Assembly (NCBI GenBank): GCA_963704935.1
Contig: CAVPIF010000003.1
Coordinates: forward strand, 1,128,004-1,192,003
DNA: 64,000 bases
Source of the DNA: an uncultured Chloroflexia bacterium
GTDB lineage: Bacteria > Chloroflexota > Limnocylindria > Limnocylindrales > CSP1-4
Reading direction: 5' to 3'
Shown: in pieces, positions 1 to 64,000 of the stretch
Numbering within the stretch: position 1 is the stretch's first letter
Layout: each line of letters starts with the position of its first letter
Program-made: the position numbers and the translations under genes
Notes under the pieces: generated by a model
Told to the model about the DNA's origin: nothing
Database searches by the model: none
Seen by the model: the letters and a program-made list of their open reading frames with translations, nothing else

Positions 1-2742
1 TCGGCCTCCGTCTCCACGCCCTCGGCGACGAGGCTGACCTTGCGCTTGACCGCGAAGTAGGTCATCCCGGCGATGAGCGCCTGCCGAGCGGGGTCGGTGT
101 CGATCCCGCGGACGAGTCCCATATCCAGCTTCACGAAGTCCGGGTTGAGTTCCAGGATGTGGCGCAGGCTGGCGTACCCAGCCCCCGCGTCGTCGACCGA
201 CAGGCGCAGGTCCGGTCCCAGGGCGTCCAGCTCCCGGCGAAGCGCCGCGTAGTCGTCCACCCCGACGTGCTCGGTGACCTCCAGCGCGATCGTCCGTTCG
301 GATCCGGCCAGGAGAGCTCGCAGCGCCCCCGACGCGATCAACTCCGGCGACACGTTCAGGCTGAGATGGGCCCCGGCCGGAAGCGCACTGGCCGCCGCCA
401 GCGCCGCCGTGAGCGTCGCCGTCTCGAGCTCGATGCCATACCCGGCGTGCGCGGCCGACGCGAACACGACGTCGGGTCCGGTCCCGTCCGCGAATTGGCT
501 GAGCGCCTCGAAGGCGATGACGGAACCGGTCCGCAGGTCGGCGATCGGCTGGAAGTACGGGGTGAACGCCCGGGTCTCGATGATCTGCTGGATCGTTTCC
601 CGCGCGTCGCCGGCCCGGGAACGGGCCTCCATCTTGGGTGCCACGAGCGCTCCCACGATGGAGCCGAACGTCGCCAGGGCGGGCAGGCGCTCCACGATCC
701 GATCCGCGTCGGCATCGTCATGCGCGCCGAAGCCGATCACTCCGACGACCCCGCGAGCGCCCTTCAGGGGGGCATAGACCGCCGTATGGAGACCGCTGGC
801 GGTGATCGCCTCCCCGTACGCGCCGTCCTCAGGCCGGGCCTGCCAGGTTTCCGACCAGGGTCCGCGTGCGGCCCGTTCCATGAGGTACCGCGCGCGGGTG
901 TCCGGGATGAGCTCGCCCACCCGGAAGACCTGTGCCAGGCGCCCGGCCTCCGCAAGGACTCGCCCCCGCTCGCCGACGAAGCCGACGGCCCAGGCCGAAA
1001 TCCACTCCCGTGAGGCGCAGGATCTGGCCACAGGCGGCGTCGACGATCACTTCGGGTTCCGCGTCGGGATCCATGAGCTCCAGGGCCGCCTGGATCGTCT
1101 CGCGCTCGCGCGCGTCGTGCGCGAGCGCTGTCTCCAGGGCTCGCTCGTGGGTGACGTCGCGGTCGGTCTGGACGAAGCTGACGATCTCGCCATCGCCATC
1201 GCGGATGGGCGAGACGACGGACTCCGTCTCCACGAGGGCGCCGTCCTTGCGGCGGTTCATGAATGATCCGGACCAGGTCCGGCCCGCCTGGATCGTCGCC
1301 CAGAGTCCAGCGAAGTGCTCCGCCTCGTGTCGGCCGCTCTTGAGGATCCGCGGATCCTGACCCAGGAGCTCGACCGCGCGGTAGCCGAACAGGCGCTCGA
1401 ACGAGGGATTCACATAGGTGATCCTGCCGTCGCGATCGGTGACCATCACCGCGTCGGCGGTCTGCCCCACGGCCGCCGCGAGGCGGGTCCGCTCCGCCTC
1501 CGCCGCGACGCGCTCGGTGATGTCCTGGATGATCGCCACGAAGACGGCGGGCGTCTCGGCGTCCAGGTAGTGGATGCGCACCCCGACCGGATAGCTGGTT
1601 CCGTCCTTGCGTCGGTGGACGGTGTCGAAGGCGACGTGATCGCGCGACCGGTCTCGGAGCGGGGCGACCAGCGCGTCAAATGTAGCCGACGTGTGGGCTG
1701 GTTTGAGATCCAGGGGTGTGATCTGGCGCAGCTCATCCATCGTGTAGCCGGTATTCCGCAGGGCGCCCGCGTTGACCTCCGCGAATCGCAAGGTGTCCGC
1801 GTCGAAGACGTAGATCTCGCTGGTCAGTTCGTCCAGCAGGCGGGCGAAGCGGGTCTGCTGCGATCCCGCGTTGACCCGGTCGGTGATGTCCTGGGTGGTC
1901 CCGATCAACCGGATCGGCGCTCCGTCCCGGTCGCGGATCACCTCCGATTCCTCGTGGAGGAAGCGCACGCTGCCGTCGGGCCGGATGATCCGGTAGTCGA
2001 CCGGGGCGGGGTCGCAAGCGGTGAGGTCTGCGGCGCTCTGAGCTGCCTTCGCCCGGTCTTCCGGATGCACCATCATCGTGAATGCCTGGATGGTCCCGGC
2101 GAACGTCCCCGGCGCCACGCCCATGATCCGATACGACTCATCCGACCAGCGCAACGCGCCGGACGCCACGTCCCGCTCCCAGCTGCCGAGCCCGCCGATG
2201 CGCTGTGCCTCGGCCAGATCCCGCTCGCGGTCGCGCAGCAGCTCCTCCGACTCCACGAGGTCTGTGATGTCCTGGGTCGTCCCGATCATGCGCATCGGCC
2301 GGCCATCCGCACCGCGCAGGGTCTCGCCTTCCTCATGGATGACCCGCGCCGCGCCGTCCGGGCGGATGATCCGGTAGCGCGATCGGTACGGGACTCCTTC
2401 CTCCAGCGCCTGGCGGATGGCCTCCTCCACCAGGGCTTGATCGAGGGGATGCACGAACGTCAGCAGGAGGTCGTTGGTGGTCTCGCTCGACCCCCGTTCC
2501 ACCCCGAAGATCCGGAAATACTCATCGGACGCGGCAACGATGTCGGTCCGGAGATCCCAATCCCAGTTCCCCACGTGGGCGAATTGCTGGACATCGGCCA
2601 GAACGGATTCCAGGGTGCGCGCCTCATGCCGGGACACCGTCCGCGGATCCGCGGGCGCGGTGGCACCAGCCGTCGCGGCGTCGCGCGTGTTGACCGCGGC
2701 GAGGGCGACAGCACGAGCCGACGATGCAGGCTTTCGGTGCAT
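1..2742 (-). pseudogene. Multi-PAS / GAF-like / EAL-domain c-di-GMP signalling protein; 3' end runs off the window; one internal frameshift as assembled
   Basis: ORF 829..2742 gives repeated PAS modules. Reverse translation of 1..1000 in another frame gives the rest of a GAF-like domain and an EAL domain (AFEALSQF, DDAGAGYASL, VKLDMGLVRGID). The frames join at ~990-1000 (TGVDF | AWAVGFVGERG) through a 1-nt indel. Confidence 0.8.
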
Positions 2743-2824
2743 GTCGTCACCGTACCGTCAGGACGCGTGGTCGGGCGCCTGCCAACCGTCCGCCGCAGGC
2801 ATCGCAGGAAGTACCGTGGGGTCC

Positions 2825-3271
2825 TCAGGAGTCTGCGCGACGGAAATACGCTTCCGCGGCACGGTCGGCCGGGAAGATCAGCTCGACGCGCAGCTCGTCC
2901 AGGGTCACTGCTCGTGTCGCCCCGAAGCGGGCGACCATCGTGACCGTCCCCACGACCTCGTCACCGAACCGGAGTTTCGGACAGATGACGAGGTCGCTCG
3001 CGTCGTCGGGCACCACGAGCGGCACATCGGCCAGGTGAGCCCGGGCCCGTGCCAGGATCGCCTGGAGTCGTTCGTCCGAGCCCTCCGCGACCGCGGCCTG
3101 CAATCGTCGGAGGTACATCGATGTCACCCCCGGGAAGTTGACGACGATCTCCCGAAGGCCGCCGGGCGCCAGGAACGCATCGATCGCGTTGACGGCCGCG
3201 TCGCCGGCCTCCGGGAACAGGCGGCGGGCCGTCGCATCGGCATCCACGACATGCCACCAGCGATCGAGCAC
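2825..3271 (-). pseudogene. MmyB-like (XRE-family) regulator, ligand-binding domain only; N-terminal HTH absent
   Basis: HEPYPAFVLDRWWHVVDAD and the following ~150 aa resemble the MmyB-type ligand-binding domain. The frame stays open upstream (..AAAGLAPRYLEVPLED..) but runs into the stop of the next gene at 3426, leaving no room for an HTH. Confidence 0.5.
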
Positions 3272-3425
3272 GAAGGCCGGATACGGTTCATGGGCTTCGA
3301 GCAGGCGACGGATCGCGGACCGGAACGGGGCGACGATGGCGTCCTCGAGTGGGACCTCCAGATAGCGCGGCGCGAGGCCGGCGGCGGCACGACGTCTCCG
3401 GCGGGCGCGACTGACGCGACCGGCG

Positions 3426-4259
3426 TCAAGCCTCGGGGTCGCCGACCCCCGCGAAGGCTCCGTCGATCTCCGCGAACGGGATCCCCCGGCTGAGCCCCGT
3501 GAACGTGCCCTGCTCGGCGATCTCCGTAGCGGCCTGCAGGAACGCGCCCCAGGCTACCCGGGCGAGTCCCCCACCCACGCTGATCCGCCGGACACCCAGG
3601 TCCGCCAGGGCCGCGACGGTCGTGAAGTCGCTGCCGACGAGGACGTTGACCGGCTTCGGAGCGACGGCCCGGACGACCGCCGCGATCTCCTCGAGGGTAC
3701 CGAGGCGCGGTGCGTACAGGCAGTCGGCGCCGGCCTCGGCATAGGCGCGCAGCCGGCGGATCGTGTCGGCGAGGTCGGGCCGACCGACCACGAACCCCTC
3801 CGATCGACCCGTGAGCAGCACCCGACCACCGTGCTCGTCGATCGCCGATCTCGCGGCGCGGATCCTGGCGACCGACAGGTCGAAGTCGAACAGCGGTTCC
3901 GTCGGATCGCCGCTCGAGTCCTCGATCGACAGCCCGGCGATGCCGGTCTCGACGGCGCGCGCGACGTTCGCCGCGACACCGTCGGGTTCCACCGCGAACC
4001 CACCCTCGAAATCGGCGTTGACCGGGATATCGACCGATCCGGCGACCGCCCGCAGGTGGGCGAGCGCCTCGTCGAGCGTCACTCCGTTGTCGGGCTTGCC
4101 CACCGTCCACGCGAAGCCGGAACTCGTGGTCGCCAGCGCGGTGAAGCCGAGACCCGCCAGCAAGCGCGCACTGCCGACGTCCCACGGGTTCGGGATGACG
4201 AAGCAGCCCGTTCGATGGAGGGCTTGGAATCTCTCGAAGCGGTCGGTGGTTCCTGGCAT
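3426..4259 (-). CDS. Isocitrate lyase / PEP mutase superfamily enzyme (2-methylisocitrate lyase-like)
   Basis: ATG at 4259 inside ORF 3426..4466. Family-typical motifs: FVIPNPWDVGSARLL, IPVNADFEGGF, GIAGLSIEDS, AGADCLYAP. Confidence 0.85.
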   Translation of the reverse strand: MPGTTDRFERFQALHRTGCFVIPNPWDVGSARLLAGLGFTALATTSSGFAWTVGKPDNGVTLDEALAHLRAVAGSVDIPVNADFEGGFAVEPDGVAANVARAVETGIAGLSIEDSSGDPTEPLFDFDLSVARIRAARSAIDEHGGRVLLTGRSEGFVVGRPDLADTIRRLRAYAEAGADCLYAPRLGTLEEIAAVVRAVAPKPVNVLVGSDFTTVAALADLGVRRISVGGGLARVAWGAFLQAATEIAEQGTFTGLSRGIPFAEIDGAFAGVGDPEA

Positions 4260-4281
4260 CAGAGGGAGAGTACCAGCGCGA

Positions 4282-4529
4282 CGTCTGGGTTTCGAACGGG
4301 TCGGTCCAGTTGCGGCGCGATAACGGCTGACCGCCGCCACCCGACGCAACTGGAGGACGAGCTTCGTCGATCCGCCGCCCGCCGGCGCAAACGATGACGG
4401 GCGACGGCCCGCATCCAGTTCCTGCCGCTGATTCGACCGCTGAGCGGTGCATCCGAGGACGCGCACGGCTCTCGCTGCGTCCCGTTCTCCAGTTGCGTCG
4501 CCGAGCGGCGGCCAGGAGCCGGGGCCAGC
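4282..4529. repeat. Copy A of a ~245-bp structured repeat (18-bp long-range inverted repeat at 4332..4349 / 4473..4490)
   Basis: 226 nt differ from 9252..9477 at only ~6 positions, then weaker similarity for ~20 nt. Arms CGACGCAACTGGAGGACG and CGTTCTCCAGTTGCGTCG are complementary at 17 of 18 positions. Confidence 0.85.
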
Positions 4530-4781
4530 GTCCAGCCGCCCCCGTGTGACGGACTGCTGTATGTCTTACGCGATCGTGCGTGGATCCTGAGCTACGAGGT
4601 CATCGCTGCCGTGGTCGTCTTGGTCGTCGCCTCCGTCGCGATCATCGTCCTGGTCTTCGAGCGGGCGGTGACGCTGGACGCCACGATCGTCAGCGGCGGC
4701 GATCTCGGTCGGGGTCTTCCTGCCGCTCCTACCCGCCGCGTCTCTTGCCTGGATCGAGCCCGACGCGCCGGCAGACGTCTG

Positions 4782-5084
4782 ATGGCGCGTCCATCAGAAC
4801 GCATCGAGCCGGCGCTTCACAGCCGCTTGGCGGTGCTTCGCGCCGAGCGAGGCCTGTCGCGCCAGGATCTCGCCGACGCGGTGGTCGTGAACTATCAGAC
4901 GATCGGCTATCTCGAGCGGAACGAGTACAACCCGAGCCTCGATCTCGCGCTCCGAGCAGCCGAATACTTCGGCCTCCCGGTCGAGGCGATCTTCAGCCGT
5001 CGACCGTTCACGCCCATGTCCGAACAGCTGTACCCGGGGGCGGCGAAGCCACCAGCGGGGGGACGCGAGGAAAGTGCGATCTGA
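4782..5084 (+). CDS. Small XRE-family helix-turn-helix regulator
   Basis: LRAERGLSRQDLADAVVVNYQTIGYLERNEYNPSLDLALRAAEYFGLPVEAIF is a typical HTH_3 small regulator. The ATG at 4782 was chosen; the same frame is open from 4611 (hydrophobic N-extension), so the start is uncertain. Confidence 0.7.
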   Translation: MARPSERIEPALHSRLAVLRAERGLSRQDLADAVVVNYQTIGYLERNEYNPSLDLALRAAEYFGLPVEAIFSRRPFTPMSEQLYPGAAKPPAGGREESAI

Positions 5085-5297
5085 TCGGGATCATCCGCGC
5101 CACGCTCGAGTCTTCCATACTGACGATCCAACGCGTTGTCGTCCGGCGCAGCATGCAGCGATGGGATTCCGGATGGCGGCTATGAAGGTTGAGGTGGAAG
5201 ACGTGAGGGTACCGCGACACCCGACCCGGTCTTCGGGATCGGCCTTCCGGCACGTTGCGCGCGCGGGACTGTCTCTGACCTCGACTGAGCGGACGCC

Positions 5298-8144
5298 GTG
5301 AGGCGGCCCGAGCACGAGACACCTTTTGAGACGCTCCTCGAGAGCATCCCCGGGGCCGTGTACCGCCGCGCGCCGGAGCAGCCCTGGCACTTCGCGTATG
5401 TCACCGACGGCGTCGACTCGATCGCGGGACGTCGGGCGGATGATCTGATCCGGCCCGGTGGCCTGGCCGCCCTGCTGCCGGCGTCCGACGACCTGCCGAC
5501 ATTCTCCTCGGCGATCGGAGACGCGGTGTCCACCGGGCAGCCCTTCGAGCTGGAGTACCGAATCCTTCACGCGGACGGGACGACCCGCTGGATCCACGAT
5601 CGCGGACGGCCCGCGCGCGACGGGACCGACAGGGTGACCTGGATCGACGGCGTGCTCTTCGACATCACCGAGCGCAAAGAAGCCGAGCGGGTGCTGGTCG
5701 AGCAGCAGGCCAAGCTGGTTGCGCTCATGGACACCGTTCCCGACCACGTCTACTTCAAAGATCCCGAGAGCCGGTTCACGATGATCAGCACTGCGTTGGC
5801 GCGGTCGTTCGGTCTGGATGATCCAGCCCAGGCAGTCGGCAAGGCGGACACCGACTACTTCGGGGCTGAGCATGCGCTGCGGGCCCTCGAAGATGAGCGG
5901 GAGATCATCAGATCCGGCAAGCCCGTCATCGGCAAGGAGGAGAAGGAGACCTGGCCCGACGGCCACGTGACCTGGGCGTCGACGACCAAGTTGCCGCGGC
6001 TCGATCCGGAAGGGACTGTCCTCGGCACATTCGGCATATCCAGGGATATCACGGCCCGCAAGCTGGCCGATGCGGCGTTGGCAGACACCCACCAGCGTCT
6101 TGAGGTGGCCATCGCAGAAGCGATCGAGAAGACCCAGCAGGCAGAGTTGGCGAACTCCGCCAAGAGCGAATTCCTGGCCAACATGAGCCACGAGATCCGG
6201 ACGCCGATGAATGGCGTCATCGGCATGATCGGCCTGCTGCTCGACACGAAGCTCGACGACGACCAGCGCCGCTACGCCGAGGCCGTGCGGTCAAGTGGCG
6301 AATCGCTGCTGGAGATCCTCAACGACATCCTCGACTTCTCGAAGATCGAGGCGGGCAGCGTCGAGTTGGAGATGGTGGATTTCGACCTGCGGGCCCTGCT
6401 CGATGACTTCGCAGCCTTGCCCGCCGTGCGTGCCCAAGCCAAGGGTCTGGAATTCATCTGCGCTGTCGCGCCCGACGTGCCGGCCCATCTCTGCGGCGAC
6501 CCGGGTCGCTTGCGCCAGGTGCTTCTCAACCTGGCCGGCAATGCCTTGAAGTTCACCCAGCAGGGCGAGATCTCCGTGCGAGCCGGCCTGGCAGCGGAGA
6601 CCGACACCGACGCCGTGGTCCGCTTTTCGGTCAAGGACACGGGCATCGGCATCGCGGCAGACAAGCACGAGCACCTGTTCGAGAAGTTCACCCAGGCCGA
6701 CGCCTCGACGACGCGACGATATGGGGGCACGGGTCTTGGTCTCGCGATCTCCAAGCGGTTGGTCGAGCTCATGGGCGGCGAGATCGCACTGGTGAGCGAA
6801 GAAGGTCGTGGCTCGGAGTTCTCGTTCACGGTGCAACTCGGCAAGCAGGCCGAACCCGAGCGCATCGTCGTGTCCAACGACGAGATCCAAGGGACCCACA
6901 TCCTGGTGGTGGACGACAACGCCACGAACCGGGAGGTCCTGTCGACCCAGCTCAGAGCATGGGGCGGGCGGCCCGAGGAGGCCACCGACGGGCCGTCCTC
7001 GCTCCTGGCCCTGCGGCGCGCCTCGGATGCGGGCGACCCCTTCGTGGCGGCCATCCTCGACATGCAGATGCCCGACATGGACGGGGCGGACGTTGCCCGG
7101 GCGATCAAGGCAGACGAGAGCCTCAAGCACACTCGCCTCGTGCTCATGACCTCCGTCGGGCAGCGGGGTGACGCGCGGGAGATGGAGGAGATCGGGTTCT
7201 CAGCCTATCTGGTCAAGCCGGCTCGACAGTCGGACCTCTTTGACAGCCTGTCTGCCGTGTTGGCCCGGTCGACGGTCAGCCACGCCAAACAGCGGATCGT
7301 CACGCGCCACGTGGTCCGCGAGATGCGTCGCGGCGCGGTCCGCATCCTCCTTGCCGAGGACAACATCACGAACCAGCAGGTCGCCATCGGGCTCCTGAAG
7401 AAGCTGGGGCTCCGCGCGGACGCCGTGGGCGACGGGGTTGAGGCCATCAGGTCGCTGGAGACGCTCCCATACGACCTCGTGCTCATGGACGTCCAGATGC
7501 CCGAGATGGACGGCCTCGAGGCGACTCGCCGGATCCGCGATCCCGAGTCCGCCGTCCTCAACCACCAAGTCCCCATCGTCGCGATGACCGCCCACGCCAT
7601 GCAGGGCGACAGGGAACGGTGCCTGGAAGCCGGGATGGACGACTACGTCACCAAGCCGATCTCCCCCATCGCTCTGGCCGAGGCCCTCGATCGTTGGCTC
7701 CCGCGGGACTACGCGGGACTGCCGGCGCGCGCGCCGGATGAGCCCGTGGCGGGCTCCCACCAGACCTCGACCGAAGCCCCAGTGTTCGACCGGGCCGGTC
7801 TGCTAGCTCGTCTGATCGGCGACGAGGTCCTGGCGCGCACGGTGGTGGATGGCTTCCTGGAGGACACCCCACGGCAGATCGAGGCGCTCAGGGACTGCCT
7901 GCGCACGGGCGACGCCGCTGGCGCCATCCGCCAGGCGCACATCATCAAGGGGGCGTCGGCCACCGTCGGCGGTGAGGCGCTGAGCGCAGTGGCCGGAGAA
8001 ATGGAGAAGGCGGCCACTTCCGGCGACCTTGACACTGGCCGTGGCCATCTGCCGGACCTTGAGTCCCAGTTCGGCCGACTTCGTGCGGCGATGAGCGAGT
8101 TTGCCGGCCAGACAGGACCCGAGTCGGGTAGCCAAGGTGACTGA
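5298..8144 (+). CDS. Hybrid sensor histidine kinase (PAS-PAS-HisKA-HATPase-REC-REC-HPt)
   Basis: 948-aa ORF with an H-box ([12 protein letters not shown]), G-box ([14 protein letters not shown]), two receiver domains ([21 protein letters not shown]; [21 protein letters not shown]) and a C-terminal HPt ([12 protein letters not shown]). Confidence 0.95.
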
Positions 8145-8189
8145 GCAGTTCGTCGTCGACGACGAACTGCTGAGTCGGATCGCAGGTGT

Positions 8190-9119
8190 GTGCCGATGAG
8201 GATCCTGATCGCCGACGACGACTCCACCTCACGCCTCGTCCTCACGGGCGTCTTGAAGAAGTTCGGTCACGACGTGGTGGCGACGGTGAACGGCGCCGAG
8301 GCCTGGGAAGCGATGCAGCGACCCGATGCCCCGACGCTCGCCATACTCGACTGGATGATGCCCGGCCTCTCGGGCGTGGACGTCGTCCGTCACGTTCGAG
8401 GCCTGGGGTCCGACGAACCCCCGTACCTCATCCTCCTGACATCGATGAGTACGAAGGCCGACATCGTCGCCGGATTGGAGGCCGGTGCCGACGATTACCT
8501 GGTCAAGCCGTTCGACCCCGGAGAACTCCGCGCGAGGGTCGATGTCGGCCGCCGCGTGACCGACCTCCAGGTGAGGCTGCGCGATGCGCACCGCGCGCTC
8601 GAGATCGAGGCGACGCATGATCCCTTGACCGGCGCGCTCAATCGCCGAGCGTTCGCCGACGTCCTGTCCCGCACCCTTTCCGAGGAGCATCGGCATCGCC
8701 TGGGGGTCGCCCTGGGGATCTGCGACATCGACGAGTTCAAGAAGATCAACGACCTTCATGGCCACCGGGTCGGGGACGAGGTGCTGTGCGGGCTTGTCCA
8801 GCAGCTGACGAGCAGTCTGCGTGCGGAGGATGTCCTGAGCCGCCACGGCGGAGATGAGTTCGTGGTGCTCGCCGCCCACACGGGGGACACCGACGTCCGC
8901 CTGCTCTTCGACCGCGCCCGGGCAGCGGTCGCAGATAACCCTATCCACACGCAGGCGGGAGACCTCTCGGTCACGATCAGCTTCGGCGTGAGCGCGCTGA
9001 GAGAGGGCGGTACCGCGGATGACCTGCTCGGGGCCGCCGACGCCGCGCTGTATCGGGCCAAGGACGCCGGCCGGAACCGGGTGGTCGTAGCCGAGGGATC
9101 GGCATCGACGTCAAGCTGA
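8190..9119 (+). CDS. Response regulator with GGDEF output domain (diguanylate cyclase)
   Basis: REC domain (ILIADDDSTSRLVL..DWMMPGLSG..KP) followed by GGDEF (RHGGDEFVVLA, AADAALYRAKDAGRNR). It sits 45 nt downstream of the kinase. Confidence 0.95.
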   Translation: MPMRILIADDDSTSRLVLTGVLKKFGHDVVATVNGAEAWEAMQRPDAPTLAILDWMMPGLSGVDVVRHVRGLGSDEPPYLILLTSMSTKADIVAGLEAGADDYLVKPFDPGELRARVDVGRRVTDLQVRLRDAHRALEIEATHDPLTGALNRRAFADVLSRTLSEEHRHRLGVALGICDIDEFKKINDLHGHRVGDEVLCGLVQQLTSSLRAEDVLSRHGGDEFVVLAAHTGDTDVRLLFDRARAAVADNPIHTQAGDLSVTISFGVSALREGGTADDLLGAADAALYRAKDAGRNRVVVAEGSASTSS

Positions 9120-9251
9120 CCGACGACCGGTCCTCCGTCCGTCAGACGGCAGGACTGTGCTCGACTCCGAAGCGTCGGGTCACCTCCTTGAAGCCCGTGA
9201 GCACGCGCGCGACATGCTCGCCGAGCTTCGACAGGGTGCGACCGACAGACC

Positions 9252-9497
9252 TCGAACGGGTCCGTCCGGTCGCGGCGCGACAGCGGCTGACCGCCGCCAC
9301 CCGACGCAACTGGAGGACGAGCTTCGACGATCCGCCGCCCGCCGGCGCAAACGATGACGGGCGACGGCCCGCATCCAGTTCCTGCCGCTGATTCGACCGC
9401 TGAGCGGTGCATCCGAGGACGCGCACGGCTCTCGCTGCGTCCCGTTCTCCAGTTGCGTCGCCGAGCGGCGGCCAGGAGGGGGCCATCGTCCGGCCGC
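9252..9497. repeat. Copy B of the ~245-bp structured repeat (inverted-repeat arms 9302..9319 / 9443..9460)
   Basis: Direct-orientation copy of 4282..4529 at an offset of 4970 nt. Starts 133 nt after the GGDEF gene stop. Confidence 0.85.
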
Positions 9498-9920
9498 ATG
9501 CCTGGGTGAGTCGTCACGTGTCCGACCTGCGGGCGCGGGATGACGAAGGTCGAGTCGACCAAGGGTACTGACGCCGAACGGGCCGAACCGCGTCCGCTCG
9601 CGCTCGCGCTCGCGCGTCCCGGTGTGGTCCCATCGCCATGGAGGATCCGAGTGCCCGCTGTGAAGACGATTCGGAGCGCCGCTGCTACACGAACGCGATC
9701 ACGGCCTTGGTCGTGGGGTCTCGGTTCCGGGGCCAGCGGCGGGAGTGCGGCCAGCGGTGGTCGCCTGCCGTAACGAACGGTGACGTCGCGCGTCGACGGA
9801 GCGGAGACGCCGAGCATGACGGGTGGCGGCGATGGCCCATCGCTTCAGTGGTCGTGCATGCCCCCTTGACGGGACCCAGCGTGAGCACCGATTCCAACGG
9901 GATCGAGAGGTCGCGCAGGC

Positions 9921-10442
9921 TCAAACGCCGGCGGCGGCCAGGATCGCGGTCAGATCGGCGAGGTGGTCCTCGTAGTGGTCCATCGTCTCGGAGCGGAAGA
10001 AGCGCTGGTGATCGCTGTGCTTGAGCCAGCGGCTCTCGGGTACGACCGTGAGTGAGCCGCGGAGCTGACCCGGGAGGGTGGCGAAGCGGTCGCGCAACTC
10101 GCCCATCGACAGCGCCGCCCAGGTCGCGTCGATCTCGGCGTTGACGACCTCGCCGCCACGCGCATCCCAGTCGGCGTCGGCGCGTTCCTTGGCCTGGCTC
10201 GTCTCGTGGACCGCAAGCTCGGTCGCGACCGCCAGCGCGATCTCATGCCCCGACAGCAGGTGTGCCATCAGCTGCCGACCGGTCCAGCCGTGGGCGCCAT
10301 CGATCGAGATGGTCAGCTGGTCGTCGGTCAGGTCAGCGAGGGCCTCGAACGGACGCCACGCGCCACGCTCCTGGTCGAGGAACTCGAGTGCGTCGAGGGA
10401 CATCTCGAGATGGTACGCGGCTGCGTCTTCGCCGCCTGGCAC
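9921..10442 (-). CDS. DinB-like / mycothiol-dependent maleylpyruvate isomerase N-terminal-domain family protein
   Basis: 173-aa ORF. GWTGRQLMAHLLSGHE and a C-terminal HYEDHLADL resemble four-helix DinB_2-type proteins. Confidence 0.65.
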   Translation of the reverse strand: MPGGEDAAAYHLEMSLDALEFLDQERGAWRPFEALADLTDDQLTISIDGAHGWTGRQLMAHLLSGHEIALAVATELAVHETSQAKERADADWDARGGEVVNAEIDATWAALSMGELRDRFATLPGQLRGSLTVVPESRWLKHSDHQRFFRSETMDHYEDHLADLTAILAAAGV

Positions 10443-10506
10443 TCACGGGAGACCGCGGTCGTCATCGTGTCGCCCGGACGCAGCGCCGGCTGGACGTACT
10501 CGCCGC

Positions 10507-11703
10507 CTACGGTTCGGGCAGGTAGGCGATCGGTCCCCCCGAGGCCGCCGGGGCCGCCGACAGGTGGCGGCTGGTGCTCCCCGGAACGTCCGGCTCCAGC
10601 GCACGGCCCGCGGCGCGCTCCGCGGCGTCGGCTGCGGCGAGCTCGATGAGCGTGGCGCTGTCGCGCACCACGGCGGTCCGGAACTGCCCCTCCATGGCCT
10701 GCAGGATGAGCCGATCCTTGAGCGAGCGCGGCCGGGCCACCCGGTAGACGAGGTCGGTCTGATCCGGGCCGCGGGCGATCAGCTCCGTCGTGATCACGAT
10801 CCGCGGAACGCCCTTGAAGGGGGTCTTGACCCGCTTCGTCTCGTACTCGGGCGGGAACCAGTCGAGGACCTCCTCGATGGACACGTTCTTGCCGTGCATG
10901 CAGTGGTTGACGGTACCGACCCCCCGCCGTCCGTTCACGAGGTCCTCGACCACGTCCGTCATGCCCGACGTCCAGCGGATCCGCCGGGCGGGCGATGTGG
11001 CCCATTCCCAGAGGATGCCGCGCGGGACGGCCGCCGGGATGGTGATCACGGCGAGCGCATCGTCGTCAGTGATCTTCGTCCGCTCGCGCCGCCGCTCCTC
11101 CTCCCAGGCCGCGCTCAGGTCGGTGACCCAGCCCACCACCTCACCCACCGACTCGAAGGATTCGCGATGCTCGTGCAGCCCGGCGGCGGGCGGATCGTCG
11201 AGCCCCATCGCCTGCACGAGCGCGTCCGTGTACAGCACGTAGGCCGACATGTCGAGGCTCTCAGCAACGCGGTTCTTCAGCAGGCGGTGGACGACGACCA
11301 CGTCGCTCCCGACCAGTTCCTCCCGCCCCGCCATCCGCTGCCGGGCGATGAGTCCGTGATGGGCGACGAACTTCAGGTCGAGGCCTGGCATGCGCATGCA
11401 GGCGTTGCACTCGCACGTCGAGGCCTGGCGGATGTCGCGGATCCGGCGCTGGAAGGCGAAGTAGCATCGCTCGATGACGTCGCGGAGACCGGGCCCATCG
11501 ACCGTCGCCGCCGGCACGTAGACGAATGCGGCGTCGCCCTCGAGCTTCGCGAGCTTGAAGGCCGGGCGCAGCGCGCCGACGATCACGTCGACGAGATCGG
11601 CGAGGATGTCCTGGGCGTGGTCGAGCTCCACGCCGGCCAGGTAGCCGCTGTACCCGGCGATGTCGGCGATGACGAGACAGGCCGGTTCGGTGCGGGCGAG
11701 CAT
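10507..11703 (-). CDS. DUF2652 (nucleotide-cyclase-like) protein with C-terminal SRPBCC-like domain
   Basis: 398-aa ORF. The N-terminus LVIADIAGYSGYL..LAKLEGDAAFVY..KFVAHHG is typical of DUF2652 proteins. Confidence 0.7.
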   Translation of the reverse strand: MLARTEPACLVIADIAGYSGYLAGVELDHAQDILADLVDVIVGALRPAFKLAKLEGDAAFVYVPAATVDGPGLRDVIERCYFAFQRRIRDIRQASTCECNACMRMPGLDLKFVAHHGLIARQRMAGREELVGSDVVVVHRLLKNRVAESLDMSAYVLYTDALVQAMGLDDPPAAGLHEHRESFESVGEVVGWVTDLSAAWEEERRRERTKITDDDALAVITIPAAVPRGILWEWATSPARRIRWTSGMTDVVEDLVNGRRGVGTVNHCMHGKNVSIEEVLDWFPPEYETKRVKTPFKGVPRIVITTELIARGPDQTDLVYRVARPRSLKDRLILQAMEGQFRTAVVRDSATLIELAAADAAERAAGRALEPDVPGSTSRHLSAAPAASGGPIAYLPEP

Positions 11704-11811
11704 CAGCCGGGCTCCGTCATCAGCTTACGGATCGGATCGACGATCTTGGCGGCGAAGGCGAGGCCCGTTGCTCCCGAGGGCGTCGCGACTGTCATCCGCC
11801 GATTGTCTCAG

Positions 11812-11887
11812 ACGAGGCGGCACAGCTCGTGTGGATCCTGGCCCCTCGCCTGCCTGAGCCGGAGGGGTGGACCAAACGGACGAGTAG
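11812..11887 (+). pseudogene. 3' fragment of the small LuxR/GerE gene family (fragment F0)
   Basis: Encodes ..AQLVWILAPRLPEPEGWTKRTS-stop. It matches only the last ~25 codons of the intact copies at 18472, 27173, 38464 and 39994. The next ~35 nt (to ~11925) resemble the start of the junction block (CACGACGGCGC.CAGGATCC). Confidence 0.7.
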
Positions 11888-11917
11888 CGGGACCGCTTGG
11901 CCGCCGCACGACGGCGC

Positions 11918-12448
11918 TCAGGATCCCTCCTCGACCTTCATCTGCGCGATCCACGCCTCGCGTGTCGGGACCAGCGGTAACTTGAAGGCGATGACGAGAT
12001 AGACGAGGAAGAACAGGCCGGCCGTGACGAGCGCAAGGGCATAGAAGACGGTCCGGATCCAGTCGACGTCGATCTCCGAGTAGGCCGCGAGACCGGTGCA
12101 GACGCCGGCGATCTGTTGACCCTCGCGGATCCGGTGGAGCCGGCGCCGGCGAGGTCGATCCGCGATGACCGCCGCCGGCTGACCATCATCGGCACCAACC
12201 GACCCGACCTCATCGAGGACGACCGAGATGTCCCCCACCGTGAGGATGCGATCGTCGGATCCGAGGCGATCCGTGAGCTTCGCCCCGATCGAGCGCTCGA
12301 GGTCGCTCATGACCTCAGCCTGGTCTGGGTCATCGGCGAGGCGCGATCGAGCATGGTCGAGGTACCTGTCGAGGGCGTCGTAGGCATCCTCGTGCAAGCG
12401 ATACGGATTCGCGGAGCCGACCAGATCGATGTTGATCACCTTGTGCAT
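11918..12448 (-). CDS. PspC-domain membrane protein
   Basis: IAGVCTGLAAYSEIDVDWIRTVFYALALVTAGLFFLVYLVIAF is a PspC domain. The gene is 5 nt downstream of a PadR gene. Confidence 0.85.
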   Translation of the reverse strand: MHKVINIDLVGSANPYRLHEDAYDALDRYLDHARSRLADDPDQAEVMSDLERSIGAKLTDRLGSDDRILTVGDISVVLDEVGSVGADDGQPAAVIADRPRRRRLHRIREGQQIAGVCTGLAAYSEIDVDWIRTVFYALALVTAGLFFLVYLVIAFKLPLVPTREAWIAQMKVEEGS

Positions 12449-12453
12449 GGCGT

Positions 12454-12780
12454 CTATCTCCCCAGTTCTTCGATGAGGGCGGTGAGGGAGGCCCAGTACT
12501 CGCGGAACTCCCGCAACTGCGCCTGACCGCGGTCAGTGAGTCGGTAGTACTTGCGCGGCGGACCCGCGGCCGACTCCTGCCACTCGTAGTCGAGCAGACC
12601 CTCTCGCCGCATCTTGCTCAGCAGGGGGTACAGGGTCCCCTCCTGGGTCGCGAAGTCGGTCGTGCTCAGGCGCCGGATGATGTCGGCCGCGTAGACCACG
12701 TCCGACGACACGACGCCGAGGATGAGGAACTCGAGCAAACCCTTGCGCAGGGCGACGAGCTTGGCGGGGTCGATCATCAT
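12454..12780 (-). CDS. PadR-family transcriptional regulator
   Basis: LLEFLILGVV..YAADIIRRL..GTLYPLLSKMRREGLLDYEWQES..RKYYRLTDRG. The ATG at 12780 is preceded by GAAAGG; the ORF track starts at TTG 12798. Confidence 0.9.
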   Translation of the reverse strand: MMIDPAKLVALRKGLLEFLILGVVSSDVVYAADIIRRLSTTDFATQEGTLYPLLSKMRREGLLDYEWQESAAGPPRKYYRLTDRGQAQLREFREYWASLTALIEELGR

Positions 12781-12804
12781 GCTACCTTTCTCTATCAAGG
12801 TAGC
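12781..12804. promoter_or_regulatory. 8-bp inverted repeat over the PadR ribosome-binding region (candidate operator or hairpin)
   Basis: GCTACCTT-tctctatc-AAGGTAGC lies directly upstream of the PadR ATG. Confidence 0.4.
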
Positions 12805-12899
12805 GTGACGGAACTACACTGTCAACTGGCGCAGCCAATGGTCGTGCAAACGCCACCAGGCTCGACCGGGGCACCATGGGGGCGTGATGGAGGGCGGCA

Positions 12900-13802
12900 A
12901 TGCGGGGTGACCTTCGCGTCGAGCTTCCGGACGGGACCACGGTCGGGTACACGGAGGCCGGTGACCCTGCCGGTCCCCCGGTGGCGTACCTGCACGGGAG
13001 TCCGAGCTCCCGCCTGGAGGTAGGGCTCCCGGGGTTCTGTGAGGCGGCCGAGGACCTCGGCTTCCGGGTCCTTGCCCCGGACCGCCCCGGCATCGGCCTC
13101 TCGACGGCCTCCCGCTACTCGGTCGCGGACTACCCCCGACACGTACGCGACTTCGCCGACGCCGTGGGACTCGGGCGGTTCGCCGTCATCGGCGTCTCCG
13201 GTGGGGGCAAGTACGCCTGCGCCTGTGCCTGGCGGTTGCCCGACCGGGTGACACGAGTCGCACTGGTCTCGTCGACCTGCTCGTTCGATCTGCCCGGTGC
13301 TCGGGCGACGTGGAACGCGGACGACCGGCGGCTGTACCGGCTCGCCGACTGGGCGCCATGGCTGGTCCGTCTCGTCTTCGCCAAGGTCGCTCGTGACGTC
13401 AGGCGTGACCGGGACGCGCTGTTCCCCGCCGTGGAGCGCACCGTGGGGGACGCCGACAAGGAAGTCCTGGCCTCCGAGGGGTTCCGTGAAGCGCTCGGCA
13501 GAGACGCCAGTGAGGCGTTTCGGCAGGGAGGACGCGGTCCAGCCCACGATCTGACCCTTGAGGCCCGGCCGTGGGGTGTGCCGCTCGAGCGGATCCAGGC
13601 GCCGATCGAGATCTGGCACGGCGATGAGGATCGCGTTGTGTCGCCCGAGCAGAGCCGCATCCTGGCCCGGGCGCTGCCGCTCGCCACGGAACACTTCGTG
13701 CCGGGAGAGGGCCACTTCTCGCTGGTCGCCCGCCATGCCCAAGCCATCCTGCAGTCCGTCGCTGGCGAAGCGGGTGAGAACCCGCGCACTGTCAGCGCCT
13801 AG
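12900..13802 (+). CDS. Alpha/beta-fold hydrolase
   Basis: 300-aa ORF with HGSPSSR, the nucleophile elbow GVSGGG, and C-terminal HGDEDRVV..GEGHFS. Confidence 0.9.
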   Translation: MRGDLRVELPDGTTVGYTEAGDPAGPPVAYLHGSPSSRLEVGLPGFCEAAEDLGFRVLAPDRPGIGLSTASRYSVADYPRHVRDFADAVGLGRFAVIGVSGGGKYACACAWRLPDRVTRVALVSSTCSFDLPGARATWNADDRRLYRLADWAPWLVRLVFAKVARDVRRDRDALFPAVERTVGDADKEVLASEGFREALGRDASEAFRQGGRGPAHDLTLEARPWGVPLERIQAPIEIWHGDEDRVVSPEQSRILARALPLATEHFVPGEGHFSLVARHAQAILQSVAGEAGENPRTVSA

Positions 13803-13839
13803 CGCCGGTTGGCGAAGGCGAGAGGCGGGTCTACTAGGG

Positions 13840-14049
13840 GCGATTGGGGTCACAGCGTCTGGCTGGTGGATGTCGACGATGTGCAGCCACGCCGCAAGCA
13901 GCGCCTCCTGGACCGCGTCGGCCGCATCGGCGTCTCTGCGGAGAATCAGCCAGGCGGTGCGATGGAGCCGAATCGACGGCGCCCGCGGCCAGGGTCGAGA
14001 AGGCGTCGTGATCAGCGCTCCTGGCGCGAATGACGAGGTCTCGCTGCAT
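13840..14049 (-). pseudogene. Remnant of an ECF sigma-70 factor (region 2 only, frameshifted, truncated)
   Basis: RARSADHDAFSTLAAGAVD in one frame continues as RLHRTAWLILRRDADAADAVQEALLAAW in another. There is no region 4, and the reading then enters the antisense of the hydrolase gene. Confidence 0.45.
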
Positions 14050-14314
14050 CGGTTACCTGCACTGGCCGCGGCCGGGTGGCCGTGCTCAACCATCATGAGT
14101 CCGCGGACGGATCTCGAACTCGTCGAGACCCGCACCTTCAGCTCAAGCGTCATCTACCTCCGCTATCGCGTGGCACGCGAGCCGGCTCGGCCGTCGTCGA
14201 AGCCGAAGCCGGCATGACCCGGCCTCCGCCGACTCGTGGGTCAGCCTCCTCAGGGGAGCCGTTGGGCGAGGCAGCTCGACTCCCCTCGGCGGTCGCCGTG
14301 GATGACCGGGGGCG

Positions 14315-15418
14315 TCAGCGAGGAGACGTCGCGAGCGGCAGGGCTTCTTTCGGGAACGCCCGGCGGCCGAGCCAGAACGCCACGTTGACGAGCGCGATCA
14401 TCACCGGCACCTCGACCAGGGGACCGATGACTGCCGCGAACGCGGCGCCGCTGGAGATCCCGAAGGTCGCCACGGCGACCGCGATGGCGAGCTCGAAGTT
14501 GTTCGATGCCGCTGTGAACGAGAGCGAGACCGTCTGGCCGTAGGTCGCCTTCGCCCGGACGCCCATCCAGAACGTGACGAGGAACATGACCACGAAGTAG
14601 ATGAGCAGCGGGACGGCGATCCGCACGACGTCGAGGGGCAGGGCCACAATGTCCTCGCCCGTGAGGGAGAACATCACGATGATCGTGAACAGCAGGGCCA
14701 CCAGCGTGATCGGGCTGATCCGCGGGATGAACACCGCCTCGTACCAGGCGCGGCCCTTGCGGCGGATGAGGACGACCCGCGTGAGGAATCCCGCGATGAA
14801 CGGGATGCCGAGGTAGACGAACACGCTCCCGGCGATCTGCGGCACCGTGATCTGGACGACGGTCCCCTGGAGCCCGAACCACGTCGGCAGCACCGTGATG
14901 AACACGTACGCGAAGACCGCGTAGAACAGGACCTGGAAGATCGAGTTGAAGGCCACCAGGCCGGCGGCGTACTCGGGGTCGCCGCGCGCGAGGTCGTTCC
15001 ACACGATGACCATCGCGATGCACCGGGCGAGGCCGATGAGGATGAGGCCCGCCATGTACTCGGGGTAGTCGCGAAGGAAGACCACGGCCAGGGCGAACAT
15101 CAGCAGCGGCCCCACGACCCAGTTCTGGACCAGCGAGAGTGCCAGGATCTTCACGTCGCGGAAGACGCGGCCGATCTCCTCGTAGCGGACCTTCGCGAGG
15201 GGTGGGTACATCATCAGGATCAGCCCGACGGCGATGGGGATCGAGGTCGTGCCGACGCTCAGCCGGTCGAGGAACGGGACGACCCCGGGCGCGAGGTAGC
15301 CGAGGGCGACGCCGAAGGCCATCGCCGCGAAGATCCAGACCGTGAGGTATCGGTCGAGCAGCTTGAGGCGCCGGGCAGGCGCGGCTGCGGCGAGCGCCGC
15401 CGGAGCGGGGACGGTCAT
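14315..15418 (-). CDS. acr3: ACR3-family arsenite efflux transporter
   Basis: 367-aa polytopic [41 protein letters not shown] and [15 protein letters not shown] are ACR3 hallmarks. Confidence 0.95.
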
Positions 15419-15555
15419 CGCGCGAGACTCGGTCGCGGCGTCCGGCCCGCCGCCGCCAGACCGATCCGGTTGAAGTCGGCGATGAGCTCGGCCGGCACCC
15501 CGAGGACCGCCTCGGCGATGAGCAGGTCGTCGGCGAGCGCGAGGTAGACGGTCAT
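15415..15555 (-). pseudogene. N-terminal stub (46 codons) of a Doc/Fic-type toxin
   Basis: [33 protein letters not shown] resembles the first third of Doc toxins and lacks the HxFxDGNKR motif. Its ATG overlaps the antitoxin stop (ATGA at 15552..15555). Its stop overlaps the acr3 ATG (ATGA at 15415..15418). Confidence 0.5.
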
Positions 15556-15764
15556 CTGGCCAGACGTTCGAGGATCTCGCGATTGCGCTCGATGCTGGCC
15601 TTCAGGCGCTGTCGGAAGTCGGGGTCGGACCGGCGAGCCTCGATGTGGGCGGCGATCGCCCGCTGGATCTCTTCGTTGACCGAGACTTCGTCGACGCCGG
15701 CGATCGCCTCGAGGGCTTCGGCCTGGTCGGCAGGTAGTCGCAGGGTGCGGGACTTGATCGTCAT
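15552..15764 (-). CDS. Ribbon-helix-helix (CopG/Arc-type) antitoxin
   Basis: [22 protein letters not shown].. has the RHH beta-strand and helix pattern, and the gene lies upstream of the Doc stub. The ATG at 15764 was preferred to the track start at 15797. Confidence 0.7.
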
Positions 15765-15925
15765 GGCGGCGTCCAGTTCGTGGAGCGGTGCTCCCATGAT
15801 ACCACGGTATCTCGGTGCGCCTGCCGTCGCGATCCACTCATCCCCTGGCTACACGGAGCTCGTTCGCCCTTCTGTGCTCCAGCCTACCCATGGTCAGGCC
15901 GCACGGACAGGAGTAGGCTGCGCCC

Positions 15926-17101
15926 GTGGTTGACCAGGGAGGGACGACCCAGCGGCTTGCGGCAGTGCTGGGCGGCGCGCTCCTCGTGTTCACGGTCAGC
16001 GGATGCGCCGGCGGGTCGCCATCGCCCTCCGCACTCGCCTCTCCGTCTGGGGAGCCCACGACGCCTTCACCATCTGCTTCAGCCTCCTCGGAGCCCAGCG
16101 ATCCCGCCGCAGGTACCTGGATCCCGGCGCCAGGCATGGTGGCCGCGCGCACCTATCACACGGCTACCCTCCTGAACGACGGCACCGTGCTGGTGGCCGG
16201 CGGGGAGGGCAGCGCCTCCCCCCCGCCCGCCTCCGCGGAGATCTATGACCCGATCGCCGGGACATGGACGGCCATCGCCGATATGCACCGCGGCAGGCGT
16301 GGCCACACTGCCACGCTGCTTCTGGACGGCAGGGCCCTCGTGGTAGCGGGCGACTGCGATGAGGTCAACCACGTCGGCTCGGCCGAGCTGTACGACCCCG
16401 AGACGCGGACCTGGACCATGACCGCGAGCCCGACCGGGGAGGCCTGCGGCGATCAGACAGCCACCCTGCTGCTCGACGGCACGGTCCTGCTGGCAGGCGG
16501 CGAGGGCATTGGCATCGATTCCTCGTTTGCCTTGGCCGAGCTGTATGACCCGGACACCGAAACCTGGACCGTTACCGGGAACATGATCGAGGACCATCAC
16601 GGGCATACGGCCACCCTGCTGCTCGACGGCACGGTGCTGGTGGTGGGCGGTGGCCGCAGCGACGGTTCACCAGTCGGGGCCGAGCTATACGACCCGCGCA
16701 CCAGGACCTGGACTGCTGCGGGAGCCGTTCTCGGAGGGCACCACAATCATGCGGCCACGCTGCTGCCCGATGGCAGGGTGCTGGTGTCGGGAACCGGCGG
16801 AGGCGGGGCGCAGGTGTCGGCCGAGCTATACGACCCTGACAGCGGGTCCTGGACAGCGGCCGCACCCATGCTCGAGGACCGCTCCGGTCACACCGCCGCA
16901 CTGCTACTGGATGGTCGCGTGCTCGTAGCTGGCGGCCAAAGACCCGCTGAGCTGTATGACCTCGAAACAGGGGCCTGGGCTGCCGCCGCTCCGGCTGGGG
17001 GCAGCGCCGCCGAGACCGCAACGCTGCTAAATGACGGTCGAGTGCTGGTCGTTGGCGGCGGAAGCGCCAGCCTGTTCGTCCCCGGAGATCAGCCAACGTA
17101 G
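15926..17101 (+). CDS. Kelch-repeat (beta-propeller) lipoprotein, copy 1
   Basis: Signal peptide plus lipobox (LLVFTVSGCAG), a Pro/Ser linker, then ~7 repeats of AELYDPxTxTWTxxxxMxxxRxxHTATLLxDGxVLVxGG. Paralogue at 42124..43299. Confidence 0.85.
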   Translation: MVDQGGTTQRLAAVLGGALLVFTVSGCAGGSPSPSALASPSGEPTTPSPSASASSEPSDPAAGTWIPAPGMVAARTYHTATLLNDGTVLVAGGEGSASPPPASAEIYDPIAGTWTAIADMHRGRRGHTATLLLDGRALVVAGDCDEVNHVGSAELYDPETRTWTMTASPTGEACGDQTATLLLDGTVLLAGGEGIGIDSSFALAELYDPDTETWTVTGNMIEDHHGHTATLLLDGTVLVVGGGRSDGSPVGAELYDPRTRTWTAAGAVLGGHHNHAATLLPDGRVLVSGTGGGGAQVSAELYDPDSGSWTAAAPMLEDRSGHTAALLLDGRVLVAGGQRPAELYDLETGAWAAAAPAGGSAAETATLLNDGRVLVVGGGSASLFVPGDQPT

Positions 17102-17476
17102 GCCCGGCCCGATGCCCAACCGACGGCGACCGCACGATCTGATGTCGCGGCCAGGCCAGCGCCGGTACGACTCTGCATCGGGCATCGAGGGCAGTCCGGC
17201 CACCCGTTGCAGGCTACGCCGTCGTCGCTTCGCCACAACTCCAGCTCGCCCACCCGATCGACGTCCTGGTTCCGGGCGCCCAGTGCGAGGACTTGCCTGC
17301 CCGAGACGCTCACCCTGCAGGGCCGCGCCCGCTCAAGCGTCGAGATCCAGCTCGAGCCGTTGGTCGATGTCGCGACGATGTCGACGGCTGAGGCGTTGCC
17401 GCATTCCGGCTGGCAGATCGTGCCGATGGCGCCGACTGACGCCCCGCGACCTCGCCCGCGGCGGCTCGTCTCGAGG

Positions 17477-17881
17477 TCAGGCGGTCACGACCGCGAGGCC
17501 AAGGGCGCGAGCCGCCTGCGCCTGGCGCAGGTCGAACGTCAGGAAGCTCACCCCGGGCTCGGAGACCCGCTGCGCGGCCGCCAGGTGGAGGGCGTCGAGC
17601 GTTCGCACGCCGGTCGCCTCCGCGATCGAGGCCGCCGACTCGCAGGTCGCCTCGTCGAGCTCGACGATGGAGATGGAGCGCAGATCGTCCGCGAAGGCGG
17701 CTCGCGCGGCGACGAGGTCACGTCCCGAGAGCAAGCGGGCGAGGATGCGGCGGACCTCGACGATCGTGTGTCGGGCCGTCAGGAGCCCGTGATCGGCCCG
17801 CAGCAGCGCGTCCGCGGCGGCCGAGTCGGCCTCCTCCACGTAGCGCTTGAGCAGGGCGCTCGAGTCGACGTAGGTGCTCAC
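17477..17881 (-). CDS. vapC: PIN-domain toxin VapC
   Basis: YVDSSALLKRYVEE..TLDALHLAAA pattern of PIN acidic residues. The start overlaps the vapB stop by 4 nt. Confidence 0.9.
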   Translation of the reverse strand: MSTYVDSSALLKRYVEEADSAAADALLRADHGLLTARHTIVEVRRILARLLSGRDLVAARAAFADDLRSISIVELDEATCESAASIAEATGVRTLDALHLAAAQRVSEPGVSFLTFDLRQAQAARALGLAVVTA

Positions 17882-18138
17882 TCGCCGCGGTCCTCAGCCA
17901 GCACATCGAGCACCCGCCTCGACGCCTTCGACCGGTGCGCCGGCCCGAGCGGCGAGCCCGTGCCCGGGGTGATCCAGCCGGCACGAATCCCGTCCTCGAT
18001 CCGAGCGCGGCCCGGCACCGGGCCGAGTACCGCCTTCGGCCGCCCGCGGTCGGTGACTCGCAGGACCTCTCCTCGCTCCGCCCGGTCCAGGTACTCGGAC
18101 AGGCGCTGCTTCAGTTCCCGGATCCCGACGTCAGCCAT
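17878..18138 (-). CDS. vapB: Phd/YefM-type antitoxin (VapB)
   Basis: MADVGIRELKQRLSEYLDRAERGEVLRVTDRGRPKAVL is a typical Phd/YefM N-terminus. It forms an operon with vapC. Confidence 0.85.
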   Translation of the reverse strand: MADVGIRELKQRLSEYLDRAERGEVLRVTDRGRPKAVLGPVPGRARIEDGIRAGWITPGTGSPLGPAHRSKASRRVLDVLAEDRGE

Positions 18139-18168
18139 GTGGACACGTTACTACAGAGATGTGTCCAC
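18139..18168. promoter_or_regulatory. Perfect 8-bp inverted repeat abutting the vapB start (candidate antitoxin operator)
   Basis: GTGGACAC-gttactacagagat-GTGTCCAC begins immediately 5' of the vapB ATG (18138). Confidence 0.5.
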
Positions 18169-18375
18169 ATCAACACAGGAACGAGGACGACGGCGCGGCC
18201 GAGACGGATGAGTGGTGATCTGGTCGACGAGGTTGTGGGGCCGCGAGCCAGACCGAGGGTACTGGCGCAACACACGGCGAGACCCCAGCCGATGACCGGG
18301 GTCCCAAGCGACAAGCTGATCACATGTCACGCATGACGCGACTCATGTGTCACCGATGTCGCGACTCAAGACAAT

Positions 18376-18391
18376 TGGCCGGGGCGAGAGG
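18376..18391 (+). repeat. att-like copy (15/16) of the 3'-terminal 16 nt of tRNA-Pro(CGG)
   Basis: TGGCCGGGGCGAGAGG versus TGGTCGGGGCGAGAGG at 43446..43461. The ~50 nt to its left resemble the Fic-side flank of the copies at 27077 and 38368. A LuxR ATG lies 81 nt to its right. Confidence 0.7.
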
Positions 18392-18471
18392 GATAGCCCC
18401 GCCACCAACGACCTTCCGATCGCGATGCGTCTCGCCGAGCCGCCGGAGCCCATCGAGCTGGTCCGCAGCGC

Positions 18472-18801
18472 ATGACGCGACGGTCGTCCCGCCGCCCCGC
18501 CGAGCGCGCGACCGACCGTGAGGTCGGCGTGGTCGCTGCCGTCCTGGTCGCCGGCTCGGAAAAGGCAGCCGCGCACCGGCTCGGCCTGGCGCACTCGACC
18601 GTGAAGCACCATCTGGCGAACGCCCGGTCCAAGGTCGGGGTGGCCACGACGGCGCAGCTCGTCTGGATCCTGGCGCCGCGCCTGCCAGAACCCGAGGAGG
18701 GAGCGGCAGAGGGACGGTCTGCGATCGCAGCCTCCGACGGTCGCCAGGCTGAGCGGAATGCAGCGGGCAGCGATGTCGATCGCCTTGACCGTGGTAGGTG
18801 A
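18472..18801 (+). CDS. Small LuxR/GerE-type HTH protein (copy L1, with a 30-codon C-terminal extension)
   Basis: MTRRSSRRPAERATDREVGVVAAVLVAGSEKAAAHRLGLAHSTVKHHLANARSKVGVATTAQLVWILAPRLPEPE, then extra residues instead of the usual stop. Its stop overlaps a GTG of the next ORF (GTGA at 18798). Confidence 0.8.
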   Translation: MTRRSSRRPAERATDREVGVVAAVLVAGSEKAAAHRLGLAHSTVKHHLANARSKVGVATTAQLVWILAPRLPEPEEGAAEGRSAIAASDGRQAERNAAGSDVDRLDRGR

Positions 18802-18860
18802 CGAGCCCATCGTGGACCGATCCATCCAGTGCCGTCGCGACCGAGGAGGAGTTGAGTTCG

Positions 18861-19538
18861 ATGGACCGTGACGACCCCGCCTACGCCGGCCAGCAGGAGT
18901 ACAGCCCCGTGTTCCTGCGGATCTACGACCCCTTGATCCTCGGTCTCTTCTTGCCGTTCGTGTGGCGCTGCCCGACGACGCACCTCGTGGAGCGATACCG
19001 AAAGCACGTGGGCCCGCGGCACCTCGACGTCGGTCCAGGTACGGGCTACTTCCTTGAACGGGCGGGCCTGCCCGACCGGAGTTCTGTCACCCTCCTCGAC
19101 CCCAACGTGAACGTCCTCGGTCACGCCTCGCGGCGGTTGCACCGGCTCGATGTCACGATCATCGAGGCCGATGTCCTCAAGCCACTCCCGGTCGAAGGAC
19201 CGTTCGACTCGGCCGCCCTCAACGGGGTGCTCCATTGCGTGCCGGGGCCACTCTCACGCAAGGCTGCTGCCATCGCCAACGTGGCCGCCGTGCTCGCCCC
19301 GACCGGCGTGCTCTTCGGTGCCTCGATCCTCGGGGACGCCGGGCGACACACCTGGCTGGCGCGGAGCATGCTCAAGGCCAACAACCGGCGGGGCATTTTC
19401 GACAACCTTTACGACACCGAGGACGGCATCCGCCAGATCCTCGAAGCATCGTTCGAGCGGGTGGAGATGGCGACCGTCGGTTCGATGGCTATCTTCGCGG
19501 CCACGAATCCACGAGTCTCATCCCTCGCCACCCTCTAG
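18861..19538 (+). CDS. Class I SAM-dependent methyltransferase
   Basis: HLDVGPGTGYFL (motif I), TLLDPN, FDSAALNGVLHCV. The ATG at 18861 was chosen; a GTG at 18798 coupled to L1 is an alternative start. Confidence 0.85.
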   Translation: MDRDDPAYAGQQEYSPVFLRIYDPLILGLFLPFVWRCPTTHLVERYRKHVGPRHLDVGPGTGYFLERAGLPDRSSVTLLDPNVNVLGHASRRLHRLDVTIIEADVLKPLPVEGPFDSAALNGVLHCVPGPLSRKAAAIANVAAVLAPTGVLFGASILGDAGRHTWLARSMLKANNRRGIFDNLYDTEDGIRQILEASFERVEMATVGSMAIFAATNPRVSSLATL

Positions 19539-19574
19539 CCGCTGTGCCGTAACTCGCGTCTCCCCGACCGCTGA

Positions 19575-19708
19575 CATGGCCCAAACGGCCAAGTAGAAAC
19601 CGCGGCGCCTCCCCGCCACCCTTGGAGGCATGACGGCGCGCTGGTCCGATCCAGGTCGACTCCCGGGCCCTCGGCCTGTTGCGACCCCGGGTACGCCCGC
19701 GCCGTCAG
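19575..19708 (+). repeat. Junction block copy P_b (LuxR 3' remnant plus LuxR-5'-like leader), not followed by a lysis cassette
   Basis: CATGGCCCAAACGGCCAAGTAGAAACCGCGGCGCCTCCCCGCCACCCTTGGAGGCATGACGGCGCGCTGGTCCGATCCA.. matches the blocks at 20512, 31710 and 41218. Similarity persists, with an insertion, to ..GGGTACGCCCGCGCCGTCA. Confidence 0.75.
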
Positions 19709-19796
19709 CGGTCGCCCTCCCAACGGACACGGGAGAAGCCAACCATGGGCAACCCGACAAGGACTGCAACCGCCGGCCGGGCCGGGCCGGACCCGG

Positions 19797-20186
19797 TCAG
19801 GCCGACGTGCGTAGGCGGGATCGCATCCCTGCCGGCCACGCGACGATTGCGAGAACCGCGACGGCGACGACGCCGACCTCCTCCGCAAGCCATGATCCGG
19901 GGATCAGCGCATAGCCGACCAGAATCGGGAGATTGACCGCGAGGAACAGACCCACCAGGGCACCGCCCACGGCCACGATGCGTAGCGGCACGGCACGCCC
20001 CGTCGTCGCCCTCCACGCCCAGAGTGCGACCGCGGTGGCCAGAAAAGCAGATCCTGCCAAGAACAGGAGGCCCACGACTCCGCCGGTCGTGTTGGTCCCA
20101 CCGTTCGCCCAGATGAGCAACGTCTTCACGATCCAGCACACGCCACCGATGGTGGCAAAGACACTGCTCATCGACGCCGGCCTCAT
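19797..20186 (-). CDS. Hypothetical four-TM membrane protein
   Basis: 129-aa ORF with four hydrophobic stretches and coding-like codon use. No family recognised. Confidence 0.5.
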   Translation of the reverse strand: MRPASMSSVFATIGGVCWIVKTLLIWANGGTNTTGGVVGLLFLAGSAFLATAVALWAWRATTGRAVPLRIVAVGGALVGLFLAVNLPILVGYALIPGSWLAEEVGVVAVAVLAIVAWPAGMRSRLRTSA

Positions 20187-20216
20187 GGCGCCACCGGCTC
20201 CCGTTCGTCGCCACCT

Positions 20217-20438
20217 ATGGAAGCCGCCATCGGTCGCCCCCCACCTACCGGGTGGTTGAGTGGTCGAGAACCTTGGATCACCGCAACGCTGGCCAACTAT
20301 ACGCTCCGGGTCGGCCCGGACGCCCTCGATTACCTAACGATCGTCATCGCCGCGTACGACGGGAAAGGTCACTCGCTCTTCGCGACCGCGGACCCGGGCG
20401 GCTGGTGGTGCGCGGAACCGGACGAAGTGATCTGCTGA
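20217..20438 (+). CDS. Hypothetical small protein
   Basis: 73-aa ATG-initiated ORF with non-repetitive composition (..YLTIVIAAYDGKGHSLFATADPGGWWCAEPDEVIC). No homolog recognised. Confidence 0.3.
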   Translation: MEAAIGRPPPTGWLSGREPWITATLANYTLRVGPDALDYLTIVIAAYDGKGHSLFATADPGGWWCAEPDEVIC

Positions 20439-20511
20439 GCCCCTGCCGCGGCCGCCGCCTGATGCGCCGGCACGTCTGACGACACGGTACCCACAGCCGG
20501 GAACCTGAGGC

Positions 20512-20649
20512 CATGGCCCAATCGGCCAAGTAGAAACCGCGGCGCCTCCCCGCCACCCTTGGAGGCATGACGGCGCGCTGGTCCGATCCACATCGACTCC
20601 TGGGTCCCCCCACCGGGTACGTCCGCGCCGTCAACCCCGCGGCGGCCCG
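20512..20649 (+). repeat. Junction block copy P_c preceding lysis cassette 1
   Basis: Same conserved block as 19575, 31710 and 41218. It contains a 28-codon ORF (ATG 20567, MTARWSDPHRLLGPPTGYVRAVNPAAAR) whose stop overlaps the next ATG. Confidence 0.75.
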
Positions 20650-20775
20650 ATGAGCGGGGTCGAGCTCGTCCTCGCCTTCCTCGCCGGGGTCGCCATGGGC
20701 ATCGCCCTCGACCGTTGGCTGCTCCCGTCCCTCGTTGATGCCTGGATCGACCGACTCCGCCGGCATGGGCAGTGA
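20650..20775 (+). CDS. Lysis cassette 1, gene 1: 41-aa single-TM peptide
   Basis: MSGVELVLAFLAGVAMGIALDRWLLPSLVDAWIDRLRRHGQ. Conserved at 31847 and 41355. It has one TM helix and a basic tail. Confidence 0.55.
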   Translation: MSGVELVLAFLAGVAMGIALDRWLLPSLVDAWIDRLRRHGQ

Positions 20776-20998
20776 CCGTGACGACGATGCGCCGGAGCAC
20801 CGCACCCGGGCCGACGACTACTCCTCGGCCCGGATCGGGGCCGCGGCTGCGCTCACGATCGTTCTCGTCCTGCTCCTCGTCCTCGACGTCGTCGTCCCCG
20901 GCTACGACGTTTCGCCCGGGACCCTCCTGCCTCTCCTGGGCGCGATCCTCGCGCTCCTGGGGCTCGAGGCCTCGGCCTTCTGGAGGGGCGTGAGATGA
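20765..20998 (+). CDS. Lysis cassette 1, gene 2: 77-aa two-TM holin-like protein
   Basis: Charged N-terminus, then two TM helices (IGAAAALTIVLVLLLVLDVVV; LLPLLGAILALLGLEA). Conserved in all three cassettes. Its stop overlaps the amidase start (ATGA). Confidence 0.6.
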   Translation: MGSDRDDDAPEHRTRADDYSSARIGAAAALTIVLVLLLVLDVVVPGYDVSPGTLLPLLGAILALLGLEASAFWRGVR

Positions 20999-21723
20999 CG
21001 ACGGTCACGGCCCTCCTGACCAACAAGGCCTACGGCTACCCGACGCGGGGGGCTCGGCGGCGCCGGAAGCCGTCGATCCTCGCCTGCCTCCACCAGACTG
21101 CCAACGCCAAGGCGACCGCGATGCAGGAGCGCGCCTACGCCAACCGGGCCGGCTCCGCTGGACCCTCGGCCACGGCGTACATCGACCGCGACGGCACGAT
21201 CGTCCGGGCGATCGACCCGGCCAAGTACGCGGCCTGGAGCCAGGGCGACGTCGCGCACCCCAACACGAAGATCCCGACGATCGCCGCCGCGGTCGCCTCG
21301 GGGGTGAACATGAACGAGTGGGTCCACGAGTCGATCGAGTGCTCGGGGGCAGGGTCAGAGCCCTACTCCGACGCCCAGTTCGAGAGCGTCGCCCGGCTCG
21401 TCGTCGCGGCGCACAAGGCCACGGGTCTGCCGATCAACCGCAGCACCGTGGTCACCCACGCCGACATCAACAGCGTGAGCCGCCGCAGCGACCCCTGGCC
21501 GCCGACCACCCGCGAGGCGAGGGTCAAGCGGGTCATCGCCAGAGCGAACGCGATCCTGCGACCGCCGATCGTGACCGTCACCGTCAAGGCGGGCGGCAGC
21601 CTCTCCGCGATCGCCGCGGCGCACGGGCTGACCCTGGCGGCCCTCCTCGCCTTCCCGGAGAACGCCAAGTACCGCGCCAAGCCTGGGCTCATCCACCCGG
21701 GCGACGTCGTCCGCGTGAAGTAG
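20995..21723 (+). CDS. Lysis cassette 1, gene 3: N-acetylmuramoyl-L-alanine amidase (Amidase_2/PGRP-type) with C-terminal LysM domain (endolysin)
   Basis: LACLHQTAN..ANRAGSAGPSATAYIDRDGTIVRAIDP..AAWSQGDV..VVTHADI is an amidase_2 pattern. The C-terminal VTVKAGGSLSAIAAAHGLTLAALLAFPENAKYRAKPGLIHPGDVVRV is a LysM domain. Confidence 0.9.
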   Translation: MTTVTALLTNKAYGYPTRGARRRRKPSILACLHQTANAKATAMQERAYANRAGSAGPSATAYIDRDGTIVRAIDPAKYAAWSQGDVAHPNTKIPTIAAAVASGVNMNEWVHESIECSGAGSEPYSDAQFESVARLVVAAHKATGLPINRSTVVTHADINSVSRRSDPWPPTTREARVKRVIARANAILRPPIVTVTVKAGGSLSAIAAAHGLTLAALLAFPENAKYRAKPGLIHPGDVVRVK

Positions 21724-21734
21724 CCGGAGGAGCC

Positions 21735-21935
21735 ATGGACACCCAGCCCGGCAAGATCTGGGGTCGTGAACCGGCGATGGTCCTCGCCCTCGTCCAGGCG
21801 GTCATCGCCCTCGTGGTCGCGTTCGGCCTCAACCTCGCACCCGACCAGATCGGCGCGATCCTCGCGGTCACGGCGGTCATCCTCGGCCTCATCACGCGCA
21901 GCAGGGTGAGCCCGGCGTCGGCCACCACCGAATGA
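21735..21935 (+). CDS. Lysis cassette 1, gene 4: 66-aa two-TM protein (second holin-like)
   Basis: GGAGGA lies 4 nt upstream of the ATG. MVLALVQAVIALVVAFGLNL and IGAILAVTAVILGLI form two TM helices. Conserved at 32965. Confidence 0.6.
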   Translation: MDTQPGKIWGREPAMVLALVQAVIALVVAFGLNLAPDQIGAILAVTAVILGLITRSRVSPASATTE

Positions 21936-22180
21936 GGGACGGGTACCTGCGCGGCTCGCTCCCGCGGACGCCGACCGCCCGCCAGGTCGACGTCCTCGCT
22001 GCGTTCGTCGCCGCCGGGGGTTCCGTGGCGGATGCGGCGGCGCGTGTCGGCGTCCGGCCAAGCACCGCGAAGCGACACCTCGCCGACCTGCGGGCGCGCT
22101 CGGGCCTCACGACGGAGCAGCTGATCTACGCGGGACGGGCTGGCGGCTGGCTGGTCGTCCCGAGCTTGGAGCCCAGCTGA
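21932..22180 (+). CDS. Lysis cassette 1, gene 5: 82-aa LuxR/GerE-type HTH protein (cassette-type paralogue)
   Basis: TARQVDVLAAFVAAGGSVADAAARVGVRPSTAKRHLADLRARSGLTTEQLIY has a GerE helix-turn-helix layout. The start overlaps the previous stop (ATGA). Confidence 0.8.
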   Translation: MRDGYLRGSLPRTPTARQVDVLAAFVAAGGSVADAAARVGVRPSTAKRHLADLRARSGLTTEQLIYAGRAGGWLVVPSLEPS

Positions 22181-22291
22181 GCGAGGCGCTCCGGTCCATT
22201 GTCCAGCCGCGTTTACTCTCATTACTTGACTTCCAGGCCAGGGTCCTCTCAATGAGCTCGACCTAGATCCCTCGGCCTCGGGAGAGTGGTG

Positions 22292-22720
22292 CTAGCGGGC
22301 GGAGCCGCGCGTCTGCCTCCAGCGGAACCAACCTGCTGCCAGAAGAAGGACCGCCATCCCGGCAAAGCCCGGGATCTCCCTCTCCGGAGCACCGCCGAGG
22401 TCACGGCCGACGATGTGCGACACGGCGTGGAGCGCCGCCCCGACCCCGACCCCGACGAGCGCGACAGTCAGCCCGTCCGCGCGAACGGACACGCCTGCTA
22501 GAAGGAGCACCAATCCGAGCCCGATCTGGAACGCACCGATGTCCTGCACGAAGTGCTGGTTGTACGGCTCGAACGTGGCAAGCGCCTCGAAGAAGGAACG
22601 CGGGTCGACCATCGCCCACAGGCCGAGCGCGATTAAGCCGACACCGCCGACGATCGCGACGGCGCGGGGCATCCGGGTTCCCAGGGTCGATGAGTCCCCG
22701 TCGATCTCGGGTGTTGCCAT
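22292..22720 (-). CDS. Hypothetical four-TM membrane protein, divergent from PadR
   Basis: 142-aa ORF with four hydrophobic helices. It shares an operator-containing intergenic region with the PadR gene at 22824. Confidence 0.6.
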   Translation of the reverse strand: MATPEIDGDSSTLGTRMPRAVAIVGGVGLIALGLWAMVDPRSFFEALATFEPYNQHFVQDIGAFQIGLGLVLLLAGVSVRADGLTVALVGVGVGAALHAVSHIVGRDLGGAPEREIPGFAGMAVLLLAAGWFRWRQTRGSAR

Positions 22721-22772
22721 TGGATCAGGTCCTCCTGCGCTGGTCCTGGAACTTGACAGGCGCTGCGCCAGC

Positions 22773-22801
22773 GACTATATATCGAACCACGATATATCGT
22801 C
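22773..22801. promoter_or_regulatory. AT-rich inverted repeat between divergent genes (candidate PadR operator)
   Basis: GACTATATATCG-aacca-CGATATATCGTC, complementary at 11 of 12 positions, lies 22 nt upstream of the PadR ATG in an otherwise GC-rich context. Confidence 0.5.
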
Positions 22802-22823
22802 CATCGTAAGAAGGTCTACGTCC

Positions 22824-23147
22824 ATGGTCACCAGGATCCCCGAGCTCGGCCGGTTTGCCGAGCCAGCGCTCCTCATCCTCGTCAGCCTTTCGGACGGGCC
22901 GAAGCACGGCTACGCGATCATGTCCGACGTAGAGGCCGGCACCGGCCGGCCGATGGGACCCGGAACCCTGTACGCAGCGCTCGCCCGTCTCGAGGAGCGC
23001 GGAATGATCGTGGCTCTCGCACCCGTCGACCGCCGCCGGCCCTACCGGCTGACCGCGCCGGGCGCCACGATCCTGGCCGAGCAGCTCCGCGAGCTCTCCG
23101 AGTTCGCGCAGCTTGGCCTCCGCCGGCTCGGCCGGACGCCCGACTGA
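22824..23147 (+). CDS. PadR-family transcriptional regulator
   Basis: ALLILVSLSDGPKHGYAIMSDVE..GPGTLYAALARLEERGMIV..RRPYRLTAPG. Confidence 0.9.
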   Translation: MVTRIPELGRFAEPALLILVSLSDGPKHGYAIMSDVEAGTGRPMGPGTLYAALARLEERGMIVALAPVDRRRPYRLTAPGATILAEQLRELSEFAQLGLRRLGRTPD

Positions 23148-23153
23148 CCGGGG

Positions 23154-23900
23154 TTGCGTCCCTTGATCGCCCTCCTCCTTCGCCTCTATCCATCGCGCTG
23201 GCGGGCCCGCTACGGCGACGAGTTCGAGCAGGTCCTCGCGGATCGTCCGCTCGGGCCGTTCGACGTGGCCGACGTCCTCCTGGGCGCGATCGATGCCCAT
23301 CTTCACCTCGGCGGCCTCGGAGCCGCGTCTGAACACCGAAAGGGGTTCGCGATGTCGCTTCGTATCGGGGGTATCGCCGCGCTCTTCGGGGCGCCGATCT
23401 GGGTCGGCGGATGGGTAGTCGCCAGTGGCGTTGTCGGCGACGTCGACACGAGAACGGCGGCCGCAATCTTGGTTGCCGGATCTCTTGCACTGCTCGTGGC
23501 GCTCGTCGGTCTCAGTGCCTTCCAGGCGCGGGTCCAACCGGTCCTGTCATGGCTGGCATTCGCCTTCCCGGCGGTCGGCACGGTCGGATTGCTGGTCGGC
23601 GCCCTCGGCGTCGCCCTTGGACGCGACGAGTTCATGGATGCCTTCTACTTCGGGCTCGGGACCTTCTTCCTCGGCTCCCTGCTGTTCGCGATCGCCACCT
23701 ACCTCGCAGCCGTCCTGTCACGTCCTGCGGCCGTGTTGCTGGGCGCGGCGCCGGTCCTCGCGATCGCCGGGGGAGGTGGACAGGGGTTCGCAGAGGTCAT
23801 CACCGTGGCAGCCTTGGTCTGCTTCACACTCGGCTGGTGCGCGCTGGGTGTCCAGGCGATCCGGCTGGACCGACCGGCGAACGCTCCTCGACCCGCCTGA
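23154..23900 (+). CDS. PadR-associated polytopic membrane protein
   Basis: The N-terminus LLLRLYPSRWRARYGDEFEQVL is typical of membrane proteins encoded after PadR genes, followed by ~6 TM helices. Confidence 0.75.
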   Translation: MRPLIALLLRLYPSRWRARYGDEFEQVLADRPLGPFDVADVLLGAIDAHLHLGGLGAASEHRKGFAMSLRIGGIAALFGAPIWVGGWVVASGVVGDVDTRTAAAILVAGSLALLVALVGLSAFQARVQPVLSWLAFAFPAVGTVGLLVGALGVALGRDEFMDAFYFGLGTFFLGSLLFAIATYLAAVLSRPAAVLLGAAPVLAIAGGGGQGFAEVITVAALVCFTLGWCALGVQAIRLDRPANAPRPA

Positions 23901-24122
23901 AGAGCCTAGATCGGTGCGATCGTGGTCGGGCTCGCGGGCGGCGGCCTCGCCTTACTCGGGCGCTCGTCGCGCCTGCTGGTTCGCTCCTGGCGATAGGTTC
24001 CTTCCGTCATCCGCGGTCTGCTTGTCTGGGCTCGACTTCTCGATCGTGTTGATCCCCCTGAGCTTGATCTGGCTCGTCGTCGGGCGCCTGATGTTGCGCG
24101 GCGCACCCCGTCGCAGGCCGGC

Positions 24123-24668
24123 ATGATCGCGGCGGCGCGCATCGTCTGGCTTCTGACCGGTGGCGTCTGGGCGACGCACGCGCTCGTTGGATTCGCCGAG
24201 CCCGAGTACTGGAACCCGGTCACCACCCTCGACTTTGCCGCAGTCTGGCTGTATAGCGCCGGTTTCCTGACCCTGGCGCTCACGGTAACCTTGCTCGGGC
24301 GTCTCGTTCCAACCCGCTCGGTGCGACGGGCGGCGATCGTGATGGCAATCGCGGCGTTGGTGACCGGGGTCGCGAACGGCATCGAGGACGGGCTCGGCGT
24401 GAAGTCGGTGGGGACCGTGTATGTCATCGGCGCGCTGGCGCTCCTGGTCGGCACGCTCGCACTTGTCGTTGCGCTGGCGCGAGCCGGTCCTGCGCGGCTC
24501 GCGTGGATGGCGGGTGGCCTCGCCATCGGGCTCCTACTCGTCAGCATCGGGGGCGGCCTGGTCATCCTCGGCACGCTGGGCGCCCTCGCGTTGAGGCCGG
24601 CCTGGTTCCTGGTCGCCGATCCGGAGCCACCCACCCCGACAGCCCCCGCGCGAAGGAGCGTCGAGTGA
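24123..24668 (+). CDS. Hypothetical polytopic membrane protein
   Basis: 181-aa ORF with 5-6 hydrophobic helices. The ATG is preceded in frame by a stop at 23994. Confidence 0.6.
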   Translation: MIAAARIVWLLTGGVWATHALVGFAEPEYWNPVTTLDFAAVWLYSAGFLTLALTVTLLGRLVPTRSVRRAAIVMAIAALVTGVANGIEDGLGVKSVGTVYVIGALALLVGTLALVVALARAGPARLAWMAGGLAIGLLLVSIGGGLVILGTLGALALRPAWFLVADPEPPTPTAPARRSVE

Positions 24669-24929
24669 GGAGCGGAGAGCAGCGGCGCGACGGGAGGCCG
24701 TGCGTGGTGGGCTCCTTGACTCCCACCGGGCCGGCCACGGGTACCTACGCGGCGCCCTCGCCGCAGGCGGCACGCGCGCAGCTCGCCTCGAGCTGCCCTG
24801 CCGAGATCGACCACCTATCCACCCCCCGGGGCCCGTGCGGGTTCGGACCCGTGGCCCGCAGGCGTAGCACCGCAGGCGTAGCACCGCAGGCGAATAGACC
24901 GCGCCAACCACGCCCTCAACGATTTGCGG

Positions 24930-25373
24930 GTGAAGCTCTGCACGGTCTGCGGCGTCGTCACCAGCCGCCCTCGTAGCCGCTGTACCGAGCACGCCCGGCA
25001 GTCCAACCGCAGCCGACATAACGCGCTGTACTGCACGCGGGCCTGGCAGCGTCTCAGCGCCCGCGTGCTGCTGGCGTGGCGTGGTGAGCACGGCAATTGG
25101 TGCCCGGGCTATCAGCGTCCAGCCCACCGCGCTGCCGACCTCACCGTCGATCACGTCGTGCCGCTGGCCGCGGGCGGCGCGCCGTTCGACATCGGCAACA
25201 CCGCGGTGCTATGCCGCTCCTGCAACTCGACGAAGGGTGCGTCAGTCGACGCGGACCTGGGTGGGGTAGCCCACATGGCGACGCGGCTCAACGCTGACCG
25301 CGCCGCGCGACTGTGTGCACGCGGCCGGGTTTCGCGTTTTGTGGGGGGTTTTCGCCAGTGGGGTACTGCATGA
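24930..25373 (+). CDS. HNH endonuclease (phage-type), copy 1
   Basis: KLCTVCG..RCTEH..DLTVDHVVPLAAGGAPFDIGNTAVLCRSCNSTKG gives CxxC..H..DH..N..CxxCN. The GTG at 24930 aligns with the start of copy 2 at 36225. Confidence 0.85.
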   Translation: MKLCTVCGVVTSRPRSRCTEHARQSNRSRHNALYCTRAWQRLSARVLLAWRGEHGNWCPGYQRPAHRAADLTVDHVVPLAAGGAPFDIGNTAVLCRSCNSTKGASVDADLGGVAHMATRLNADRAARLCARGRVSRFVGGFRQWGTA

Positions 25374-25777
25374 GCGCTGACGCCGCCGAGGCATTGGCCG
25401 CCTCCGCGACGATGGCCCTCCGCGCGATCCTCGCACCGCTGCGCCATTGCCCGGCCTGCGGCGCCGAGCTCCCATATCTCGGCGGGCGGGGCAGACCGCG
25501 CCGGTGGTGCGACGCCCACCATCCGCGTCCCTGCGCGGCTTCGCCCGCGGGCGTCCCAGGGCTCCGGCGTGCCCGCGGCCACGCTCGCGAGGGCGTGCGC
25601 GCGGAGATCCCGCCCCGCGATCTCGCTGACTGTCCGCCCGTGGGCGCCCACGTCGGCCGACGTGGCGCAATGAACTCGAGGGTGGCATGGACGCGACCCG
25701 ACCCAGATAGTGGCCCGGGGCTGCCCTATGGCATGGGCCGCGCACTCCGTGCCGGGCCGACGATCCCCTCCTCGTAG
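25370..25777 (+). CDS. Possible small zinc-ribbon protein, copy 1 (doubtful)
   Basis: The ATG overlaps the HNH stop (ATGA). It contains HCPACGAELPYLGGRGRPRRWC. The downstream reading frame differs from copy 2 because of a 1-nt indel, and it overlaps the Fic 3' end. Confidence 0.3.
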   Translation: MSADAAEALAASATMALRAILAPLRHCPACGAELPYLGGRGRPRRWCDAHHPRPCAASPAGVPGLRRARGHAREGVRAEIPPRDLADCPPVGAHVGRRGAMNSRVAWTRPDPDSGPGLPYGMGRALRAGPTIPSS

Positions 25778-26937
25778 GCCCTGAGAAGGTCGAACAGCTC
25801 GGTCGCTGCGTACTGGCGGTCGTACGTGCCCTCGCTCAGCTGGCGGATGACCCCAGCCTCGGCCAGCGCCTTGAGCGCGGCGAGCGTCTGCTGCTGGCTG
25901 ACGCCGATCGCCGCGCGGGCGGTCGGCGCGGACAGCGCCGGCAGCGCGGGGAGCAGCGCGATGAGCTTGCTCGCCGCTGATCCAGCCCTTGGGCGGCCGG
26001 CGCGCTCACGCCACTCGCTCTGGAGCGCCGCCACCTGGTCCGCGAGCTCGATCGACGCGGCCGCCGCTCGCCCGGCTGCCTCGGAGAAGGAGCCGATCCA
26101 CGCGGCAACGCGCCCTTCGCGGAACGCCGTGAGCCCCTCGACGTAGGCGGTGGGCCGGGCCGCCAGGACGATGCTGACCGGCGGGACAAACCGGGCGGCG
26201 ACACCGCGGCGCCGCAGCACCACGTGGATGAGGGCCCGGCCGACGCGGCCGTTGCCGTCGATGAAGGGGTGGATGGTTTCGAACTGCGCGTGGGCGATGG
26301 CCGCCTGCGCCACCGCGGGCAGGTCGTCCCGGGCGACGAAGGCAGCGAGGTCCTCAAGCAGCGGCATGACGATGTCCTCGGGCGGCGGCACGAAGACCGC
26401 ATCGGACGGGTTCCCGAGCCGGCCACCGATCCAGTTCTGCTCCTCGCGCACTCGGCCGGGTCGCGCCCGCTCGTCGCCCGCCATGAGCACCGCGTGGATC
26501 GCCAGCAGGTCGGCGACGGTCACCGGCTCCGTGCGGTCCCCGATCGTGATCGCCTCCTCCATCGCGGACACGTTCGCCGCGACGATCCTGGCGCTGCCCC
26601 GTGCCGCCCGAGGGTCGATCAGCGCCCGGGCGAGGTTGAGCGAGGAGACGTCGTAGCCCTCGATCCGGGACGACGCCACGGCCTCCGATCGCAGGAGCAG
26701 CGGGCCGATCGCTTCGAGGCCGCCCACCGAGGCGCGCTCGTTGAGCGCCCGGATCGCCGCCTCCGCATCCGCCGACAGGTCGGCGACTTCGAACGGGACG
26801 ACGGGGCTGAGCGCGGCGATCTCGTCAGGGACGAATGCCTGGTACCGGAACGAGGCACGCGCCCGGCGTCCACCCACCGCGCCAGGGTCTCCTTCCCAAG
26901 TCCGCTCGACGGTCCTCGGCACACGGCCTCCTGTCAC
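25726..26937 (-). CDS. Fic-family protein (Fic_N, Fic core, C-terminal winged helix), copy 1
   Basis: 403-aa ORF with the canonical Fic motif HPFIDGNGRVGRAL and upstream SSRIEGY. The predicted protein is identical to copy 2 at 37017..38228. Confidence 0.95.
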   Translation of the reverse strand: MTGGRVPRTVERTWEGDPGAVGGRRARASFRYQAFVPDEIAALSPVVPFEVADLSADAEAAIRALNERASVGGLEAIGPLLLRSEAVASSRIEGYDVSSLNLARALIDPRAARGSARIVAANVSAMEEAITIGDRTEPVTVADLLAIHAVLMAGDERARPGRVREEQNWIGGRLGNPSDAVFVPPPEDIVMPLLEDLAAFVARDDLPAVAQAAIAHAQFETIHPFIDGNGRVGRALIHVVLRRRGVAARFVPPVSIVLAARPTAYVEGLTAFREGRVAAWIGSFSEAAGRAAAASIELADQVAALQSEWRERAGRPRAGSAASKLIALLPALPALSAPTARAAIGVSQQQTLAALKALAEAGVIRQLSEGTYDRQYAATELFDLLRAYEEGIVGPARSARPMP

Positions 26938-27076
26938 AACCCTTCAGTCTCTTTGCATAAATGAAGGAATAAGACGAGGCTGCACCCATAACCCTTCAAT
27001 GTCAACTGGAAATCCAAGGGAAGCGAGGGGCGCCAATGTCGCGACGCAGGTGTCGCCGATCTCGCAACTCAAGAAT

Positions 27077-27092
27077 TGGTCGGGGCGAGAGG
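27077..27092 (+). repeat. att-like exact copy of the 3'-terminal 16 nt of tRNA-Pro(CGG)
   Basis: TGGTCGGGGCGAGAGG, followed by GATAGCCCCGCCACCAACGACCTTCCGATCACGATGCGCC with patchy similarity to the adjoining tRNA sequence (CGACCT, CGATGCGC). The LuxR ATG is 81 nt downstream. Confidence 0.75.
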
Positions 27093-27172
27093 GATAGCCC
27101 CGCCACCAACGACCTTCCGATCACGATGCGCCTCTCCGAGCCGCCCGAGCCGTACGACTGGCTGCGGAGCGC

Positions 27173-27418
27173 ATGACACGCCGGTTGTCGCGCCCCGCCG
27201 GACGTGCCACCGACCGTGAGGTCGGCGTGGTCGCCGCGGTCCTGGCGGCCGGGTCGGAGAAGGCGGCCGCCCACCGCCTGGGGCTGTCGCACTCGACCGT
27301 GAAGCACCATCTGGCGAACGCGCGGTCCAAGGTGGGAGCGACGACGACCGCGCAACTGGTGTGGATCCTCGCATCGCGGCTGCTGGATGCGGAGGGAGGT
27401 AGTCAGGCCGACGAATAG
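27173..27418 (+). CDS. Small LuxR/GerE-type HTH protein (copy L2)
   Basis: MTRRLSRPAGRATDREVGVVAAVLAAGSEKAAAHRLGLSHSTVKHHLANARSKVGATTTAQLVWILASRLLDAEGG. Confidence 0.85.
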   Translation: MTRRLSRPAGRATDREVGVVAAVLAAGSEKAAAHRLGLSHSTVKHHLANARSKVGATTTAQLVWILASRLLDAEGGSQADE

Positions 27419-27499
27419 TGCCTGTTGTGGGTCGGGGCGGCGATCGACACTCAGATAATCCGCCGGGACCGCCATCAGAACGCAGTGCATCCAGAGGGC

Positions 27500-27805
27500 T
27501 CAGCCCATTTCCCGCAGGATCGACGCCATATTGCGGCGGTACGTGTCGAGGGCAGCGCGTCCCTCGGGTGTGAGGCGGTACACCGTATGCGGCAGTCTCG
27601 CGACGAACGACTTGTCGACGGCGACATAGCCGGCCTCCTCGAGCCGAGCGGCATGTGATCCGAGGTTGCCTCGAGTCAGGCCAGTCTGCCGCAGGAGGAA
27701 CATGAAGTCGGCCTCATCGATCGCGCTCAGTACGGCCAGGATCGCGAGGCGGCTTGGCTCGTGAACGAGGCGATCGATGGCCCCGGGAGACGGACGTTCA
27801 TCCAC
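27500..27805 (-). CDS. Winged-helix (MarR/ArsR-like) transcriptional regulator
   Basis: VHEPSRLAILAVLSAIDEADFMFLLRQTGLTRGNLGSHAARLEEAGYVAVDKSF. It overlaps the upstream membrane-protein gene by 8 nt. Confidence 0.8.
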   Translation of the reverse strand: MDERPSPGAIDRLVHEPSRLAILAVLSAIDEADFMFLLRQTGLTRGNLGSHAARLEEAGYVAVDKSFVARLPHTVYRLTPEGRAALDTYRRNMASILREMG

Positions 27806-28439
27806 GATCGGCGTCGCCCGGAACCGGGTGGCGCCGCACGAAGCTCACGAGCGCGGCGACACCGATGACCATCGACAGGCCGCCCAGAGTTGCCAGCTGC
27901 CAGGTCATCGGCATGAAGTCGACACCGGAGCCGATCGCGGTGAACAGGACCCCAGTACCGATGGAGGCCATCGCCAGCAGGCGGTGGCGAAGTAGTCCGG
28001 ACCGCTGGCTCGCGGCCCAGAATCCCAGCCCGATCAGCACCCCGGACAGAAGCGGCAAGACCCGCCTCCAGTCGGTCGTGCTGCCGGGGTCACCGAGCAT
28101 GGCGACGACGACCACGATGAACGCGATCGCCAGGACGAGGACGGTGACGACGCCCCGCGCGCCCAGGGTCGACGCCTTCGACGTATCGGTCGAGTAGCCG
28201 ATCCGCGGATAGGTCAGCCGCTCCTTGATGCGCAGGGCGAACCTCCCGCCAAAGATCCCGAACAGGCCCCCGATGACGCCCACGAAAACGGGGCTGACAG
28301 CCCACACGACGGCGAGCACGATCAAGATCGCCCCTGCCAGCAGCTCGAGCAGGCCATCAAGGTAGGTCGCGGCGCGGCTCCGCCGCTCGATCGCTGCGAG
28401 ATCCGCCGCGCTCGGTGCCCGCTGGTCCATCACTCCCAC
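27798..28439 (-). CDS. Hypothetical polytopic membrane protein (operon with the winged-helix regulator)
   Basis: 213-aa ORF with ~6 TM helices. Confidence 0.7.
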   Translation of the reverse strand: MGVMDQRAPSAADLAAIERRSRAATYLDGLLELLAGAILIVLAVVWAVSPVFVGVIGGLFGIFGGRFALRIKERLTYPRIGYSTDTSKASTLGARGVVTVLVLAIAFIVVVVAMLGDPGSTTDWRRVLPLLSGVLIGLGFWAASQRSGLLRHRLLAMASIGTGVLFTAIGSGVDFMPMTWQLATLGGLSMVIGVAALVSFVRRHPVPGDADRG

Positions 28440-28460
28440 CTCCCGCGACCTCGTCTCCAG

Positions 28461-28487
28461 CTAGTCTGCACTATAGACTAGTCTGCA
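28461..28487. promoter_or_regulatory. Low-GC direct and inverted repeat upstream of the membrane/winged-helix operon (candidate operator)
   Basis: CTAGTCTGCA occurs twice (28461, 28478). An embedded palindrome TAGTCT-gcactat-AGACTA lies ~20 nt upstream of the operon start. Confidence 0.4.
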
Positions 28488-28728
28488 TCACACTCGCGCG
28501 AGCGTCAAGGAGGCTCCCGTCCAGTTGAGCTGTGGGGCTGCCTGGACGTGGCACGGCTGCCAAACAGCGCCAGGAGCCTTCCAACTCGCGCCCCTGGCCT
28601 TGTTCCCCGCGCGGGTCTGGTATTCCTCGGGAAGCACCTTCGAAAGCGCGCGGATGATGGCAGCCGTTGTCAGTGGGCTGACACCTGCGTAGCATAGGGC
28701 CCGACCTACCCTCGGAGACCTGCCCGCC

Positions 28729-29289
28729 ATGCCCGATCCCGCCGCCGCCGCCGAGACCCAGCTTCGCAACATCGAGGCTACGACGGGGATGAGCATCGCC
28801 GCGTTCGCGGCGATGGTCGCCGAGCGTGGCATCGACGGCCACGGGAAGATCCTCGCGTTCCTCAAGGCGGAATACGGCTTGACCCACGGGAATGCCAACC
28901 TGGTCGCCTTCAAGGTCCGCGAACTCGCCGCCGGCGGTCCCGCCCCGTCCGACGCTCTCCTCGACGCCCAGTACTCGGGTGCGAAGGCGGCGCTCCGGCC
29001 AGTCTTCGAGCGGCTTTCCGACATCGCAGCAGCCCTGGGGCCGGACGTGGAGGTCGTGGTCCAGAAGACCGCTGTAGCGTTCCGGCGGCAGCGGAACTTC
29101 GCGGTCGTCCAGGCCGCCTCCGCCAAGCGCGTCCAGCTGGGGCTCAATCTCGACGCGGCGCCCGACGACCCGCGGGTGATGGCGACGCCGGGGGCGATGT
29201 GCGCGTTCCGGGTGGACCTGACCGACACGGACAGCGTCGACTCGGATGTGACGCGATGGTTGCGTGAGGGGTACGAGCGGGCGGGCTGA
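28729..29289 (+). CDS. DUF4287 / DUF5655-type protein
   Basis: ATTGMSIAAFAAMVAERGIDGHGKILAFLKAEYGLTHGNANLVA is the DUF4287 pattern. The C-terminal half (VVQKTAVAFRRQRNFAVV) is DUF5655-like. Confidence 0.75.
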   Translation: MPDPAAAAETQLRNIEATTGMSIAAFAAMVAERGIDGHGKILAFLKAEYGLTHGNANLVAFKVRELAAGGPAPSDALLDAQYSGAKAALRPVFERLSDIAAALGPDVEVVVQKTAVAFRRQRNFAVVQAASAKRVQLGLNLDAAPDDPRVMATPGAMCAFRVDLTDTDSVDSDVTRWLREGYERAG

Positions 29290-29313
29290 GGCCCCAGCGG
29301 CAGCGTGCACCGG

Positions 29314-29382
29314 TGGGGGCATACGACGACGGCGCAGCTCTTGTGGATCCTGGCTCGGCGGCTGCCGGAGCCTGAGGGCGGA
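29314..29382 (+). pseudogene. 3' fragment of the small LuxR gene (F1)
   Basis: ..WGHTTTAQLLWILARRLPEPEGG matches only the last ~23 codons of the family. Confidence 0.65.
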
Positions 29383-29543
29383 ATGCAGGCATTCCTCGTG
29401 ACCGAGTGCGACCCGGCCGGACGCGAGCACGAGCGACGGCCGTACGCCCAGCGACACGCAGTCCTTGGGCGCCCGCGGGACGACATTGCGCCCGCGTGCC
29501 GACAGGGCGCCCGCGTGCCGCGATGACCACCGGGGTGGCTCGG

Positions 29544-30182
29544 TCAACGCACACGAGAGAAGAGGTAGGCGTACGCGGACCTCGTGTACGCGATGCCACG
29601 CCCCGTGCGTTCGACCAGCTCGGCGATGTCCTCGACAGGGATCTTCGGGACCAGGTAGGTCTGGAGGTCCTCGCTCGCGCAGCGGTAGCCGTTCTCTCGG
29701 GAGTGGATGACGCCGGCGAGCTCGTACCGCGGATCGCTCGACGCCAGGGCCACGTCGCCGTGGCTCGGGTTCGCCAGTAGCACCCCGCCGACGCGCAGGT
29801 ACCCCGTGCAGTGGCGCGACACCGGACCGGCGAAGAGCGACACGAGCAAGTCGAAGCTCTCGGCTTGGAGCGGCAGGGGGTCGGTGTAGTCGGCATGGAG
29901 GAAACGGAGGTCGGGATCGATCGCCGAGTCACCCTGCGCGGCGACGATCTCCCGCACCCCATCGGTATCGTCGAAGAACCGGGCCGCTCGCCGATCAGCG
30001 TCGACGTACGTTACCGCGGGCCACACGAACGACGCTGCGACATCGCACCATGACCCCGGGTACAGGACCGTGTCGGCATCGACCGCATCGGCCACCGTCC
30101 GGAACAACCGGTGTCGATCGCCAGGATGTCGGTCCTGTTCCGCCCACAGCGCCGCCGTCGCCTTGCGCACGGCATCGAGCAT
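29544..30182 (-). CDS. Hypothetical protein, possibly methyltransferase-fold
   Basis: ATG at 30182 (MLDAVRKATAALW). VLYPGSWCDVAASF and FDLLVSLFAG are loosely like SAM-methyltransferase motifs I and post-I. The assignment is weak. Confidence 0.5.
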   Translation of the reverse strand: MLDAVRKATAALWAEQDRHPGDRHRLFRTVADAVDADTVLYPGSWCDVAASFVWPAVTYVDADRRAARFFDDTDGVREIVAAQGDSAIDPDLRFLHADYTDPLPLQAESFDLLVSLFAGPVSRHCTGYLRVGGVLLANPSHGDVALASSDPRYELAGVIHSRENGYRCASEDLQTYLVPKIPVEDIAELVERTGRGIAYTRSAYAYLFSRVR

Positions 30183-30223
30183 ACCGACCAGAGCACCGCC
30201 TCGGACGAGCTTCCCGGGCGGCC

Positions 30224-30338
30224 GCCGCACTCGACGGTGCAGCACCATCTGGCTAGCGCGCGCTCGAAGGTCGGCGCGGAGACGACGGCGCAGTTGGTGT
30301 GGATCCTGGCGCCGCGGCTGCCCGAGCCTGAGGGCGGT
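30224..30338 (+). pseudogene. 3' half of the small LuxR gene (F2)
   Basis: HSTVQHHLASARSKVGAETTAQLVWILAPRLPEPEGG. The N-terminal ~35 codons are absent. Confidence 0.7.
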
Positions 30339-30386
30339 GTCGATGCGGCGGAATCGTCGATGTATGCAACGACCCGACGGGCATTG

Positions 30387-30788
30387 TCAGCGCGAAGGCC
30401 CGCTTGGATGCCCTGCCCGTGCGCGGGACTCGTAGGTCGCCCGGATGGTCGGGTCGAGGAGATCCGGTGTGAGCCGGTCCAGCTGCGAGTCCCGGAATCG
30501 GAGACAGTTCTTGCCGCGGTCGAGCCCTGCCACCAGTTCGCCGAGATCATCCCGCGCGTCGAGTAGTCCGTCGAGGCCCACGACATAGAGACTCAGGTGG
30601 TGGCGCTGGCTGGCGACGGCGATGTAAGGCTCGCCGGCGAGGGTATAGAAGGGCATCCCGTGCTGGAACGACGGCTCCGCACCCGGGGAGAGCGCCAGGG
30701 TCCGGGCGTCGACGAGCTTGAGGGCCGGTCGACGGGCCTCTGGCGCCGCATCCCGGTATTCGGAAATGCTGTTGGCTTCGAGCTTCAT
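30387..30788 (-). CDS. DUF1801 (YdhG-like) domain protein
   Basis: ISEYRDAAPEARRPALKLV..GMPFYTLAGEPYIAVASQRHHLSLYV. The ATG at 30788 overlaps the MerR gene stop (ATGA). Confidence 0.75.
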   Translation of the reverse strand: MKLEANSISEYRDAAPEARRPALKLVDARTLALSPGAEPSFQHGMPFYTLAGEPYIAVASQRHHLSLYVVGLDGLLDARDDLGELVAGLDRGKNCLRFRDSQLDRLTPDLLDPTIRATYESRARAGHPSGPSR

Positions 30789-31618
30789 GCGTGGCTCCTC
30801 GTGCGGCGGACCGGCCACAGGACGTCAACTTCGAGGCCCGACGGGCCGGCCGCCGTCGGGTCGTTGCGGAAGATCTCCCGGGGCGGCCCGGCTGGCTGCA
30901 ATCCGTGGGCGGCCGACCAGGCTCCGAGGACGTGGTACGCCGCGGCGATCTCCCCGATGGGTCCGCGGTGACGTGTCTGAATGACATGGACGCCCGGTAG
31001 GGTCCTGCCTCGAATCTCGACAAGGTCCAAGTCGGGCCCACGAACGGGAATGGCGACCTCCAGATCGCCATCGGTCGCCTCGTCGATCACCGCGTGCAGC
31101 ACGAGCATGGGGTCGGCGGCCGGGGTCACGTCGGCATCCGCAAGCAGCGCCGCGAGGGATCCAAAGGCCTCTGCCACATCGGAGTCGACGGACCGGTGCG
31201 AGGTCCGGAAGCGGATCGCGGCGACGGGCTGGGGTGAGAGCCGCTGCTCGATCACCAGCTGCGCGGGGAAGGGATCGTCCTGCGTCACGAGCGTCTGGAG
31301 GCGCCGGACTCGCTCCCGTTGGACCTGCATGTCCGCCTCGAGCCTGGCTAGGTGGGTCTCGAGCCGGGCCAGAACTGCCTCTCGATCGGCCCGGTCGCCA
31401 AGGATCTCGCCGACCACCGCGAGTGGGACGCCGAGCTCACGCAGGAGCCGGATCGTCTCGGCGTCCCGGACTTGCTCAAGCGTGTAGCGCCGGTAGCCAG
31501 TAGCCGGATCGACATAGGTCGGGCGCAGCAGCCCGAGCGCGTCATACCTCCGCAGCGAACGTACCGAAAGCCGGACGAGTCGCGAGAAGCGCCCGATTGT
31601 GAACAGCGCAGTCATCAC
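30785..31618 (-). CDS. MerR-family regulator with GyrI-like effector-binding domain
   Basis: FTIGRFSRLVRLSVRSLRRYDALGLLRPTYVDPATGYRRY (MerR HTH), a coiled linker, and a C-terminal GyrI-like domain (IRFRTSH..PREIF). Confidence 0.9.
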   Translation of the reverse strand: MMTALFTIGRFSRLVRLSVRSLRRYDALGLLRPTYVDPATGYRRYTLEQVRDAETIRLLRELGVPLAVVGEILGDRADREAVLARLETHLARLEADMQVQRERVRRLQTLVTQDDPFPAQLVIEQRLSPQPVAAIRFRTSHRSVDSDVAEAFGSLAALLADADVTPAADPMLVLHAVIDEATDGDLEVAIPVRGPDLDLVEIRGRTLPGVHVIQTRHRGPIGEIAAAYHVLGAWSAAHGLQPAGPPREIFRNDPTAAGPSGLEVDVLWPVRRTRSHA

Positions 31619-31709
31619 CCACCCATGGTGCAGTCTCCCCCGGAGGGAGAGTCAAGCTCTGCGATCGCGGAAGCGATTCCGCGGGGCCGCACTACCTGCC
31701 ACGCACGGC

Positions 31710-31846
31710 CATGGCCCAATCGGCCAGCTAGAAACCGCAGCCCGCCGCCCGCACCCTTGGGGCATGACGGCGCGCCGGTCTGATCCACATCGACTCCCGG
31801 TTTCCCCCACCGTGTACGTCCGCGCCGTCAACACCGTGGAGGCCCG
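31710..31846 (+). repeat. Junction block copy P_d preceding lysis cassette 2
   Basis: CATGGCCCAATCGGCCAGCTAGAAACCGCAG..CCCTTGGGGCATGACGGCGCGCCGGTCTGATCCACATCGACTCC... Carries the 28-codon leader ORF from 31764. Confidence 0.75.
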
Positions 31847-31972
31847 ATGAGCGGGGCCGAGCTCGTCGCGGCGTTCCTCGCCGGCGTCGGCATGGGCGTC
31901 GCCCTCGACCGCTGGCTCCTGCCGTCCCTCGTCGATGCCTGGATCGACCGACTGCGCCGGCATGGGCAATGA
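31847..31972 (+). CDS. Lysis cassette 2, gene 1: 41-aa single-TM peptide
   Basis: MSGAELVAAFLAGVGMGVALDRWLLPSLVDAWIDRLRRHGQ, paralogue of 20650..20775. Confidence 0.55.
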   Translation: MSGAELVAAFLAGVGMGVALDRWLLPSLVDAWIDRLRRHGQ

Positions 31973-32192
31973 GCCTCTCGACGACGCACCCGAGCGCGTC
32001 CGGGCCGATGCCTACAGCTCAGCCCGGATCGGGGCCGCGGCCGCATTCACGCTCGTCCTGGTCGTGCTGCTCGTCCTCGATGTCGTCGTCCCGGGGTATG
32101 ACGTCAGCCCTGGGACCCTCCTCCCCCTTCTCGGCGCGATCCTCGCGCTCCTGGGGCTCGAGGCCGGTTCGCTCTGGAGGGGCGTGAGGTGA
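31962..32192 (+). CDS. Lysis cassette 2, gene 2: two-TM holin-like protein
   Basis: MGNEPLDDAPER..IGAAAAFTLVLVVLLVLDVVVPGYDVSPGTLLPLLGAILALLGLEAGSLWRGVR. Confidence 0.6.
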   Translation: MGNEPLDDAPERVRADAYSSARIGAAAAFTLVLVVLLVLDVVVPGYDVSPGTLLPLLGAILALLGLEAGSLWRGVR

Positions 32193-32953
32193 CCACCGTC
32201 ACAGCGCTCCTGACCAACAAGGCCTACGGCTACCCGACCCGTGGGGCCGGGCGGCGGGTCACGGCACCGATCCTCGCCTGCATCCACATCACCGGCAACC
32301 GCCGGACGGCCGCGAACCCCGACCGGCACCAGGCGGCGCGCGACGAGCGCAACTACGCGAACCGTGCGGGCTCGAACGGCCCGTCCGCCCACTACTACGT
32401 CGCCCGCGACGGCTGGGCGATCGAGGCCATCGACCCGGCCAAGCACGCGGCCTGGTCGAACGGCGACGTCGCGAGCCCGAACACGGCGAACGCCGGGGTG
32501 GCGAAGGTGCTCGCACTGCGCTCAGGGGGCTACAACGCCAACGAGGCGTACTGGCTCGAGTTCGAGTGCGTCGGCTATGGCTCGACGTACCCGATCACGA
32601 AGGCACAGCAGCAGTTCTGCGCCACCCGGATCGCCGTGATGGCGAAGGCGACGGGGCTGCCGGTGAACCGCGACACGGTCCATGGCCACAGCGACATAAA
32701 CAGCGTCAACCGGGCGTCCTGCCCCTGCCCCAAGGCGGGCCGCGAGGCGTTCCTCGGCGCTGTCATCGCCCGCGCCAACGCGATCCTTCGGCCACCGATC
32801 ACCACGGTCACCGTGAAGTCGGGCGACAGCCTGTCCGCGATCGCCGCCGCGCACGGCCTGACGCTCAAGGCCCTCCTGGCCTTCCCGGAGAACGCCAAGT
32901 ACCGGGCCAAGCCCGGACTCATCCACCCGGGCGACATCGTGCGCGTGAAGTGA
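32189..32953 (+). CDS. Lysis cassette 2, gene 3: Amidase_2 + LysM endolysin
   Basis: The GTG start overlaps the previous stop. ILACIHITGN..GPSAHYYVARDGWAIEAIDP..AAWSNGDV..VHGHSDI. The C-terminal LysM domain is nearly identical to copy 1, while the catalytic middle is strongly diverged. Confidence 0.9.
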   Translation: MTTVTALLTNKAYGYPTRGAGRRVTAPILACIHITGNRRTAANPDRHQAARDERNYANRAGSNGPSAHYYVARDGWAIEAIDPAKHAAWSNGDVASPNTANAGVAKVLALRSGGYNANEAYWLEFECVGYGSTYPITKAQQQFCATRIAVMAKATGLPVNRDTVHGHSDINSVNRASCPCPKAGREAFLGAVIARANAILRPPITTVTVKSGDSLSAIAAAHGLTLKALLAFPENAKYRAKPGLIHPGDIVRVK

Positions 32954-32964
32954 CAGGAGAAGCC

Positions 32965-33150
32965 ATGGACACCGAGCCCGGCACGATCTGGGGCCGGGAG
33001 CCGACGATGCTGCTCGCCCTCGTCCAGGCGGTCATCGCGCTGGTCGTCGCGTTCGGCCTCAACCTCGCGCCCGACCAGATCGGCGCGATCCTCGCGGTCA
33101 CCGCGGTGATCCTCGGGCTCGTCACCCGCAGCCGGGTGAGCCCCGCGTGA
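32965..33150 (+). CDS. Lysis cassette 2, gene 4: 61-aa two-TM protein
   Basis: MDTEPGTIWGREPTMLLALVQAVIALVVAFGLNLAPDQIGAILAVTAVILGLVTRSRVSPA. AGGAGA lies upstream of the ATG. Confidence 0.6.
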   Translation: MDTEPGTIWGREPTMLLALVQAVIALVVAFGLNLAPDQIGAILAVTAVILGLVTRSRVSPA

Positions 33151-33395
33151 GGGACGGTCACCTGCGCGGGACGCTCCCGCGGACGCCGACCGCTCGCCAG
33201 GTCGATGTCCTCGCCGCCTTCGTCGCTGCCGGCGGGTCGGTTGCCGGCGCGGCGGCTCGTGTCGGCGTCCGGCCGAGCACGGCGAAGCGCCACCTCGCGG
33301 ACCTGCGGGCGCGGTCCGGCCTCACCACCGAGCAACTGATCTACCGCGGGAGGGCGGAGGGTTGGCTTGTGGTGGCGGGGCTGGAGCCGGGCTGA
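33147..33395 (+). CDS. Lysis cassette 2, gene 5: LuxR/GerE-type HTH protein (cassette-type)
   Basis: ..TARQVDVLAAFVAAGGSVAGAAARVGVRPSTAKRHLADLRARSGLTTEQLIY. The GTG overlaps the previous stop. Confidence 0.8.
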   Translation: MRDGHLRGTLPRTPTARQVDVLAAFVAAGGSVAGAAARVGVRPSTAKRHLADLRARSGLTTEQLIYRGRAEGWLVVAGLEPG

Positions 33396-33402
33396 GCCGC
33401 TC

Positions 33403-33873
33403 CTAGGCTTGGGCGCGCTCGGCGGGCCTGAAGAAGCGCCCGAGGTCGATGAGCAGCGCGAGGGCGGCAATCGCGGCAACGACGGGACCTGAGATCATCG
33501 GCGGCGGGAGGGGCTGACCGGGCGCCAAGCCATAGGCGAGGCCCAGCACGAGCGAGCTGAGCGCCCATACCGGCAGGCCCCACATCGCGATCCACGCCCA
33601 GCGGCGACCGCCCCGGTAGGGAATGACCACGATGACGCTGAACAGGACGCCGAGCAGCGCCAGCGTCGGGCCCCCGGCGCGCGCGCCGTAGTCGATCATC
33701 CGGTAGGCCGCGGGGCTGGCGGCTTCGAGCTCGGCGGTCGTCAGTCCGGTGACCCCGAGCGGGATCGTGGGATCGAAGGCGACGCCAATCAGCGTGTCGC
33801 CGATGCCGAACAGCGCGACGACCACCCCGAGTGCCAGGAGGACCCACCAGGCCCGCCGCCGCACAGCGTTCAC
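33403..33873 (-). CDS. Hypothetical four-TM membrane protein
   Basis: 156-aa ORF, RRRAWWVLLALGVVVALFG.., with four hydrophobic helices. Confidence 0.6.
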   Translation of the reverse strand: MNAVRRRAWWVLLALGVVVALFGIGDTLIGVAFDPTIPLGVTGLTTAELEAASPAAYRMIDYGARAGGPTLALLGVLFSVIVVIPYRGGRRWAWIAMWGLPVWALSSLVLGLAYGLAPGQPLPPPMISGPVVAAIAALALLIDLGRFFRPAERAQA

Positions 33874-33928
33874 GGGGCGACCGGCAGGCGGAGGCGAACA
33901 GGGGCAGCAAGGGCACGAACCTGGGTGG

Positions 33929-34747
33929 TCACTGGGTGGTCACCGCTAGCGTCCCCTCCATGCCCGGCCGATGCCCAGGGATCGCGCACCAGTACGTGTA
34001 GGATCCGGCGGCCGCAAGGTTCAGCACAACCGCGACCGTTGAGTTGCCCGGCACGGGCCACGACAGGTGCTGGCCACCGAGCTCGATGTCGAAGGTGTGG
34101 GCCCCGGCTCCGGGATTGACGACGTAGATCGTCCCCGGACCGGTCACCAGCCGTAGGCTCTTCTGCGTGAACGTCGCCGCGGTGGCGTCCAGCTCCACGG
34201 GAGCCTGGCCAGGGGCGCTGAGCACGCCATTGACAACGCCGAGACCGGGGGATCCCTGCAGGGCATCGAAGCCGCGCAGCGAGACGTAGCTCGTGCCGAT
34301 CAGCATGCCCAGGGCGAGGATCGCCAGCGCTTCCCCAATGGGAGCTCGCAGCGCTCGGACGATGGGCTCGCCGCGTCGCAGCTCCAGGAATGCGGCGAAC
34401 CCGGCGATCGCACCGGCGACGCCAACGACGATGGCGATGATGTCGGTCCAGGCGTGGCTCGTGGATACGGGATCGACCAGCGCGTCCGTGACGAACGGGA
34501 GGTTCATGGCCACGAAGGCAAGCAGCAGGATGCCGCCCGCCAGGAACACGCGCCGACCAGGGCGGGCAAGTCCCAGCGCCGCAACGACGGCGAGGATCAC
34601 CCCGAACACAACGAGCGCCGGCTCGATCCCGATGCTGCTCACGACCGCGACCAGAACCAGGGTCTCGATCGCGGCGGCGAACGGCATCAGCCACATCGCG
34701 GTGCTTCTCGTGCCACGCGCGGCGGCCAGGTTCCGTGGTGAGGTCAT
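33929..34747 (-). CDS. Membrane-anchored cupredoxin (type-1 copper) domain protein
   Basis: ~5 N-terminal TM helices, then a C-terminal domain ending YTYWCAIPGHRPGMEGTLAV (the Cys-x2-Pro-Gly-His-x3-Gly-Met copper site). Confidence 0.8.
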   Translation of the reverse strand: MTSPRNLAAARGTRSTAMWLMPFAAAIETLVLVAVVSSIGIEPALVVFGVILAVVAALGLARPGRRVFLAGGILLLAFVAMNLPFVTDALVDPVSTSHAWTDIIAIVVGVAGAIAGFAAFLELRRGEPIVRALRAPIGEALAILALGMLIGTSYVSLRGFDALQGSPGLGVVNGVLSAPGQAPVELDATAATFTQKSLRLVTGPGTIYVVNPGAGAHTFDIELGGQHLSWPVPGNSTVAVVLNLAAAGSYTYWCAIPGHRPGMEGTLAVTTQ

Positions 34748-34770
34748 CGGGGGACGCAGCCTCGCTAGAT

Positions 34771-34797
34771 GTCACACTAGTCTTGTCACTAGTGAGT
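34771..34797. promoter_or_regulatory. Twin ACTAGT palindromes in the cupredoxin/TetR divergent intergenic region (candidate TetR operator)
   Basis: GTCACACTAGTCTTGTCACTAGTGAGT, with TCACTAGTGA a perfect 10-bp palindrome. It lies 25 nt upstream of the TetR ATG. Confidence 0.45.
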
Positions 34798-34821
34798 GAG
34801 ATAGGTAGAGTGAACCGCGTC

Positions 34822-35466
34822 ATGTCCGCTGTCAAGCCCTCCCGCGCGCCCAAGCCCACCCGACGCGAACGCGCTCAGGCGACCAGGATCCGGATCACCA
34901 AGGTCGCCTACAGGCTGTTCAGCGAGCGCGGATACGCCGAGACAACGATGGCCGAGATCGCCGAGGCGGCCGGCGTCGCCGTCCAGACCGTCTACTTCAC
35001 GTTCCACACCAAGGGCGAGTTGCTCAGCCGTGCCTTCGACTTCGCCGTCCTGGGCGAGGATGGACCGCTTCCGCCGGAAGAGCAGGATTGGTACGCGCGG
35101 ATGACCGCCGAGCCCGACCTTGTCGTGGCGCTCCGCCACCTGGTCACCGGCGTTGGCACGATCAACGTTCGGGCGACGCCGCTCGACACCGTTGTTCGGG
35201 CGAGCGCCGAGAGTGATCCCGACACGGCGCGGGTCTGGGCATTCCACGAGCGGCTACGCGCTGACGCGCACCGGGCCATCCTCGAGATCCTCGTTGCAAA
35301 GGCGCCGCTCCGTGACGGCATGACACCGGAGCGCGCAACGCACCTGCTCCTGTTCTACCTCGGCTCCGATGCCTACCGGCCGCTCGTCCGTGACTTCGGC
35401 TGGACGCACGAGGAGTGGGTCGACTGGACCATCGCGACCATCGCCGACCAACTCTTCGCCAGCTGA
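34822..35466 (+). CDS. TetR-family transcriptional regulator
   Basis: TRIRITKVAYRLFSERGYAETTMAEIAEAAGVAVQTVYFTFHTKGELL. Confidence 0.9.
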   Translation: MSAVKPSRAPKPTRRERAQATRIRITKVAYRLFSERGYAETTMAEIAEAAGVAVQTVYFTFHTKGELLSRAFDFAVLGEDGPLPPEEQDWYARMTAEPDLVVALRHLVTGVGTINVRATPLDTVVRASAESDPDTARVWAFHERLRADAHRAILEILVAKAPLRDGMTPERATHLLLFYLGSDAYRPLVRDFGWTHEEWVDWTIATIADQLFAS

Positions 35467-35474
35467 ACGGGCCG

Positions 35475-36158
35475 ATGACCCTGACAGCGGTTCAGGCGCC
35501 GCCTCGACCGACACGCCCGAAGCTCGTCGTCCCGGGCGCCGTGGCTGGGGCAGTGGCGCCGCTCACGTTCGCCGCCGCCCACGCCCTCCTGATCAGCGAC
35601 ATCTGGTATTCGGCGGTGGGGATGATGATCGCCGGGGCAGCGTGTGGCGCCACGATCGGATGGTCCTACGGACGCCTGTTCGATCCATCGATCCGAACCT
35701 GGCTGGGCTACAACGCCAGCTACGTCATCGCGCTCGCGGTGCTCGCGTTGGCGTCGGTGGCAGCATTCGAGCCCAGGATGACCATGGCAGAGTTGCTCAC
35801 CACGGACGGCCCGCCGAGCGATCTCATTGGCGCTGCCTTGCCCATGACCATCCTGTTTACGCTCGGCGCCGCGGCGACCCTGAGCGTCCTGTTCGATCGG
35901 ACGCTGGCGGGGTTCGGCGCGATCTTCGTCACCTGCTCGGTGCTGGTCGCGCTCCTTGGGCTGAACGTCTCGGTCATCGGCCTGATCCAGATCCCGACGA
36001 ACTCGCTCTACCTGGTGGCCGAGCTGTTCGGCCTGATCGTCGTCCTAGCCGGGTCGTTCGCGGCGGTCGTCATCGCGCTCGCGTGGAAGCAGTTCGGCGC
36101 TCGCTCCGACGTGCCTGAGCGGCGCATGGACGATTGGTCGGAGGCCGGCCACTCGTAG
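35475..36158 (+). CDS. Hypothetical six-TM membrane protein (downstream of TetR)
   Basis: ATG at 35475 (MTLTAVQAPP..), followed by six hydrophobic helices. Confidence 0.7.
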   Translation: MTLTAVQAPPRPTRPKLVVPGAVAGAVAPLTFAAAHALLISDIWYSAVGMMIAGAACGATIGWSYGRLFDPSIRTWLGYNASYVIALAVLALASVAAFEPRMTMAELLTTDGPPSDLIGAALPMTILFTLGAAATLSVLFDRTLAGFGAIFVTCSVLVALLGLNVSVIGLIQIPTNSLYLVAELFGLIVVLAGSFAAVVIALAWKQFGARSDVPERRMDDWSEAGHS

Positions 36159-36224
36159 CTGGTCCCGCAGGCGTAGCACCGCAAGCGAATAGACCGCGCC
36201 CGCCTTCCAGCCGACGATTCGCGG

Positions 36225-36668
36225 GTGAAGCTGTGCACGGTCTGCGGTGTCGCCACCAGCCGCACTGGTAGCCGCTGCGCCGAGCACGCACGGCAGTCCA
36301 ACCGCAGCAGGCACAACGCCCTGTACAGCACGCGGGCATGGCAGCGTCTCAGCGCCCGCGTGCTGCTGGCGTGGCGTGGTGAGCACGGCAATTGGTGCCC
36401 GGGCTATCAGCGTCCAGCCCACCGCGCTGCCGACCTCACCGTCGACCACGTCGTGTCGCTCGCCGCTGGCGGTGCGCCGTTCGACATCGCCAACACCGCG
36501 GTGCTATGCCGCTCCTGCAACTCGACGAAGGGTGCGTCAGTCGACGCGGACCGGGGTGGGGTAACCCATATGGGGCCACGGCTGAACGCTGACCGCGCCG
36601 CGCGACCGTGTGCACGCGGCCGGGTTTCGCCCGTTATGGGGGGTTTTCGCCAGTGGGGTGGTGCATGA
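36225..36668 (+). CDS. HNH endonuclease (phage-type), copy 2
   Basis: Paralogue of 24930..25373 with the same CxxC/DH/N/CxxCN layout. By eye ~90 percent nucleotide identity. Confidence 0.85.
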   Translation: MKLCTVCGVATSRTGSRCAEHARQSNRSRHNALYSTRAWQRLSARVLLAWRGEHGNWCPGYQRPAHRAADLTVDHVVSLAAGGAPFDIANTAVLCRSCNSTKGASVDADRGGVTHMGPRLNADRAARPCARGRVSPVMGGFRQWGGA

Positions 36669-36964
36669 GCGCTGACGCCGAGGCTGTCGCTGCGTCGGCG
36701 ACGATCGCCCTCCGCGCGAGCCTCGCGCCGCCGCGCCACTGCCCGGCCTGCGGCGCCAAGCTCCCGTATCTCGGTGGGCGGGGCAGGCCGCGCCGGTGGT
36801 GCGACGCCCATCATCCGCGTCCCTCGCGGCTTCGACCGCGGGCGTCCCAGGGCTCCGGCGTGCCCGCGGCCACGCTCGCGAGGGCGTGCGCGCGGAGATC
36901 CCGCCCCGCGATCTCGCTGACTGTCCGCCCGTGGGCGCCCACGTCGGCCGACGTGGCGCAATGA
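36665..36964 (+). CDS. Possible small zinc-ribbon protein, copy 2 (doubtful)
   Basis: MSADAEAVAASATIALRASLAPPRHCPACGAKLPYLGGRGRPRRWC... The C-terminal frame differs from copy 1. Confidence 0.3.
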   Translation: MSADAEAVAASATIALRASLAPPRHCPACGAKLPYLGGRGRPRRWCDAHHPRPSRLRPRASQGSGVPAATLARACARRSRPAISLTVRPWAPTSADVAQ

Positions 36965-37016
36965 ACTCGAGGGTGGCATGGACGCGACCCGACCCAGATA
37001 GTGGCCCGGGGCTGCC

Positions 37017-38228
37017 CTATGGCATGGGCCGCGCACTCCGTGCCGGGCCGACGATCCCCTCCTCGTAGGCCCTGAGAAGGTCGAACAGCTCGGTCGCTGC
37101 GTACTGGCGGTCGTACGTGCCCTCGCTCAGCTGGCGGATGACCCCAGCCTCGGCCAGCGCCTTGAGCGCGGCGAGCGTCTGCTGCTGGCTGACGCCGATC
37201 GCCGCGCGGGCGGTCGGCGCGGACAGCGCCGGCAGCGCGGGGAGCAGCGCGATGAGCTTGCTCGCCGCTGATCCAGCCCTTGGGCGGCCGGCGCGCTCAC
37301 GCCACTCGCTCTGGAGCGCCGCCACCTGGTCCGCGAGCTCGATCGACGCGGCCGCCGCTCGCCCGGCTGCCTCGGAGAAGGAGCCGATCCACGCGGCAAC
37401 GCGCCCTTCGCGGAACGCCGTGAGCCCCTCGACGTAGGCGGTGGGCCGGGCCGCCAGGACGATGCTGACCGGCGGGACAAACCGGGCGGCGACACCGCGG
37501 CGCCGCAGCACCACGTGGATGAGGGCCCGGCCGACGCGGCCGTTGCCGTCGATGAAGGGGTGGATGGTTTCGAACTGCGCGTGGGCGATGGCCGCCTGCG
37601 CCACCGCGGGCAGGTCGTCCCGGGCGACGAAGGCAGCGAGGTCCTCAAGCAGCGGCATGACGATGTCCTCGGGCGGCGGCACGAAGACCGCATCGGACGG
37701 GTTCCCGAGCCGGCCACCGATCCAGTTCTGCTCCTCGCGCACTCGGCCGGGTCGCGCCCGCTCGTCGCCCGCCATGAGCACCGCGTGGATCGCCAGCAGG
37801 TCGGCGACGGTCACCGGCTCCGTGCGGTCCCCGATCGTGATCGCCTCCTCCATCGCGGACACGTTCGCCGCGACGATCCTGGCGCTGCCCCGTGCCGCCC
37901 GAGGGTCGATCAGCGCCCGGGCGAGGTTGAGCGAGGAGACGTCGTAGCCCTCGATCCGGGACGACGCCACGGCCTCCGATCGCAGGAGCAGCGGGCCGAT
38001 CGCTTCGAGGCCGCCCACCGAGGCGCGCTCGTTGAGCGCCCGGATCGCCGCCTCCGCATCCGCCGACAGGTCGGCGACTTCGAACGGGACGACGGGGCTG
38101 AGCGCGGCGATCTCGTCAGGGACGAATGCCTGGTACCGGAACGAGGCACGCGCCCGGCGTCCACCCACCGCGCCAGGGTCTCCTTCCCAAGTCCGCTCGA
38201 CGGTCCTCGGCACACGGCCTCCTGTCAC
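37017..38228 (-). CDS. Fic-family protein, copy 2 (identical to copy 1)
   Basis: The 403-aa translation is identical to 25726..26937, at an offset of 11291 nt. Confidence 0.95.
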   Translation of the reverse strand: MTGGRVPRTVERTWEGDPGAVGGRRARASFRYQAFVPDEIAALSPVVPFEVADLSADAEAAIRALNERASVGGLEAIGPLLLRSEAVASSRIEGYDVSSLNLARALIDPRAARGSARIVAANVSAMEEAITIGDRTEPVTVADLLAIHAVLMAGDERARPGRVREEQNWIGGRLGNPSDAVFVPPPEDIVMPLLEDLAAFVARDDLPAVAQAAIAHAQFETIHPFIDGNGRVGRALIHVVLRRRGVAARFVPPVSIVLAARPTAYVEGLTAFREGRVAAWIGSFSEAAGRAAAASIELADQVAALQSEWRERAGRPRAGSAASKLIALLPALPALSAPTARAAIGVSQQQTLAALKALAEAGVIRQLSEGTYDRQYAATELFDLLRAYEEGIVGPARSARPMP

Positions 38229-38367
38229 AACCCTTCAGTCTCTTTGCATAAATGAAGGAATAAGACGAGGCTGCACCCATAACCCTTCAATGTCAACTGG
38301 AAATCCAAGGGAAGCGAGGGGCGCCAATGTCGCGACGCAGGTGTCGCCGATCTCGCAACTCAAGAAT

Positions 38368-38383
38368 TGGTCGGGGCGAGAGG
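38368..38383 (+). repeat. att-like exact copy of the 3'-terminal 16 nt of tRNA-Pro(CGG)
   Basis: TGGTCGGGGCGAGAGG in the same context as 27077. Confidence 0.75.
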
Positions 38384-38463
38384 GATAGCCCCGCCACCAA
38401 CGACCTTCCCATCACGATGCGGCTCGCTGAGCCGTCAGAGCCGCTCGAGCTGGTCCGCAGCGC

Positions 38464-38712
38464 ATGACGCGACGGTCATCCCGCCACGCCGCCGAACTTG
38501 CCACCGACCGTGAGGTCGGGGTGGTCGCCGCCGTCATCGCGGCTGGCTCCGAGAAGGCGGCTGCTCACCGCCTGGGCCTGTCGCACTCGACCGTGAAGCA
38601 CCATCTGGCGAATGCGCGGTGCAAGGTGGGGGCGGAGACGACGGCGCAGTTGGTATGGATCCTCGGTCCGCGGCTGCCGCAGCCGGACGGCGCGGCACAA
38701 GCGGACGACTGA
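38464..38712 (+). CDS. Small LuxR/GerE-type HTH protein (copy L3)
   Basis: MTRRSSRHAAELATDREVGVVAAVIAAGSEKAAAHRLGLSHSTVKHHLANARCKVGAETTAQLVWILGPRLPQPDG. Confidence 0.85.
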   Translation: MTRRSSRHAAELATDREVGVVAAVIAAGSEKAAAHRLGLSHSTVKHHLANARCKVGAETTAQLVWILGPRLPQPDGAAQADD

Positions 38713-38793
38713 GACCGGCAGGACACGTGGACAGCTCTTGACCGAGCGGGCCGCACGGCACAGGATGATGGTCTGATCACATGGCAGGGGACA

Positions 38794-39006
38794 GTGCCGA
38801 TGACCGGGAACATCGCGGTAGCCGCCGTTTACATCGCCTTCGCAGTCGCGTGGGTCATCGGGGCTTGGCTGGTCGGCGTGACCGCCGGCAGGCGGGGATA
38901 CAGCCCGGTGGTGTGGGGCGTCTTCTCGCTCGTCGTGTCGCCCGTCGTCGGGGTGGTGCTGCTCGCCCTCGTCACGCCCAGGCGCGGGCCTCGGGCGGGA
39001 TCGTAA
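38794..39006 (+). CDS. Hypothetical small two-TM membrane protein
   Basis: 70-aa ORF ending in TAA, with IAVAAVYIAFAVAWVIGAWLVGV and VVWGVFSLVVSPVVGVVLLALV. Confidence 0.5.
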   Translation: MPMTGNIAVAAVYIAFAVAWVIGAWLVGVTAGRRGYSPVVWGVFSLVVSPVVGVVLLALVTPRRGPRAGS

Positions 39007-39060
39007 GGCGATCGGGCAGCCGACTGACCATCAGACGTCCCGTCGCCCCACACTTGGGGC

Positions 39061-39330
39061 ATGACGGCGAGCTGGTCCGATCCACACCATGCGTAGGCTC
39101 CCGGATCCCCCACCTGGTCAGAAAAGGCGGCGGCCCATCGGCTCGGCCTGTCGCAATCGACGGTCAAACACCATCTGGCGAATGCGCGATCGAAGGTCGG
39201 AGCGGTGACGACGGCGCAGCTGGTCTGGATCCTCGGCCCGCGGCTGCCTGAGCCCGAGGGTCTGGCCCAAACGGACGAGCAGCGGCTTGTGAGGCATACC
39301 CGGCGGGAATCTCGACACGGAACGCCTTGA
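39061..39330 (+). pseudogene. Degenerate small LuxR gene (F3) with junction-block-type 5' end and premature stop
   Basis: ATGACGGCGAGCTGGTCCGATCCACACCATGCGTAG (MTASWSDPHHA-stop), then in frame ..SEKAAAHRLGLSQSTVKHHLANARSKVGAVTTAQLVWILGPRLPEPEGLAQTDE.. with the normal stop replaced by CAG. Confidence 0.6.
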
Positions 39331-39340
39331 CGGGGACGCT

Positions 39341-39364
39341 GTCTCCGCACGACGATGCGGAGAC
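39341..39364 (+). terminator. Perfect 8-bp stem hairpin after the degenerate LuxR copy (possible intrinsic terminator, no U-tract)
   Basis: GTCTCCGC-acgacgat-GCGGAGAC. Confidence 0.35.
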
Positions 39365-39413
39365 GGGCCGTGGGGCAGCCGACCGCCGATGACCGAGAGA
39401 GGGGGGGACTTCG

Positions 39414-39953
39414 ATGAGCACCGACGGGATTGACACCCTGACCGACGGAGTGATCACGCTTCGACCGTGGCGGCACGATAACTGGCGGGCGGTCTTTCAT
39501 GCCTGCCAGGACGACCTGATTGCGCGCTTCACGCCGATTCCACTTCCCTACACGGAGGACTCGGCGCACGGCTTCATCTCGATGTGCGAGGACGCTTGGA
39601 CGACGGGCCGCGAGCATCCGTTCGCCATCGCCGACGCCGCCACCGACGCCGTGCTCGGCTCGATCACCCGGCACGCCCCGTGGGGCCACTCCGTCCAGTT
39701 CGGCTACTGGGTCGCGGCGGAGGCGCGGGGCCGGGGCGTCGCCACCCGCGCGCTCCGGCTGATCGCCGACTGGACGCTCGCCACCACGGACCTGGTCCGG
39801 CTCGACCTCTACACGCACCCGGAGAACCACGTCTCCGGCCGCGTGGCGCTGGGGGCCGGCTTCGCCCTCGAGGGCGTGCGGCGGGCGTGGGAACTCGACC
39901 GGGACGGCAACCCCGAGGACGCGATCTTCTACGTACTCGTCCGGGGCGCGTAG
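39414..39953 (+). CDS. GNAT-family N-acetyltransferase (RimJ/RimL-like)
   Basis: ITLRPWRHDNW..FGYWVAAEARGRGVATRALRLIADW..NHVSGRVALGAGFALEG. Confidence 0.9.
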   Translation: MSTDGIDTLTDGVITLRPWRHDNWRAVFHACQDDLIARFTPIPLPYTEDSAHGFISMCEDAWTTGREHPFAIADAATDAVLGSITRHAPWGHSVQFGYWVAAEARGRGVATRALRLIADWTLATTDLVRLDLYTHPENHVSGRVALGAGFALEGVRRAWELDRDGNPEDAIFYVLVRGA

Positions 39954-39993
39954 CGTGCGGCTCCTGCACGCGCACGCTGCGCGCGCTGAGCGC

Positions 39994-40239
39994 ATGACAC
40001 GACGGCCGTCCCGCCCCGCCGGATGCGCCACCGACCGCGAGCTCGCGGTGGTCGCCGCGGTCCTCGCCGCCGGATCCGAGAAGGCGGCCGCCCACCGCCT
40101 TGGCTTGGCGCACTCGACCGTCAGGCACCACTTGGCGAACGCCCGGTCGAAGGTGGGAGCGACGACCACGGCCCAGCTGGTCTGGATCCTGGCGCGGCGG
40201 CTGCCTGAGCCCGAGGCCGCGGTCCAAACGGAGGAGTAG
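39994..40239 (+). CDS. Small LuxR/GerE-type HTH protein (copy L4)
   Basis: MTRRPSRPAGCATDRELAVVAAVLAAGSEKAAAHRLGLAHSTVRHHLANARSKVGATTTAQLVWILARRLPEPEAAVQTEE. Confidence 0.85.
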   Translation: MTRRPSRPAGCATDRELAVVAAVLAAGSEKAAAHRLGLAHSTVRHHLANARSKVGATTTAQLVWILARRLPEPEAAVQTEE

Positions 40240-40268
40240 CGCCTACCCGCCGATGACGTTGCGAGCCC

Positions 40269-41108
40269 TCAGCCGCCCGCTGGCTTGATGGCCGTGGCGA
40301 TCGCAAGTAGCTGGTCGAGGGTCATGTCCGCCTCGTTGCCGACCAGCGCGACGCCATCCGGGCCGACCATCCACTGCAGCAGCAGCTCGCCCGACTCGGG
40401 CTCGCGCAGGAGCACGCCCGGGCTGCCGCCGATCTGGACGGTGCTCCGCTCCGGGCCGCCGCCGATCTGGGTCGCCGCGCCGAACGCCTGGTAGAGGTCG
40501 AGCTGGCCCCGGCCGCGGTTGCTACCAGTCACGTGCGAGCCGGCCGGGGCGTAGACGCGCACCCAAAGCGGGGGCTCGGCCGCCGGCTCGTCGCCCGACC
40601 ATTGCAGCTGCCACCCCGACGGCAGGACCTGCGGCTCCGCGAGGCCGGAAGGCGGCCTGACCCACAGGGTCCCGCCGGCGACGTCGTGGACCGTGGAGCC
40701 GGTGAACGGGGCCGGCAGAAGCAGGTGGAAGGTGTACCCGTGGCCGACGGCGGCGCAGGCCACGTTCGGCGGCGCCGTCGCCTGGTCGGGGTGCGGGACG
40801 AGCACCACCGCAACCTGGAGGTCGGGGCCTGCGGTTGCCACCCACGGCGCGTAGTCGGTCGAGCAGAAGTCCCCCGGCGTGTACGCGAGGCCGCCGGTGA
40901 AGCTGAGCGTCAGCGTCCGGCCGTCGGCGCTGATCGTCGCGTCGTCGACGCGGGTCTGCTGGTCGGCCGGTGGCTCCGGCGGGTAGTCGGGGCCGAAGGT
41001 CTGCTCGTAGGGCTTCGGCGACGACGGCGGCGCTCCAGGTCCCGCCGAGCATGCCGCGGCGACAACCGCCAGCACCACAACCGCCATCCACCGCGACAAC
41101 TCGGACAC
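40269..41108 (-). CDS. Hypothetical lipoprotein
   Basis: Signal peptide plus lipobox (VVLAVVAAACSAG). 279 aa. No family recognised. Confidence 0.7.
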   Translation of the reverse strand: MSELSRWMAVVVLAVVAAACSAGPGAPPSSPKPYEQTFGPDYPPEPPADQQTRVDDATISADGRTLTLSFTGGLAYTPGDFCSTDYAPWVATAGPDLQVAVVLVPHPDQATAPPNVACAAVGHGYTFHLLLPAPFTGSTVHDVAGGTLWVRPPSGLAEPQVLPSGWQLQWSGDEPAAEPPLWVRVYAPAGSHVTGSNRGRGQLDLYQAFGAATQIGGGPERSTVQIGGSPGVLLREPESGELLLQWMVGPDGVALVGNEADMTLDQLLAIATAIKPAGG

Positions 41109-41217
41109 CCCAATGCAGCGGGCCTCCCGCAGGCCTCCTCACAGGATGTCGGACGCGGACGGGAACGCGCAAGTTCCGTTTGACTCCATGGCTTCCGATC
41201 GAGCCCGGTCTGGAACC

Positions 41218-41354
41218 CATGGCCCAAACGGCCAACTAGAAACCGCGGCCCGGCGCCGCCACCCTTCCGTCATGACGGCGCGCTGGTCTGATCCACACCG
41301 ACTCCCGGGTCCCCCCGCCGGGTACGTCCGCGCCGTCAACGCCGCAGGTGCCCG
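41218..41354 (+). repeat. Junction block copy P_e preceding lysis cassette 3
   Basis: CATGGCCCAAACGGCCAACTAGAAACCGCGG..CATGACGGCGCGCTGGTCTGATCCACACCGACTCCCGGG... It is preceded by GAGCCCGGTCTGG, which resembles the LuxR 3' end. Confidence 0.75.
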
Positions 41355-41480
41355 GTGAGCGGGATCGAGCTGATCCTCGCCTTCCTCGCCGGCGTCGCCA
41401 TGGGGATCGCCCTCGACCGCTGGCTGCTGCCAACCCTCGTCGATGCCTGGATCGACCGACTGCGCCGGCATGGGCAATGA
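41355..41480 (+). CDS. Lysis cassette 3, gene 1: 41-aa single-TM peptide (GTG start)
   Basis: (M/V)SGIELILAFLAGVAMGIALDRWLLPTLVDAWIDRLRRHGQ. Confidence 0.5.
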   Translation: MSGIELILAFLAGVAMGIALDRWLLPTLVDAWIDRLRRHGQ

Positions 41481-41703
41481 GCATCGTGACCATGCAGCGG
41501 ACCACCGCACCCGGGCCGACGACTACTCCTCGGCCCGGATCGGGGCCGCGGCCGCACTCACGATCGTCCTGGTCGTGCTCCTCATCCTCGATGTCGTCGT
41601 CCCCGGCTACGACGTGTCGCCTGGGACCCTCCTCCCCCTTCTCGGCGCGATCCTCGCGCTCCTGGGGCTCGAGGCCTCGGCCTTCTGGCGGGGCGTGAGA
41701 TGA
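41470..41703 (+). CDS. Lysis cassette 3, gene 2: two-TM holin-like protein
   Basis: MGNEHRDHAADHRTRADDYSSARIGAAAALTIVLVVLLILDVVVPGYDVSPGTLLPLLGAILALLGLEASAFWRGVR. Confidence 0.55.
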   Translation: MGNEHRDHAADHRTRADDYSSARIGAAAALTIVLVVLLILDVVVPGYDVSPGTLLPLLGAILALLGLEASAFWRGVR

Positions 41704-41936
41704 CGACGGTCACGGCCCTCCTCACCAACAAGGCCTACGGCTACCCGACCCGGGGAGCCCGGCGGCGCCGGAAGCCGACGATCCTGGCTTGCCTGCACCA
41801 GACCGCCAACGCCAAGGCGACGGCCATCCAGGAGCGCGCCTACGCCAATCGGGCAGGCTCGCGTGGCCCCTCCTCTCGACATTGGCCATCGGCATTGGCG
41901 CCGGGCTCGGCCTTGTCCGTGGTCCGTCGGCAGTGA
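41700..41936 (+). pseudogene. Lysis cassette 3, gene 3: truncated amidase (first ~53 codons only)
   Basis: MTTVTALLTNKAYGYPTRGARRRRKPTILACLHQTANAKATAIQERAYANRAGS matches copy 1. Similarity is lost at ~41860 and a stop follows at 41936. Confidence 0.75.
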
Positions 41937-42123
41937 CCTCGGAGCGCCCCGTCTGGTTCGCGCTTGCGACCGCGGTCCGCGCCGTGGTGATCGGCCTGAC
42001 CCTGAGCCTCGGCGGCTTGCTCCTCGGTATCCCTGTGGCGATGCCTCCGGTGGAGGACGGCGAGCGGCCGGCGGCCCCGGCCGACCCATAGTCAGGCCGC
42101 ACGGACAGGAGTAGGCTGCGTCC

Positions 42124-43299
42124 GTGGTTGACCAGGGAGGGACGACCCAGCGGCTCGCGGCAGTGCTGGGCGGCGCGCTCCTGGTGTTCACGGTCAGCGG
42201 ATGCGCCGGCGGGTCGCCATCGCCCTCCGCATTCGCCTCCCCGTCTGGGGAGCCTACGACGCCTTCACCATCTGCTTCAGCCTCCTCGGAGCCCAGCGTT
42301 CCCGCCGCAGGGACCTGGATCCCGACGCCAGGCATGGTGGCCGAGCGCTCCGATCACACGGCTACCCTCCTGAACGATGGCACCGTGCTGGTGGCCGGCG
42401 GGGAGGGCAACGCCTCCCCCCCGCCCGCATCCGCGGAGATCTATGACCCGATCGCCGGGACATGGACGGCCATCGCCGATATGCACCGCGGCAGGCGCGG
42501 CCACACTGCCACGCTGCTGCTGGACGGCAGGGTCCTCGTGGTAGCAGGCGACTGCGACGAGGTCAACCACGTCGGCTCGGCCGAGCTGTACGACCCCGAG
42601 ACGCGGACCTGGACCATGACCGCGAGCCCGACCGGGGAGGCCTGCGGCAATCAGACAGCCACCCTGCTGAGCGACGGAACGGTCCTGCTGGCGGGCGGCG
42701 AGGGCATTGCCATCGATTCCTCGTTTGCCTGGGCCGAGCTGTATGACCCGGACACCGAAACCTGGACCGTAACCGGGAACATGATCGAGGACCATCACGG
42801 GCATACGGCCACGCTGCTGCTCGACGGCACGGTGCTGGTGGTGGGCGGTGGCCGCAGCGACGGTTCCCCGGTCGGGGCCGAGCTGTACGACCCGCGCACC
42901 AGGACCTGGACCGCTGCGGGAGCCGTTCTTGGAGGGCACCACAATCATGCGGCCACGCTGCTGCCCGATGGCAGGGTGCTGGTGTCGGGAACCGGCGGAG
43001 GCGGGGCGCAGGTGTCGGCCGAGCTATACGACCCTGACAGCCGGTCCTGGACAGCGGCCGCACCCATGCTCGAGGACCGCTCCGGTCACACCGCCGCACT
43101 GCTACTGGATGGTCGCGTGCTCGTAGCTGGCGGCCAAGGATCCGCTGAGCTGTATGACCCCGAAACAGGGTCCTGGGCTGCCGCCGCTCCGGCTGGGGGA
43201 AGCGCCGCCGAGACCGCAACGCTTCTGGATGATGGTCGAGTGCTGGTCGTTGGCGGCGTAAGCGCCAGCCTGTTCGACCCCGGCGATCAGCCAACGTAG
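42124..43299 (+). CDS. Kelch-repeat lipoprotein, copy 2
   Basis: 391 aa, the same length as copy 1, with ~20 amino-acid differences. The duplicated segment is 42091..~43313, matching 15893..~17115 at an offset of 26198. Confidence 0.85.
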   Translation: MVDQGGTTQRLAAVLGGALLVFTVSGCAGGSPSPSAFASPSGEPTTPSPSASASSEPSVPAAGTWIPTPGMVAERSDHTATLLNDGTVLVAGGEGNASPPPASAEIYDPIAGTWTAIADMHRGRRGHTATLLLDGRVLVVAGDCDEVNHVGSAELYDPETRTWTMTASPTGEACGNQTATLLSDGTVLLAGGEGIAIDSSFAWAELYDPDTETWTVTGNMIEDHHGHTATLLLDGTVLVVGGGRSDGSPVGAELYDPRTRTWTAAGAVLGGHHNHAATLLPDGRVLVSGTGGGGAQVSAELYDPDSRSWTAAAPMLEDRSGHTAALLLDGRVLVAGGQGSAELYDPETGSWAAAAPAGGSAAETATLLDDGRVLVVGGVSASLFDPGDQPT

Positions 43300-43445
43300 G
43301 CCTGGCCCGATCGAGTGAGGCCCGAGCCGCCCTCGGACGTCCTGGGGGTGACCGACTGCACGTTCACGCTGACCGCTCATGCGAATGCGCGAGGCTGGGA
43401 CGCGGCCTTCGGGGGCGGCGTCGTCCGCGTGAAAGAAGGTGAGTC

Positions 43446-43522
<77 letters not shown>

Positions 43523-43611
43523 ACCGAGGGTGCTCGTTTGACAGAGCCTGCGGATGATACCAAAGGCCCGCCCGAACGCGCCGACGGGGAGCCTCGCCGC
43601 CCGGATAGCCT

Positions 43612-44870
43612 GTGGCGATGCCACCAGTCGAGAGCCTGGGACCAGTCGAGACGGATGATCGGATCGGGCTCCCGTCCGCCCGGCGGATCGTCGTCTTCTC
43701 GTCGATCGCGGGGGCGATGACCGTGTTCGGGCAGACGGCCGGCGTGTCCGTGTTCATCGATCACCTGATCCGGGACCTGGCGATCCCGCGGCCGGTCATC
43801 TCGACGATCTACTCGGCGGCGTCCCTGACCGCTGCCCTCGCGATGCCTTGGGTCGGGCGGCGCATCGATCGCGCCGGGATCCGCCGCTCGACCCTCGTGG
43901 TCAGCGCGGTCTTCGGCGGCGTCGGTGCTGGCCATGGCCGGGGTGTGGGAGCCGGTCGGACTGGCCGTCGCCTTCTTCGCGATCCGGCTGCTCGGCCAGG
44001 GCGCCCTCAGCCTGCTCTCCAAGATCGTCGTCGCGCTGCGCTTCCGACAGGGGCTCGGCCGGGCGGTCGGCATCAGCGGGGCCGCCGGGGCGCTCGGCTT
44101 CTCGATCCTGCCGATCCCGATCAGCGCCCTGATCGAGCAGGTCGGCTGGCGCGCCCGCGCTGGCCATCGGCGGAGTCTCGATCTGGCTGGTGATGCTGCC
44201 GCTCACGCTCTGGGCGCTGAACCGCCAGCAGGATCGCTCGCTGTCCGGCTTCGACCGCCCGGCCGGCGCACCCGCGGTCCGGGGTGCGACGCGGTCCGAG
44301 GCGATCCGGACCGGGATGTTCTGGGTGATCAGCCTGACCGTGGCCACGGTCTCCCTGGTGATCACCGCCCTGACCTTCCACCAGATCTCGATCCTCGGCG
44401 AGGCCGGTCTGTCGCCGACCCAGGCGGCGGCGGTGTTCTTCCCGCAGACCGTCGCGTCGACCGGGGCCCTCCTCGCGGTCGGCTTCCTGGCCGACCGGAT
44501 CCCCGGTCGGCTGATGCTGGCGGGCTCGATGACGCTCCTCGCGGTGGCGGTCGGCCTGATCCAGGTGATGGATGCCGGGCTGATCCCGTTCGTGTACGCG
44601 GTCACGCTCGGGCTGGCGATGGGGACCGCGTTCGCGGCCGAGGGCGTCCTCTACCCGCGCTACTTCGGCGTCCGCGAGATCGGCGCGATCCGCGGCCTGG
44701 CCTTCACGGTCGGCGTCGCCGCCGCGGCCCTCGGGCCGATCATCGTCGGAGTCGCGCGGGGCGCGACCGACGACTACTCGCTGGCCGGATTCGCGCTCGT
44801 GTGGATGCCGATCGCCGTCGGTGCCGCGGCGGTCATCGTGCGGGCACCGACGAGCGCCGCTCGGCGTTGA
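43612..44870 (+). pseudogene. MFS transporter, two +1 frameshifts as assembled
   Basis: Three consecutive ORFs (43612.., 43925.., 44190..44870) each carry MFS-like TM segments. The joins are at ~43918 (FGGV|LAMAGVW) and ~44155 (VGWR|PALAIGGVSIWLVML). Confidence 0.7.
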
Positions 44871-46053
44871 TCGGCAGCGTGGCCAGCGCGGCTGCGACGA
44901 ACGCCACCGCCATCAGGCCGAATACGACCGGCACCCCGGCGGTCTCGCCAAGCAGGTCGATGACGACGCCGTAGCCGGCGGTCCACAGCGACCCGACCCC
45001 GAACGCCAGGGTGAAGTACAGGGCATACGACGCGTCGCGCGTCGCCGGCGGGGCGATGTCGGCGAGGAGGGCCTGGAGCTGGGGCGACTCGGCGAACGAG
45101 AACAGGCCCATGATCACGATCCCGACCCACAGGCCCACCAGCGACGACCCGGCCAGCAGGAACACGACGAAACCGACCGCTCCGCCAAGGTAGGCGCCGA
45201 TGATCATCGGCTTGCGACCCAACCGGTCCGACAGCCACCCGGCCAGCAGCGGCATGGGCACGCTGAAGACGATGAGGGCCCCGTACATCAGCCCGCTGGT
45301 CGCCTCCCCCACCCCGATGACCCGGGTCAGGTGGATCAGCACGAACAGGTTGACCGTCCCGAGTCCGCGACCGCCGCCGCCCAGCACGGAAGTCAGGAAG
45401 AGCCAGCGCAGGTCCCGGTCGCCGATGACCCGACGAAGGGCATCCCGCGACGAGCCGCCGGCCCTGGCCGCAACCCGATCCGTACCGTGTTCGCGGACGA
45501 GGGCGAGGACCAGCAGCGCGATGCCGATCGCGGCCACGCCGAACACGATCGACGCCCCGCGCCACCCGATGAGTGCCAGCAGCGGGACGCCGATCACCGC
45601 GATGAGCACGGTCCCGACATTGCCGCCGGCGATGTGGGCGCTGATCGCAAAGCCATGCCGCTTGGGTGGGAACTGCTCGGCCAGGAGCCCGTTGCCGACC
45701 GGGTGCTGCGGCGACCCGCCGATCCGGGCCACGATGTTGGCCAGGGCGAAGGTCCCGAACCCGGTCGCCAGCGCCTGGGCCGCGAAGCCGCCCCCGAACA
45801 GCAGCCCGCCGAATCCCAGCAGCCGACGTCGAGACACCCGCCGGGTCAGCTCCGCGTAGGACAACTGCACGAGGCCGGATGCGAACGCCCCGGCCGCGGC
45901 CAGGAAGGCGACCGCCTCCACGCCGACCCCGTATTCATCGATGATCGCGAGGAAGATCAGCGGCAGCAGGACCGCGAAGGCGTGGTTGACCGCATGCGCC
46001 ACGGACAGCAGCGCGAGCGATCGATGGGGGTGGATCTCCGAGTCTTCGGGCAC
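44833..46053 (-). CDS. MFS transporter
   Basis: 406-aa ORF with 12 predicted TM helices. LLAGWLSDRLGRKP is an MFS loop motif. Confidence 0.9.
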   Translation of the reverse strand: MPEDSEIHPHRSLALLSVAHAVNHAFAVLLPLIFLAIIDEYGVGVEAVAFLAAAGAFASGLVQLSYAELTRRVSRRRLLGFGGLLFGGGFAAQALATGFGTFALANIVARIGGSPQHPVGNGLLAEQFPPKRHGFAISAHIAGGNVGTVLIAVIGVPLLALIGWRGASIVFGVAAIGIALLVLALVREHGTDRVAARAGGSSRDALRRVIGDRDLRWLFLTSVLGGGGRGLGTVNLFVLIHLTRVIGVGEATSGLMYGALIVFSVPMPLLAGWLSDRLGRKPMIIGAYLGGAVGFVVFLLAGSSLVGLWVGIVIMGLFSFAESPQLQALLADIAPPATRDASYALYFTLAFGVGSLWTAGYGVVIDLLGETAGVPVVFGLMAVAFVAAALATLPINAERRSSVPAR

Positions 46054-46081
46054 GCCGCCGATGATGCGGTATCGGCGGCGC

Positions 46082-46849
46082 TCAGGCGCAGCGCAGCCGG
46101 AGCCGCGTCGGGATGAGGCGCATCGCCCGGTGGTCCATCCAGACGAAGCCCAGGAGGTCCGGCATCGTCGAGGCTTCGAAGCGGAGCGTGCCCAGCCAGT
46201 GCGAACCGGACTCCGGGAAGGTGACGTCCACGACGGCCCGGCACTCCGTCAGTCGCCGGCGATTGGCCATCGTCCGTCGGACGACGAGCAGGCCACCCAC
46301 TCGCCAGCCGATCGGCGCCACGACCCACGCGGCGTCGACGGCGTCCCGCAGGCTGGCAATGAGGCCCTGCGCGTCCGTCACGACATCCGCGACGCACACG
46401 ACCAACAGCTCCCCGGAAGCCATCACAGCGTGCTGGTTGAAACGCCGAAGTCGCGGGCCCCGCTGCAGCTGGACGAAGGATCCCCATCCGCTCGTCGACG
46501 CTTCGGTTGCGTCGGTTCGTGCTCCGAACAACGACCAGCCGCCTTCGCCGGCAAGGCCAAGGATCGCCGCGATCCCAAACGGCTCGCTGTTGGGTGTCGT
46601 GGTCCCAAGGCCCAACCCGACCGATTCGGCGGCGGCAACCCACGTGGCCAGCGGCGCGCCTGCCCCATGACCGAGCTCCAGTCGGCTGATCTGCGGTTGC
46701 GAGAGCCCGATGCTCGCGCCCAGCTCCGACTGCGTCAGCCCGACCCGGAAACGCATCCGCCGGACCTCGCGGCCCCATTCGAGAGCGACCTCATGCGCCC
46801 TGCCTGTACCGGTCTTCGCCTCAGCAGCCGGCCGCCGTCGCTCGCCCAT
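46082..46849 (-). CDS. XRE-family HTH domain protein with uncharacterised C-terminal domain
   Basis: VRRMRFRVGLTQSELGASIGLSQPQISRLELG. The ATG at 46849 was chosen inside a longer ORF, so the start is uncertain. Confidence 0.6.
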   Translation of the reverse strand: MGERRRPAAEAKTGTGRAHEVALEWGREVRRMRFRVGLTQSELGASIGLSQPQISRLELGHGAGAPLATWVAAAESVGLGLGTTTPNSEPFGIAAILGLAGEGGWSLFGARTDATEASTSGWGSFVQLQRGPRLRRFNQHAVMASGELLVVCVADVVTDAQGLIASLRDAVDAAWVVAPIGWRVGGLLVVRRTMANRRRLTECRAVVDVTFPESGSHWLGTLRFEASTMPDLLGFVWMDHRAMRLIPTRLRLRCA

Positions 46850-47133
46850 GCCCGTGATGTTGGCGTCGCACGCATATCCGTCGCTTACCCGCCTGGCTCG
46901 ATGGACCGCCACCCTGGAGCTCCCCCCGCCCCCGGCGGGACCTTCGCACGTCATGCGTCCGACGAATGAAGCAGGCGTGGCGAGGGCCACGATTGGGGCT
47001 GCGACAGCGCCCTCGACGCTCACGTCATGCGTGGCGTGCATGACGTGCGATGGCAACGGGCGCGGGGGCGCGGGGCGGGGTGCGCGGGCCGCGGGCGCGA
47101 TGGCAACGGAGTGCGCGGGCCGCGCGCCGGAGA

Positions 47134-49278
47134 TCAGTACTGGAAGAGCAGCTCCCGGTACTTCGGCAGGGGCCACAGGTCGTCGGCGACAAGGGTCTCG
47201 AGCTCGTCCGCGACGGCCCGCAGGGCGTTCTGGGCCGGGATCACCTCGGCCACGAACACCTGTGCCTCCGGATGGACGGATCCCGCAGCGTGGGCGGCGT
47301 GCTGCGCGTGCTCCAGGGCCGCGATGGCGTCGACCAGGCCGTCAGCCAGACCGGCGACCCGCTCGGCGACAGCGGCGATCCCCCTCGACGAGCCGGCAGC
47401 GGCCAACCGACCCAGATACTGCGCCGCGGCGGGCAGGATCATCGTCCGGGCGATATCCAGGGCGCAGCTGGCCTCGATGTCCTGGACCTTGACGTAACGC
47501 TCCCAGTTGATCTCGACCCGTGAGGCCAGCTCGCGTTCCGAGAGCACGCCGAACTTGGAGAAGACCGTCTTGGCCTTCTGGGTCGTCAGTGCCGGGAGGG
47601 CGTCAACCGTGGTCTTGTTGTTCGGCAGCCCGCGGCGCTCGGCCTCGGCGTGCCATGCCTCGGAGTACCCGTTCCCTTCGAACAGGACCTGCTTGTTGGC
47701 CTTGACGATGCGGGACAGGATGACGCCGAGCCCGTCGAAATCGCCGTGCTCCAGCTGCTCCAGCTCGTCGGCCAGGTCGCTGAGCGAATCGGCCACGGCC
47801 GTGTTGAGGACGGTCTGCGGCCAGTAGATCGGGGCCGATGAGCCGACCGCCCGGAACTCGAACTTGTTGCCCGTGAACGCGAACGGTGAGGTCCGGTTGC
47901 GGTCGGTCGCGTCCCGCGAGAGGACCGGCAACGACGTGGCGCCGAGTTCCAGGTTGCCGCCCTTCTTCGAACCCGCGGCGGGGCCCCGTTCCAGCTGATC
48001 GATGACGTCCTCGAGCTGCGCGCCCAGGAAGATCGACATGATCGCCGGCGGGGCCTCGTTGGCCCCGAGTCGGTGGTCGTTGCCCGCGTCGGCGATGCTC
48101 GCGCGGAGCAGGTCGGCGTGGACGTTGACGCCGCGGATGACGGCCAGCAGGAAGGCCAGGAACTGCGCGTTGGCCTCCGGGTCATGGCCCGGGTCGAGCA
48201 GGTTCTCGCCCTGGTCCGTGGCCATCGACCAGTTGTTGTGCTTGCCGGAGCCGTTGATGCCGGCGAACGGCTTCTCGTGGATCAGCAGCATCAACCCATG
48301 CTGCGGGGCAAGCCGCCGCATGAGGCTCATGACGACCATGTTGTGGTCGGAGCCGACCGAGGTCGCCTCGTAGACGGGCGCCATCTCGAACTGACCCGGG
48401 GCGACCTCGTTGTGCCGGGTCTTGGCCGGGATGCCCAGTCGCCACAGTTCGCGATCGAGATCCATCATGAACGCGAGGATCCGCTCGCGGATGGGGCCGA
48501 AGTACTGGTCCTCCAGCTCCTGGCCCTTGGGCGACGGCGCGCCGAACAGCGTTCGGCCGGTAAGGAGGAGGTCCGGGCGCCCTTCGGCGAGCCGGCGGTC
48601 GACCAGGAAGTACTCCTGCTCCGGACCGATGTTCGTGAACACCCGCCTGGCCGTCGTGTTGTCGAACCAGCGCAGGATCCGGAGCGCCTGCCGGCCGAGG
48701 GCCTCCTGCGACCGCAGCAGCGGGATCTTGTAGTCGAGCGCCTCTCCGGTGAACGACACGTACGCCGTCGGGATCGTCAGGGTGACCCCGTTCGGCTCCA
48801 CCTGGAGGAAGATCGGGCTCGTGACGTCCCACCCGGTATAGCCACGCGCCTCGAACGTCGCGCGCAGGCCGCCGGACGGGAACGAGCTCGCGTCCGGCTC
48901 GCCCTGGAGCAGGTTCTTCCCGGAGAACTCGGCGACCGTCTGGCCGTCGCCCGTGGGGTTCAGGAACGAGTCGTGCTTCTCCGCGGTGGAGCCGGTCATC
49001 GGCACGAACCAGTGCGTGAAGTGGGTCGCCCCGTGGGCCATCGCCCACTCCTTCACGCCGTGCGCGACGGCGTCGACGATGTCCGGATCGAACGGCTCGT
49101 GGCCGTCGATGGTCTGGCGCAGCTTCAGGAAGATCGGCTTGGCCAGGTACTGGCGCTGGGCGCCCTCGTGGAACACGTACTGGCCGTAGATGTCGGCGCC
49201 CGCGTGCTCGAGGTAGTTCTGGGTCTTGGCGACACGGTGGTTGGCGATGGCCGCGATGGCCGTGTTTCGAGCGGTCAT
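47134..49278 (-). CDS. glnN: Type III glutamine synthetase
   Basis: 714-aa ORF. GATHFTHWFVPMTGSTAEKHDSF, NGSGKHNNWS and the overall length are characteristic of GSIII. Confidence 0.9.
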   Translation of the reverse strand: MTARNTAIAAIANHRVAKTQNYLEHAGADIYGQYVFHEGAQRQYLAKPIFLKLRQTIDGHEPFDPDIVDAVAHGVKEWAMAHGATHFTHWFVPMTGSTAEKHDSFLNPTGDGQTVAEFSGKNLLQGEPDASSFPSGGLRATFEARGYTGWDVTSPIFLQVEPNGVTLTIPTAYVSFTGEALDYKIPLLRSQEALGRQALRILRWFDNTTARRVFTNIGPEQEYFLVDRRLAEGRPDLLLTGRTLFGAPSPKGQELEDQYFGPIRERILAFMMDLDRELWRLGIPAKTRHNEVAPGQFEMAPVYEATSVGSDHNMVVMSLMRRLAPQHGLMLLIHEKPFAGINGSGKHNNWSMATDQGENLLDPGHDPEANAQFLAFLLAVIRGVNVHADLLRASIADAGNDHRLGANEAPPAIMSIFLGAQLEDVIDQLERGPAAGSKKGGNLELGATSLPVLSRDATDRNRTSPFAFTGNKFEFRAVGSSAPIYWPQTVLNTAVADSLSDLADELEQLEHGDFDGLGVILSRIVKANKQVLFEGNGYSEAWHAEAERRGLPNNKTTVDALPALTTQKAKTVFSKFGVLSERELASRVEINWERYVKVQDIEASCALDIARTMILPAAAQYLGRLAAAGSSRGIAAVAERVAGLADGLVDAIAALEHAQHAAHAAGSVHPEAQVFVAEVIPAQNALRAVADELETLVADDLWPLPKYRELLFQY

Positions 49279-49370
49279 GTGACTCCTTGCGATGTCCGCA
49301 CGATATCAGGAGGTCGGGTTGCGGTTCAGTACCCGAGCCGCCCGAACGTGGTATGCGATTGCCGCAACCT

Positions 49371-50828
49371 TCAGGCTGGATCCGGAGCCCGACCACGGCC
49401 CGGGCCTCGGGCCGCCACGAGGTCGTCCAGCAGGCGACCGAACTCACGCTCGACGTCGACGTAGCGGTCCGATCGCCAGACCAGTCCGAGCTGGCCGTCC
49501 TGCGAGCGTCGTGCCCAGACACGACGGCGCGGGAGGTAGAACGTGATCGTGATCCCGGCGATCAGGGACAGGAACGCGACCCAGACCAGCCCCTGGCCGG
49601 GGTCCGCCTTGGCGATGAGCAGCGTGTACTCACCGAAGGCCTTGAGGCTGATCGAGATCCCCAGGTCGTCCGAGACCTTCGTATCGCCGCGCACGAGCGT
49701 GACCGGGTCGTAGTTCTGGGGGATCGGGTTGCCGTCCTCGTCCGTCCCGACGATGCGGTACGGCAGGACCAGCACGACGCCGGTGCCGTCCGCGGCGCGG
49801 CTGAGCAGGAGCTGCAGGCCCAGATCACGACCCGGCACGGCGAGGATCCCGTAGGGCGAGCCGAGGGCCTCGTCGGTCAGCGGGACCTGGGCGTCCCACA
49901 GCGGCTTTCCCTCCGCGTCGCGCACGACCAGGTGCGGGGCGGCGCCGAACCCGTTCTGGTGGAAGGTGTATCCACCGATGGAGAGCGGGTCGTTGACGCG
50001 GATCGTCTTGCGCGCGATCTCCCGGCCGTCCTGGAAGACCGCCAGGTCGGTCGTGAAGTCGGTCGGCATGCCCGTCTCGAATCCTGGTGCCTCGAACGCC
50101 AGGTTCTTGACCAGCAGCAGGCCGGGCGTGCCGATCGGCTGGACCGTGAGCGATTCGCCTTCCGGGACGACGAGTCCCTGCTCATCGCCGAAGCGGGCCG
50201 TGACCGCAGCCGCGGCGAGGAACAGGATGAGCCCGAGGTGGGTGAGGAGCGTCGCCATCTTGGTGTACTGGTGGCGGTCGCCGTAGACGTGGACCGTGCC
50301 GTCGGCCGTCGACCGCCTCGCGCACCCGGAACCCGTGGCGCCGGACGACCTCGGCGACGGCCGTCGCGGTCACCCCGTCCAGCGCGGCCCGGTCCGGGAG
50401 CCGGGGGTCGTAGTACGGGTCCGGCTGCACGATGCGGATGTCCGAGACGCCGCGCCACAGCCGCGGCGTCCGATCCAGCGTGCAGATGACGATCGAGATC
50501 GTGAGCACCAGCAGGCCGAGGCTGAACCACGGGGAGCGGAAGACCGAGAACGCCCCGAGCCGCTCCAGGATCTCGACGACCGACGGCCCGAGGACGAGGT
50601 CGTAGCGCGCGCGGATCGTGTCCATCGCGGCCGCGTGGTCGCCGGCGGACCGGAAGGCCGAATCCGGGAGCTGCTGGAGGGTCATCCCGACGACCGCGAG
50701 CAGCGCCAGCGCGATGATCTGGACGACGGCGAAGTCGACCGACGTGAAGAGGCCCCACAGGCGCCTCCCGGCCCGGGCGAGGACGGGGGCGGCGGGACGG
50801 TCCGGGTCGATGGCGCCCCGAGGGTCAC
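49371..50828 (-). pseudogene. resB: Cytochrome c biogenesis protein ResB/Ccs1, frameshifted as assembled
   Basis: The N-terminal part (RRLWGLFTSVDFAVVQIIALALLAVVGMTLQQLP..) and the C-terminal ORF 49371..50258 join at ~50290 (REAVDG|DGTVHVYGDRHQYTKMATLL). The 5' end needs another shift near a C-run at ~50790, so the start is uncertain. Confidence 0.75.
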
Positions 50829-52104
50829 CGGCGTCGCGATGACCGGCCCCCTATCGGCGCCGACGGGCGAGGCCGCGCTCCGGCGGGCCGCGGCGAGGGC
50901 CGCCGAGAAGTCGGCCTGGAGGTCGTCCAGGTCCTCCAGGCCGATCGACACGCGCAGCAGGCCCGCCGTGATGCCCGCCGCATCGAGCTGGGCGTCCGTC
51001 ATCTGTCGCTGGGACGTGGACGGCGGGTGCACGACGATCGTGTGGACGCTGCCGAGCGAGGCGGTCAGCTCGGTCAGGGTGAGGGCGTCGATGAACGCCC
51101 GGCCGGCCGCCCGGCCGCCGGCCAGTTCGACGGCCAGCATCCCGCCGGCGACCCCGGGGCGGAACTGGCGCGCGGCCACGTCATGCTGGGGATGGCTCGG
51201 AAGGCCCGGGTAGAGGACGCGCTCCACGCCGTCCTGACGCTCCAGCCAGGCGGCCAGTGCCGCCGCCGTGGCGGCGTGGCGATCCACCCGGACCGCGAGC
51301 GTGAGGATGCCGCGCAGCACGAGGAACGCGTCGAACGGACCGATCGTGGCGCCGGTGTCCACCTGGACCTTCTCCACCAGTCGGATCCGATCCGCCGTCC
51401 CGGCGACCACGCCGGCGATCACGTCGCTGTGACCGGACAGGAACTTCGTGGCCGACTCCACGACCAGGTCCGCCCCGAGTTCCAGCGGGCGACAGACGTA
51501 CGGCGAGGCGAACGTGTTGTCGACGATGTAGGTCGCGCCGTGGTCGTGGGCCAGTCGCGAGATCGCGGCGTGATCGGTCACGACGGTCGTCGGGTTGGCG
51601 ATCGTCTCCGCGTAGACGACCCGGGTCGGGGCGGCGGCGATGGCGGCGGCCGCGGCCGCCGGGTCGGTCAGGTCGACGAAGTCGACCGTGACGCCGAAGT
51701 TCGCGAACGTGTCGACCAGCTGGGTCCGGGTGGAGCCGTAGATCGCCAACGGTGCGACGACCCGGTCTCCCGCGGACAGCTGCGAGGCGAGCGCGGCGTG
51801 GATGGCCGCCATCCCGGACGCGAGGGCGACCCCGGCCTCGCCGCCGGCGATCTCCGCATAGGCCGCCCCGAGCGCGGAGGTGGTCGGGTTGGACAGCCGC
51901 GAGTAGGCGTAGCCGGCCCGCGCGTCCGACGTGACCGTCGCCGAGCTCCTCGGCACCGCCCGAGGTGAAGGTCGCGGTCTGGTAGATCGGCACGCTGGTG
52001 GGTCGCTGGTCGACCCGCGGGATCCTCGACGCGGCCCGGATGGCGCGCGTCGAGAAGCCCGGCGCCGGACGCGGCTGGTCGCGGGCTCCGTCGTCATCGC
52101 GCAC
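50682..52104 (-). pseudogene. PLP-dependent Cys/Met-metabolism enzyme (cystathionine gamma-synthase / methionine gamma-lyase family), frameshifted as assembled
   Basis: The N-terminus GFSTRAIRAA..PIYQTATF is in the frame of 52104. YSRLSNPT..SGMAAI..SATKFLSGHSDV..VSIGLEDLDDL is in the frame of 52097. The join is at ~51935. The ORF stays open to 50682, which is probably read-through. Confidence 0.75.
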
Positions 52105-52128
52105 GGGCGGATGCTACACCGACCCCCT

Positions 52129-53390
52129 TCAGCGCGGAGCCGGGACCCCGGGTGCGGACGTCGGGCGGTCCGCGGGCATCGGGACGCCGGTGACGCGGTT
52201 CTTGCCGGCCCGCTTGGACATGTACATCGCCCGGTCGGCGGTGATCATCAGTTCGTCCGCCGTGGACCCGTCGTCCGGATAGCTGACCACCCCGATGGAC
52301 AGCGACGGCCGGGGCGCCTGCTCCGGCAGCTCCACCCCCATCTCGTGGACACCGATCCGGATCTTCTCGGCCAGGACGTAGGCGCCGGTCGGGTCCGTCT
52401 CGGGCAGCAGGACGACGAACTCGTCGCCGCCGTAGCGGGCGGCCGTGTCGATCCGTCGGACCCCGGCGGTGACGACCTCGCCGACCGACCGCAGGACCCG
52501 GTCGCCGTGGAAGTGCCCAGCCGGTCGTTGATCGCCTTGAGCTCGTCGAGGTCCATCATCAGCAGGCAGAACCCGCGCCCGGACCGGGCACTCCGGGCGA
52601 TCTCGCGTTCCAGCGCCGCGAAGAAGAAGCCGCGGTTGAACAGGCCGGTCAGCGGGTCGATGGTCGACAGGCGGATGGCGGCATCGCGGGATCGGCGCTG
52701 TTCGCGGGCGATGACCATCGCGACGTAGGCGAGCAGGATCATCGCGGTCAGGTTCACGCCGACCACGGCGATCGTCGTGGGGCTCACGGCATCCCGGGCC
52801 GATCCGAGGATGACGGCCGACAGGTACCCGAGCGCCGCGATCGTCGTCAGGGTGATCGTGATCGGCGGCATCACGACCAGCGCCGCACCGCCGACGATGA
52901 GCGGGAAGGTGAAGAAGAACGGGCTCTCGACACCGCCGGTCAGCGCGACGAGCATGGTCGCCACGGTGATCGCGACCGATCCCTCCAGCGCGAACTTGCG
53001 CCGCGCCCAGCGCGCCGGCGGGCAGCAGGTCGTGGACGACCAGCACGAACGGCCCCGGCCACGACCAGGAGGACGAGGATCGCCGGCTGGTTCTGGGGCC
53101 ACAGATCCGCTCGCCGCGACGACGGTCATCGCGGCCAGCAGGAAGACCCAGCTGACGACCCGCACGACGCGGTCGTACGTGTGGGTGTCCTCACCGGGCG
53201 CGTCCGACTCATCGTCCAGGCCGCCGGTGACGGCGGCCGCGGCCATCGCCCGCTCGGAGCCGGGACCGATCCGCTCGCCGGCCGGCGTCCGTGATCGGCG
53301 GATGATGGGCGACGCCACGAGGACGGCCATCACCACGAGGTTGGCGATGACTGCGATCACGATCAGGGCGAGGATCAGATCGACCGGCAC
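52129..53390 (-). pseudogene. Membrane-bound GGDEF-domain protein, several frameshifts as assembled
   Basis: N-terminal TM region (53390 frame). It is interrupted three times around 53010-53090 and once at ~52505 (AINDRLG|HFHGDRVL). The C-terminal part is RYGGDEFVVLLPETD..ADRAMYMSKRAGKNR. Confidence 0.75.
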
Positions 53391-53420
53391 CGAGCCAGTG
53401 TAGTCGGTCGTCAGAGCCGC

Positions 53421-53865
53421 CTAGCGAGTGCCCCACTGGTAGGTCTGCTTGACCATCCGCAGGTAGACGTACGTCTCCGTCTCACGCACGCCCTCGATCG
53501 CGCGGAGCTTGTCGGTGAGGAAGCGCAGCAGCGCCTCGTTGTCCTCGCAGACCGTCTCGATGAGCAGGTCGTACGTGCCGGCCGTGATGACCACGTAGTC
53601 GACCTCCGGCATCTCGGCGATCTGCTCCGCGACCGTGATGAGCTGGGCGCTCTCGCAGCGGACCCCGATCATCGCCATCTGGTGGAACCCGAGCTTGAGC
53701 GGGTCGGTCACGCCCGACGATCTGGAGGATGCCGCGCTCGATCAGCCGGTTGGTCCGGGCGCGGACGGCGGCCTCGGAGACGCCGAGCTCGGCGGCGATC
53801 TGGGTGAACGGACGACGGCCGTCCGCCTGCAGGTGCTCGATGATCCGCTTGTCGAGGTCGGACAC
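53421..53865 (-). pseudogene. Lrp/AsnC-family regulator, one frameshift as assembled
   Basis: The HTH part MSDLDKRIIEHLQADGRRPFTQIAAELGVSEAAVRARTNRLIERGILQIVG joins VTDPLKLGFHQMAMIGVRCE.. (ORF 53421..53711) at ~53712. Confidence 0.8.
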
Positions 53866-53984
53866 CTCCTCGCTGGGTCGGGCCGGGTGTTCGGCCGCGG
53901 TCGCGAGCGTCCGTCCAGCGTCATCGTGGCCTCCGCCTCGGGTCCGGCGCGTGTGCGCAGGGGTTGACCGCGAAGCCTACGGCC

Positions 53985-54620
53985 TCAGGGCGTCGGCGTC
54001 GCCTCGTCTCCGCCGGATGTCGCGTCGGGTGAGGCCGTGGGCGTCGGCGTCGGGTCGAGCACCACCCCGGGCGCCGACACCGGCACGACGGTCCGGGCCC
54101 GGAGCGGGGAGACGAGGCGGTCCAGCGCGATGACGAGTGCGATGAGGGCTTCCGTCTGGCGCGCATCGGGCTCGGCGGGGCGCTCGCCGGTTCTGCGGGC
54201 CCCAGGTCACCAGGATGTTGGCGCCCGTGATCGCGATCGGGTGCCTCGCCCTGGCCCGGCGGCTCGCCGGCCGGTCCAGTCGGTGGCATCGGCCAGCGCG
54301 AGCGATGTCCGGTACTCGCTGACGGCGAGCGGCCACCCCAGGTAGGTCGCGTTGATGCGCTTCACGAGATCGCCGTCGTCGCCGGCGCTCGCGTTGTTGG
54401 CCGTGATCCGCAGGCCGGCCCGCCCGAGCCCGAGGTAGACATCGTCGGCGGTCGTCGGGTCGCCCAGGTGCGGATCAGGGGTGACCACGGGCGTCGGGCG
54501 CACGGTCGGCGCGACGCTCGGCGGCGGCTCGCCGCAGGCCGCGAGGACGGTGGCCAGGCTCACCAGGAGCGGGAGGGCGATCACCCGCGCCCCGAGGTTC
54601 CGCGTGGATGGACGGTGCAT
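53985..54620 (-). pseudogene. Hypothetical lipoprotein, probably two frameshifts as assembled
   Basis: Lipobox LATVLAACG at the N-terminus (ORF 54207..54620). Plausible continuation in two other frames (HPIAITGANILVTWGP; ..ALIALVIALDRLVSPL.. to a stop at 53985). Confidence 0.45.
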
Positions 54621-54689
54621 CGCCCGCGAAGGCTACCACCGGACCCCGCGGTCGCGGCCGATCCGGAAGTACTGGCCGCGGAGGGGTCG

Positions 54690-55603
54690 TCAGGCGAGGC
54701 GGGCGAGGACCGGGGCGAACGCCTCGATACTGGACCGGGTGATCGGATCGAGCACGACCTGGACGTGCGTGATCCCCTCGTCCGCGTAGGCGCGCAAGCA
54801 TCTCCGCCATCGCGTCCGGGCTGCCCTCCAGCGGCGCCCACGCCGGCACGGTGTCGTCGCCCTGGATCCGACCCCGGCCACCCGGCAAGCGGACCTGGAC
54901 CGCGACCGACCGCTGCACCGTCGGCCGGGTCGCGACCGACGTCGCGGCAGGCGGCGTCCACCAGCTCGCGCAGCGGCGGGACGCCGGTCGGCAGATTGCC
55001 CGTGTCGGAGAACCACGAGTTCCAGGCGTCCGCGTGCGGCATCGTCAGCCGCAGCATCCGCGGGCCGTTGGAGCCGATCAGCAGCGGCGGACCCTCGGCG
55101 CGCGGACCGCGCGGCAGCAGTTCGCAGTCGCGGGCCTGGTAGAAGTGCCCGTCGAAGTCGATGGCGCCCTCGCGCAGCAGCGTGCGGATGATCGTGAACG
55201 CTTCCTCGAACCGGTCGATCCGGTGGTCGAACGGGAAGCCGAAGGCCCGGAACTCGGTCTCGTTCCAGCCGGCGCCGAGGCCCAGGATGAACCGGCCACC
55301 GCTGATCTCGTCGATGGTCGCCGCCTGCTTCGCCAGCAGCGCCGGGTTGTGGAAGCCGGTGCACGCGACGAGCGGCCCGAACTCGACCCGCGACGTGACG
55401 GCGGCGATGGCGGCCATGAGCGTCCAGGCCTCCCACGGGCCGCGCGGGCCGCGATCCGGCCAGCGATACAGGAGGTGCTCCCCGACCCAGATGGAGTCGT
55501 AGCCGAGGTCCTCGATGGCGCGGACCATGTCGAGGAGCTCCGGCCAGCGGACGTCGCGCTCGACCTCGGGGAGCTGGACCCCGACCTTGATCCGACGACC
55601 CAC
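54690..55603 (-). pseudogene. LLM-class (luciferase-like, F420-type) oxidoreductase, two frameshifts as assembled
   Basis: GTG at 55603. IKVGVQLPEVERDVRWPELLDMV..GLGAGWNETEF.. then joins at ~54915 and ~54800 to reach ..YADEGITHVQVVLDPITRSSIEAFAPVLARLA-stop at 54690. Confidence 0.75.
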
Positions 55604-55608
55604 CCGGG

Positions 55609-56670
55609 TCAGCCGGCGGCGGCCGGGATGAGCGCTGCCGCCATGGCCCGGAGGTGGTCCGGCGTGCTCCCGCAGCAGCCCCCGATGATCCGTGCCCCGG
55701 CGTCGCGCATCTCCAGCGCGGTGCCCGCCATCAGCTCCGGGCTGGCGCGGTAGACGGCCTGCATGTCCACGAGCTCGGGCATCCCGGCGTTCGACTTGGC
55801 GACGAGGACGACGTCCGGCGCGGCCGCGTGCATCTTGGCCACGACCGGGGTCAGTTCGTCCGGACCGTTGCCGCAGTTGCCCCCGATGGCGTCCGCGCCC
55901 CAGGCGGCGAGGCTCGCGACGGCGTCCTCCGGCGAGACACCCATCATCGTGTGGCCGCGGGTGTCGAACGTCATCGTCGCCACGAGCGCGATGCCGGGCG
56001 CCGCCAGCCGCACGCCCTGGATGGCGGCCTTGATCTCGCTGAGGTCGGACATCGTCTCGATCCAGATGAGGTCGACCCCGCCGGCCACGAGCGATGCGGC
56101 CTGCTCGCGGAAGACGTCGACCGCCTCGTCGTACTCCAGCGTGCCGAGCGGGGCGACGATCTCGCCGCTCGGACCGATGTCGCCGGCAACGAGGGCCGTG
56201 CCCCCGGCGGCGTTCACCTCGGCGCGGAGCAGGATGGCGGCGGTGCGGTTCAGCTCGTCGACGCGGTCCTGGTTGCCGTGCATGCCCAGGCGCAGCCGGT
56301 TGCCACCGAACGTGTTGGTCATGAGGATGCGGGAGCCGGCGTCGAGGTAGCCGCGATGGATCCGGCGCACGACGTCGGGATGGGCCAGGTTCCACAGCTC
56401 GGGCGGGTCGCCGAACTGGAGGCCGGCCGAGAACAGCATCGTGCCCATCGCGCCGTCGGCGAGGATCGGGCCGCCCTCGTCGAGGAGCTCGCGGAAGCGG
56501 GCGCTGGCCCGGCCGCCGTCGATGGCCAGGCGCGTGGCACGATCCGGGAAGAGCTCGGCGTCGGCATGACGGGATCCGGTCGGGCCCAGGGCCGACGGGC
56601 ACGCCGGTGCGCCTCGCGGGTCGGAGGCGTCGCCGTGGCGACGAGCGGCGCGACGCCGGGGTCGGTCCAT
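55609..56670 (-). CDS. Homocysteine S-methyltransferase domain protein
   Basis: ILADGAMGTMLF..LMTNTFGGN..IETMSD..IGGNCG..GGCCGSTPDH. The start (ATG 56670) is uncertain and may be further downstream. Confidence 0.8.
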   Translation of the reverse strand: MDRPRRRAARRHGDASDPRGAPACPSALGPTGSRHADAELFPDRATRLAIDGGRASARFRELLDEGGPILADGAMGTMLFSAGLQFGDPPELWNLAHPDVVRRIHRGYLDAGSRILMTNTFGGNRLRLGMHGNQDRVDELNRTAAILLRAEVNAAGGTALVAGDIGPSGEIVAPLGTLEYDEAVDVFREQAASLVAGGVDLIWIETMSDLSEIKAAIQGVRLAAPGIALVATMTFDTRGHTMMGVSPEDAVASLAAWGADAIGGNCGNGPDELTPVVAKMHAAAPDVVLVAKSNAGMPELVDMQAVYRASPELMAGTALEMRDAGARIIGGCCGSTPDHLRAMAAALIPAAAG

Positions 56671-56765
56671 GCGGGCATGATACGCATCGCGGCGAATGTG
56701 CCGGCCTCGGGGCGGGCTGGGCCGCGTCGCTTGGCGTGGCGCGCGGCGCCGGCGGGGCGCGCCGC

Positions 56766-56841
56766 GGGCCGCGTCGCTGCGACGCACTTCCACAACAGCT
56801 GCGCGTGGACCCGGCGGGCCGCGTCGCTGCGACGCACTTCC
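56766..56841. repeat. Two 26-nt identical direct repeats (period 50 nt), each containing the palindrome GCGTCGC-t-GCGACGC
   Basis: GGGCCGCGTCGCTGCGACGCACTTCC occurs at 56766 and 56816, with a partial third copy at ~56717. The repeats lie between the divergent methyltransferase and LysE genes. Confidence 0.8.
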
Positions 56842-57083
56842 GGCAACAGCGTGCGCGGACTCGTGCCCAGGACGCACGGGATGCGCTCTGGTCGACGATC
56901 CACGAGGGGTTCATCGCAGATGCGCGTCCTAGCGACGCGCGGAGCCCCAGCCGGGCCGCCCGCGGAGCTCGGCGGGCGCGTCGCTGCCGGAGGCGCCCGG
57001 GGGGCCGCCCGCGGAGCGGCTCGACCACCTGCGTGGGCGACGGGTGGCAGGCGGACGACGCGACATGCGAGGATTCGCCGACC

Positions 57084-57743
57084 ATGGATCCAGCCCTCTT
57101 CCTTCGCGGACTCGTCCTGGGCTTCACCATCGCGGCAGCCGTCGGCCCGATCAGTCTGCTCTGCATCCGCCGAACGCTGGCGGAAGGTCGGACGATCGGC
57201 TTCGCGTCCGGCCTGGGCGTCGCCACGGCCGATGCCACGTACGGTGCGGTCGCGGCCTTCGGCTTGACCGCCGTCACGGACATCCTGGTCGACTGGCGGA
57301 GGGCCCTCGGGCTGGTCGGCGGGGCGTTCCTGCTGTGGGTCGCCTGGCGAACGTTCGGCGCCGTGCCCGGGGTCGCGGCCACCGGGCCCGGCATCGCGGC
57401 CGATGCGGCCGAAGGGGCTGGAGCGAGCGGCCGGCCTCGGCGTGGTCTGGCCGGCGCCTTCCTCTCCACCCTGGGCCTGACCCTCACCAACCCGATGACG
57501 ATCCTGTCGTTCGCCGCGCTGTTCGTCGGGCTGGGCGTGACGGCCGGGGACGCGGCCGGGGCCACCGTCCTCACCCTGGGCGTGTTCGCGGGGTCCGGGG
57601 CGTGGTGGGTCGTGCTCGTCGGCGCGGTGGGTGCCCTCAGATCGCGGATCACGCCGGCCTGGCTTCGCCGCGTGAACCTCGCGTCGGGCCTGCTCATCGG
57701 GGCGTTCGCCGTCGTCGCCATCTGGTCGTCGCTGCCGGGCTGA
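57084..57743 (+). CDS. LysE/RhtB-family amino-acid exporter
   Basis: FLRGLVLGFTIAAAVGPISLLCIRRTL..NPMTILSFAALF. 219 aa. Confidence 0.9.
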   Translation: MDPALFLRGLVLGFTIAAAVGPISLLCIRRTLAEGRTIGFASGLGVATADATYGAVAAFGLTAVTDILVDWRRALGLVGGAFLLWVAWRTFGAVPGVAATGPGIAADAAEGAGASGRPRRGLAGAFLSTLGLTLTNPMTILSFAALFVGLGVTAGDAAGATVLTLGVFAGSGAWWVVLVGAVGALRSRITPAWLRRVNLASGLLIGAFAVVAIWSSLPG

Positions 57744-57796
57744 CGCAGTCGCCGCCAGGCTGACGAAACAGCGCCCGCGCCGGCGGCACGACAGGA

Positions 57797-57873
57797 TGGT
57801 CGGGGAGGCGGGATTCGAACCCGCGATCTCGTGCTCCCAAAGCACGTGCGTTGCCAGGCTACGCTACTCCCCG
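57797..57873 (-). tRNA. tRNA-Pro (anticodon TGG)
   Basis: 77 nt: acceptor CGGGGAG/CTCCCCG, anticodon arm CGTGC-TTTGGGA-GCACG, T arm GCGGG-TTCGAAT-CCCGC, and an encoded CCA. Confidence 0.9.
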
Positions 57874-57943
57874 GGCGACGCTCATTGTGCCTCACCGGAA
57901 CGCCCGGGGGCTGTCGCGATGCCTCGACGACGAGGGTCCGAAG

Positions 57944-57986
57944 GCCGCGCGAGCGCCGCGCGAGCGCCGCGCGAGCGCCGCGCGAC
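57944..57986. repeat. 11-nt tandem repeat (GCCGCGCGAGC, ~3.9 copies)
   Basis: Read directly from the sequence. It lies ~70 nt on the 5' side of tRNA-Pro(TGG). Confidence 0.8.
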
Positions 57987-58199
57987 GGTCGCGACCAGGC
58001 GGCCAGACCAGCCGCGACCAGGCCCGATCTCGCGGCCCGAAGATGCCCCCGGAGACATGACCAAACTCCTACGGGCCGGTTTCCGCGATCGCGGGTACCA
58101 TGGCGACGGCTTCGCTCACCGAGGCCCTGCCCCACCCACCGGGGCCCAGCCCTGCTCACCGGGGCGCGGACCCAGTCGCGAGGGTCCGGGGAGGTTCAG

Positions 58200-59676
58200 A
58201 TGCACCGCCACCTGGCGATCCGTACGATCGCCGTTGCCGCCGTCCTGTTGACGGCCAGCCTTGGATCCGCTCGGCCGACGTCCGCGGCATCCTTCACCGA
58301 CATCGGCTCATCGCCGTACAAGGCCGACATCCTGTGGCTCGTCGCCAACGGCGTTACGAGTGGCTGCAGCCCGACCAAGTTCTGCCCCAAGGACGCGGTG
58401 ACCCGCGAGCAGATGGCCTCGTTCCTGGTCCGCCTGTTCGACATCCCGCCGACCAGCACCAACTACTTCACGGACGACTCGTCGTCCAGCCACCACGCGA
58501 ACATCAACGCGATCGCCAAGGCCGGCATCACGACCGGCTGCGCGACGAAGAAGTTCTGCCCCAAGAGCAAGGTCACCCGCGAGCAGATGGCCACGTTCAT
58601 CGCGCGCGCGGCGGACCTCTCCACGGGTGCGGGACGGAACTACTTCCACGACGACAACTCGAGCAGCCACGAGGACAACATCGACCGGATCGCCGCCGCC
58701 GGCATCGCCAACGGCTGCGCCACGTGGACCTACTGCCCGAAGTCGATGGTCACTCGCGGCCAGATGGCGGCCTTCCTGCATCGGACCGAAGACCCGATCT
58801 CGCCGCCTCCGTACCCGGCGGGCTATGACGCGGTGTACAGCGGCAACGCGAGCGGCAACAGCGACGTGACCTCGTCACTCCGGTCGTTCCTCGAGGGCCA
58901 CGACGGCGACCACGTCGCCCTCGCCGTGAACGGGGTCTACCTGGTCGACCAGCTGATCCTCACCGACCTGCGGAACATCACGATCGACTTCCGCGGCTCA
59001 CGGCTCCAGCAGGACGACGACGAGCCCGATCACGAGGTCCTGCGCATCCGCGAAGGCAAGAACGTGACGCTCAACGATCCGCGGGTCTCCGGCGCCGGGT
59101 ATGGCTGGAACTCGTCCTGGCAGAACGGACACGGCATCTTCATCGAGAGCGGCGACGGCATCACCCTCAACCACCCGATCACCCGCGACACGCGCGGGGA
59201 CGGCATCTACATCAGCTACCGGAACGGGATCAACAGCCCGGCGAAGGACGTCCTGATCACGGCGCCGAGCGTGCAGCGCGCCTCCCGCAGCGGGATCGCC
59301 CCGGTCGCCGGCCAGGTCACCATCCGGGGTGGAAGCGTCGACCAGGTCGGCCTGCATGGCATCAACTTCGAGGTCAACGACTCGACCGGCGCGAACAGCG
59401 TCGTCGGCGTCGTCGACGATGTGCACGTCCGCCGGCGTGGGCGACATCACCGCGATCGACGGCACGTCGTACGCCGTCGCGGCCGGTGGCTACACGAGCT
59501 CGAAGAAGAAGTCGATCCTGGTCCAGAACGTGACCGGCGACCGGCTCATCATGACGATCCGAAATACCACCAGCGTGACCGTCCGCAACAACGTCTCGGA
59601 CAAGAGCACGACCGCGGATTTCCCCGGGTCGAGTTCGGTCACGTTCACCAACAACGTGAGGATCACCAAGAAGTAG
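58200..59676 (+). pseudogene. Secreted protein with three SLH-like repeats and a right-handed beta-helix-like domain, one frameshift as assembled
   Basis: Signal peptide (MHRHLAIRTIAVAAVLLTASLGSARPTSA). Three repeats of F.D..SS.H...I..IA.AGIT.GC....FCPK..VTREQMA.F. The join is at ~59428 (VVDDVHV|SAGVGDITAIDG..) and the protein ends ..NNVRITKK. Confidence 0.75.
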
Positions 59677-59872
59677 CGCAGGCGCCGCGGGCGCCGCGGT
59701 CGACCGTCACGGTCCCAGACGGCAGGCGCGTCAGACGAACCAGACGCCGGGCGATCACTGGCAGGCTGATCGATCGCCCGGCGTCCCCATGTCCGGTTCC
59801 GCGCTAGACTCCGGCCGGACGGGCGCCGCCGCCCTCCACCATCGGAACCAGCCGTGAGGACCACCGCCCGTC

Positions 59873-61249
59873 GTGCACGCCCGTCGGATCCGGCCCGACA
59901 CCGGACGTCTCGACCGTCGCCGCCTCGTCGCGGCGAGCTTCTCCGCCGTGCTCCCCGGGCTGGGCCAGGCGCTCAATCGTCGTCGACAGCTGGCGCTCAC
60001 GTTCCTCGCCCCGTCGGCGGTGCTGCTGGGCGTCATCGCCATCCTGGTCGCCACCCAGTCCCCGGCCCGGCTCGCCGCCTGGATCGCGAACCCGACGGTC
60101 CTCGGCCTGGTCCTGACCCTCAACCTGCTGCTGCTCGTGTGGCGGCTGCTGGCCGTCGGTCAGGCCTTCCTCGACACGCGCTGGCACGGGCCGACCGGTC
60201 GGGCCGGGGTCATGGGGATCGCCCTCATCGCGATCCTGGTCATCCTCCCGCACGGCCTGGCCTACCGCTACGGCACGGCTCTCGGCGACACGTTCGCGCG
60301 GGTCTTCTCCGGCGGGACGCTGGGGGTCACCGGCACGCCGATCGACGACCGCGGTGCGGCCGGTCCGGCCGGGGACGCGCGGGTCAACGTCCTGCTGGTC
60401 GGGGTCGACAAGCTGCCGTGGCGGACGGCCACCCTGACCGACGGGATGATGGTCGTGTCGATGGATCCGGTGGGCAGGACCGTGTCCATCCTGTCGCTCC
60501 CGCGTGACCTCATCGGCGTCCCGCTCGGCAATGGCGACGTCTACGGCCCGAAGCTGAACTCGCTGATGTCCTACGCCGACCGGAACGAGGACGAGTTCCC
60601 GGACGGGGGCCTGGCGGCGCTCCAGGACGCGGTGGGCGCGCTGCTCGGGATCGACATCCACTACTACGCGCGGATCGACTTCTACGGGTTCGTCGACATC
60701 GTCGACGCGGTCGGCGGCGTGGAGGTCAAGGTCGCCCAGGGGTTCTCCGATCCGGAGTACACGAGCTTCGGCCACCCCGATCCGGGCTGGAGCATCAGCG
60801 AGGGCACGCACCGACTCGGCGGCATCGACGCCCTCGCGTACGCGCGAGCTCGCAAGGGCACCGGCGAGAGCGACTTCACCCGGGCGGGACGGCAGCAGCA
60901 GATCCTCATCGCCCTGCGCGACGCGGTGACCCGCGACGGGTCGCTGCTGTGGAAGCTCCCGGAATTGCTGGACCTGGCCGGCAACGTCGTCACGACGAAC
61001 GTCCCCGTGGAGCGCCTGCCCGCACTGGCGGCGGTCGTGGACGAGATCGACGACGACGCCATCGTCCGGGCCGTCATCCGGCATCCGCTGGTGAAGTCGA
61101 AGTCGACCCAGTACGGCTCGTCGCTCATCCCGGACGTCGAGGCGATCCAGGCCGTCGCACGGGATCTGTTCCCACCGCCCGGCGGCGTGCCGCGGCCGTG
61201 GCCCACGCCGAAGGCATCGGGCACCGCCGCGCCGTCGGCGACGCCCTAG
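59873..61249 (+). CDS. LytR-CpsA-Psr (LCP) family cell-envelope phosphotransferase
   Basis: N-terminal TM helices. VLLVGVDK..TDGMMVVSMDP..VSILSLPRDL..ALAYARAR. Confidence 0.9.
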   Translation: MHARRIRPDTGRLDRRRLVAASFSAVLPGLGQALNRRRQLALTFLAPSAVLLGVIAILVATQSPARLAAWIANPTVLGLVLTLNLLLLVWRLLAVGQAFLDTRWHGPTGRAGVMGIALIAILVILPHGLAYRYGTALGDTFARVFSGGTLGVTGTPIDDRGAAGPAGDARVNVLLVGVDKLPWRTATLTDGMMVVSMDPVGRTVSILSLPRDLIGVPLGNGDVYGPKLNSLMSYADRNEDEFPDGGLAALQDAVGALLGIDIHYYARIDFYGFVDIVDAVGGVEVKVAQGFSDPEYTSFGHPDPGWSISEGTHRLGGIDALAYARARKGTGESDFTRAGRQQQILIALRDAVTRDGSLLWKLPELLDLAGNVVTTNVPVERLPALAAVVDEIDDDAIVRAVIRHPLVKSKSTQYGSSLIPDVEAIQAVARDLFPPPGGVPRPWPTPKASGTAAPSATP

Positions 61250-61289
61250 CCGGCCGACCGACCGCCCGGCACCGCGTCGGTCAGGTCGG

Positions 61290-61880
61290 TCAGGGCAGCT
61301 CCGTCTCCCAGCGGCCGGCCACCGGCGACCATCGGGCGAACGCGTCCAGCAGGCGCTCCAGGTCCGGGGCATCCAGCAGCAGGGCGCGATGGACCGGGGC
61401 GACGAACCCGGCCGCGACGGCACGGTCCAGCCAGTGGAGCAGCGCGCCCCAGTAGTCGCCGAGCCCGAGCAGCCCGATCGGCTTCGCGTGGAGTTGCAGC
61501 TGGGCCCAGGAAGTCACCTCGGCCAGCTCCTCCAGGGTGCCGAGGCCACCCGGCAGGGCGATGAATGCGTCGGCGAGTTCGGCCATCACGGCCTTGCGCT
61601 CATGCAGGGAGCCGACGACCCGGAGCTCGGTCAGGCCCGGATGTGCCAGCTCGCGGTCCACGAGGCCCTGCGGGATGACGCCGATCACCTGGCCCCCGGC
61701 CGCGAGGGCCGCGTCCGCGAGCGCGCCCATCAATCCGACCTGCCCGCCACCGTAGACGATGCCGATCCCCCGCCCGGCGAGGCCGCGCCCGACCGACCGC
61801 GCGAGGAGGCGGTACGCCGGATCCGCGCCCGGGCTGGCGCCGCAGAAGACGGCGATGCGGCGGATCGCGACCGGTGACAC
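61290..61880 (-). CDS. LOG-family (TIGR00730) nucleotide phosphoribohydrolase
   Basis: GTG at 61880. IAVFCGAS..VYGGGQVGLMGA..PGGLGTLEEL. Confidence 0.85.
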   Translation of the reverse strand: MSPVAIRRIAVFCGASPGADPAYRLLARSVGRGLAGRGIGIVYGGGQVGLMGALADAALAAGGQVIGVIPQGLVDRELAHPGLTELRVVGSLHERKAVMAELADAFIALPGGLGTLEELAEVTSWAQLQLHAKPIGLLGLGDYWGALLHWLDRAVAAGFVAPVHRALLLDAPDLERLLDAFARWSPVAGRWETELP

Positions 61881-61894
61881 GGCGAGGTCCCCGC

Positions 61895-62551
61895 TCAGAA
61901 GCCGAGCTCGGCGAGGCGCGGCGCCATCCGCCGCGCCGCCCGTGCCCGGTGCGAGATGGCGTGCTTCTCGGCCGGGCTCCACAGCCCCAGGGTCCGGCCT
62001 CCCGGTGGCTCCGACGCCGGCTCGAAGATCGGGTCGTAGCCGAAGCCGCCGGTGCCGCGCGGTCCGGTCGCGATCCGGCCGCGGCACGTCCCGCGGACGC
62101 TGGTCAGCGGCAGCCCGCCCCGGGGACCGGCCTCGCCCGGCATGGCCAGCGCGAGGACGCAGACGTAGCGGGCTCCGCGCCGCTCGGGCGGCAGCCCGGC
62201 GAGGTCCCGGAGGAGCTTCGCGTTGTTGTCCGCGTCCGTCGCCGACTCCCCGGCGAAACGGCGCGTCCGGACGCCCGGGCCGCCGTCCAGGGCGTCCACC
62301 TCCAGGCCGGAATCGTCGGCCAGCGACGGCAGTCCGGTACGTCGTGCGGCGAAGCGGGCCTTGATCGCGGCGTTGGTGGCGAACGTCGTCCCATCCTCCA
62401 CCGGATCGTCGGCGATCCCGAGTTCCTCGAGCGAGACGAGCTCGCCGTGCCGGAGGTCGAGCAACTCCCGCAGCTCGCGCAGCTTGTGCGCGGAATGGGA
62501 CGCCACGACGAGGCGCGGCCGAGGCGTCCGAGGATCGAAGACGGGCGTCAC
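61895..62551 (-). CDS. rdgB: Non-canonical purine NTP pyrophosphatase (RdgB/HAM1)
   Basis: LVVASHSAHKLREL..SLADDSGLEVDAL.GGPGV..GFGYDPIF..KHAISHRARA. The GTG at 62551 lies just after the rph stop. Confidence 0.9.
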   Translation of the reverse strand: MTPVFDPRTPRPRLVVASHSAHKLRELRELLDLRHGELVSLEELGIADDPVEDGTTFATNAAIKARFAARRTGLPSLADDSGLEVDALDGGPGVRTRRFAGESATDADNNAKLLRDLAGLPPERRGARYVCVLALAMPGEAGPRGGLPLTSVRGTCRGRIATGPRGTGGFGYDPIFEPASEPPGGRTLGLWSPAEKHAISHRARAARRMAPRLAELGF

Positions 62552-62553
62552 GG

Positions 62554-63291
62554 TCAGCGACGGACCGTGGCCAGGACCTCGGCCTGGGCAGCGAACAGCC
62601 GGGTCAGGCCCTCGTCGGCGAGGTCGAGCATCGCATCGGCGCCGGCGCGATCGAACGGTCGCCCCTCGGCGGTCCCCTGGAGCTCGACGTACGTCCCCGC
62701 ATCCGTGCCGACGACGTTGAAGTCGACCTCCGCCCGGGAATCCTCGCTGTAGTCCAGGTCGAGGATCGTCAGGCCGTCGACGACGCCGACGGAGACGGCC
62801 GCGACATGGCCGGTCAGGTGGCGCTCCATCCCGAACGTGATGAGCGCCGCGGCCAGGGCGACGTAGCCGCCGGTGATCGAGGCCGTGCGCGTGCCTCCGT
62901 CCGCCTGGAGCACGTCGCAATCGACCGTGATCGTCCGCTCGCCGATCCGGGTGAGATCCACGATCCCGCGCAGCGACCGGCCGATGAGTCGCTGGATCTC
63001 GTGGGTCCGCCCGCCGATCCGGCCCTTGGCCGATTCGCGGTCGGTCCGCTCCGCGGTGGCCCGCGGCAGCATCGAGTACTCGGCGGTCACCCAGCCGGTG
63101 CCTTTGCCGCGCAGGTGGGGCGGGACCCGGTCGACGATCGTCGCCGCGCACAGGACCTGGGTGTCACCGAACCGGACCATGCACGAGCCCTCTGCCCATT
63201 TCTGGACGCCGAGCTGGAAGCTGATGGGCCGCAGGTCGCGGGGACCCCGTCCGTCCGCCCGGACGGTGGGGGGTCGATTGCCGATGGTCAT
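62554..63291 (-). CDS. rph: Ribonuclease PH
   Basis: [48 protein letters not shown]. The ATG overlaps the mazG stop (ATGA). Confidence 0.95.
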
Positions 63292-64000
63292 GAGGTCATC
63301 CTCTCTTCCGCCTTGGCGGTGTCCCACAGCGCGTCGAGCGCATCGAGATCGAGATCCCGCAGGGCGACGCCGCGCTCGGCGGCCTGCCGTTCGACGCTGC
63401 CGAATCGTCGGCGGAACTTGCCGTTCGCGGACCGGACGGCCGCCTCGGCGTCCACGCCCTGCTTGCGGGCCACGTTGACGAGCACGAACAGCAGGTCGCC
63501 GAACTCCTCTGCCCAGGCCGCGGGGTCACCGCGGGTCGCCGCCTCGCGCAATTCGTCCGTCTCCTCCACGACCTTGTCCAGCACGCCGTCCAGGCTGGGC
63601 CAGTCGTAGCCCAGGTGAGCAGCTCGCTCCTGCATCTCCTGGCTGGCGGCGAGCGCCGGCAGCGACCGGGAGATGCCGTCGAGGGCTCCGGCCTCGTCCG
63701 CCGCATCGGTCCGCTCGTCCGCCTTGATCCGTTCCCACTGGCGGTTCACGTCGGACGCGGTCCGTGCCTCCGCCTCACCGAACACGTGCGGGTGGCGGCG
63801 GACGATCTTCGTGGCGATGGCGGCCTGCACGTCGGCGAGGTCGAATACGCCGGCCTCCGCGGCCAGCTGCGCATGGAGCACGACCTGGAGGAGCAGGTCC
63901 CCGAGCTCGCCAGCCAGGCCCGGGGTCGCTCCGGCCTCCAGCGCGTCGTAGACCTCGTAGGCCTCTTCCAGGAGGTGGCTGCGCAGCGACGCGTGGGTCT
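63288..64000 (-). CDS. mazG: MazG-family nucleoside triphosphate pyrophosphohydrolase (5' end beyond the window)
   Basis: [57 protein letters not shown]. The frame is open to the window edge. Confidence 0.9.

Follow-up and report, generated by a model that had tools for sequence, protein, structure and literature searches.

Why does a bacterial chromosome carry the same lysis genes three times over, and do these belong to the host, to a satellite or to a phage? The question is raised by a window of 64,000 nucleotides, i.e. the whole stretch of DNA analyzed here (GenBank contig CAVPIF010000003.1, positions 1,128,004 to 1,192,003), in which a lysis cassette is present in three copies, two of them complete and one cut off within the amidase gene. 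An earlier note on this DNA had proposed either remnants of very small satellite-like elements or a domesticated autolysis function. The reading that we favor, and regard as highly probable, is a tandem array (18376-43445) of three prophages with internal deletions, inserted at the 3' end of a tRNA-Pro(CGG) gene.

The lysis cassette and its leader

All cassette genes are situated on the plus strand. In copy 1 they are p41 (20650-20775), encoding a 41-aa single-TM protein that is a candidate holin accessory or antiholin, p77 (20765-20998), encoding a holin-like 77-aa two-TM protein with a charged N-terminus, an endolysin gene (20995-21723) with a catalytic Amidase_2 and a C-terminal LysM domain, p66 (21735-21935), encoding a 66-aa two-TM holin (PHROG 9752 'holin', 1.1e-11), and, as the final gene, an 82-aa four-helix HTH protein of LuxR/GerE type (21932-22180). 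Copy 2 is likewise complete (31708-33395 with its leader) and consists of p41 (31847-31972), p77 (31962-32192), a 254-aa allele of the amidase (32189-32953), p66 (32965-33150) and the HTH gene (33147-33395). Copy 3 (41217-41876 with its leader) holds p41 (41355-41480), p77 (41470-41703) and an amidase stump of the first 59 codons (41700-41876); homology with copy 1 stops at 41876, i.e. at codon 59, while the open reading frame continues to 41936. The ORFs listed in the earlier note were thus recovered in all copies, as were the ATGA/GTGA start/stop overlaps at 20650, 20995, 21932, 31847, 32189 and 33147, the LuxR/GerE assignment of the last gene and, by hydropathy, the numbers of TM segments (one in p41, two each in p77 and p66).

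The amidase of copy 1 matches Pfam Amidase_2 (4e-15) and LysM, as had been read from the sequence, and also endolysin PHROGs. Its AF2 model (pLDDT 77) matches AmpD, LysCS, PlyP100, LysGH15 and PlyL, so that the predicted fold is that of AmpD and the phage Amidase_2 endolysins. Together with the holin match of p66, this supports the identification from sequence of a phage-type holin/endolysin module, in agreement with the earlier note, and we infer that the module would work in the canonical holin-dependent way. The amidase, in which no signal peptide is apparent, would build up in the cytoplasm until p66, together with p77, p41 or both (in the role of co-holin or antiholin), permeabilized the membrane at a set time; the enzyme would then cleave the peptidoglycan, its LysM domain serving to bind this substrate. 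The HTH gene would be co-transcribed as the last of the cassette. In 50,697 phage records, a tblastn search with p66 and the amidase gave no hit.

The five genes of the earlier note are all there, but the cassette begins about 140 nt further upstream, in a conserved leader that had gone undescribed and that adds a sixth ORF of 28 codons. Leaders precede each of the three cassettes (20510-20649, 31708-31846 and 41217-41354, plus strand), their 5' half being variable (a putative promoter/operator) and their 3' half near-invariant, and an orphan copy without lysis genes behind it is found at 19575-19707 (plus strand). The leader ORF, MTARWSDPHRLLGPPTGYVRAVNPAAAR in copy 1 (20567-20653; 31764-31850 and 41272-41358 in copies 2 and 3, all plus strand), ends in a stop codon that overlaps the p41 start (ATGA) and is the preceding stop noted earlier at 20650. 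In copy 1 it sits within a 10-bp stem, TGACGGCGCG/CGCGCCGTCA; no intrinsic terminator was found in the leader. Cassette expression would begin at this leader, with the ORF translationally coupled to the first lysis gene through the ATGA overlap and, placed in a conserved hairpin, probably gating expression. Three decayed prophages are an ordinary kind of genomic relic. The only unusual item here is the near-invariant leader with its predicted translation.

Copies 1 and 2 are 77% identical at the DNA level, and copies 1 and 3 89%. All six ORFs are open in cassettes 1 and 2, and dN/dS between copies is low (0.08-0.28 for the small genes and the HTH gene; 0.17 for p41). Judged by their reading frames, these two cassettes appear undamaged and, if they are transcribed, may still be capable of lysis.

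Probable prophage units at the tRNA-Pro gene

The presumed integration target, tRNA-Pro(CGG), lies on the minus strand at 43446-43522, with its 3' end facing the array. Copies (16-19 nt) of this 3'-end sequence, TGGTCGGGGCGAGAGG, are found in reverse complement at 18376-18394, 27077-27095 and 38368-38386 (plus strand) in addition to the tRNA itself at 43446, i.e. four matches where about 0.06 were expected. Together they split the region into the units U1 (18376-27076), U2 (27077-38367) and U3 (38368-43445), each with an att copy at its left end. Every att copy is situated about 95 nt upstream of a GerE-type HTH gene (18472-18801, 27173-27418 and 38464-38712, all plus strand; U3 has a further copy at 39955-40239). 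The gene of U1, the first inside attL, matches Pfam GerE with 8.5e-6 and 25.7 bits (cut-off 23.5) and is paralogous to the cassette HTH gene (42-44% identity where aligned).

The earlier statement that no other phage genes accompany the cassettes does not hold, given the tRNA-derived att repeats and the phage-type HNH endonuclease genes (PHROG 144, 9e-17) of U1 (24924-25373, plus strand) and U2 (36225-36668, plus strand), 2.7-2.9 kb downstream of copies 1 and 2. Next to them are the copies of a Fic-domain gene that is apparently prophage cargo (25726-26937, minus strand, PADLOC SoFic defence model 2e-68; duplicated at 37017-38228). What does hold is the absence of terminase, portal, capsid and integrase genes, none of which was detectable within the window by tblastn. 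The left arm is kept through HNH in U1 and U2, and only into the amidase in U3. In their right parts (24870-27396 and 36165-38690), U1 and U2 are 95% identical, whereas their cassettes are only 77% identical; the array thus did not arise from three clean integrations alone, and this difference points to duplication or gene conversion having occurred besides the integrations.

Related loci and the intact phages

Related loci, 71 in number, were found in 54 MAGs, with 66 of the 71 labelled Chloroflexota, mostly Ca. Limnocylindrales. The host of the array is an uncultured soil Chloroflexota and not an actinobacterium, and the idea of looking for the same gene order in actinobacterial phages thereby loses its premise. 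In the 71 loci the cassette block has sharp edges at 20510 and ~22185, a recurrence far beyond chance. The loci were chosen by their amidase, so that they are no measure of cassette retention itself. Between the modules lies unrelated cargo, e.g. methyltransferase, PadR, MerR, TetR and GNAT genes, and the flanks are unrelated from genome to genome, with neither a conserved chromosomal locus nor a conserved neighbor gene. The repeat upstream of GerE matches whichever tRNA flanks the array, i.e. Arg-CCG, Arg-TCG or Pro-CGG. In 22 loci the GerE gene adjoins a serine-integrase fragment, the 5' truncation point of which varies, and ParB/MTase fragments of varied length come after HNH; of the ten genomic loci that extend 2 kb or more beyond HNH, eight have no MTase there. 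In a census of 84 cassette instances, 35 appeared intact and 32 incomplete; a further 8 are split, and in 9 the contig ends within the cassette. The left arm is kept and the late arm lost in many genomes, for which selection is possible instead of neutral decay.

The exact 22-nt leader core was found in two IMG/VR contigs, L086 (36 kb) and L083 (42 kb), in which leader, small membrane genes and HTH gene are contiguous with genes for virion assembly, and where the cassette module has 80-95% protein identity. The order on L086 is leader, p41, p77, lysin, p66, HTH, HNH, a small protein, ParB/MTase, TerS, TerL, portal, a scaffold-like protein and a putative major capsid protein, so named from its gene position as it has no Pfam match. 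L083 has the same order with different membrane proteins. The lysin is swapped within the same scaffold, for another Amidase_2 on L086 and for Peptidase_C1+SH3 on L083. Pfam domains comprise the ATPase and nuclease domains of TerL, an SPP1-type portal, Terminase_4, N6_N4_Mtase and Resolvase. HNH directly precedes ParB/MTase, TerS and TerL in the intact relatives, and about 8.8 kb separate the integrase end from HNH on L074/L083. The source would be a family of phages of Ca. Limnocylindria, ~36-42 kb in size, that are temperate and combine packaging genes of the HNH/terminase type with a serine integrase, and for which we infer in part the order attL, small GerE regulator, variable cargo, leader and cassette, variable cargo, HNH, ParB/MTase, TerS, TerL, portal, capsid, tail, and finally serine integrase and attR/tRNA. 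Because each unit begins at an att copy and follows the gene order of the viral contigs, U1-U3 would be the left (early/lysis) arms of full-size prophages that have lost the late arm and integrase. This reading is drawn from the relatives and the att repeats, the window units having neither structural genes nor an integrase.

The earlier note was thus right in seeing remnants, one per island unit, but the unit is a prophage and the source a phage of about 40 kb, as indicated by L086, L083 and the att copies. Helper-dependent satellites, i.e. 9-11-kb mini-elements of att, GerE, cargo, lysis cassette, HTH, cargo and HNH that depend on the integrase and terminase of a full-size helper phage for mobilization and packaging, would account for the att-bounded units, for the retention of HNH, a packaging accessory, and for the recurring architecture, in which HNH is directly followed by the GerE of the next unit in L003, L009 and L035; three to four such units would also sum to roughly one phage genome length. 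We nevertheless consider them very unlikely. tblastn found no integrase, terminase, portal or capsid gene in the units, none of ten cargo ORFs in a Pfam scan points to replication or capsid redirection, and content between the modules is not conserved. The unit moreover corresponds to the left arm of the intact phage in gene order and approximately in size (~8.8 kb on L074/L083), and the integrase and MTase truncation points vary by locus, which argues for independent deletions from full phages.

Domestication, in which the host would keep armed cassettes, each with leader and HTH, for lysis of a subpopulation (eDNA, vesicles, product release) or for cell-wall turnover, has a precedent in the DLP12 holin/endolysin/spanin operon (PMC7918800), and it fits the six open ORFs of cassettes 1 and 2 and the many genomes that keep a cassette-bearing left arm though the late genes are gone. 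The low dN/dS (0.08-0.28 for small genes and HTH) could be added, but is expected regardless, since divergence took place when the copies still functioned as phage genes. Against it, neither chromosomal position nor neighbors are conserved, the arrays lie at different tRNAs, the cassettes are not regularly accompanied by any particular cargo or substrate gene, 32 of the 84 instances lack some genes and 8 more are split (35 look intact), and the same module occurs in phage contigs at 80-95% protein identity. Nothing indicates a present service to the host, and we find domestication, this part of the earlier proposal, improbable. A vertically inherited housekeeping cell-wall hydrolase operon that merely resembles phage genes has next to no probability, even with homologues of nearly always one order in 54 assemblies: copies are several per genome and often truncated, and synteny is absent outside the module. 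That an amidase might be conserved in synteny, as the earlier note had considered, is contradicted by the unrelated flanks, and these, the att repeats at tRNA genes and the viral contigs with terminase and capsid genes effectively refute such an operon.

Comparison with known lysis modules and prophages

The late operon of lambda comprises a late promoter and leader, the S-R-Rz lysis genes, cos and the terminase genes, and prophages of this type run from the integrase end through lysis and packaging to tail genes. Similarly, the present cassette lies behind a dedicated leader and immediately upstream of HNH, TerS and TerL, att repeats delimit the prophage, the integrase being located next to one of them, and endolysin export is presumably holin-dependent; there is no sequence homology to the lambda layout. 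Unlike in lambda, the cassette lacks spanins, has three small membrane proteins in place of one holin/antiholin gene and includes a LuxR-type HTH, the leader carries a 28-codon ORF rather than a Q-utilization site and terminator, and the integrase of the family is a serine recombinase, for which tRNA genes are an unusual target. By large terminase (~32% identity over 92% of the length), the nearest cultured relatives are the Streptomyces phages phiC31, TG1 and phiBT1 (Lomovskayavirus), which are temperate, have cos ends and large serine integrases and, at ~41 kb, are of similar size. The relationship is very distant: the integrase of phiC31 targets a protein-coding gene and not a tRNA, and lysis cassette and leader were not found in these three phages. 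With phage-inducible chromosomal islands and other satellites the units share small size, att boundaries, phage-related content without structural genes and, sometimes, tandem arrangement, but satellites have their own integrase, replication module, helper-sensing repressor and packaging redirection, which are absent from the window units, and the deletion endpoints of the units differ between loci.

The five-gene lysis cassette of mycobacteriophage Ms6 encodes the chaperone gp1, LysA, LysB and the holin-like gp4 and gp5 (PMC6116114) and is expressed via a regulatory leader RNA (PMC6116114 and its reference 39). Both cassettes are compact, comprise several genes and come from a temperate siphophage whose host belongs to the Terrabacteria; both encode more than one small holin-like protein (two-TM and one-TM), the combination of which times lysis, and have a leader upstream of the first gene. 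The present cassette differs in lacking LysB (a mycolyl esterase) and a gp1-type chaperone, in having small TM genes on both sides of the lysin and in ending with a transcription factor, and the tblastn search with p66 and the amidase in 50,697 phage records detected no sequence relationship. Lastly, domestication has been proposed for the lysis operon essD-ybcS-rzpD/rzoD of DLP12, a defective prophage of E. coli (PMC7918800). For DLP12, unlike for the window cassettes, host-level roles and regulation are backed by experimental evidence. In both cases a complete lysis module outlives the ability of its prophage to make virions; unlike DLP12, the prophages described here have left several cassette copies per genome, at differing stages of decay.

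Cassette genes and their identities

All five open reading frames that the earlier note had described in cassettes 1 (20510-22180) and 2 (31708-33395) are present in both, namely those for two small membrane proteins (p41 and p77), an amidase, a third small membrane protein (p66) and, last, an 82-aa HTH protein, and all six of the ATGA/GTGA overlaps quoted there exist. Cassette 3 (41217-41876) is truncated, as had also been seen, with p41, p77 and the first 59 amidase codons left; its homology to cassette 1 ends at 41876. DNA identity is 77% between cassettes 1 and 2 and 89% between 1 and 3, in a window with a G+C content of ~70%. Hydropathy reproduced the proposed numbers of transmembrane segments, with a single one for p41 and two for each of p77 and p66.

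The amidase (242/254 aa) is an endolysin of the proposed Amidase_2 + LysM type (Pfam, 4e-15 and 9e-14, respectively), and it matches endolysin PHROGs 833 and 9611. Its AlphaFold (AF2) model, based on 13 homologues (pLDDT 77), resembles AmpD and the phage amidase endolysins LysCS, PlyP100, LysGH15, PlyL and PlyG (E 3e-6 to 1e-3). Residues H33, E115, H155 and D166 are conserved, the D166 position being Cys in copy 2, and by analogy they may be Zn ligands or catalytic residues. No signal peptide was apparent, an exact-sequence look-up returned no record, and PDB sequence searches with the amidase or its profile as query gave LysM matches only.

A phage-type holin next to the lysin was recovered in p66, which has two transmembrane segments and matches PHROG 9752 'holin' (1.1e-11). 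For p77, the holin-like character suggested earlier stands as far as size and topology are concerned, but a significant Pfam or PHROG family match is absent; p41, with its single transmembrane segment, is likewise holin-like in size and topology, yet has no significant match in either collection. Spanin-like genes are not present in the cassette. Among the defence-system models of PADLOC, none fits a cassette protein, only the neighboring Fic protein being matched (SoFic), and an abortive-infection reading of the cassette was dropped on this ground.

The last gene had been called LuxR/GerE-type. The protein itself misses the Pfam GerE threshold (PF00196, no match at E<=0.1; other HTH families sub-threshold only). 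It aligns over its full length, at 42-44% identity, with the second small HTH family of the window (18472, 27173, 38464 and 39955), of which the member at 18472 passes the GerE gathering threshold (25.7 bits vs 23.5). Its AF2 model is a four-helix bundle (pLDDT 80), with GerE 1fse (TM 0.79, rmsd 1.8 A), DegU, LiaR, NarL and VqmA as best compact matches. Because the GerE-like model and the homology to a GerE-positive family agree, the assignment is upheld.

Phage relatives and the array at tRNA-Pro(CGG)

Relatives number 379 for the amidase (cluster level) and more than 3000 for the HTH protein. By scanning species-representative genomes, with loci chosen through the amidase, we obtained 71 loci in 54 assemblies, of which 66 loci bore a Chloroflexota label, in most cases Ca. 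Limnocylindrales or 'uncultured Chloroflexia'. Only three carried non-Chloroflexota labels (Actinotalea, Gemmatimonadota and Actinomycetes). Since the loci are thus labelled, the actinobacterial phages recommended as a search target in the earlier note represent the wrong host group. Two or three loci were found in 14 assemblies, at times 8-10 kb apart on one contig.

According to blastn coverage against all loci, three modules of the window stand out as conserved, their edges being very sharply defined: the cassette (20510 to ~22185), a small GerE gene (~18330-18710, plus paralogues) and an HNH gene (~24870-25400 and 36165-36700). The sequence between them is unrelated across genomes. In the window this cargo includes a methyltransferase, PadR, MerR/GyrI-like, TetR, GNAT and DUF proteins and membrane proteins; Pfam assigned methyltransferase, PadR, MerR, TetR, GNAT and DUF families among ten cargo ORFs, four of which had no match. 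The HNH genes (24924-25373 and 36225-36668) match PHROG 144 (9e-17), so the claim that no other phage genes occur does not hold. HNH genes of this type usually accompany terminase genes.

With tblastn against 50,697 cultured-phage records, nothing was found for p66 or the amidase, and scanning IMG/VR with the amidase also gave nothing. The link to phages in IMG/VR came from the exact 22-nt core of the leader, the conserved element ahead of each cassette, which led to two viral contigs, and from the HNH gene, which led to two more; longer stretches of the leader-core contigs were obtained through a large-terminase search. The module is known from metagenomic viral contigs alone, and the phage copies carry other lysins. 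On one such contig (L086, 35,987 bp), the leader is followed in turn by p41, p77, another Amidase_2 lysin (335 aa), p66, HTH, a 258-aa ORF, HNH, a small conserved protein, ParB/MTase, TerS, TerL, portal, a scaffold-like protein and a putative major capsid protein. Another (L083, 42,206 bp) has the same order, except that the stretch from leader to HTH encodes different small membrane proteins and a Peptidase_C1+SH3 lysin. Pfam domains on the viral contigs include the TerL ATPase and nuclease domains, an SPP1-type portal, Terminase_4, N6_N4_Mtase and a Resolvase-type serine recombinase; the putative capsid protein has no Pfam match and was named solely by where its gene lies among the others. 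Directly after the serine recombinase gene comes a small GerE gene (L074, same contig as L083). The nearest cultured terminases, at ~32% identity, are those of the Streptomyces phages TG1, phiC31 and phiBT1.

The phage-type nature of the cassette is thereby borne out, its family residing beside packaging and structural genes on L086 and L083, though not within the window. Because the viral contigs join it to HNH, terminase, portal and capsid genes, the cassette is the lysis module of genuine phages, which form a family not characterised before.

When copies 1 and 2 are compared, the amidase has a dN/dS of 0.63, and the small genes and the HTH gene have values of 0.08-0.28. The two amidases are only about 62-66% identical as proteins, varying with the alignment method; they are two alleles placed in a scaffold otherwise 83-90% identical.

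Four lysin versions were observed, exchanged inside a scaffold whose leader, small membrane genes and HTH stay constant: two Amidase_2+LysM alleles (20995-21723 and 32189-32953), the 335-aa Amidase_2 (L086:562-1569) and the Peptidase_C1+SH3 (L083:3233-4168). A 114-aa protein takes the place of p41 and p77 in some loci (L002, L045 and L083). Amidase stumps in eight independent loci (window 41876; L061, L062, L063, L066, L068, L070 and L072) stop within codons 46-67, those of the seven loci outside the window ending at ~6150-6200 in locus coordinates, which suggests that breaks recur where the conserved N-terminal segment has its edge.

The right end of the array is a tRNA-Pro(CGG) gene (43446-43522, minus strand) whose 3' end faces the array. 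The reverse complement of this 3' end, TGGTCGGGGCGAGAGG, recurs at 18376, 27077 and 38368, giving four observed matches in the window (three att copies and the tRNA) vs 0.06 expected, and a GerE gene follows each att copy at a distance of ~95 nt. Of 60 other loci, 15 carry a tRNA gene that lies downstream of the cassette and is oriented relative to it as in the window, and at least five of these have a matching tRNA 3'-end copy (Pro-CGG, Arg-CCG or Arg-TCG) ~100 nt upstream of the GerE gene. The three units that the att copies thus delimit, U1 (18376-27076), U2 (27077-38367) and U3 (38368-43445), are each the left arm of a prophage, in the order attL, GerE, cargo, lysis, HTH, cargo, HNH. The GerE gene, as the first gene inside attL and one kept in every stump, is a candidate lysogeny regulator.

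On the phage contig of L074, a tRNA-Arg-like core lies within the last ~30 codons of the recombinase (L074:9700-10000, minus strand). With the attP core inside the 3' end of the recombinase gene, integration must replace the C-terminal tail of the integrase, which resembles the integration-dependent regulation known from some mycobacteriophages. In accordance with this core position, 10 loci have recombinase tails that start at codons 484-488 ahead of the GerE gene, with longer fragments of assorted 5' ends elsewhere, and full or partial serine recombinase genes adjoin the att site and GerE gene in relatives. Judged by eye, the ~30 codons that separate each att core of the window from its GerE gene give translated frames that look like the C-terminus of the recombinase. 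The displaced integrase tail stays before the GerE gene at attL (18376-18471, 27077-27172 and 38368-38463).

As the earlier note had stated, terminase, portal, capsid and integrase are lacking nearby: tblastn of the window found no TerS, TerL, portal, capsid/MCP, ParB/MTase or recombinase/integrase gene. Since TerS, TerL, portal and MCP are absent from it and HNH alone is left, the units are defective remnants, not functional prophages, and the word 'remnants' used earlier was apt for units without virion structural and packaging genes. HNH is followed in other genomes by ParB/MTase fragments of differing length, and of 10 loci with sufficient sequence 8 have no MTase after it; the varying endpoints between loci argue for independent deletions from full-size prophages.

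Between segments 24870-27396 and 36165-38690, each with HNH, Fic, att and GerE, identity is 95%, whereas it is only 77% between the cassettes of U1 and U2, and for this reason the history of the array also includes duplication or gene conversion. Simple tandem duplication of one unit was ruled out, identity along the units ranging from 77% to 100%.

Several other repeated features were observed in the window. The Fic protein (403 aa, minus strand) is present in two 100% identical copies (25726-26937 and 37017-38228; SoFic model, PADLOC 2e-68), each between the HNH gene and the next att site, inside the 2.5-kb segment. Fragments of the small GerE gene occur in and left of the array (11811-11890, 29317-29391, 30228-30353 and 39118-39279). 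These, like a leader fragment at 39038-39119, probably trace back to additional, earlier integrations, and the island may therefore start near 11.8 kb. A 391-aa secreted protein with ~47-aa internal repeats, similar in appearance to Kelch repeats, is encoded at 15926-17101 and 42124-43299 (96% identical); one copy adjoins tRNA-Pro, and the other lies 1.3 kb left of the first att copy and is followed by a two-gene pair (17477-18138), presumably a VapBC toxin-antitoxin. Well outside the array, a 248-nt direct repeat (4292-4539 and 9252-9497, 96% identical, 5 kb apart) without an Rfam match flanks a sensor-kinase/response-regulator region. At 58342-58784, a large secreted protein starts with three tandem ~58-aa repeats (motif ...CPK..VTREQMA.FL...), presumably S-layer-homology domains, which, if true, bears on the type of cell envelope the cassette must breach.

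The leader element

Each cassette is preceded by a conserved leader of ~140 nt (20510-20649, 31708-31846 and 41217-41354), of which an orphan fourth copy is found at 19575-19707. In an alignment of 64 copies the 5' half, with the dyad TGGCC-N5-GGCCA and a TAGAAACC motif, is variable, while the 3' half of ~75 nt, CATGACGGCGCGCTGGTCCGATCCACACCGACTCCCGGTTCCCCCCACCGGGTACGTCCGCGCCGTCAAC, is almost invariant. The leader contains a proline-rich ORF of 28 codons (MTARWSDPHRLPxPPTGYVRAVNxxxxR), whose stop is the TGA of the p41 ATGA/GTGA start in 44 of 60 copies. The leader indels keep the frame, as ATG-to-p41 spacings of 83 nt (29 copies) and 86, 89, 92 or 95 nt (15 copies) dominate over those of 82, 84 or 85 nt (5 copies only). 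On the phage contig L083 the leader ORF is ATGA-coupled to a different first gene, and a second leader copy precedes another ORF. Conservation in the leader ORF is 0.97 at third codon positions vs 0.96 at first and second ones, the third positions of p41 reaching 0.81. From these comparisons we conclude that the leader probably holds a translated ORF under extra nucleic-acid constraint.

A 10-bp stem, TGACGGCGCG/CGCGCCGTCA, which takes in two start-codon bases, is predicted by single-sequence RNA folding at an energy no better than that of shuffles (z = 0.29), and inner helices are also predicted. The stem is almost invariant, with four G-U compatible and two disruptive single changes over all copies. 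One inner pair, in a 3-bp helix, shows a compensatory A-U to G-C change, confined to a leader variant with a 9-12-nt loop insertion and found in an analysis whose regex pre-filter left out disruptive stem variants. Rfam gave nothing for the leader at the gathering threshold and chance-level matches only at E<=10. Neither a sigma-70 promoter nor a terminator was detected in it, and the reading of GAAAC-N17-CCTT as ECF-like is our own guess. An att or cos site was ruled out; some phages carry two copies 1.5 kb apart, each coupled to a downstream ORF.

The leader may be a lysis-timing or late-expression switch, and its dyad, or the GerE region, might be the target of the cassette HTH. That it is a new cis-regulatory switch timing lysis by ribosome stalling or hairpin opening, and that cassettes bearing it are kept in Limnocylindria stumps for use by the host or a resident phage, seems to us rather improbable. 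A near-invariant, apparently translated leader before lysis genes is the element that we single out as noteworthy.

Origin and working of the cassettes

The cassettes are lysis modules in cryptic, tandem, tRNA-integrated prophages, i.e. of an already known kind. A housekeeping operon can be excluded, since synteny is lacking and the module occurs on viral contigs. Copies 1 and 2, being intact, may have been domesticated, as has been proposed for the lysis operon of DLP12 (PMC7918800), though we consider this unlikely. The flanks are not conserved among the 71 loci, which occur at various tRNAs and do not form a fixed locus linked to secreted cargo, as would be expected of a holin-dependent (type 10) secretion locus, and the domesticated, regulated autolysis suggested in the earlier note gains no positive support here. 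Its other suggestion, 'very small satellite-like elements', would make the units phage satellites (PICI-like), which fails because integrase, replication and packaging functions are missing and deletion endpoints vary between loci: an integrase of their own, terminase, portal and capsid were unmatched in the window (tblastn), and the ten cargo ORFs scanned with Pfam gave no match that points to a replication initiator or packaging interference.

The state of the copies also bears on their origin as prophage lysis modules. In the window and 73 loci, 84 cassette instances were counted, in a sample picked through the amidase and consequently no measure of cassette retention: 35 have all five genes as unbroken matches, 8 have a split gene (frameshift, sequencing error or indel), 32 lack one or more genes and 9 are cut by a contig end. 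This mixture of intact, split and incomplete copies is what decaying prophages give, and it argues against strong host-level selection.

Tied to an undescribed temperate phage family of Ca. Limnocylindria, lysis cassettes "without a phage" are no longer an oddity. A limited search of the Limnocylindria genomics literature found no mention of phages, and a first outline of the phages of this uncultured class is now available, as a map of the att rule, the module order and the exchange slots for lysins and cargo such as SoFic. When Limnocylindria MAGs are annotated, prophage stumps can be recognised by the cassette, the small GerE gene and the HNH gene.

Gene identities, order and overlaps, phage context and att structure were observed directly, and a course of lysis can be proposed on this basis. 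Late transcription would start in the leader, and translation of the leader ORF would hand ribosomes to the first lysis gene. The amidase, having no apparent signal peptide, would accumulate in the cytoplasm; p66 would open the membrane, with p77 and/or p41 as partner or antagonist, and the LysM-anchored amidase could then cleave peptidoglycan. The HTH protein would be produced together with the lysis proteins. Two-component holin systems are found in mycobacteriophages Ms6 and cluster F1 (PMC6116114, PMC13056207). In lambda-like phages, the lysis genes likewise lie just upstream of the packaging genes.

Follow-up and report, generated by a model that had tools for sequence, protein, structure and literature searches.

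An identical 1,574-nt block at the ends of two neighbouring prophage remnants beside tRNA-Pro(CGG) in an uncultured Chloroflexota genome

The window analysed here, a 64,000-nt stretch from the genome of an uncultured Chloroflexota bacterium, contains between 15.8 and 43.5 kb a tandem array of decayed, integrase-less phage-derived elements lying beside a tRNA-Pro(CGG) gene. Three elements, E1, E2 and the truncated E3, were delimited (Table 1). The first-pass annotation had described part of this array as a simple 2.55-kb duplicated segment; what recurs are instead two successive junctions between elements, each formed by the right end of one unit (HNH/Zn-ribbon/Fic side) and the left end of the following one (LuxR side). 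Pfam searches confirmed the HNH, Fic and LuxR gene content assigned to both copies. At the left end of E1, the slot held by Fic at the two other junctions is filled by a VapC/Phd pair, and the flank at 18333-18375 is homologous to 27036-27076. An integron-like cassette array was considered on account of the many LuxR-plus-core repeats and dropped, as the repeats are ends of phage elements beside a serine recombinase site.

Table 1 Features of the array and of the two junctions (positions in the window)
Feature	Position	Strand	Content or evidence
VapC(PIN)/Phd toxin-antitoxin pair	17477-18138	-	Pfam; directly left of the core at the E1 left end
Element E1 (8.7 kb)	18376-27092	+	core', LuxR1, methyltransferase, 96-nt repeat, 87-aa ORF, amidase/LysM endolysin, HTH, PadR and other cargo, HNH, Zn-ribbon ORF, Fic, core
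att core, left end of E1	18376-18391	none	one mismatch
Left diverged arm, copy 1	24870-25544	+	HNH 24924-25373; N-terminal part of Zn-ribbon ORF (ATG 25370)
Identical block, copy 1	25545-27118	none	exact identity to 36836-38409; no difference in alignment
Fic family gene, copy 1	25726-26937	-	likely start GTG 26922; Pfam PF02661
att core, E1/E2 junction	27077-27092	none	TGGTCGGGGCGAGAGG; 16 nt equal to the tRNA-Pro(CGG) 3' end
Element E2 (11.3 kb)	27093-38383	+	E1-type backbone, different cargo: DUF5655, MerR/GyrI, TetR, others
Right diverged arm, copy 1	27119-27418	+	left end of E2: leader and 81-aa GerE/LuxR-type HTH 27173-27418
Left diverged arm, copy 2	36165-36835	+	HNH 36225-36668; start of Zn-ribbon ORF 36665-36964
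Identical block, copy 2	36836-38409	none	same comparison and alignment as copy 1
Fic family gene, copy 2	37017-38228	-	Pfam PF02661
att core, E2/E3 junction	38368-38383	none	same 16-nt core
Element E3 (5.1 kb, truncated)	38384-43461	+	LuxR3, LuxR fragments, GNAT, 86-aa ORF, truncated endolysin, Kelch copy 2, recombinase remnant
Right arm counterpart	38410-38712	+	left end of E3; GerE/LuxR-type HTH 38464-38712
Large serine recombinase gene remnant	43336-43464	+	last 43 codons, ending ...SGRGERI*; tblastn with P0001, E=3e-17
tRNA-Pro(CGG), attachment target	43446-43522	-	ARAGORN and Rfam
att core within the tRNA-Pro 3' end	43446-43461	none	same 16-nt core

Across 107 metagenome loci, a sharp conservation boundary coincides with the att core. 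In 83 distinct loci, conservation rises from at most 0.64 to at least 0.96 at the first core base, and the 26 nt following the core are at least 89% conserved among these unrelated loci. In relatives, a PF00239 recombinase of 493-546 aa directly adjoins the core, and in four loci (L110, L112, L091, L188) the recombinase ORF runs into it. The sharp onset of conservation and the serine recombinase gene reading into the core in intact relatives indicate, at the level of sequence comparison, that the 16 nt are a real attachment site.

The serine-recombinase identity, first suggested by the sequence pattern, was settled only by a homolog search, which yielded 599 homologs whose full-length members carry PF00239. 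A Pfam scan had no match for the L110 and L188 ORFs, which are incomplete and without the N-terminal catalytic domain. For the recombinase ORF fragment, phmmer against PDB returned nothing, BLASTP against Bxb1 integrase was not significant and NCBIfam gave XisF alone (E=0.047). The C-termini fall into two types, ...GRGERI* and ...GRGERDSPATNDLPITMRL...SA*, which correspond to the tRNA-joined and the element-joined form. The remnant in the window runs into the tRNA-Pro 3' end, and its C-terminus matches that of the 493-aa homologs. The window holds no further recombinase gene beyond these 43 codons, and no phage recombinase of the Rad52-like or a similar type was seen in it. Two other interpretations of this stretch were discarded. 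Under these, positions 43336-43445 would be a "spacer" native to the chromosome, and Kelch2, spacer and tRNA together would mark an empty site left by aberrant excision; the "spacer" is in fact the 3'-terminal part of the recombinase ORF.

The family resembles prophages of large serine recombinases in that the relatives' recombinase adjoins the core and the breakpoints at the core are sharp. It differs from the usual serine integrase prophages in its target, a tRNA 3' end with a shared 16-nt core, which is the usual pattern for tyrosine integrases. In myxophage Mx8 (intP/intX), attP lies inside the integrase gene and a tRNA is the target, and Mx8 Int is a tyrosine recombinase. Here too, the recombinase ORF contains the core in its 3' end, and the C-terminus of the protein is therefore altered by integration; the recombinase is, however, of the serine type, and the likeness concerns the context and not the identical block.

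At the two E1/E2 and E2/E3 junctions, a BLAST self-comparison aligned 24870-27383 with 36165-38677 at 95.6% identity, which bore out the collinearity previously proposed for 24856-27418 and 36165-38712. All 101 mismatches and 6 gap openings of this match lie outside a central block of 1,574 nt (offset 11,291), in which 25545-27118 and 36836-38409 agree at every position, as the first-pass annotation had it. By direct comparison, the identity cannot be extended by even one base on either side, and pairwise alignment gave the same block boundaries with no scattered differences inside. In copy 1, the block begins in the Zn-ribbon ORF, whose 3' part it includes, and continues through Fic and the region upstream of it, a flank of 53 nt (27024-27076) and the att core to 26 nt that are invariant in the family. 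Because these last 26 nt are so strongly conserved among unrelated loci, their identity carries no information; the block thus effectively ends at the att core and is not centred on Fic and the att site, as had been suggested. The only true switch is at 25545, inside the Zn-ribbon ORF.

Both arms are diverged. Global alignment of the left arms (24870-25544 and 36165-36835) gave 90.2% identity with 62 substitutions and 4 gap columns, in agreement with the earlier estimate of about 90% with indels for the HNH arm. The right arm was estimated at about 85%; it is indeed diverged, with a measured identity of 82.8% for 27119-27383, or 79.5% when extended to the LuxR stop at 27418. Third codon positions account for 27 of 43 substitutions in LuxR, 12 of 16 in the N-terminal part of the Zn-ribbon ORF and 16 of 34 in HNH, an enrichment which shows that the arms are truly diverged, selected genes and not noise. 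The HNH genes of E1 and E2 are each other's closest relatives (92%), and the copy 1 HNH protein is 80-82% identical to the HNH of two IMG/VR phages (L082, L083). In copy 2, the Zn-ribbon ORF (99 aa) continues from the arm into the identical block; in copy 1, an indel of 1 nt at 25533 places it in a different frame from copy 2. No family match was found for this ORF, with none in PHROGs or related phages and only one sub-threshold match in NCBIfam; judging from the third-position bias of its N-terminal part, it is probably coding. The GC3 of its portion within the block is 0.93 in the copy 2 frame and 0.79 in the copy 1 frame, the sole hint as to donor and recipient.

The contrast between block and arms is far above expectation. 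At the arm divergence of 11.8%, zero differences in 1,574 nt has P ~1e-86, and the longest identical run in 5,000 permutations averaged 116 nt and never exceeded 253 nt. As expected of gene conversion, homology flanks the tract on both sides, with the left arm extending over 675 nt and, on the right, the core and the 26 invariant nt followed by 83% identity over 265 nt. A Kelch repeat in the same array (15876-17113 and 42074-43311) served as a control: its 52 differences are evenly spread, with a longest run of 111 (P=0.31), so that the patchiness is specific to the Fic-block pair.

An assembly or polishing artefact, in which the blocks really differ or only one of them exists and the consensus made them identical, is possible but not favoured, and we hold it improbable. 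The genome appears to be that of an uncultured, Limnocylindria-like Chloroflexota bacterium and is probably metagenome-assembled, and an exact-protein look-up of Fic with its two possible starts returned no independent record. Each copy nevertheless has its own diverged, codon-structured arms and clean single-base boundaries, and the other repeats of the array are not homogenised. A collapsed repeat would moreover yield one copy instead of two, and a 1.57-kb exact repeat crossed twice in one contig would imply spanning reads.

The toxin-type Fic gene matches PF02661 (67.4 bits against a cutoff of 24) and NCBIfam Fic adenylyltransferase (1.6e-15). Its HxFx(D/E)GNGRxxR motif is present as HPFIDGNGRVGR at residue 218, and an inhibitory-type (S/T)xxxE(G/N) motif, SSRIEG, lies N-terminal to this core at residue 84. 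By the published definitions of these motifs, the protein is presumably of the AMPylase type with an intramolecular inhibitory helix. In a genome scan, Limnocylindrales/Chloroflexota MAGs yielded Fic relatives with identities of 92%, 89% and 73%, all in unrelated neighbourhoods, and DNA homologous to the block in other Limnocylindrales MAGs (L001, L002) is confined to 25711-27023, that is, Fic and about 90 nt upstream. The gene therefore moves as a module, and together with the VapBC pair occupying the same slot at the E1 left end, this would suit a small mobile cassette carrying Fic that entered each element by a separate, recent insertion at one and the same site. The identical block, however, overshoots the module into backbone sequence by 166 nt on the left and 95 nt on the right, which is what exchange driven by homology would produce and what insertion of a cassette would not. 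Neither pair of ends, 25545/27118 or 25711/27023, shows terminal inverted or direct repeats or a target duplication, and no transposase or recombinase lies in or beside the block. Independent insertion is hence very improbable, and a transposon-like cassette was rejected in view of the missing terminal repeats and the overshoot.

E1 and E2 are related but not recent duplicates. Their backbones are 83-92% identical, with a similarity gradient that rises towards the att end from the lysis module (~84%) to HNH (92%). The lysis modules belong to different lineages, that of E1 being closest to L107 (88%) and that of E2 to the metagenome locus L111 (89%). Neither element has structural genes, packaging genes or a recombinase of its own, and genes for a primase or for replication were absent from the Pfam and PHROGs results. 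Lacking both a recombinase and primase/replication genes, they do not qualify as phage satellites in the sense of integrase-bearing chromosomal islands. The array is reminiscent of the tycheposon islands of Prochlorococcus, tRNA-adjacent tandem elements separated by partial tRNA repeats. In both, several modules follow one another downstream of a single tRNA, with a copy of its 3' end delimiting each of them; cargo varies, and many modules have no recombinase. The present array differs in host phylum, in recombinase class and in its phage-type backbone with endolysin and HNH.

Taken together, we favour, at a probability of roughly 0.55, a recent, presumably non-reciprocal homologous recombination event (gene conversion) that copied the att-proximal end between E1 and E2. 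The recombinational homogenisation proposed at first pass is thereby retained as the best reading, with its placement corrected to an end at the core. The elements descend from temperate phages which use a large serine recombinase to enter the tRNA-Pro(CGG) 3' end, and E1 and E2 are two distinct though related members of the array. The att-proximal 1.53 kb of one element, running from within the Zn-ribbon ORF through Fic and its upstream region to the end of the 53-nt flank, would then have been copied onto the other, presumably by RecA-type conversion in cis. One endpoint would lie inside the Zn-ribbon ORF, between 25533/25544 and 25545, and the other at or just past the att core, the family-invariant core and leader being already present at both junctions. 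The coincidence of the right endpoint with the core could alternatively reflect a recombinase-assisted or pre-integration event. The conversion reading is drawn from one assembled sequence, and the non-reciprocal nature of the exchange and its location in cis are presumed. A point against it is that no independent public contig with Fic beside this core turned up (0 of the 107 metagenome loci), nor any record of the exact protein.

Gene conversion is known between paralogous bacterial repeats such as duplicated tuf genes, rRNA operons and prophage paralogs. The present case shares with these a long perfect tract within diverged homology, endpoints in flanking homology and the absence of mobile-element ends. 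It is unlike them in that the repeats are the ends of two different, tandemly integrated elements, that one endpoint falls at a site-specific core, and that non-reciprocity is here presumed. No publication on gene conversion in tandem prophages came up in a literature search.

Alternatively, the exchange may have occurred in trans, before or during formation of the array. Two mosaic relatives would already have shared an identical Fic/att-arm module, acquired by recombination among phages, when one entered beside the other, for example through a single crossover in the block (Campbell-type insertion) that left one identical copy at each unit end. The middle modules of E1 and E2 come from different environmental lineages, as in mosaic phages, and the block occupies the same terminal position of both units, ending at the att core. 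Fic-type genes are common cargo of IMG/VR viral contigs, about half of them within 1.6 kb of a contig end. The flank-plus-core junction, on the other hand, was not found in viral contigs, Fic adjoins the core in 0 of the 107 metagenome loci, and the elements themselves have neither a recombinase nor packaging genes. As a very recent transfer between backbones diverged by 10-17% is still needed, exchange in trans is not simpler, and we regard it as possible though somewhat doubtful.

Mosaicism arises when prophages, defective ones included, recombine with one another or with superinfecting phages, as reviewed in PMC6379469 (citing De Paepe et al. 2014). The junctions described here resemble such cases in their sharp transitions between identical and diverged modules, in having decayed ("grounded") prophages as partners and in carrying cargo near prophage ends; they differ from them in that the two partners are adjacent remnants at a single tRNA, both without an integrase.

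A further reading, which we consider unlikely, is that E1 and E2 are not dead. They might represent a spreading, integrase-less lineage of ~10 kb (LuxR-type regulator, lysis cassette, HTH, HNH and Zn-ribbon protein) that borrows a serine recombinase from helper phages using the same tRNA-Pro site. With an att-adjacent "toxin slot" for Fic or VapBC, the identical block would then be a record of ongoing, att-anchored slot exchange between co-resident elements.

Most simply, the block is a conversion-like patch between neighbouring prophage remnants, an ordinary, textbook kind of event. It offers a dated example, from an uncultured Chloroflexota lineage, of how att-adjacent cargo is homogenised among elements residing together or passed from one to another. 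If both copies are real, the cell has two Fic genes that are identical in themselves and in their upstream regions; dosage may be affected, and a second copy might have selective value. Of greater use is the context that came to light along with it, a widespread family of phages and phage remnants with a serine recombinase (~600 homologs of the enzyme, 107 loci with the junction) that targets the tRNA-Pro 3' end and carries its att core within the recombinase gene.

Direct comparison of 25545-27118 with 36836-38409 bore out the perfect repeat reported in the first-pass annotation: the two copies, offset by 11,291 nt, share 1,574 nt with zero differences, and the next base differs at either side. 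The larger segments proposed there (24856..27418 and 36165..38712) are collinear, with the actual limits of the match at 24870-27383 and 36165-38677. Identity over this whole match is 95.6%, and pairwise alignment of the boundaries places all 101 mismatches and 6 gap openings outside the identical block. In global alignments, the diverged left arm (24870-25544) is 90.2% identical to its counterpart, in agreement with the earlier estimate of ~90% for the HNH side, while the right arm (27119-27383) reaches 82.8%, or 79.5% when extended as far as the LuxR-type gene's stop codon, slightly below the ~85% estimated for the LuxR side. Given an arm divergence of 11.8%, the chance of zero differences across 1,574 nt is ~1e-86; in 5,000 permutations, the longest stretch of identity had a mean of 116 nt and a maximum of 253 nt. 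The G+C content of the window is 70%.

Third codon positions hold a disproportionate share of the arm substitutions (LuxR-type gene, 27 of 43; N-terminal portion of the small Zn-ribbon ORF, hereafter Zn ORF, 12 of 16; HNH gene, 16 of 34), and the arms therefore consist of real genes that have diverged under selection. That each copy possesses its own clean, codon-structured arms makes it improbable that the identical copies are an assembly artefact, and a collapsed repeat would have given one copy rather than two. Homogenisation is also absent from other nearby repeats: differences between the paired Kelch-repeat genes are evenly spread (longest run 111, P=0.31), and homogenisation is thus not general to the assembly or the region. 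An artefact would be favoured by the apparently uncultured source organism and by the want of an independent public record, as an exact-protein look-up did not find the Fic protein and the Fic-core junction was not found among 107 metagenome loci or in viral contigs.

Self-comparison of the window revealed many more repeats than the pair reported earlier (see table). Copies of the 16-nt attachment (att) core, together with the tRNA-Pro(CGG) 3' end, divide the region into units of 8.7, 11.3 and 5.1 kb, three successive phage-derived elements designated E1, E2 and E3. Each opens with core, leader and LuxR-type gene, and the right ends of E1 and E2 consist of HNH, Zn ORF, Fic and a 53-nt flank, followed by the next core. 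What had been described as a duplicated 2.55-kb segment is rather two successive array junctions, with HNH, Zn ORF and Fic forming the right end of one element and LuxR the left end of the next. Nor is the identical block centred on Fic and the att site. Across 83 distinct loci, conservation of the 26 identical nucleotides past the core (27093-27118) is 89% or higher, so their identity carries no information, and the block is effectively the terminal 1.53 kb of both E1 and E2, ending at the att core. Divergence to its right simply reflects the different left ends of E2 and E3; the only real identity switch within an element is at 25545.

Features of the tandem array and other repeats in the window
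Feature	Position	Strand	Remarks
HNH endonuclease	24924-25373; 36225-36668		
Zn ORF	25370-25777 (copy 1); 36665-36964 (copy 2)		after HNH; pattern CPACG...WCDAHH
Fic family gene	25726-26937; 37017-38228	minus	PF02661, 67 bits
Direct repeat CA(C/T)AACCCTTCA(G/A)T	26935-26951, 26987-27003; 38226-38242, 38278-38294		52 nt apart
Core TGGTCGGGGCGAGAGG	27077; 38368		last 16 nt of tRNA-Pro(CGG)
Core copy with one mismatch	18376		
Leader past each core	18392-18471; 27093-27172; 38384-38463		
GerE/LuxR-type HTH gene	27173-27418; 38464-38712		81/82 aa; about eight complete or partial LuxR-type copies
LuxR-type copies without adjacent core	11811-11890; 29305-29526; 30219-30336; 39113-39285; 39955-40239		complete or 3'-truncated
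Lysis module (96-nt repeat, 86-87-aa ORF, amidase/LysM endolysin, small HTH)	starts 20512; 31709; 41217		3 copies, last truncated
~96-nt non-coding repeat	19575-19670; 20512-20608; 31709-31804; 39046-39086 (partial); 41217-41312		
VapC(PIN)/Phd toxin-antitoxin pair	17477-18138	minus	
Kelch-repeat genes	15876-17113; 42074-43311		two copies, 95.8% identity
tRNA-Pro(CGG)	43446-43522	minus	
Direct repeat, 248 nt	4292-4539; 9252-9497		96% identity, 4.96 kb apart
Three ~85-nt in-frame repeats	58349-58784		spacing 174-177 nt

The window contains none of the structural genes of the related IMG/VR phages (L082 and L083, see below) and no recombinase genes except a 43-codon remnant (43336-43464). Kelch copy 2 lies between the truncated endolysin and this remnant, so most of the right half of E3 has been replaced by Kelch. 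The Kelch pair brackets the whole array, and copy 1 comes after a gene (15552-15797, minus strand) with homologs ~80-520 nt left of the core in three metagenome loci (L093, L122 and L129). The LuxR-type copies that have no adjacent core resemble remains of further elements; one of them lies outside the array, beyond the Kelch-1 boundary on the left. The 96-nt repeat is conserved ahead of the 86-87-aa ORF and endolysin in each element, with an extra solo copy in E1, a partial copy in E3 and further copies in L110, L129 and L193; it may serve as a late or lysis promoter, or as a site of regulation. Left of the E1 core, VapC/Phd occupies the slot held by Fic at the two other junctions, and the ~43-nt flank there is homologous to the flank at the Fic junctions. 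This equivalent position suggests a toxin-type cargo slot adjoining the att site. Two further repeats were recorded: the 248-nt repeat, unrelated to the array, is located at the 5' end of a PEP-mutase-family gene, and the ~85-nt repeats fall within a 658-aa ORF (57831-59807) that adjoins tRNA-Pro(TGG).

ORFs were chosen by third-position G+C and then scanned with Pfam, PHROGs and NCBIfam; these scans yielded no family match for the Zn ORF. The Fic protein carries HPFIDGNGRVGR, the canonical motif of adenylyl transferases, and, N-terminally, SSRIEG, a motif of the intramolecular inhibitory type; no partner gene for Fic is present. A direct repeat sits in an A+T-richer stretch upstream of Fic, with a similar motif right of the core in L150, and could be an operator for the winged-helix part at the Fic protein C-terminus.

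To see whether the core is a genuine attachment site, metagenomes were scanned with a 23-mer overlapping the core and running into the adjacent leader, and the 107 matching loci were oriented. Conservation has a sharp onset at the T of TGGTC, with consensus frequencies of ≤0.64 to the left and ≥0.96 from that base rightwards, and continues past the core through the ~90-nt leader and the LuxR-type gene. DNA left of the core is unrelated among these loci but falls into several recurring types, in one of which (L110, L112, L091, L188) a long ORF runs rightwards into the core. A fragment of this ORF gave negative or marginal results in Pfam, PDB and pairwise tests; a homolog search retrieved 599 relatives, the full-length ones being 493-546 aa long with a PF00239 serine-recombinase catalytic domain. 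These homologs (P0001, P0012 and others) have two C-termini. Those ending in ...SGRGERI are encoded by genes joined to the tRNA body, exactly as in the 43-codon remnant at 43336-43464, which directly abuts tRNA-Pro; the ending ...SGRGERDSPATNDLPITMRL...SA arises where the gene runs into core, leader and LuxR, as in a circular element or at an element-to-element junction. On integration, the recombinase gene loses its last ~27 codons (...GRGERDSPATNDLPITMRL...SA) and gains a single one (...GRGERI). In the SA form the recombinase stop codon overlaps the LuxR start (ATGA; GCGCATGAC), so co-translation is expected only in a circular or tandem element. Together, the onset of conservation, the recombinase ORF and its two C-termini identify the core as the predicted crossover region of a large-serine-recombinase element targeting the tRNA-Pro 3' end, with LuxR marking the tRNA-distal and the recombinase the tRNA-proximal end. 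The recombinase family is widespread, and the att core, being the last 16 nt of tRNA-Pro(CGG), lies inside the 3' end of the recombinase's own gene. A serine recombinase, a tRNA 3' end target and a 16-nt shared core within the recombinase gene make this a less usual attachment system. The leader shares the blocks GCGCATCGT and AGGTCG, as well as a TNDL/TSDL stretch in translation, with the tRNA-Pro body and looks like a decayed copy of it. Conserved to 89% or more in 83 loci along a stretch of 26 nt or longer, it surpasses the following coding sequence in conservation and may contain a recombinase binding half-site.

Recent duplication does not explain E1 and E2, as their lysis modules are nearer to different loci (E1 to L107 at 88%, with several others also similar; E2 to L111 at 89%) than to each other (~84%) and their cargo comprises entirely different genes. 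Their HNH genes are mutual closest relatives (92%, versus 88-89% to L127), and the Zn ORF junction after HNH is common to E1 and E2 only. With the last 1.53 kb identical, similarity therefore climbs stepwise towards the att end, a pattern that two or more exchanges anchored at that end could explain; differing constraint on the genes could contribute to the step from 84% to 92%. In L127, HNH is followed by a truncated methyltransferase, the recombinase 3' end and the core. The complete phage order around HNH is found in two IMG/VR loci (L082 and L083; HNH protein 80-82% identical), where ParB-methyltransferase, large terminase, other genes and the major head protein follow. A similarly scrambled remnant occurs in a related complete-size genome (L193; 3.1-Mb contig, ENA ERZ25039600 contig_5603, 9742-11322 and 19719-20359), with the 96-nt repeat and an 87-aa ORF fused to a 313-aa recombinase fragment, then core and LuxR; in the same genome, a PadR region matches 22742-23380 at 87%.

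Fic-region DNA is present in other Limnocylindrales/Chloroflexota MAGs at 87% and 83% identity (protein 92% and 89%). Homology is limited to 25711-27023 and the neighbouring genes are unrelated; Fic and its upstream region thus constitute a moving module. More distant relatives of Fic (24-36% identity) are common among IMG/VR viral contigs, roughly half of them ≤1.6 kb from a contig end, which is weakly consistent with a cargo place at prophage ends. The identical block overshoots the module by 166 nt and 95 nt, into the element backbone, and no terminal inverted or direct repeats were found at its ends. Both observations argue against cassette insertion of Fic and point to homology-driven exchange. 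Zero differences in 1,574 nt set an upper 95% bound on block divergence of ~0.2%, and we therefore infer that the exchange is at least ~50-fold younger than the split of the arms.

The simplest account would be gene conversion between the neighbouring elements E1 and E2, whose endpoints would fall within the Zn ORF on one side and at the core, or slightly past it, on the other. Alternatively, E1 and E2 may have shared the block before becoming neighbours, with the same product; one crossover within the shared block could even have produced the tandem arrangement. In-situ conversion and earlier sharing differ only in the place of the recent exchange, and the single sequence fits both. As to direction, the reading frames of the two Zn ORF copies part at 25533, where a 1-nt indel lies 12 nt left of the block, giving 135 aa in copy 1, which overlaps the Fic 3' end, and 99 aa in copy 2. 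GC3 within the block is 0.93 in the copy-2 frame versus 0.79 in the copy-1 frame, and the coding-like pattern is that of copy 2, which may hint at E2 as donor or at a broken ORF in E1. The observation of the first-pass annotation is confirmed and its interpretation partly supported: recent homologous exchange holds as the simplest reading, whereas centring on Fic and att and simple duplication do not.

The identical Fic block belongs to a known kind of event, in which prophages and prophage remnants acquire conversion-like patches or exchange segments in mosaic fashion (general background in PMC6379469), and the finding is overall of modest interest. The presence of two identical Fic copies might reflect selection for dosage, addiction or defence roles.
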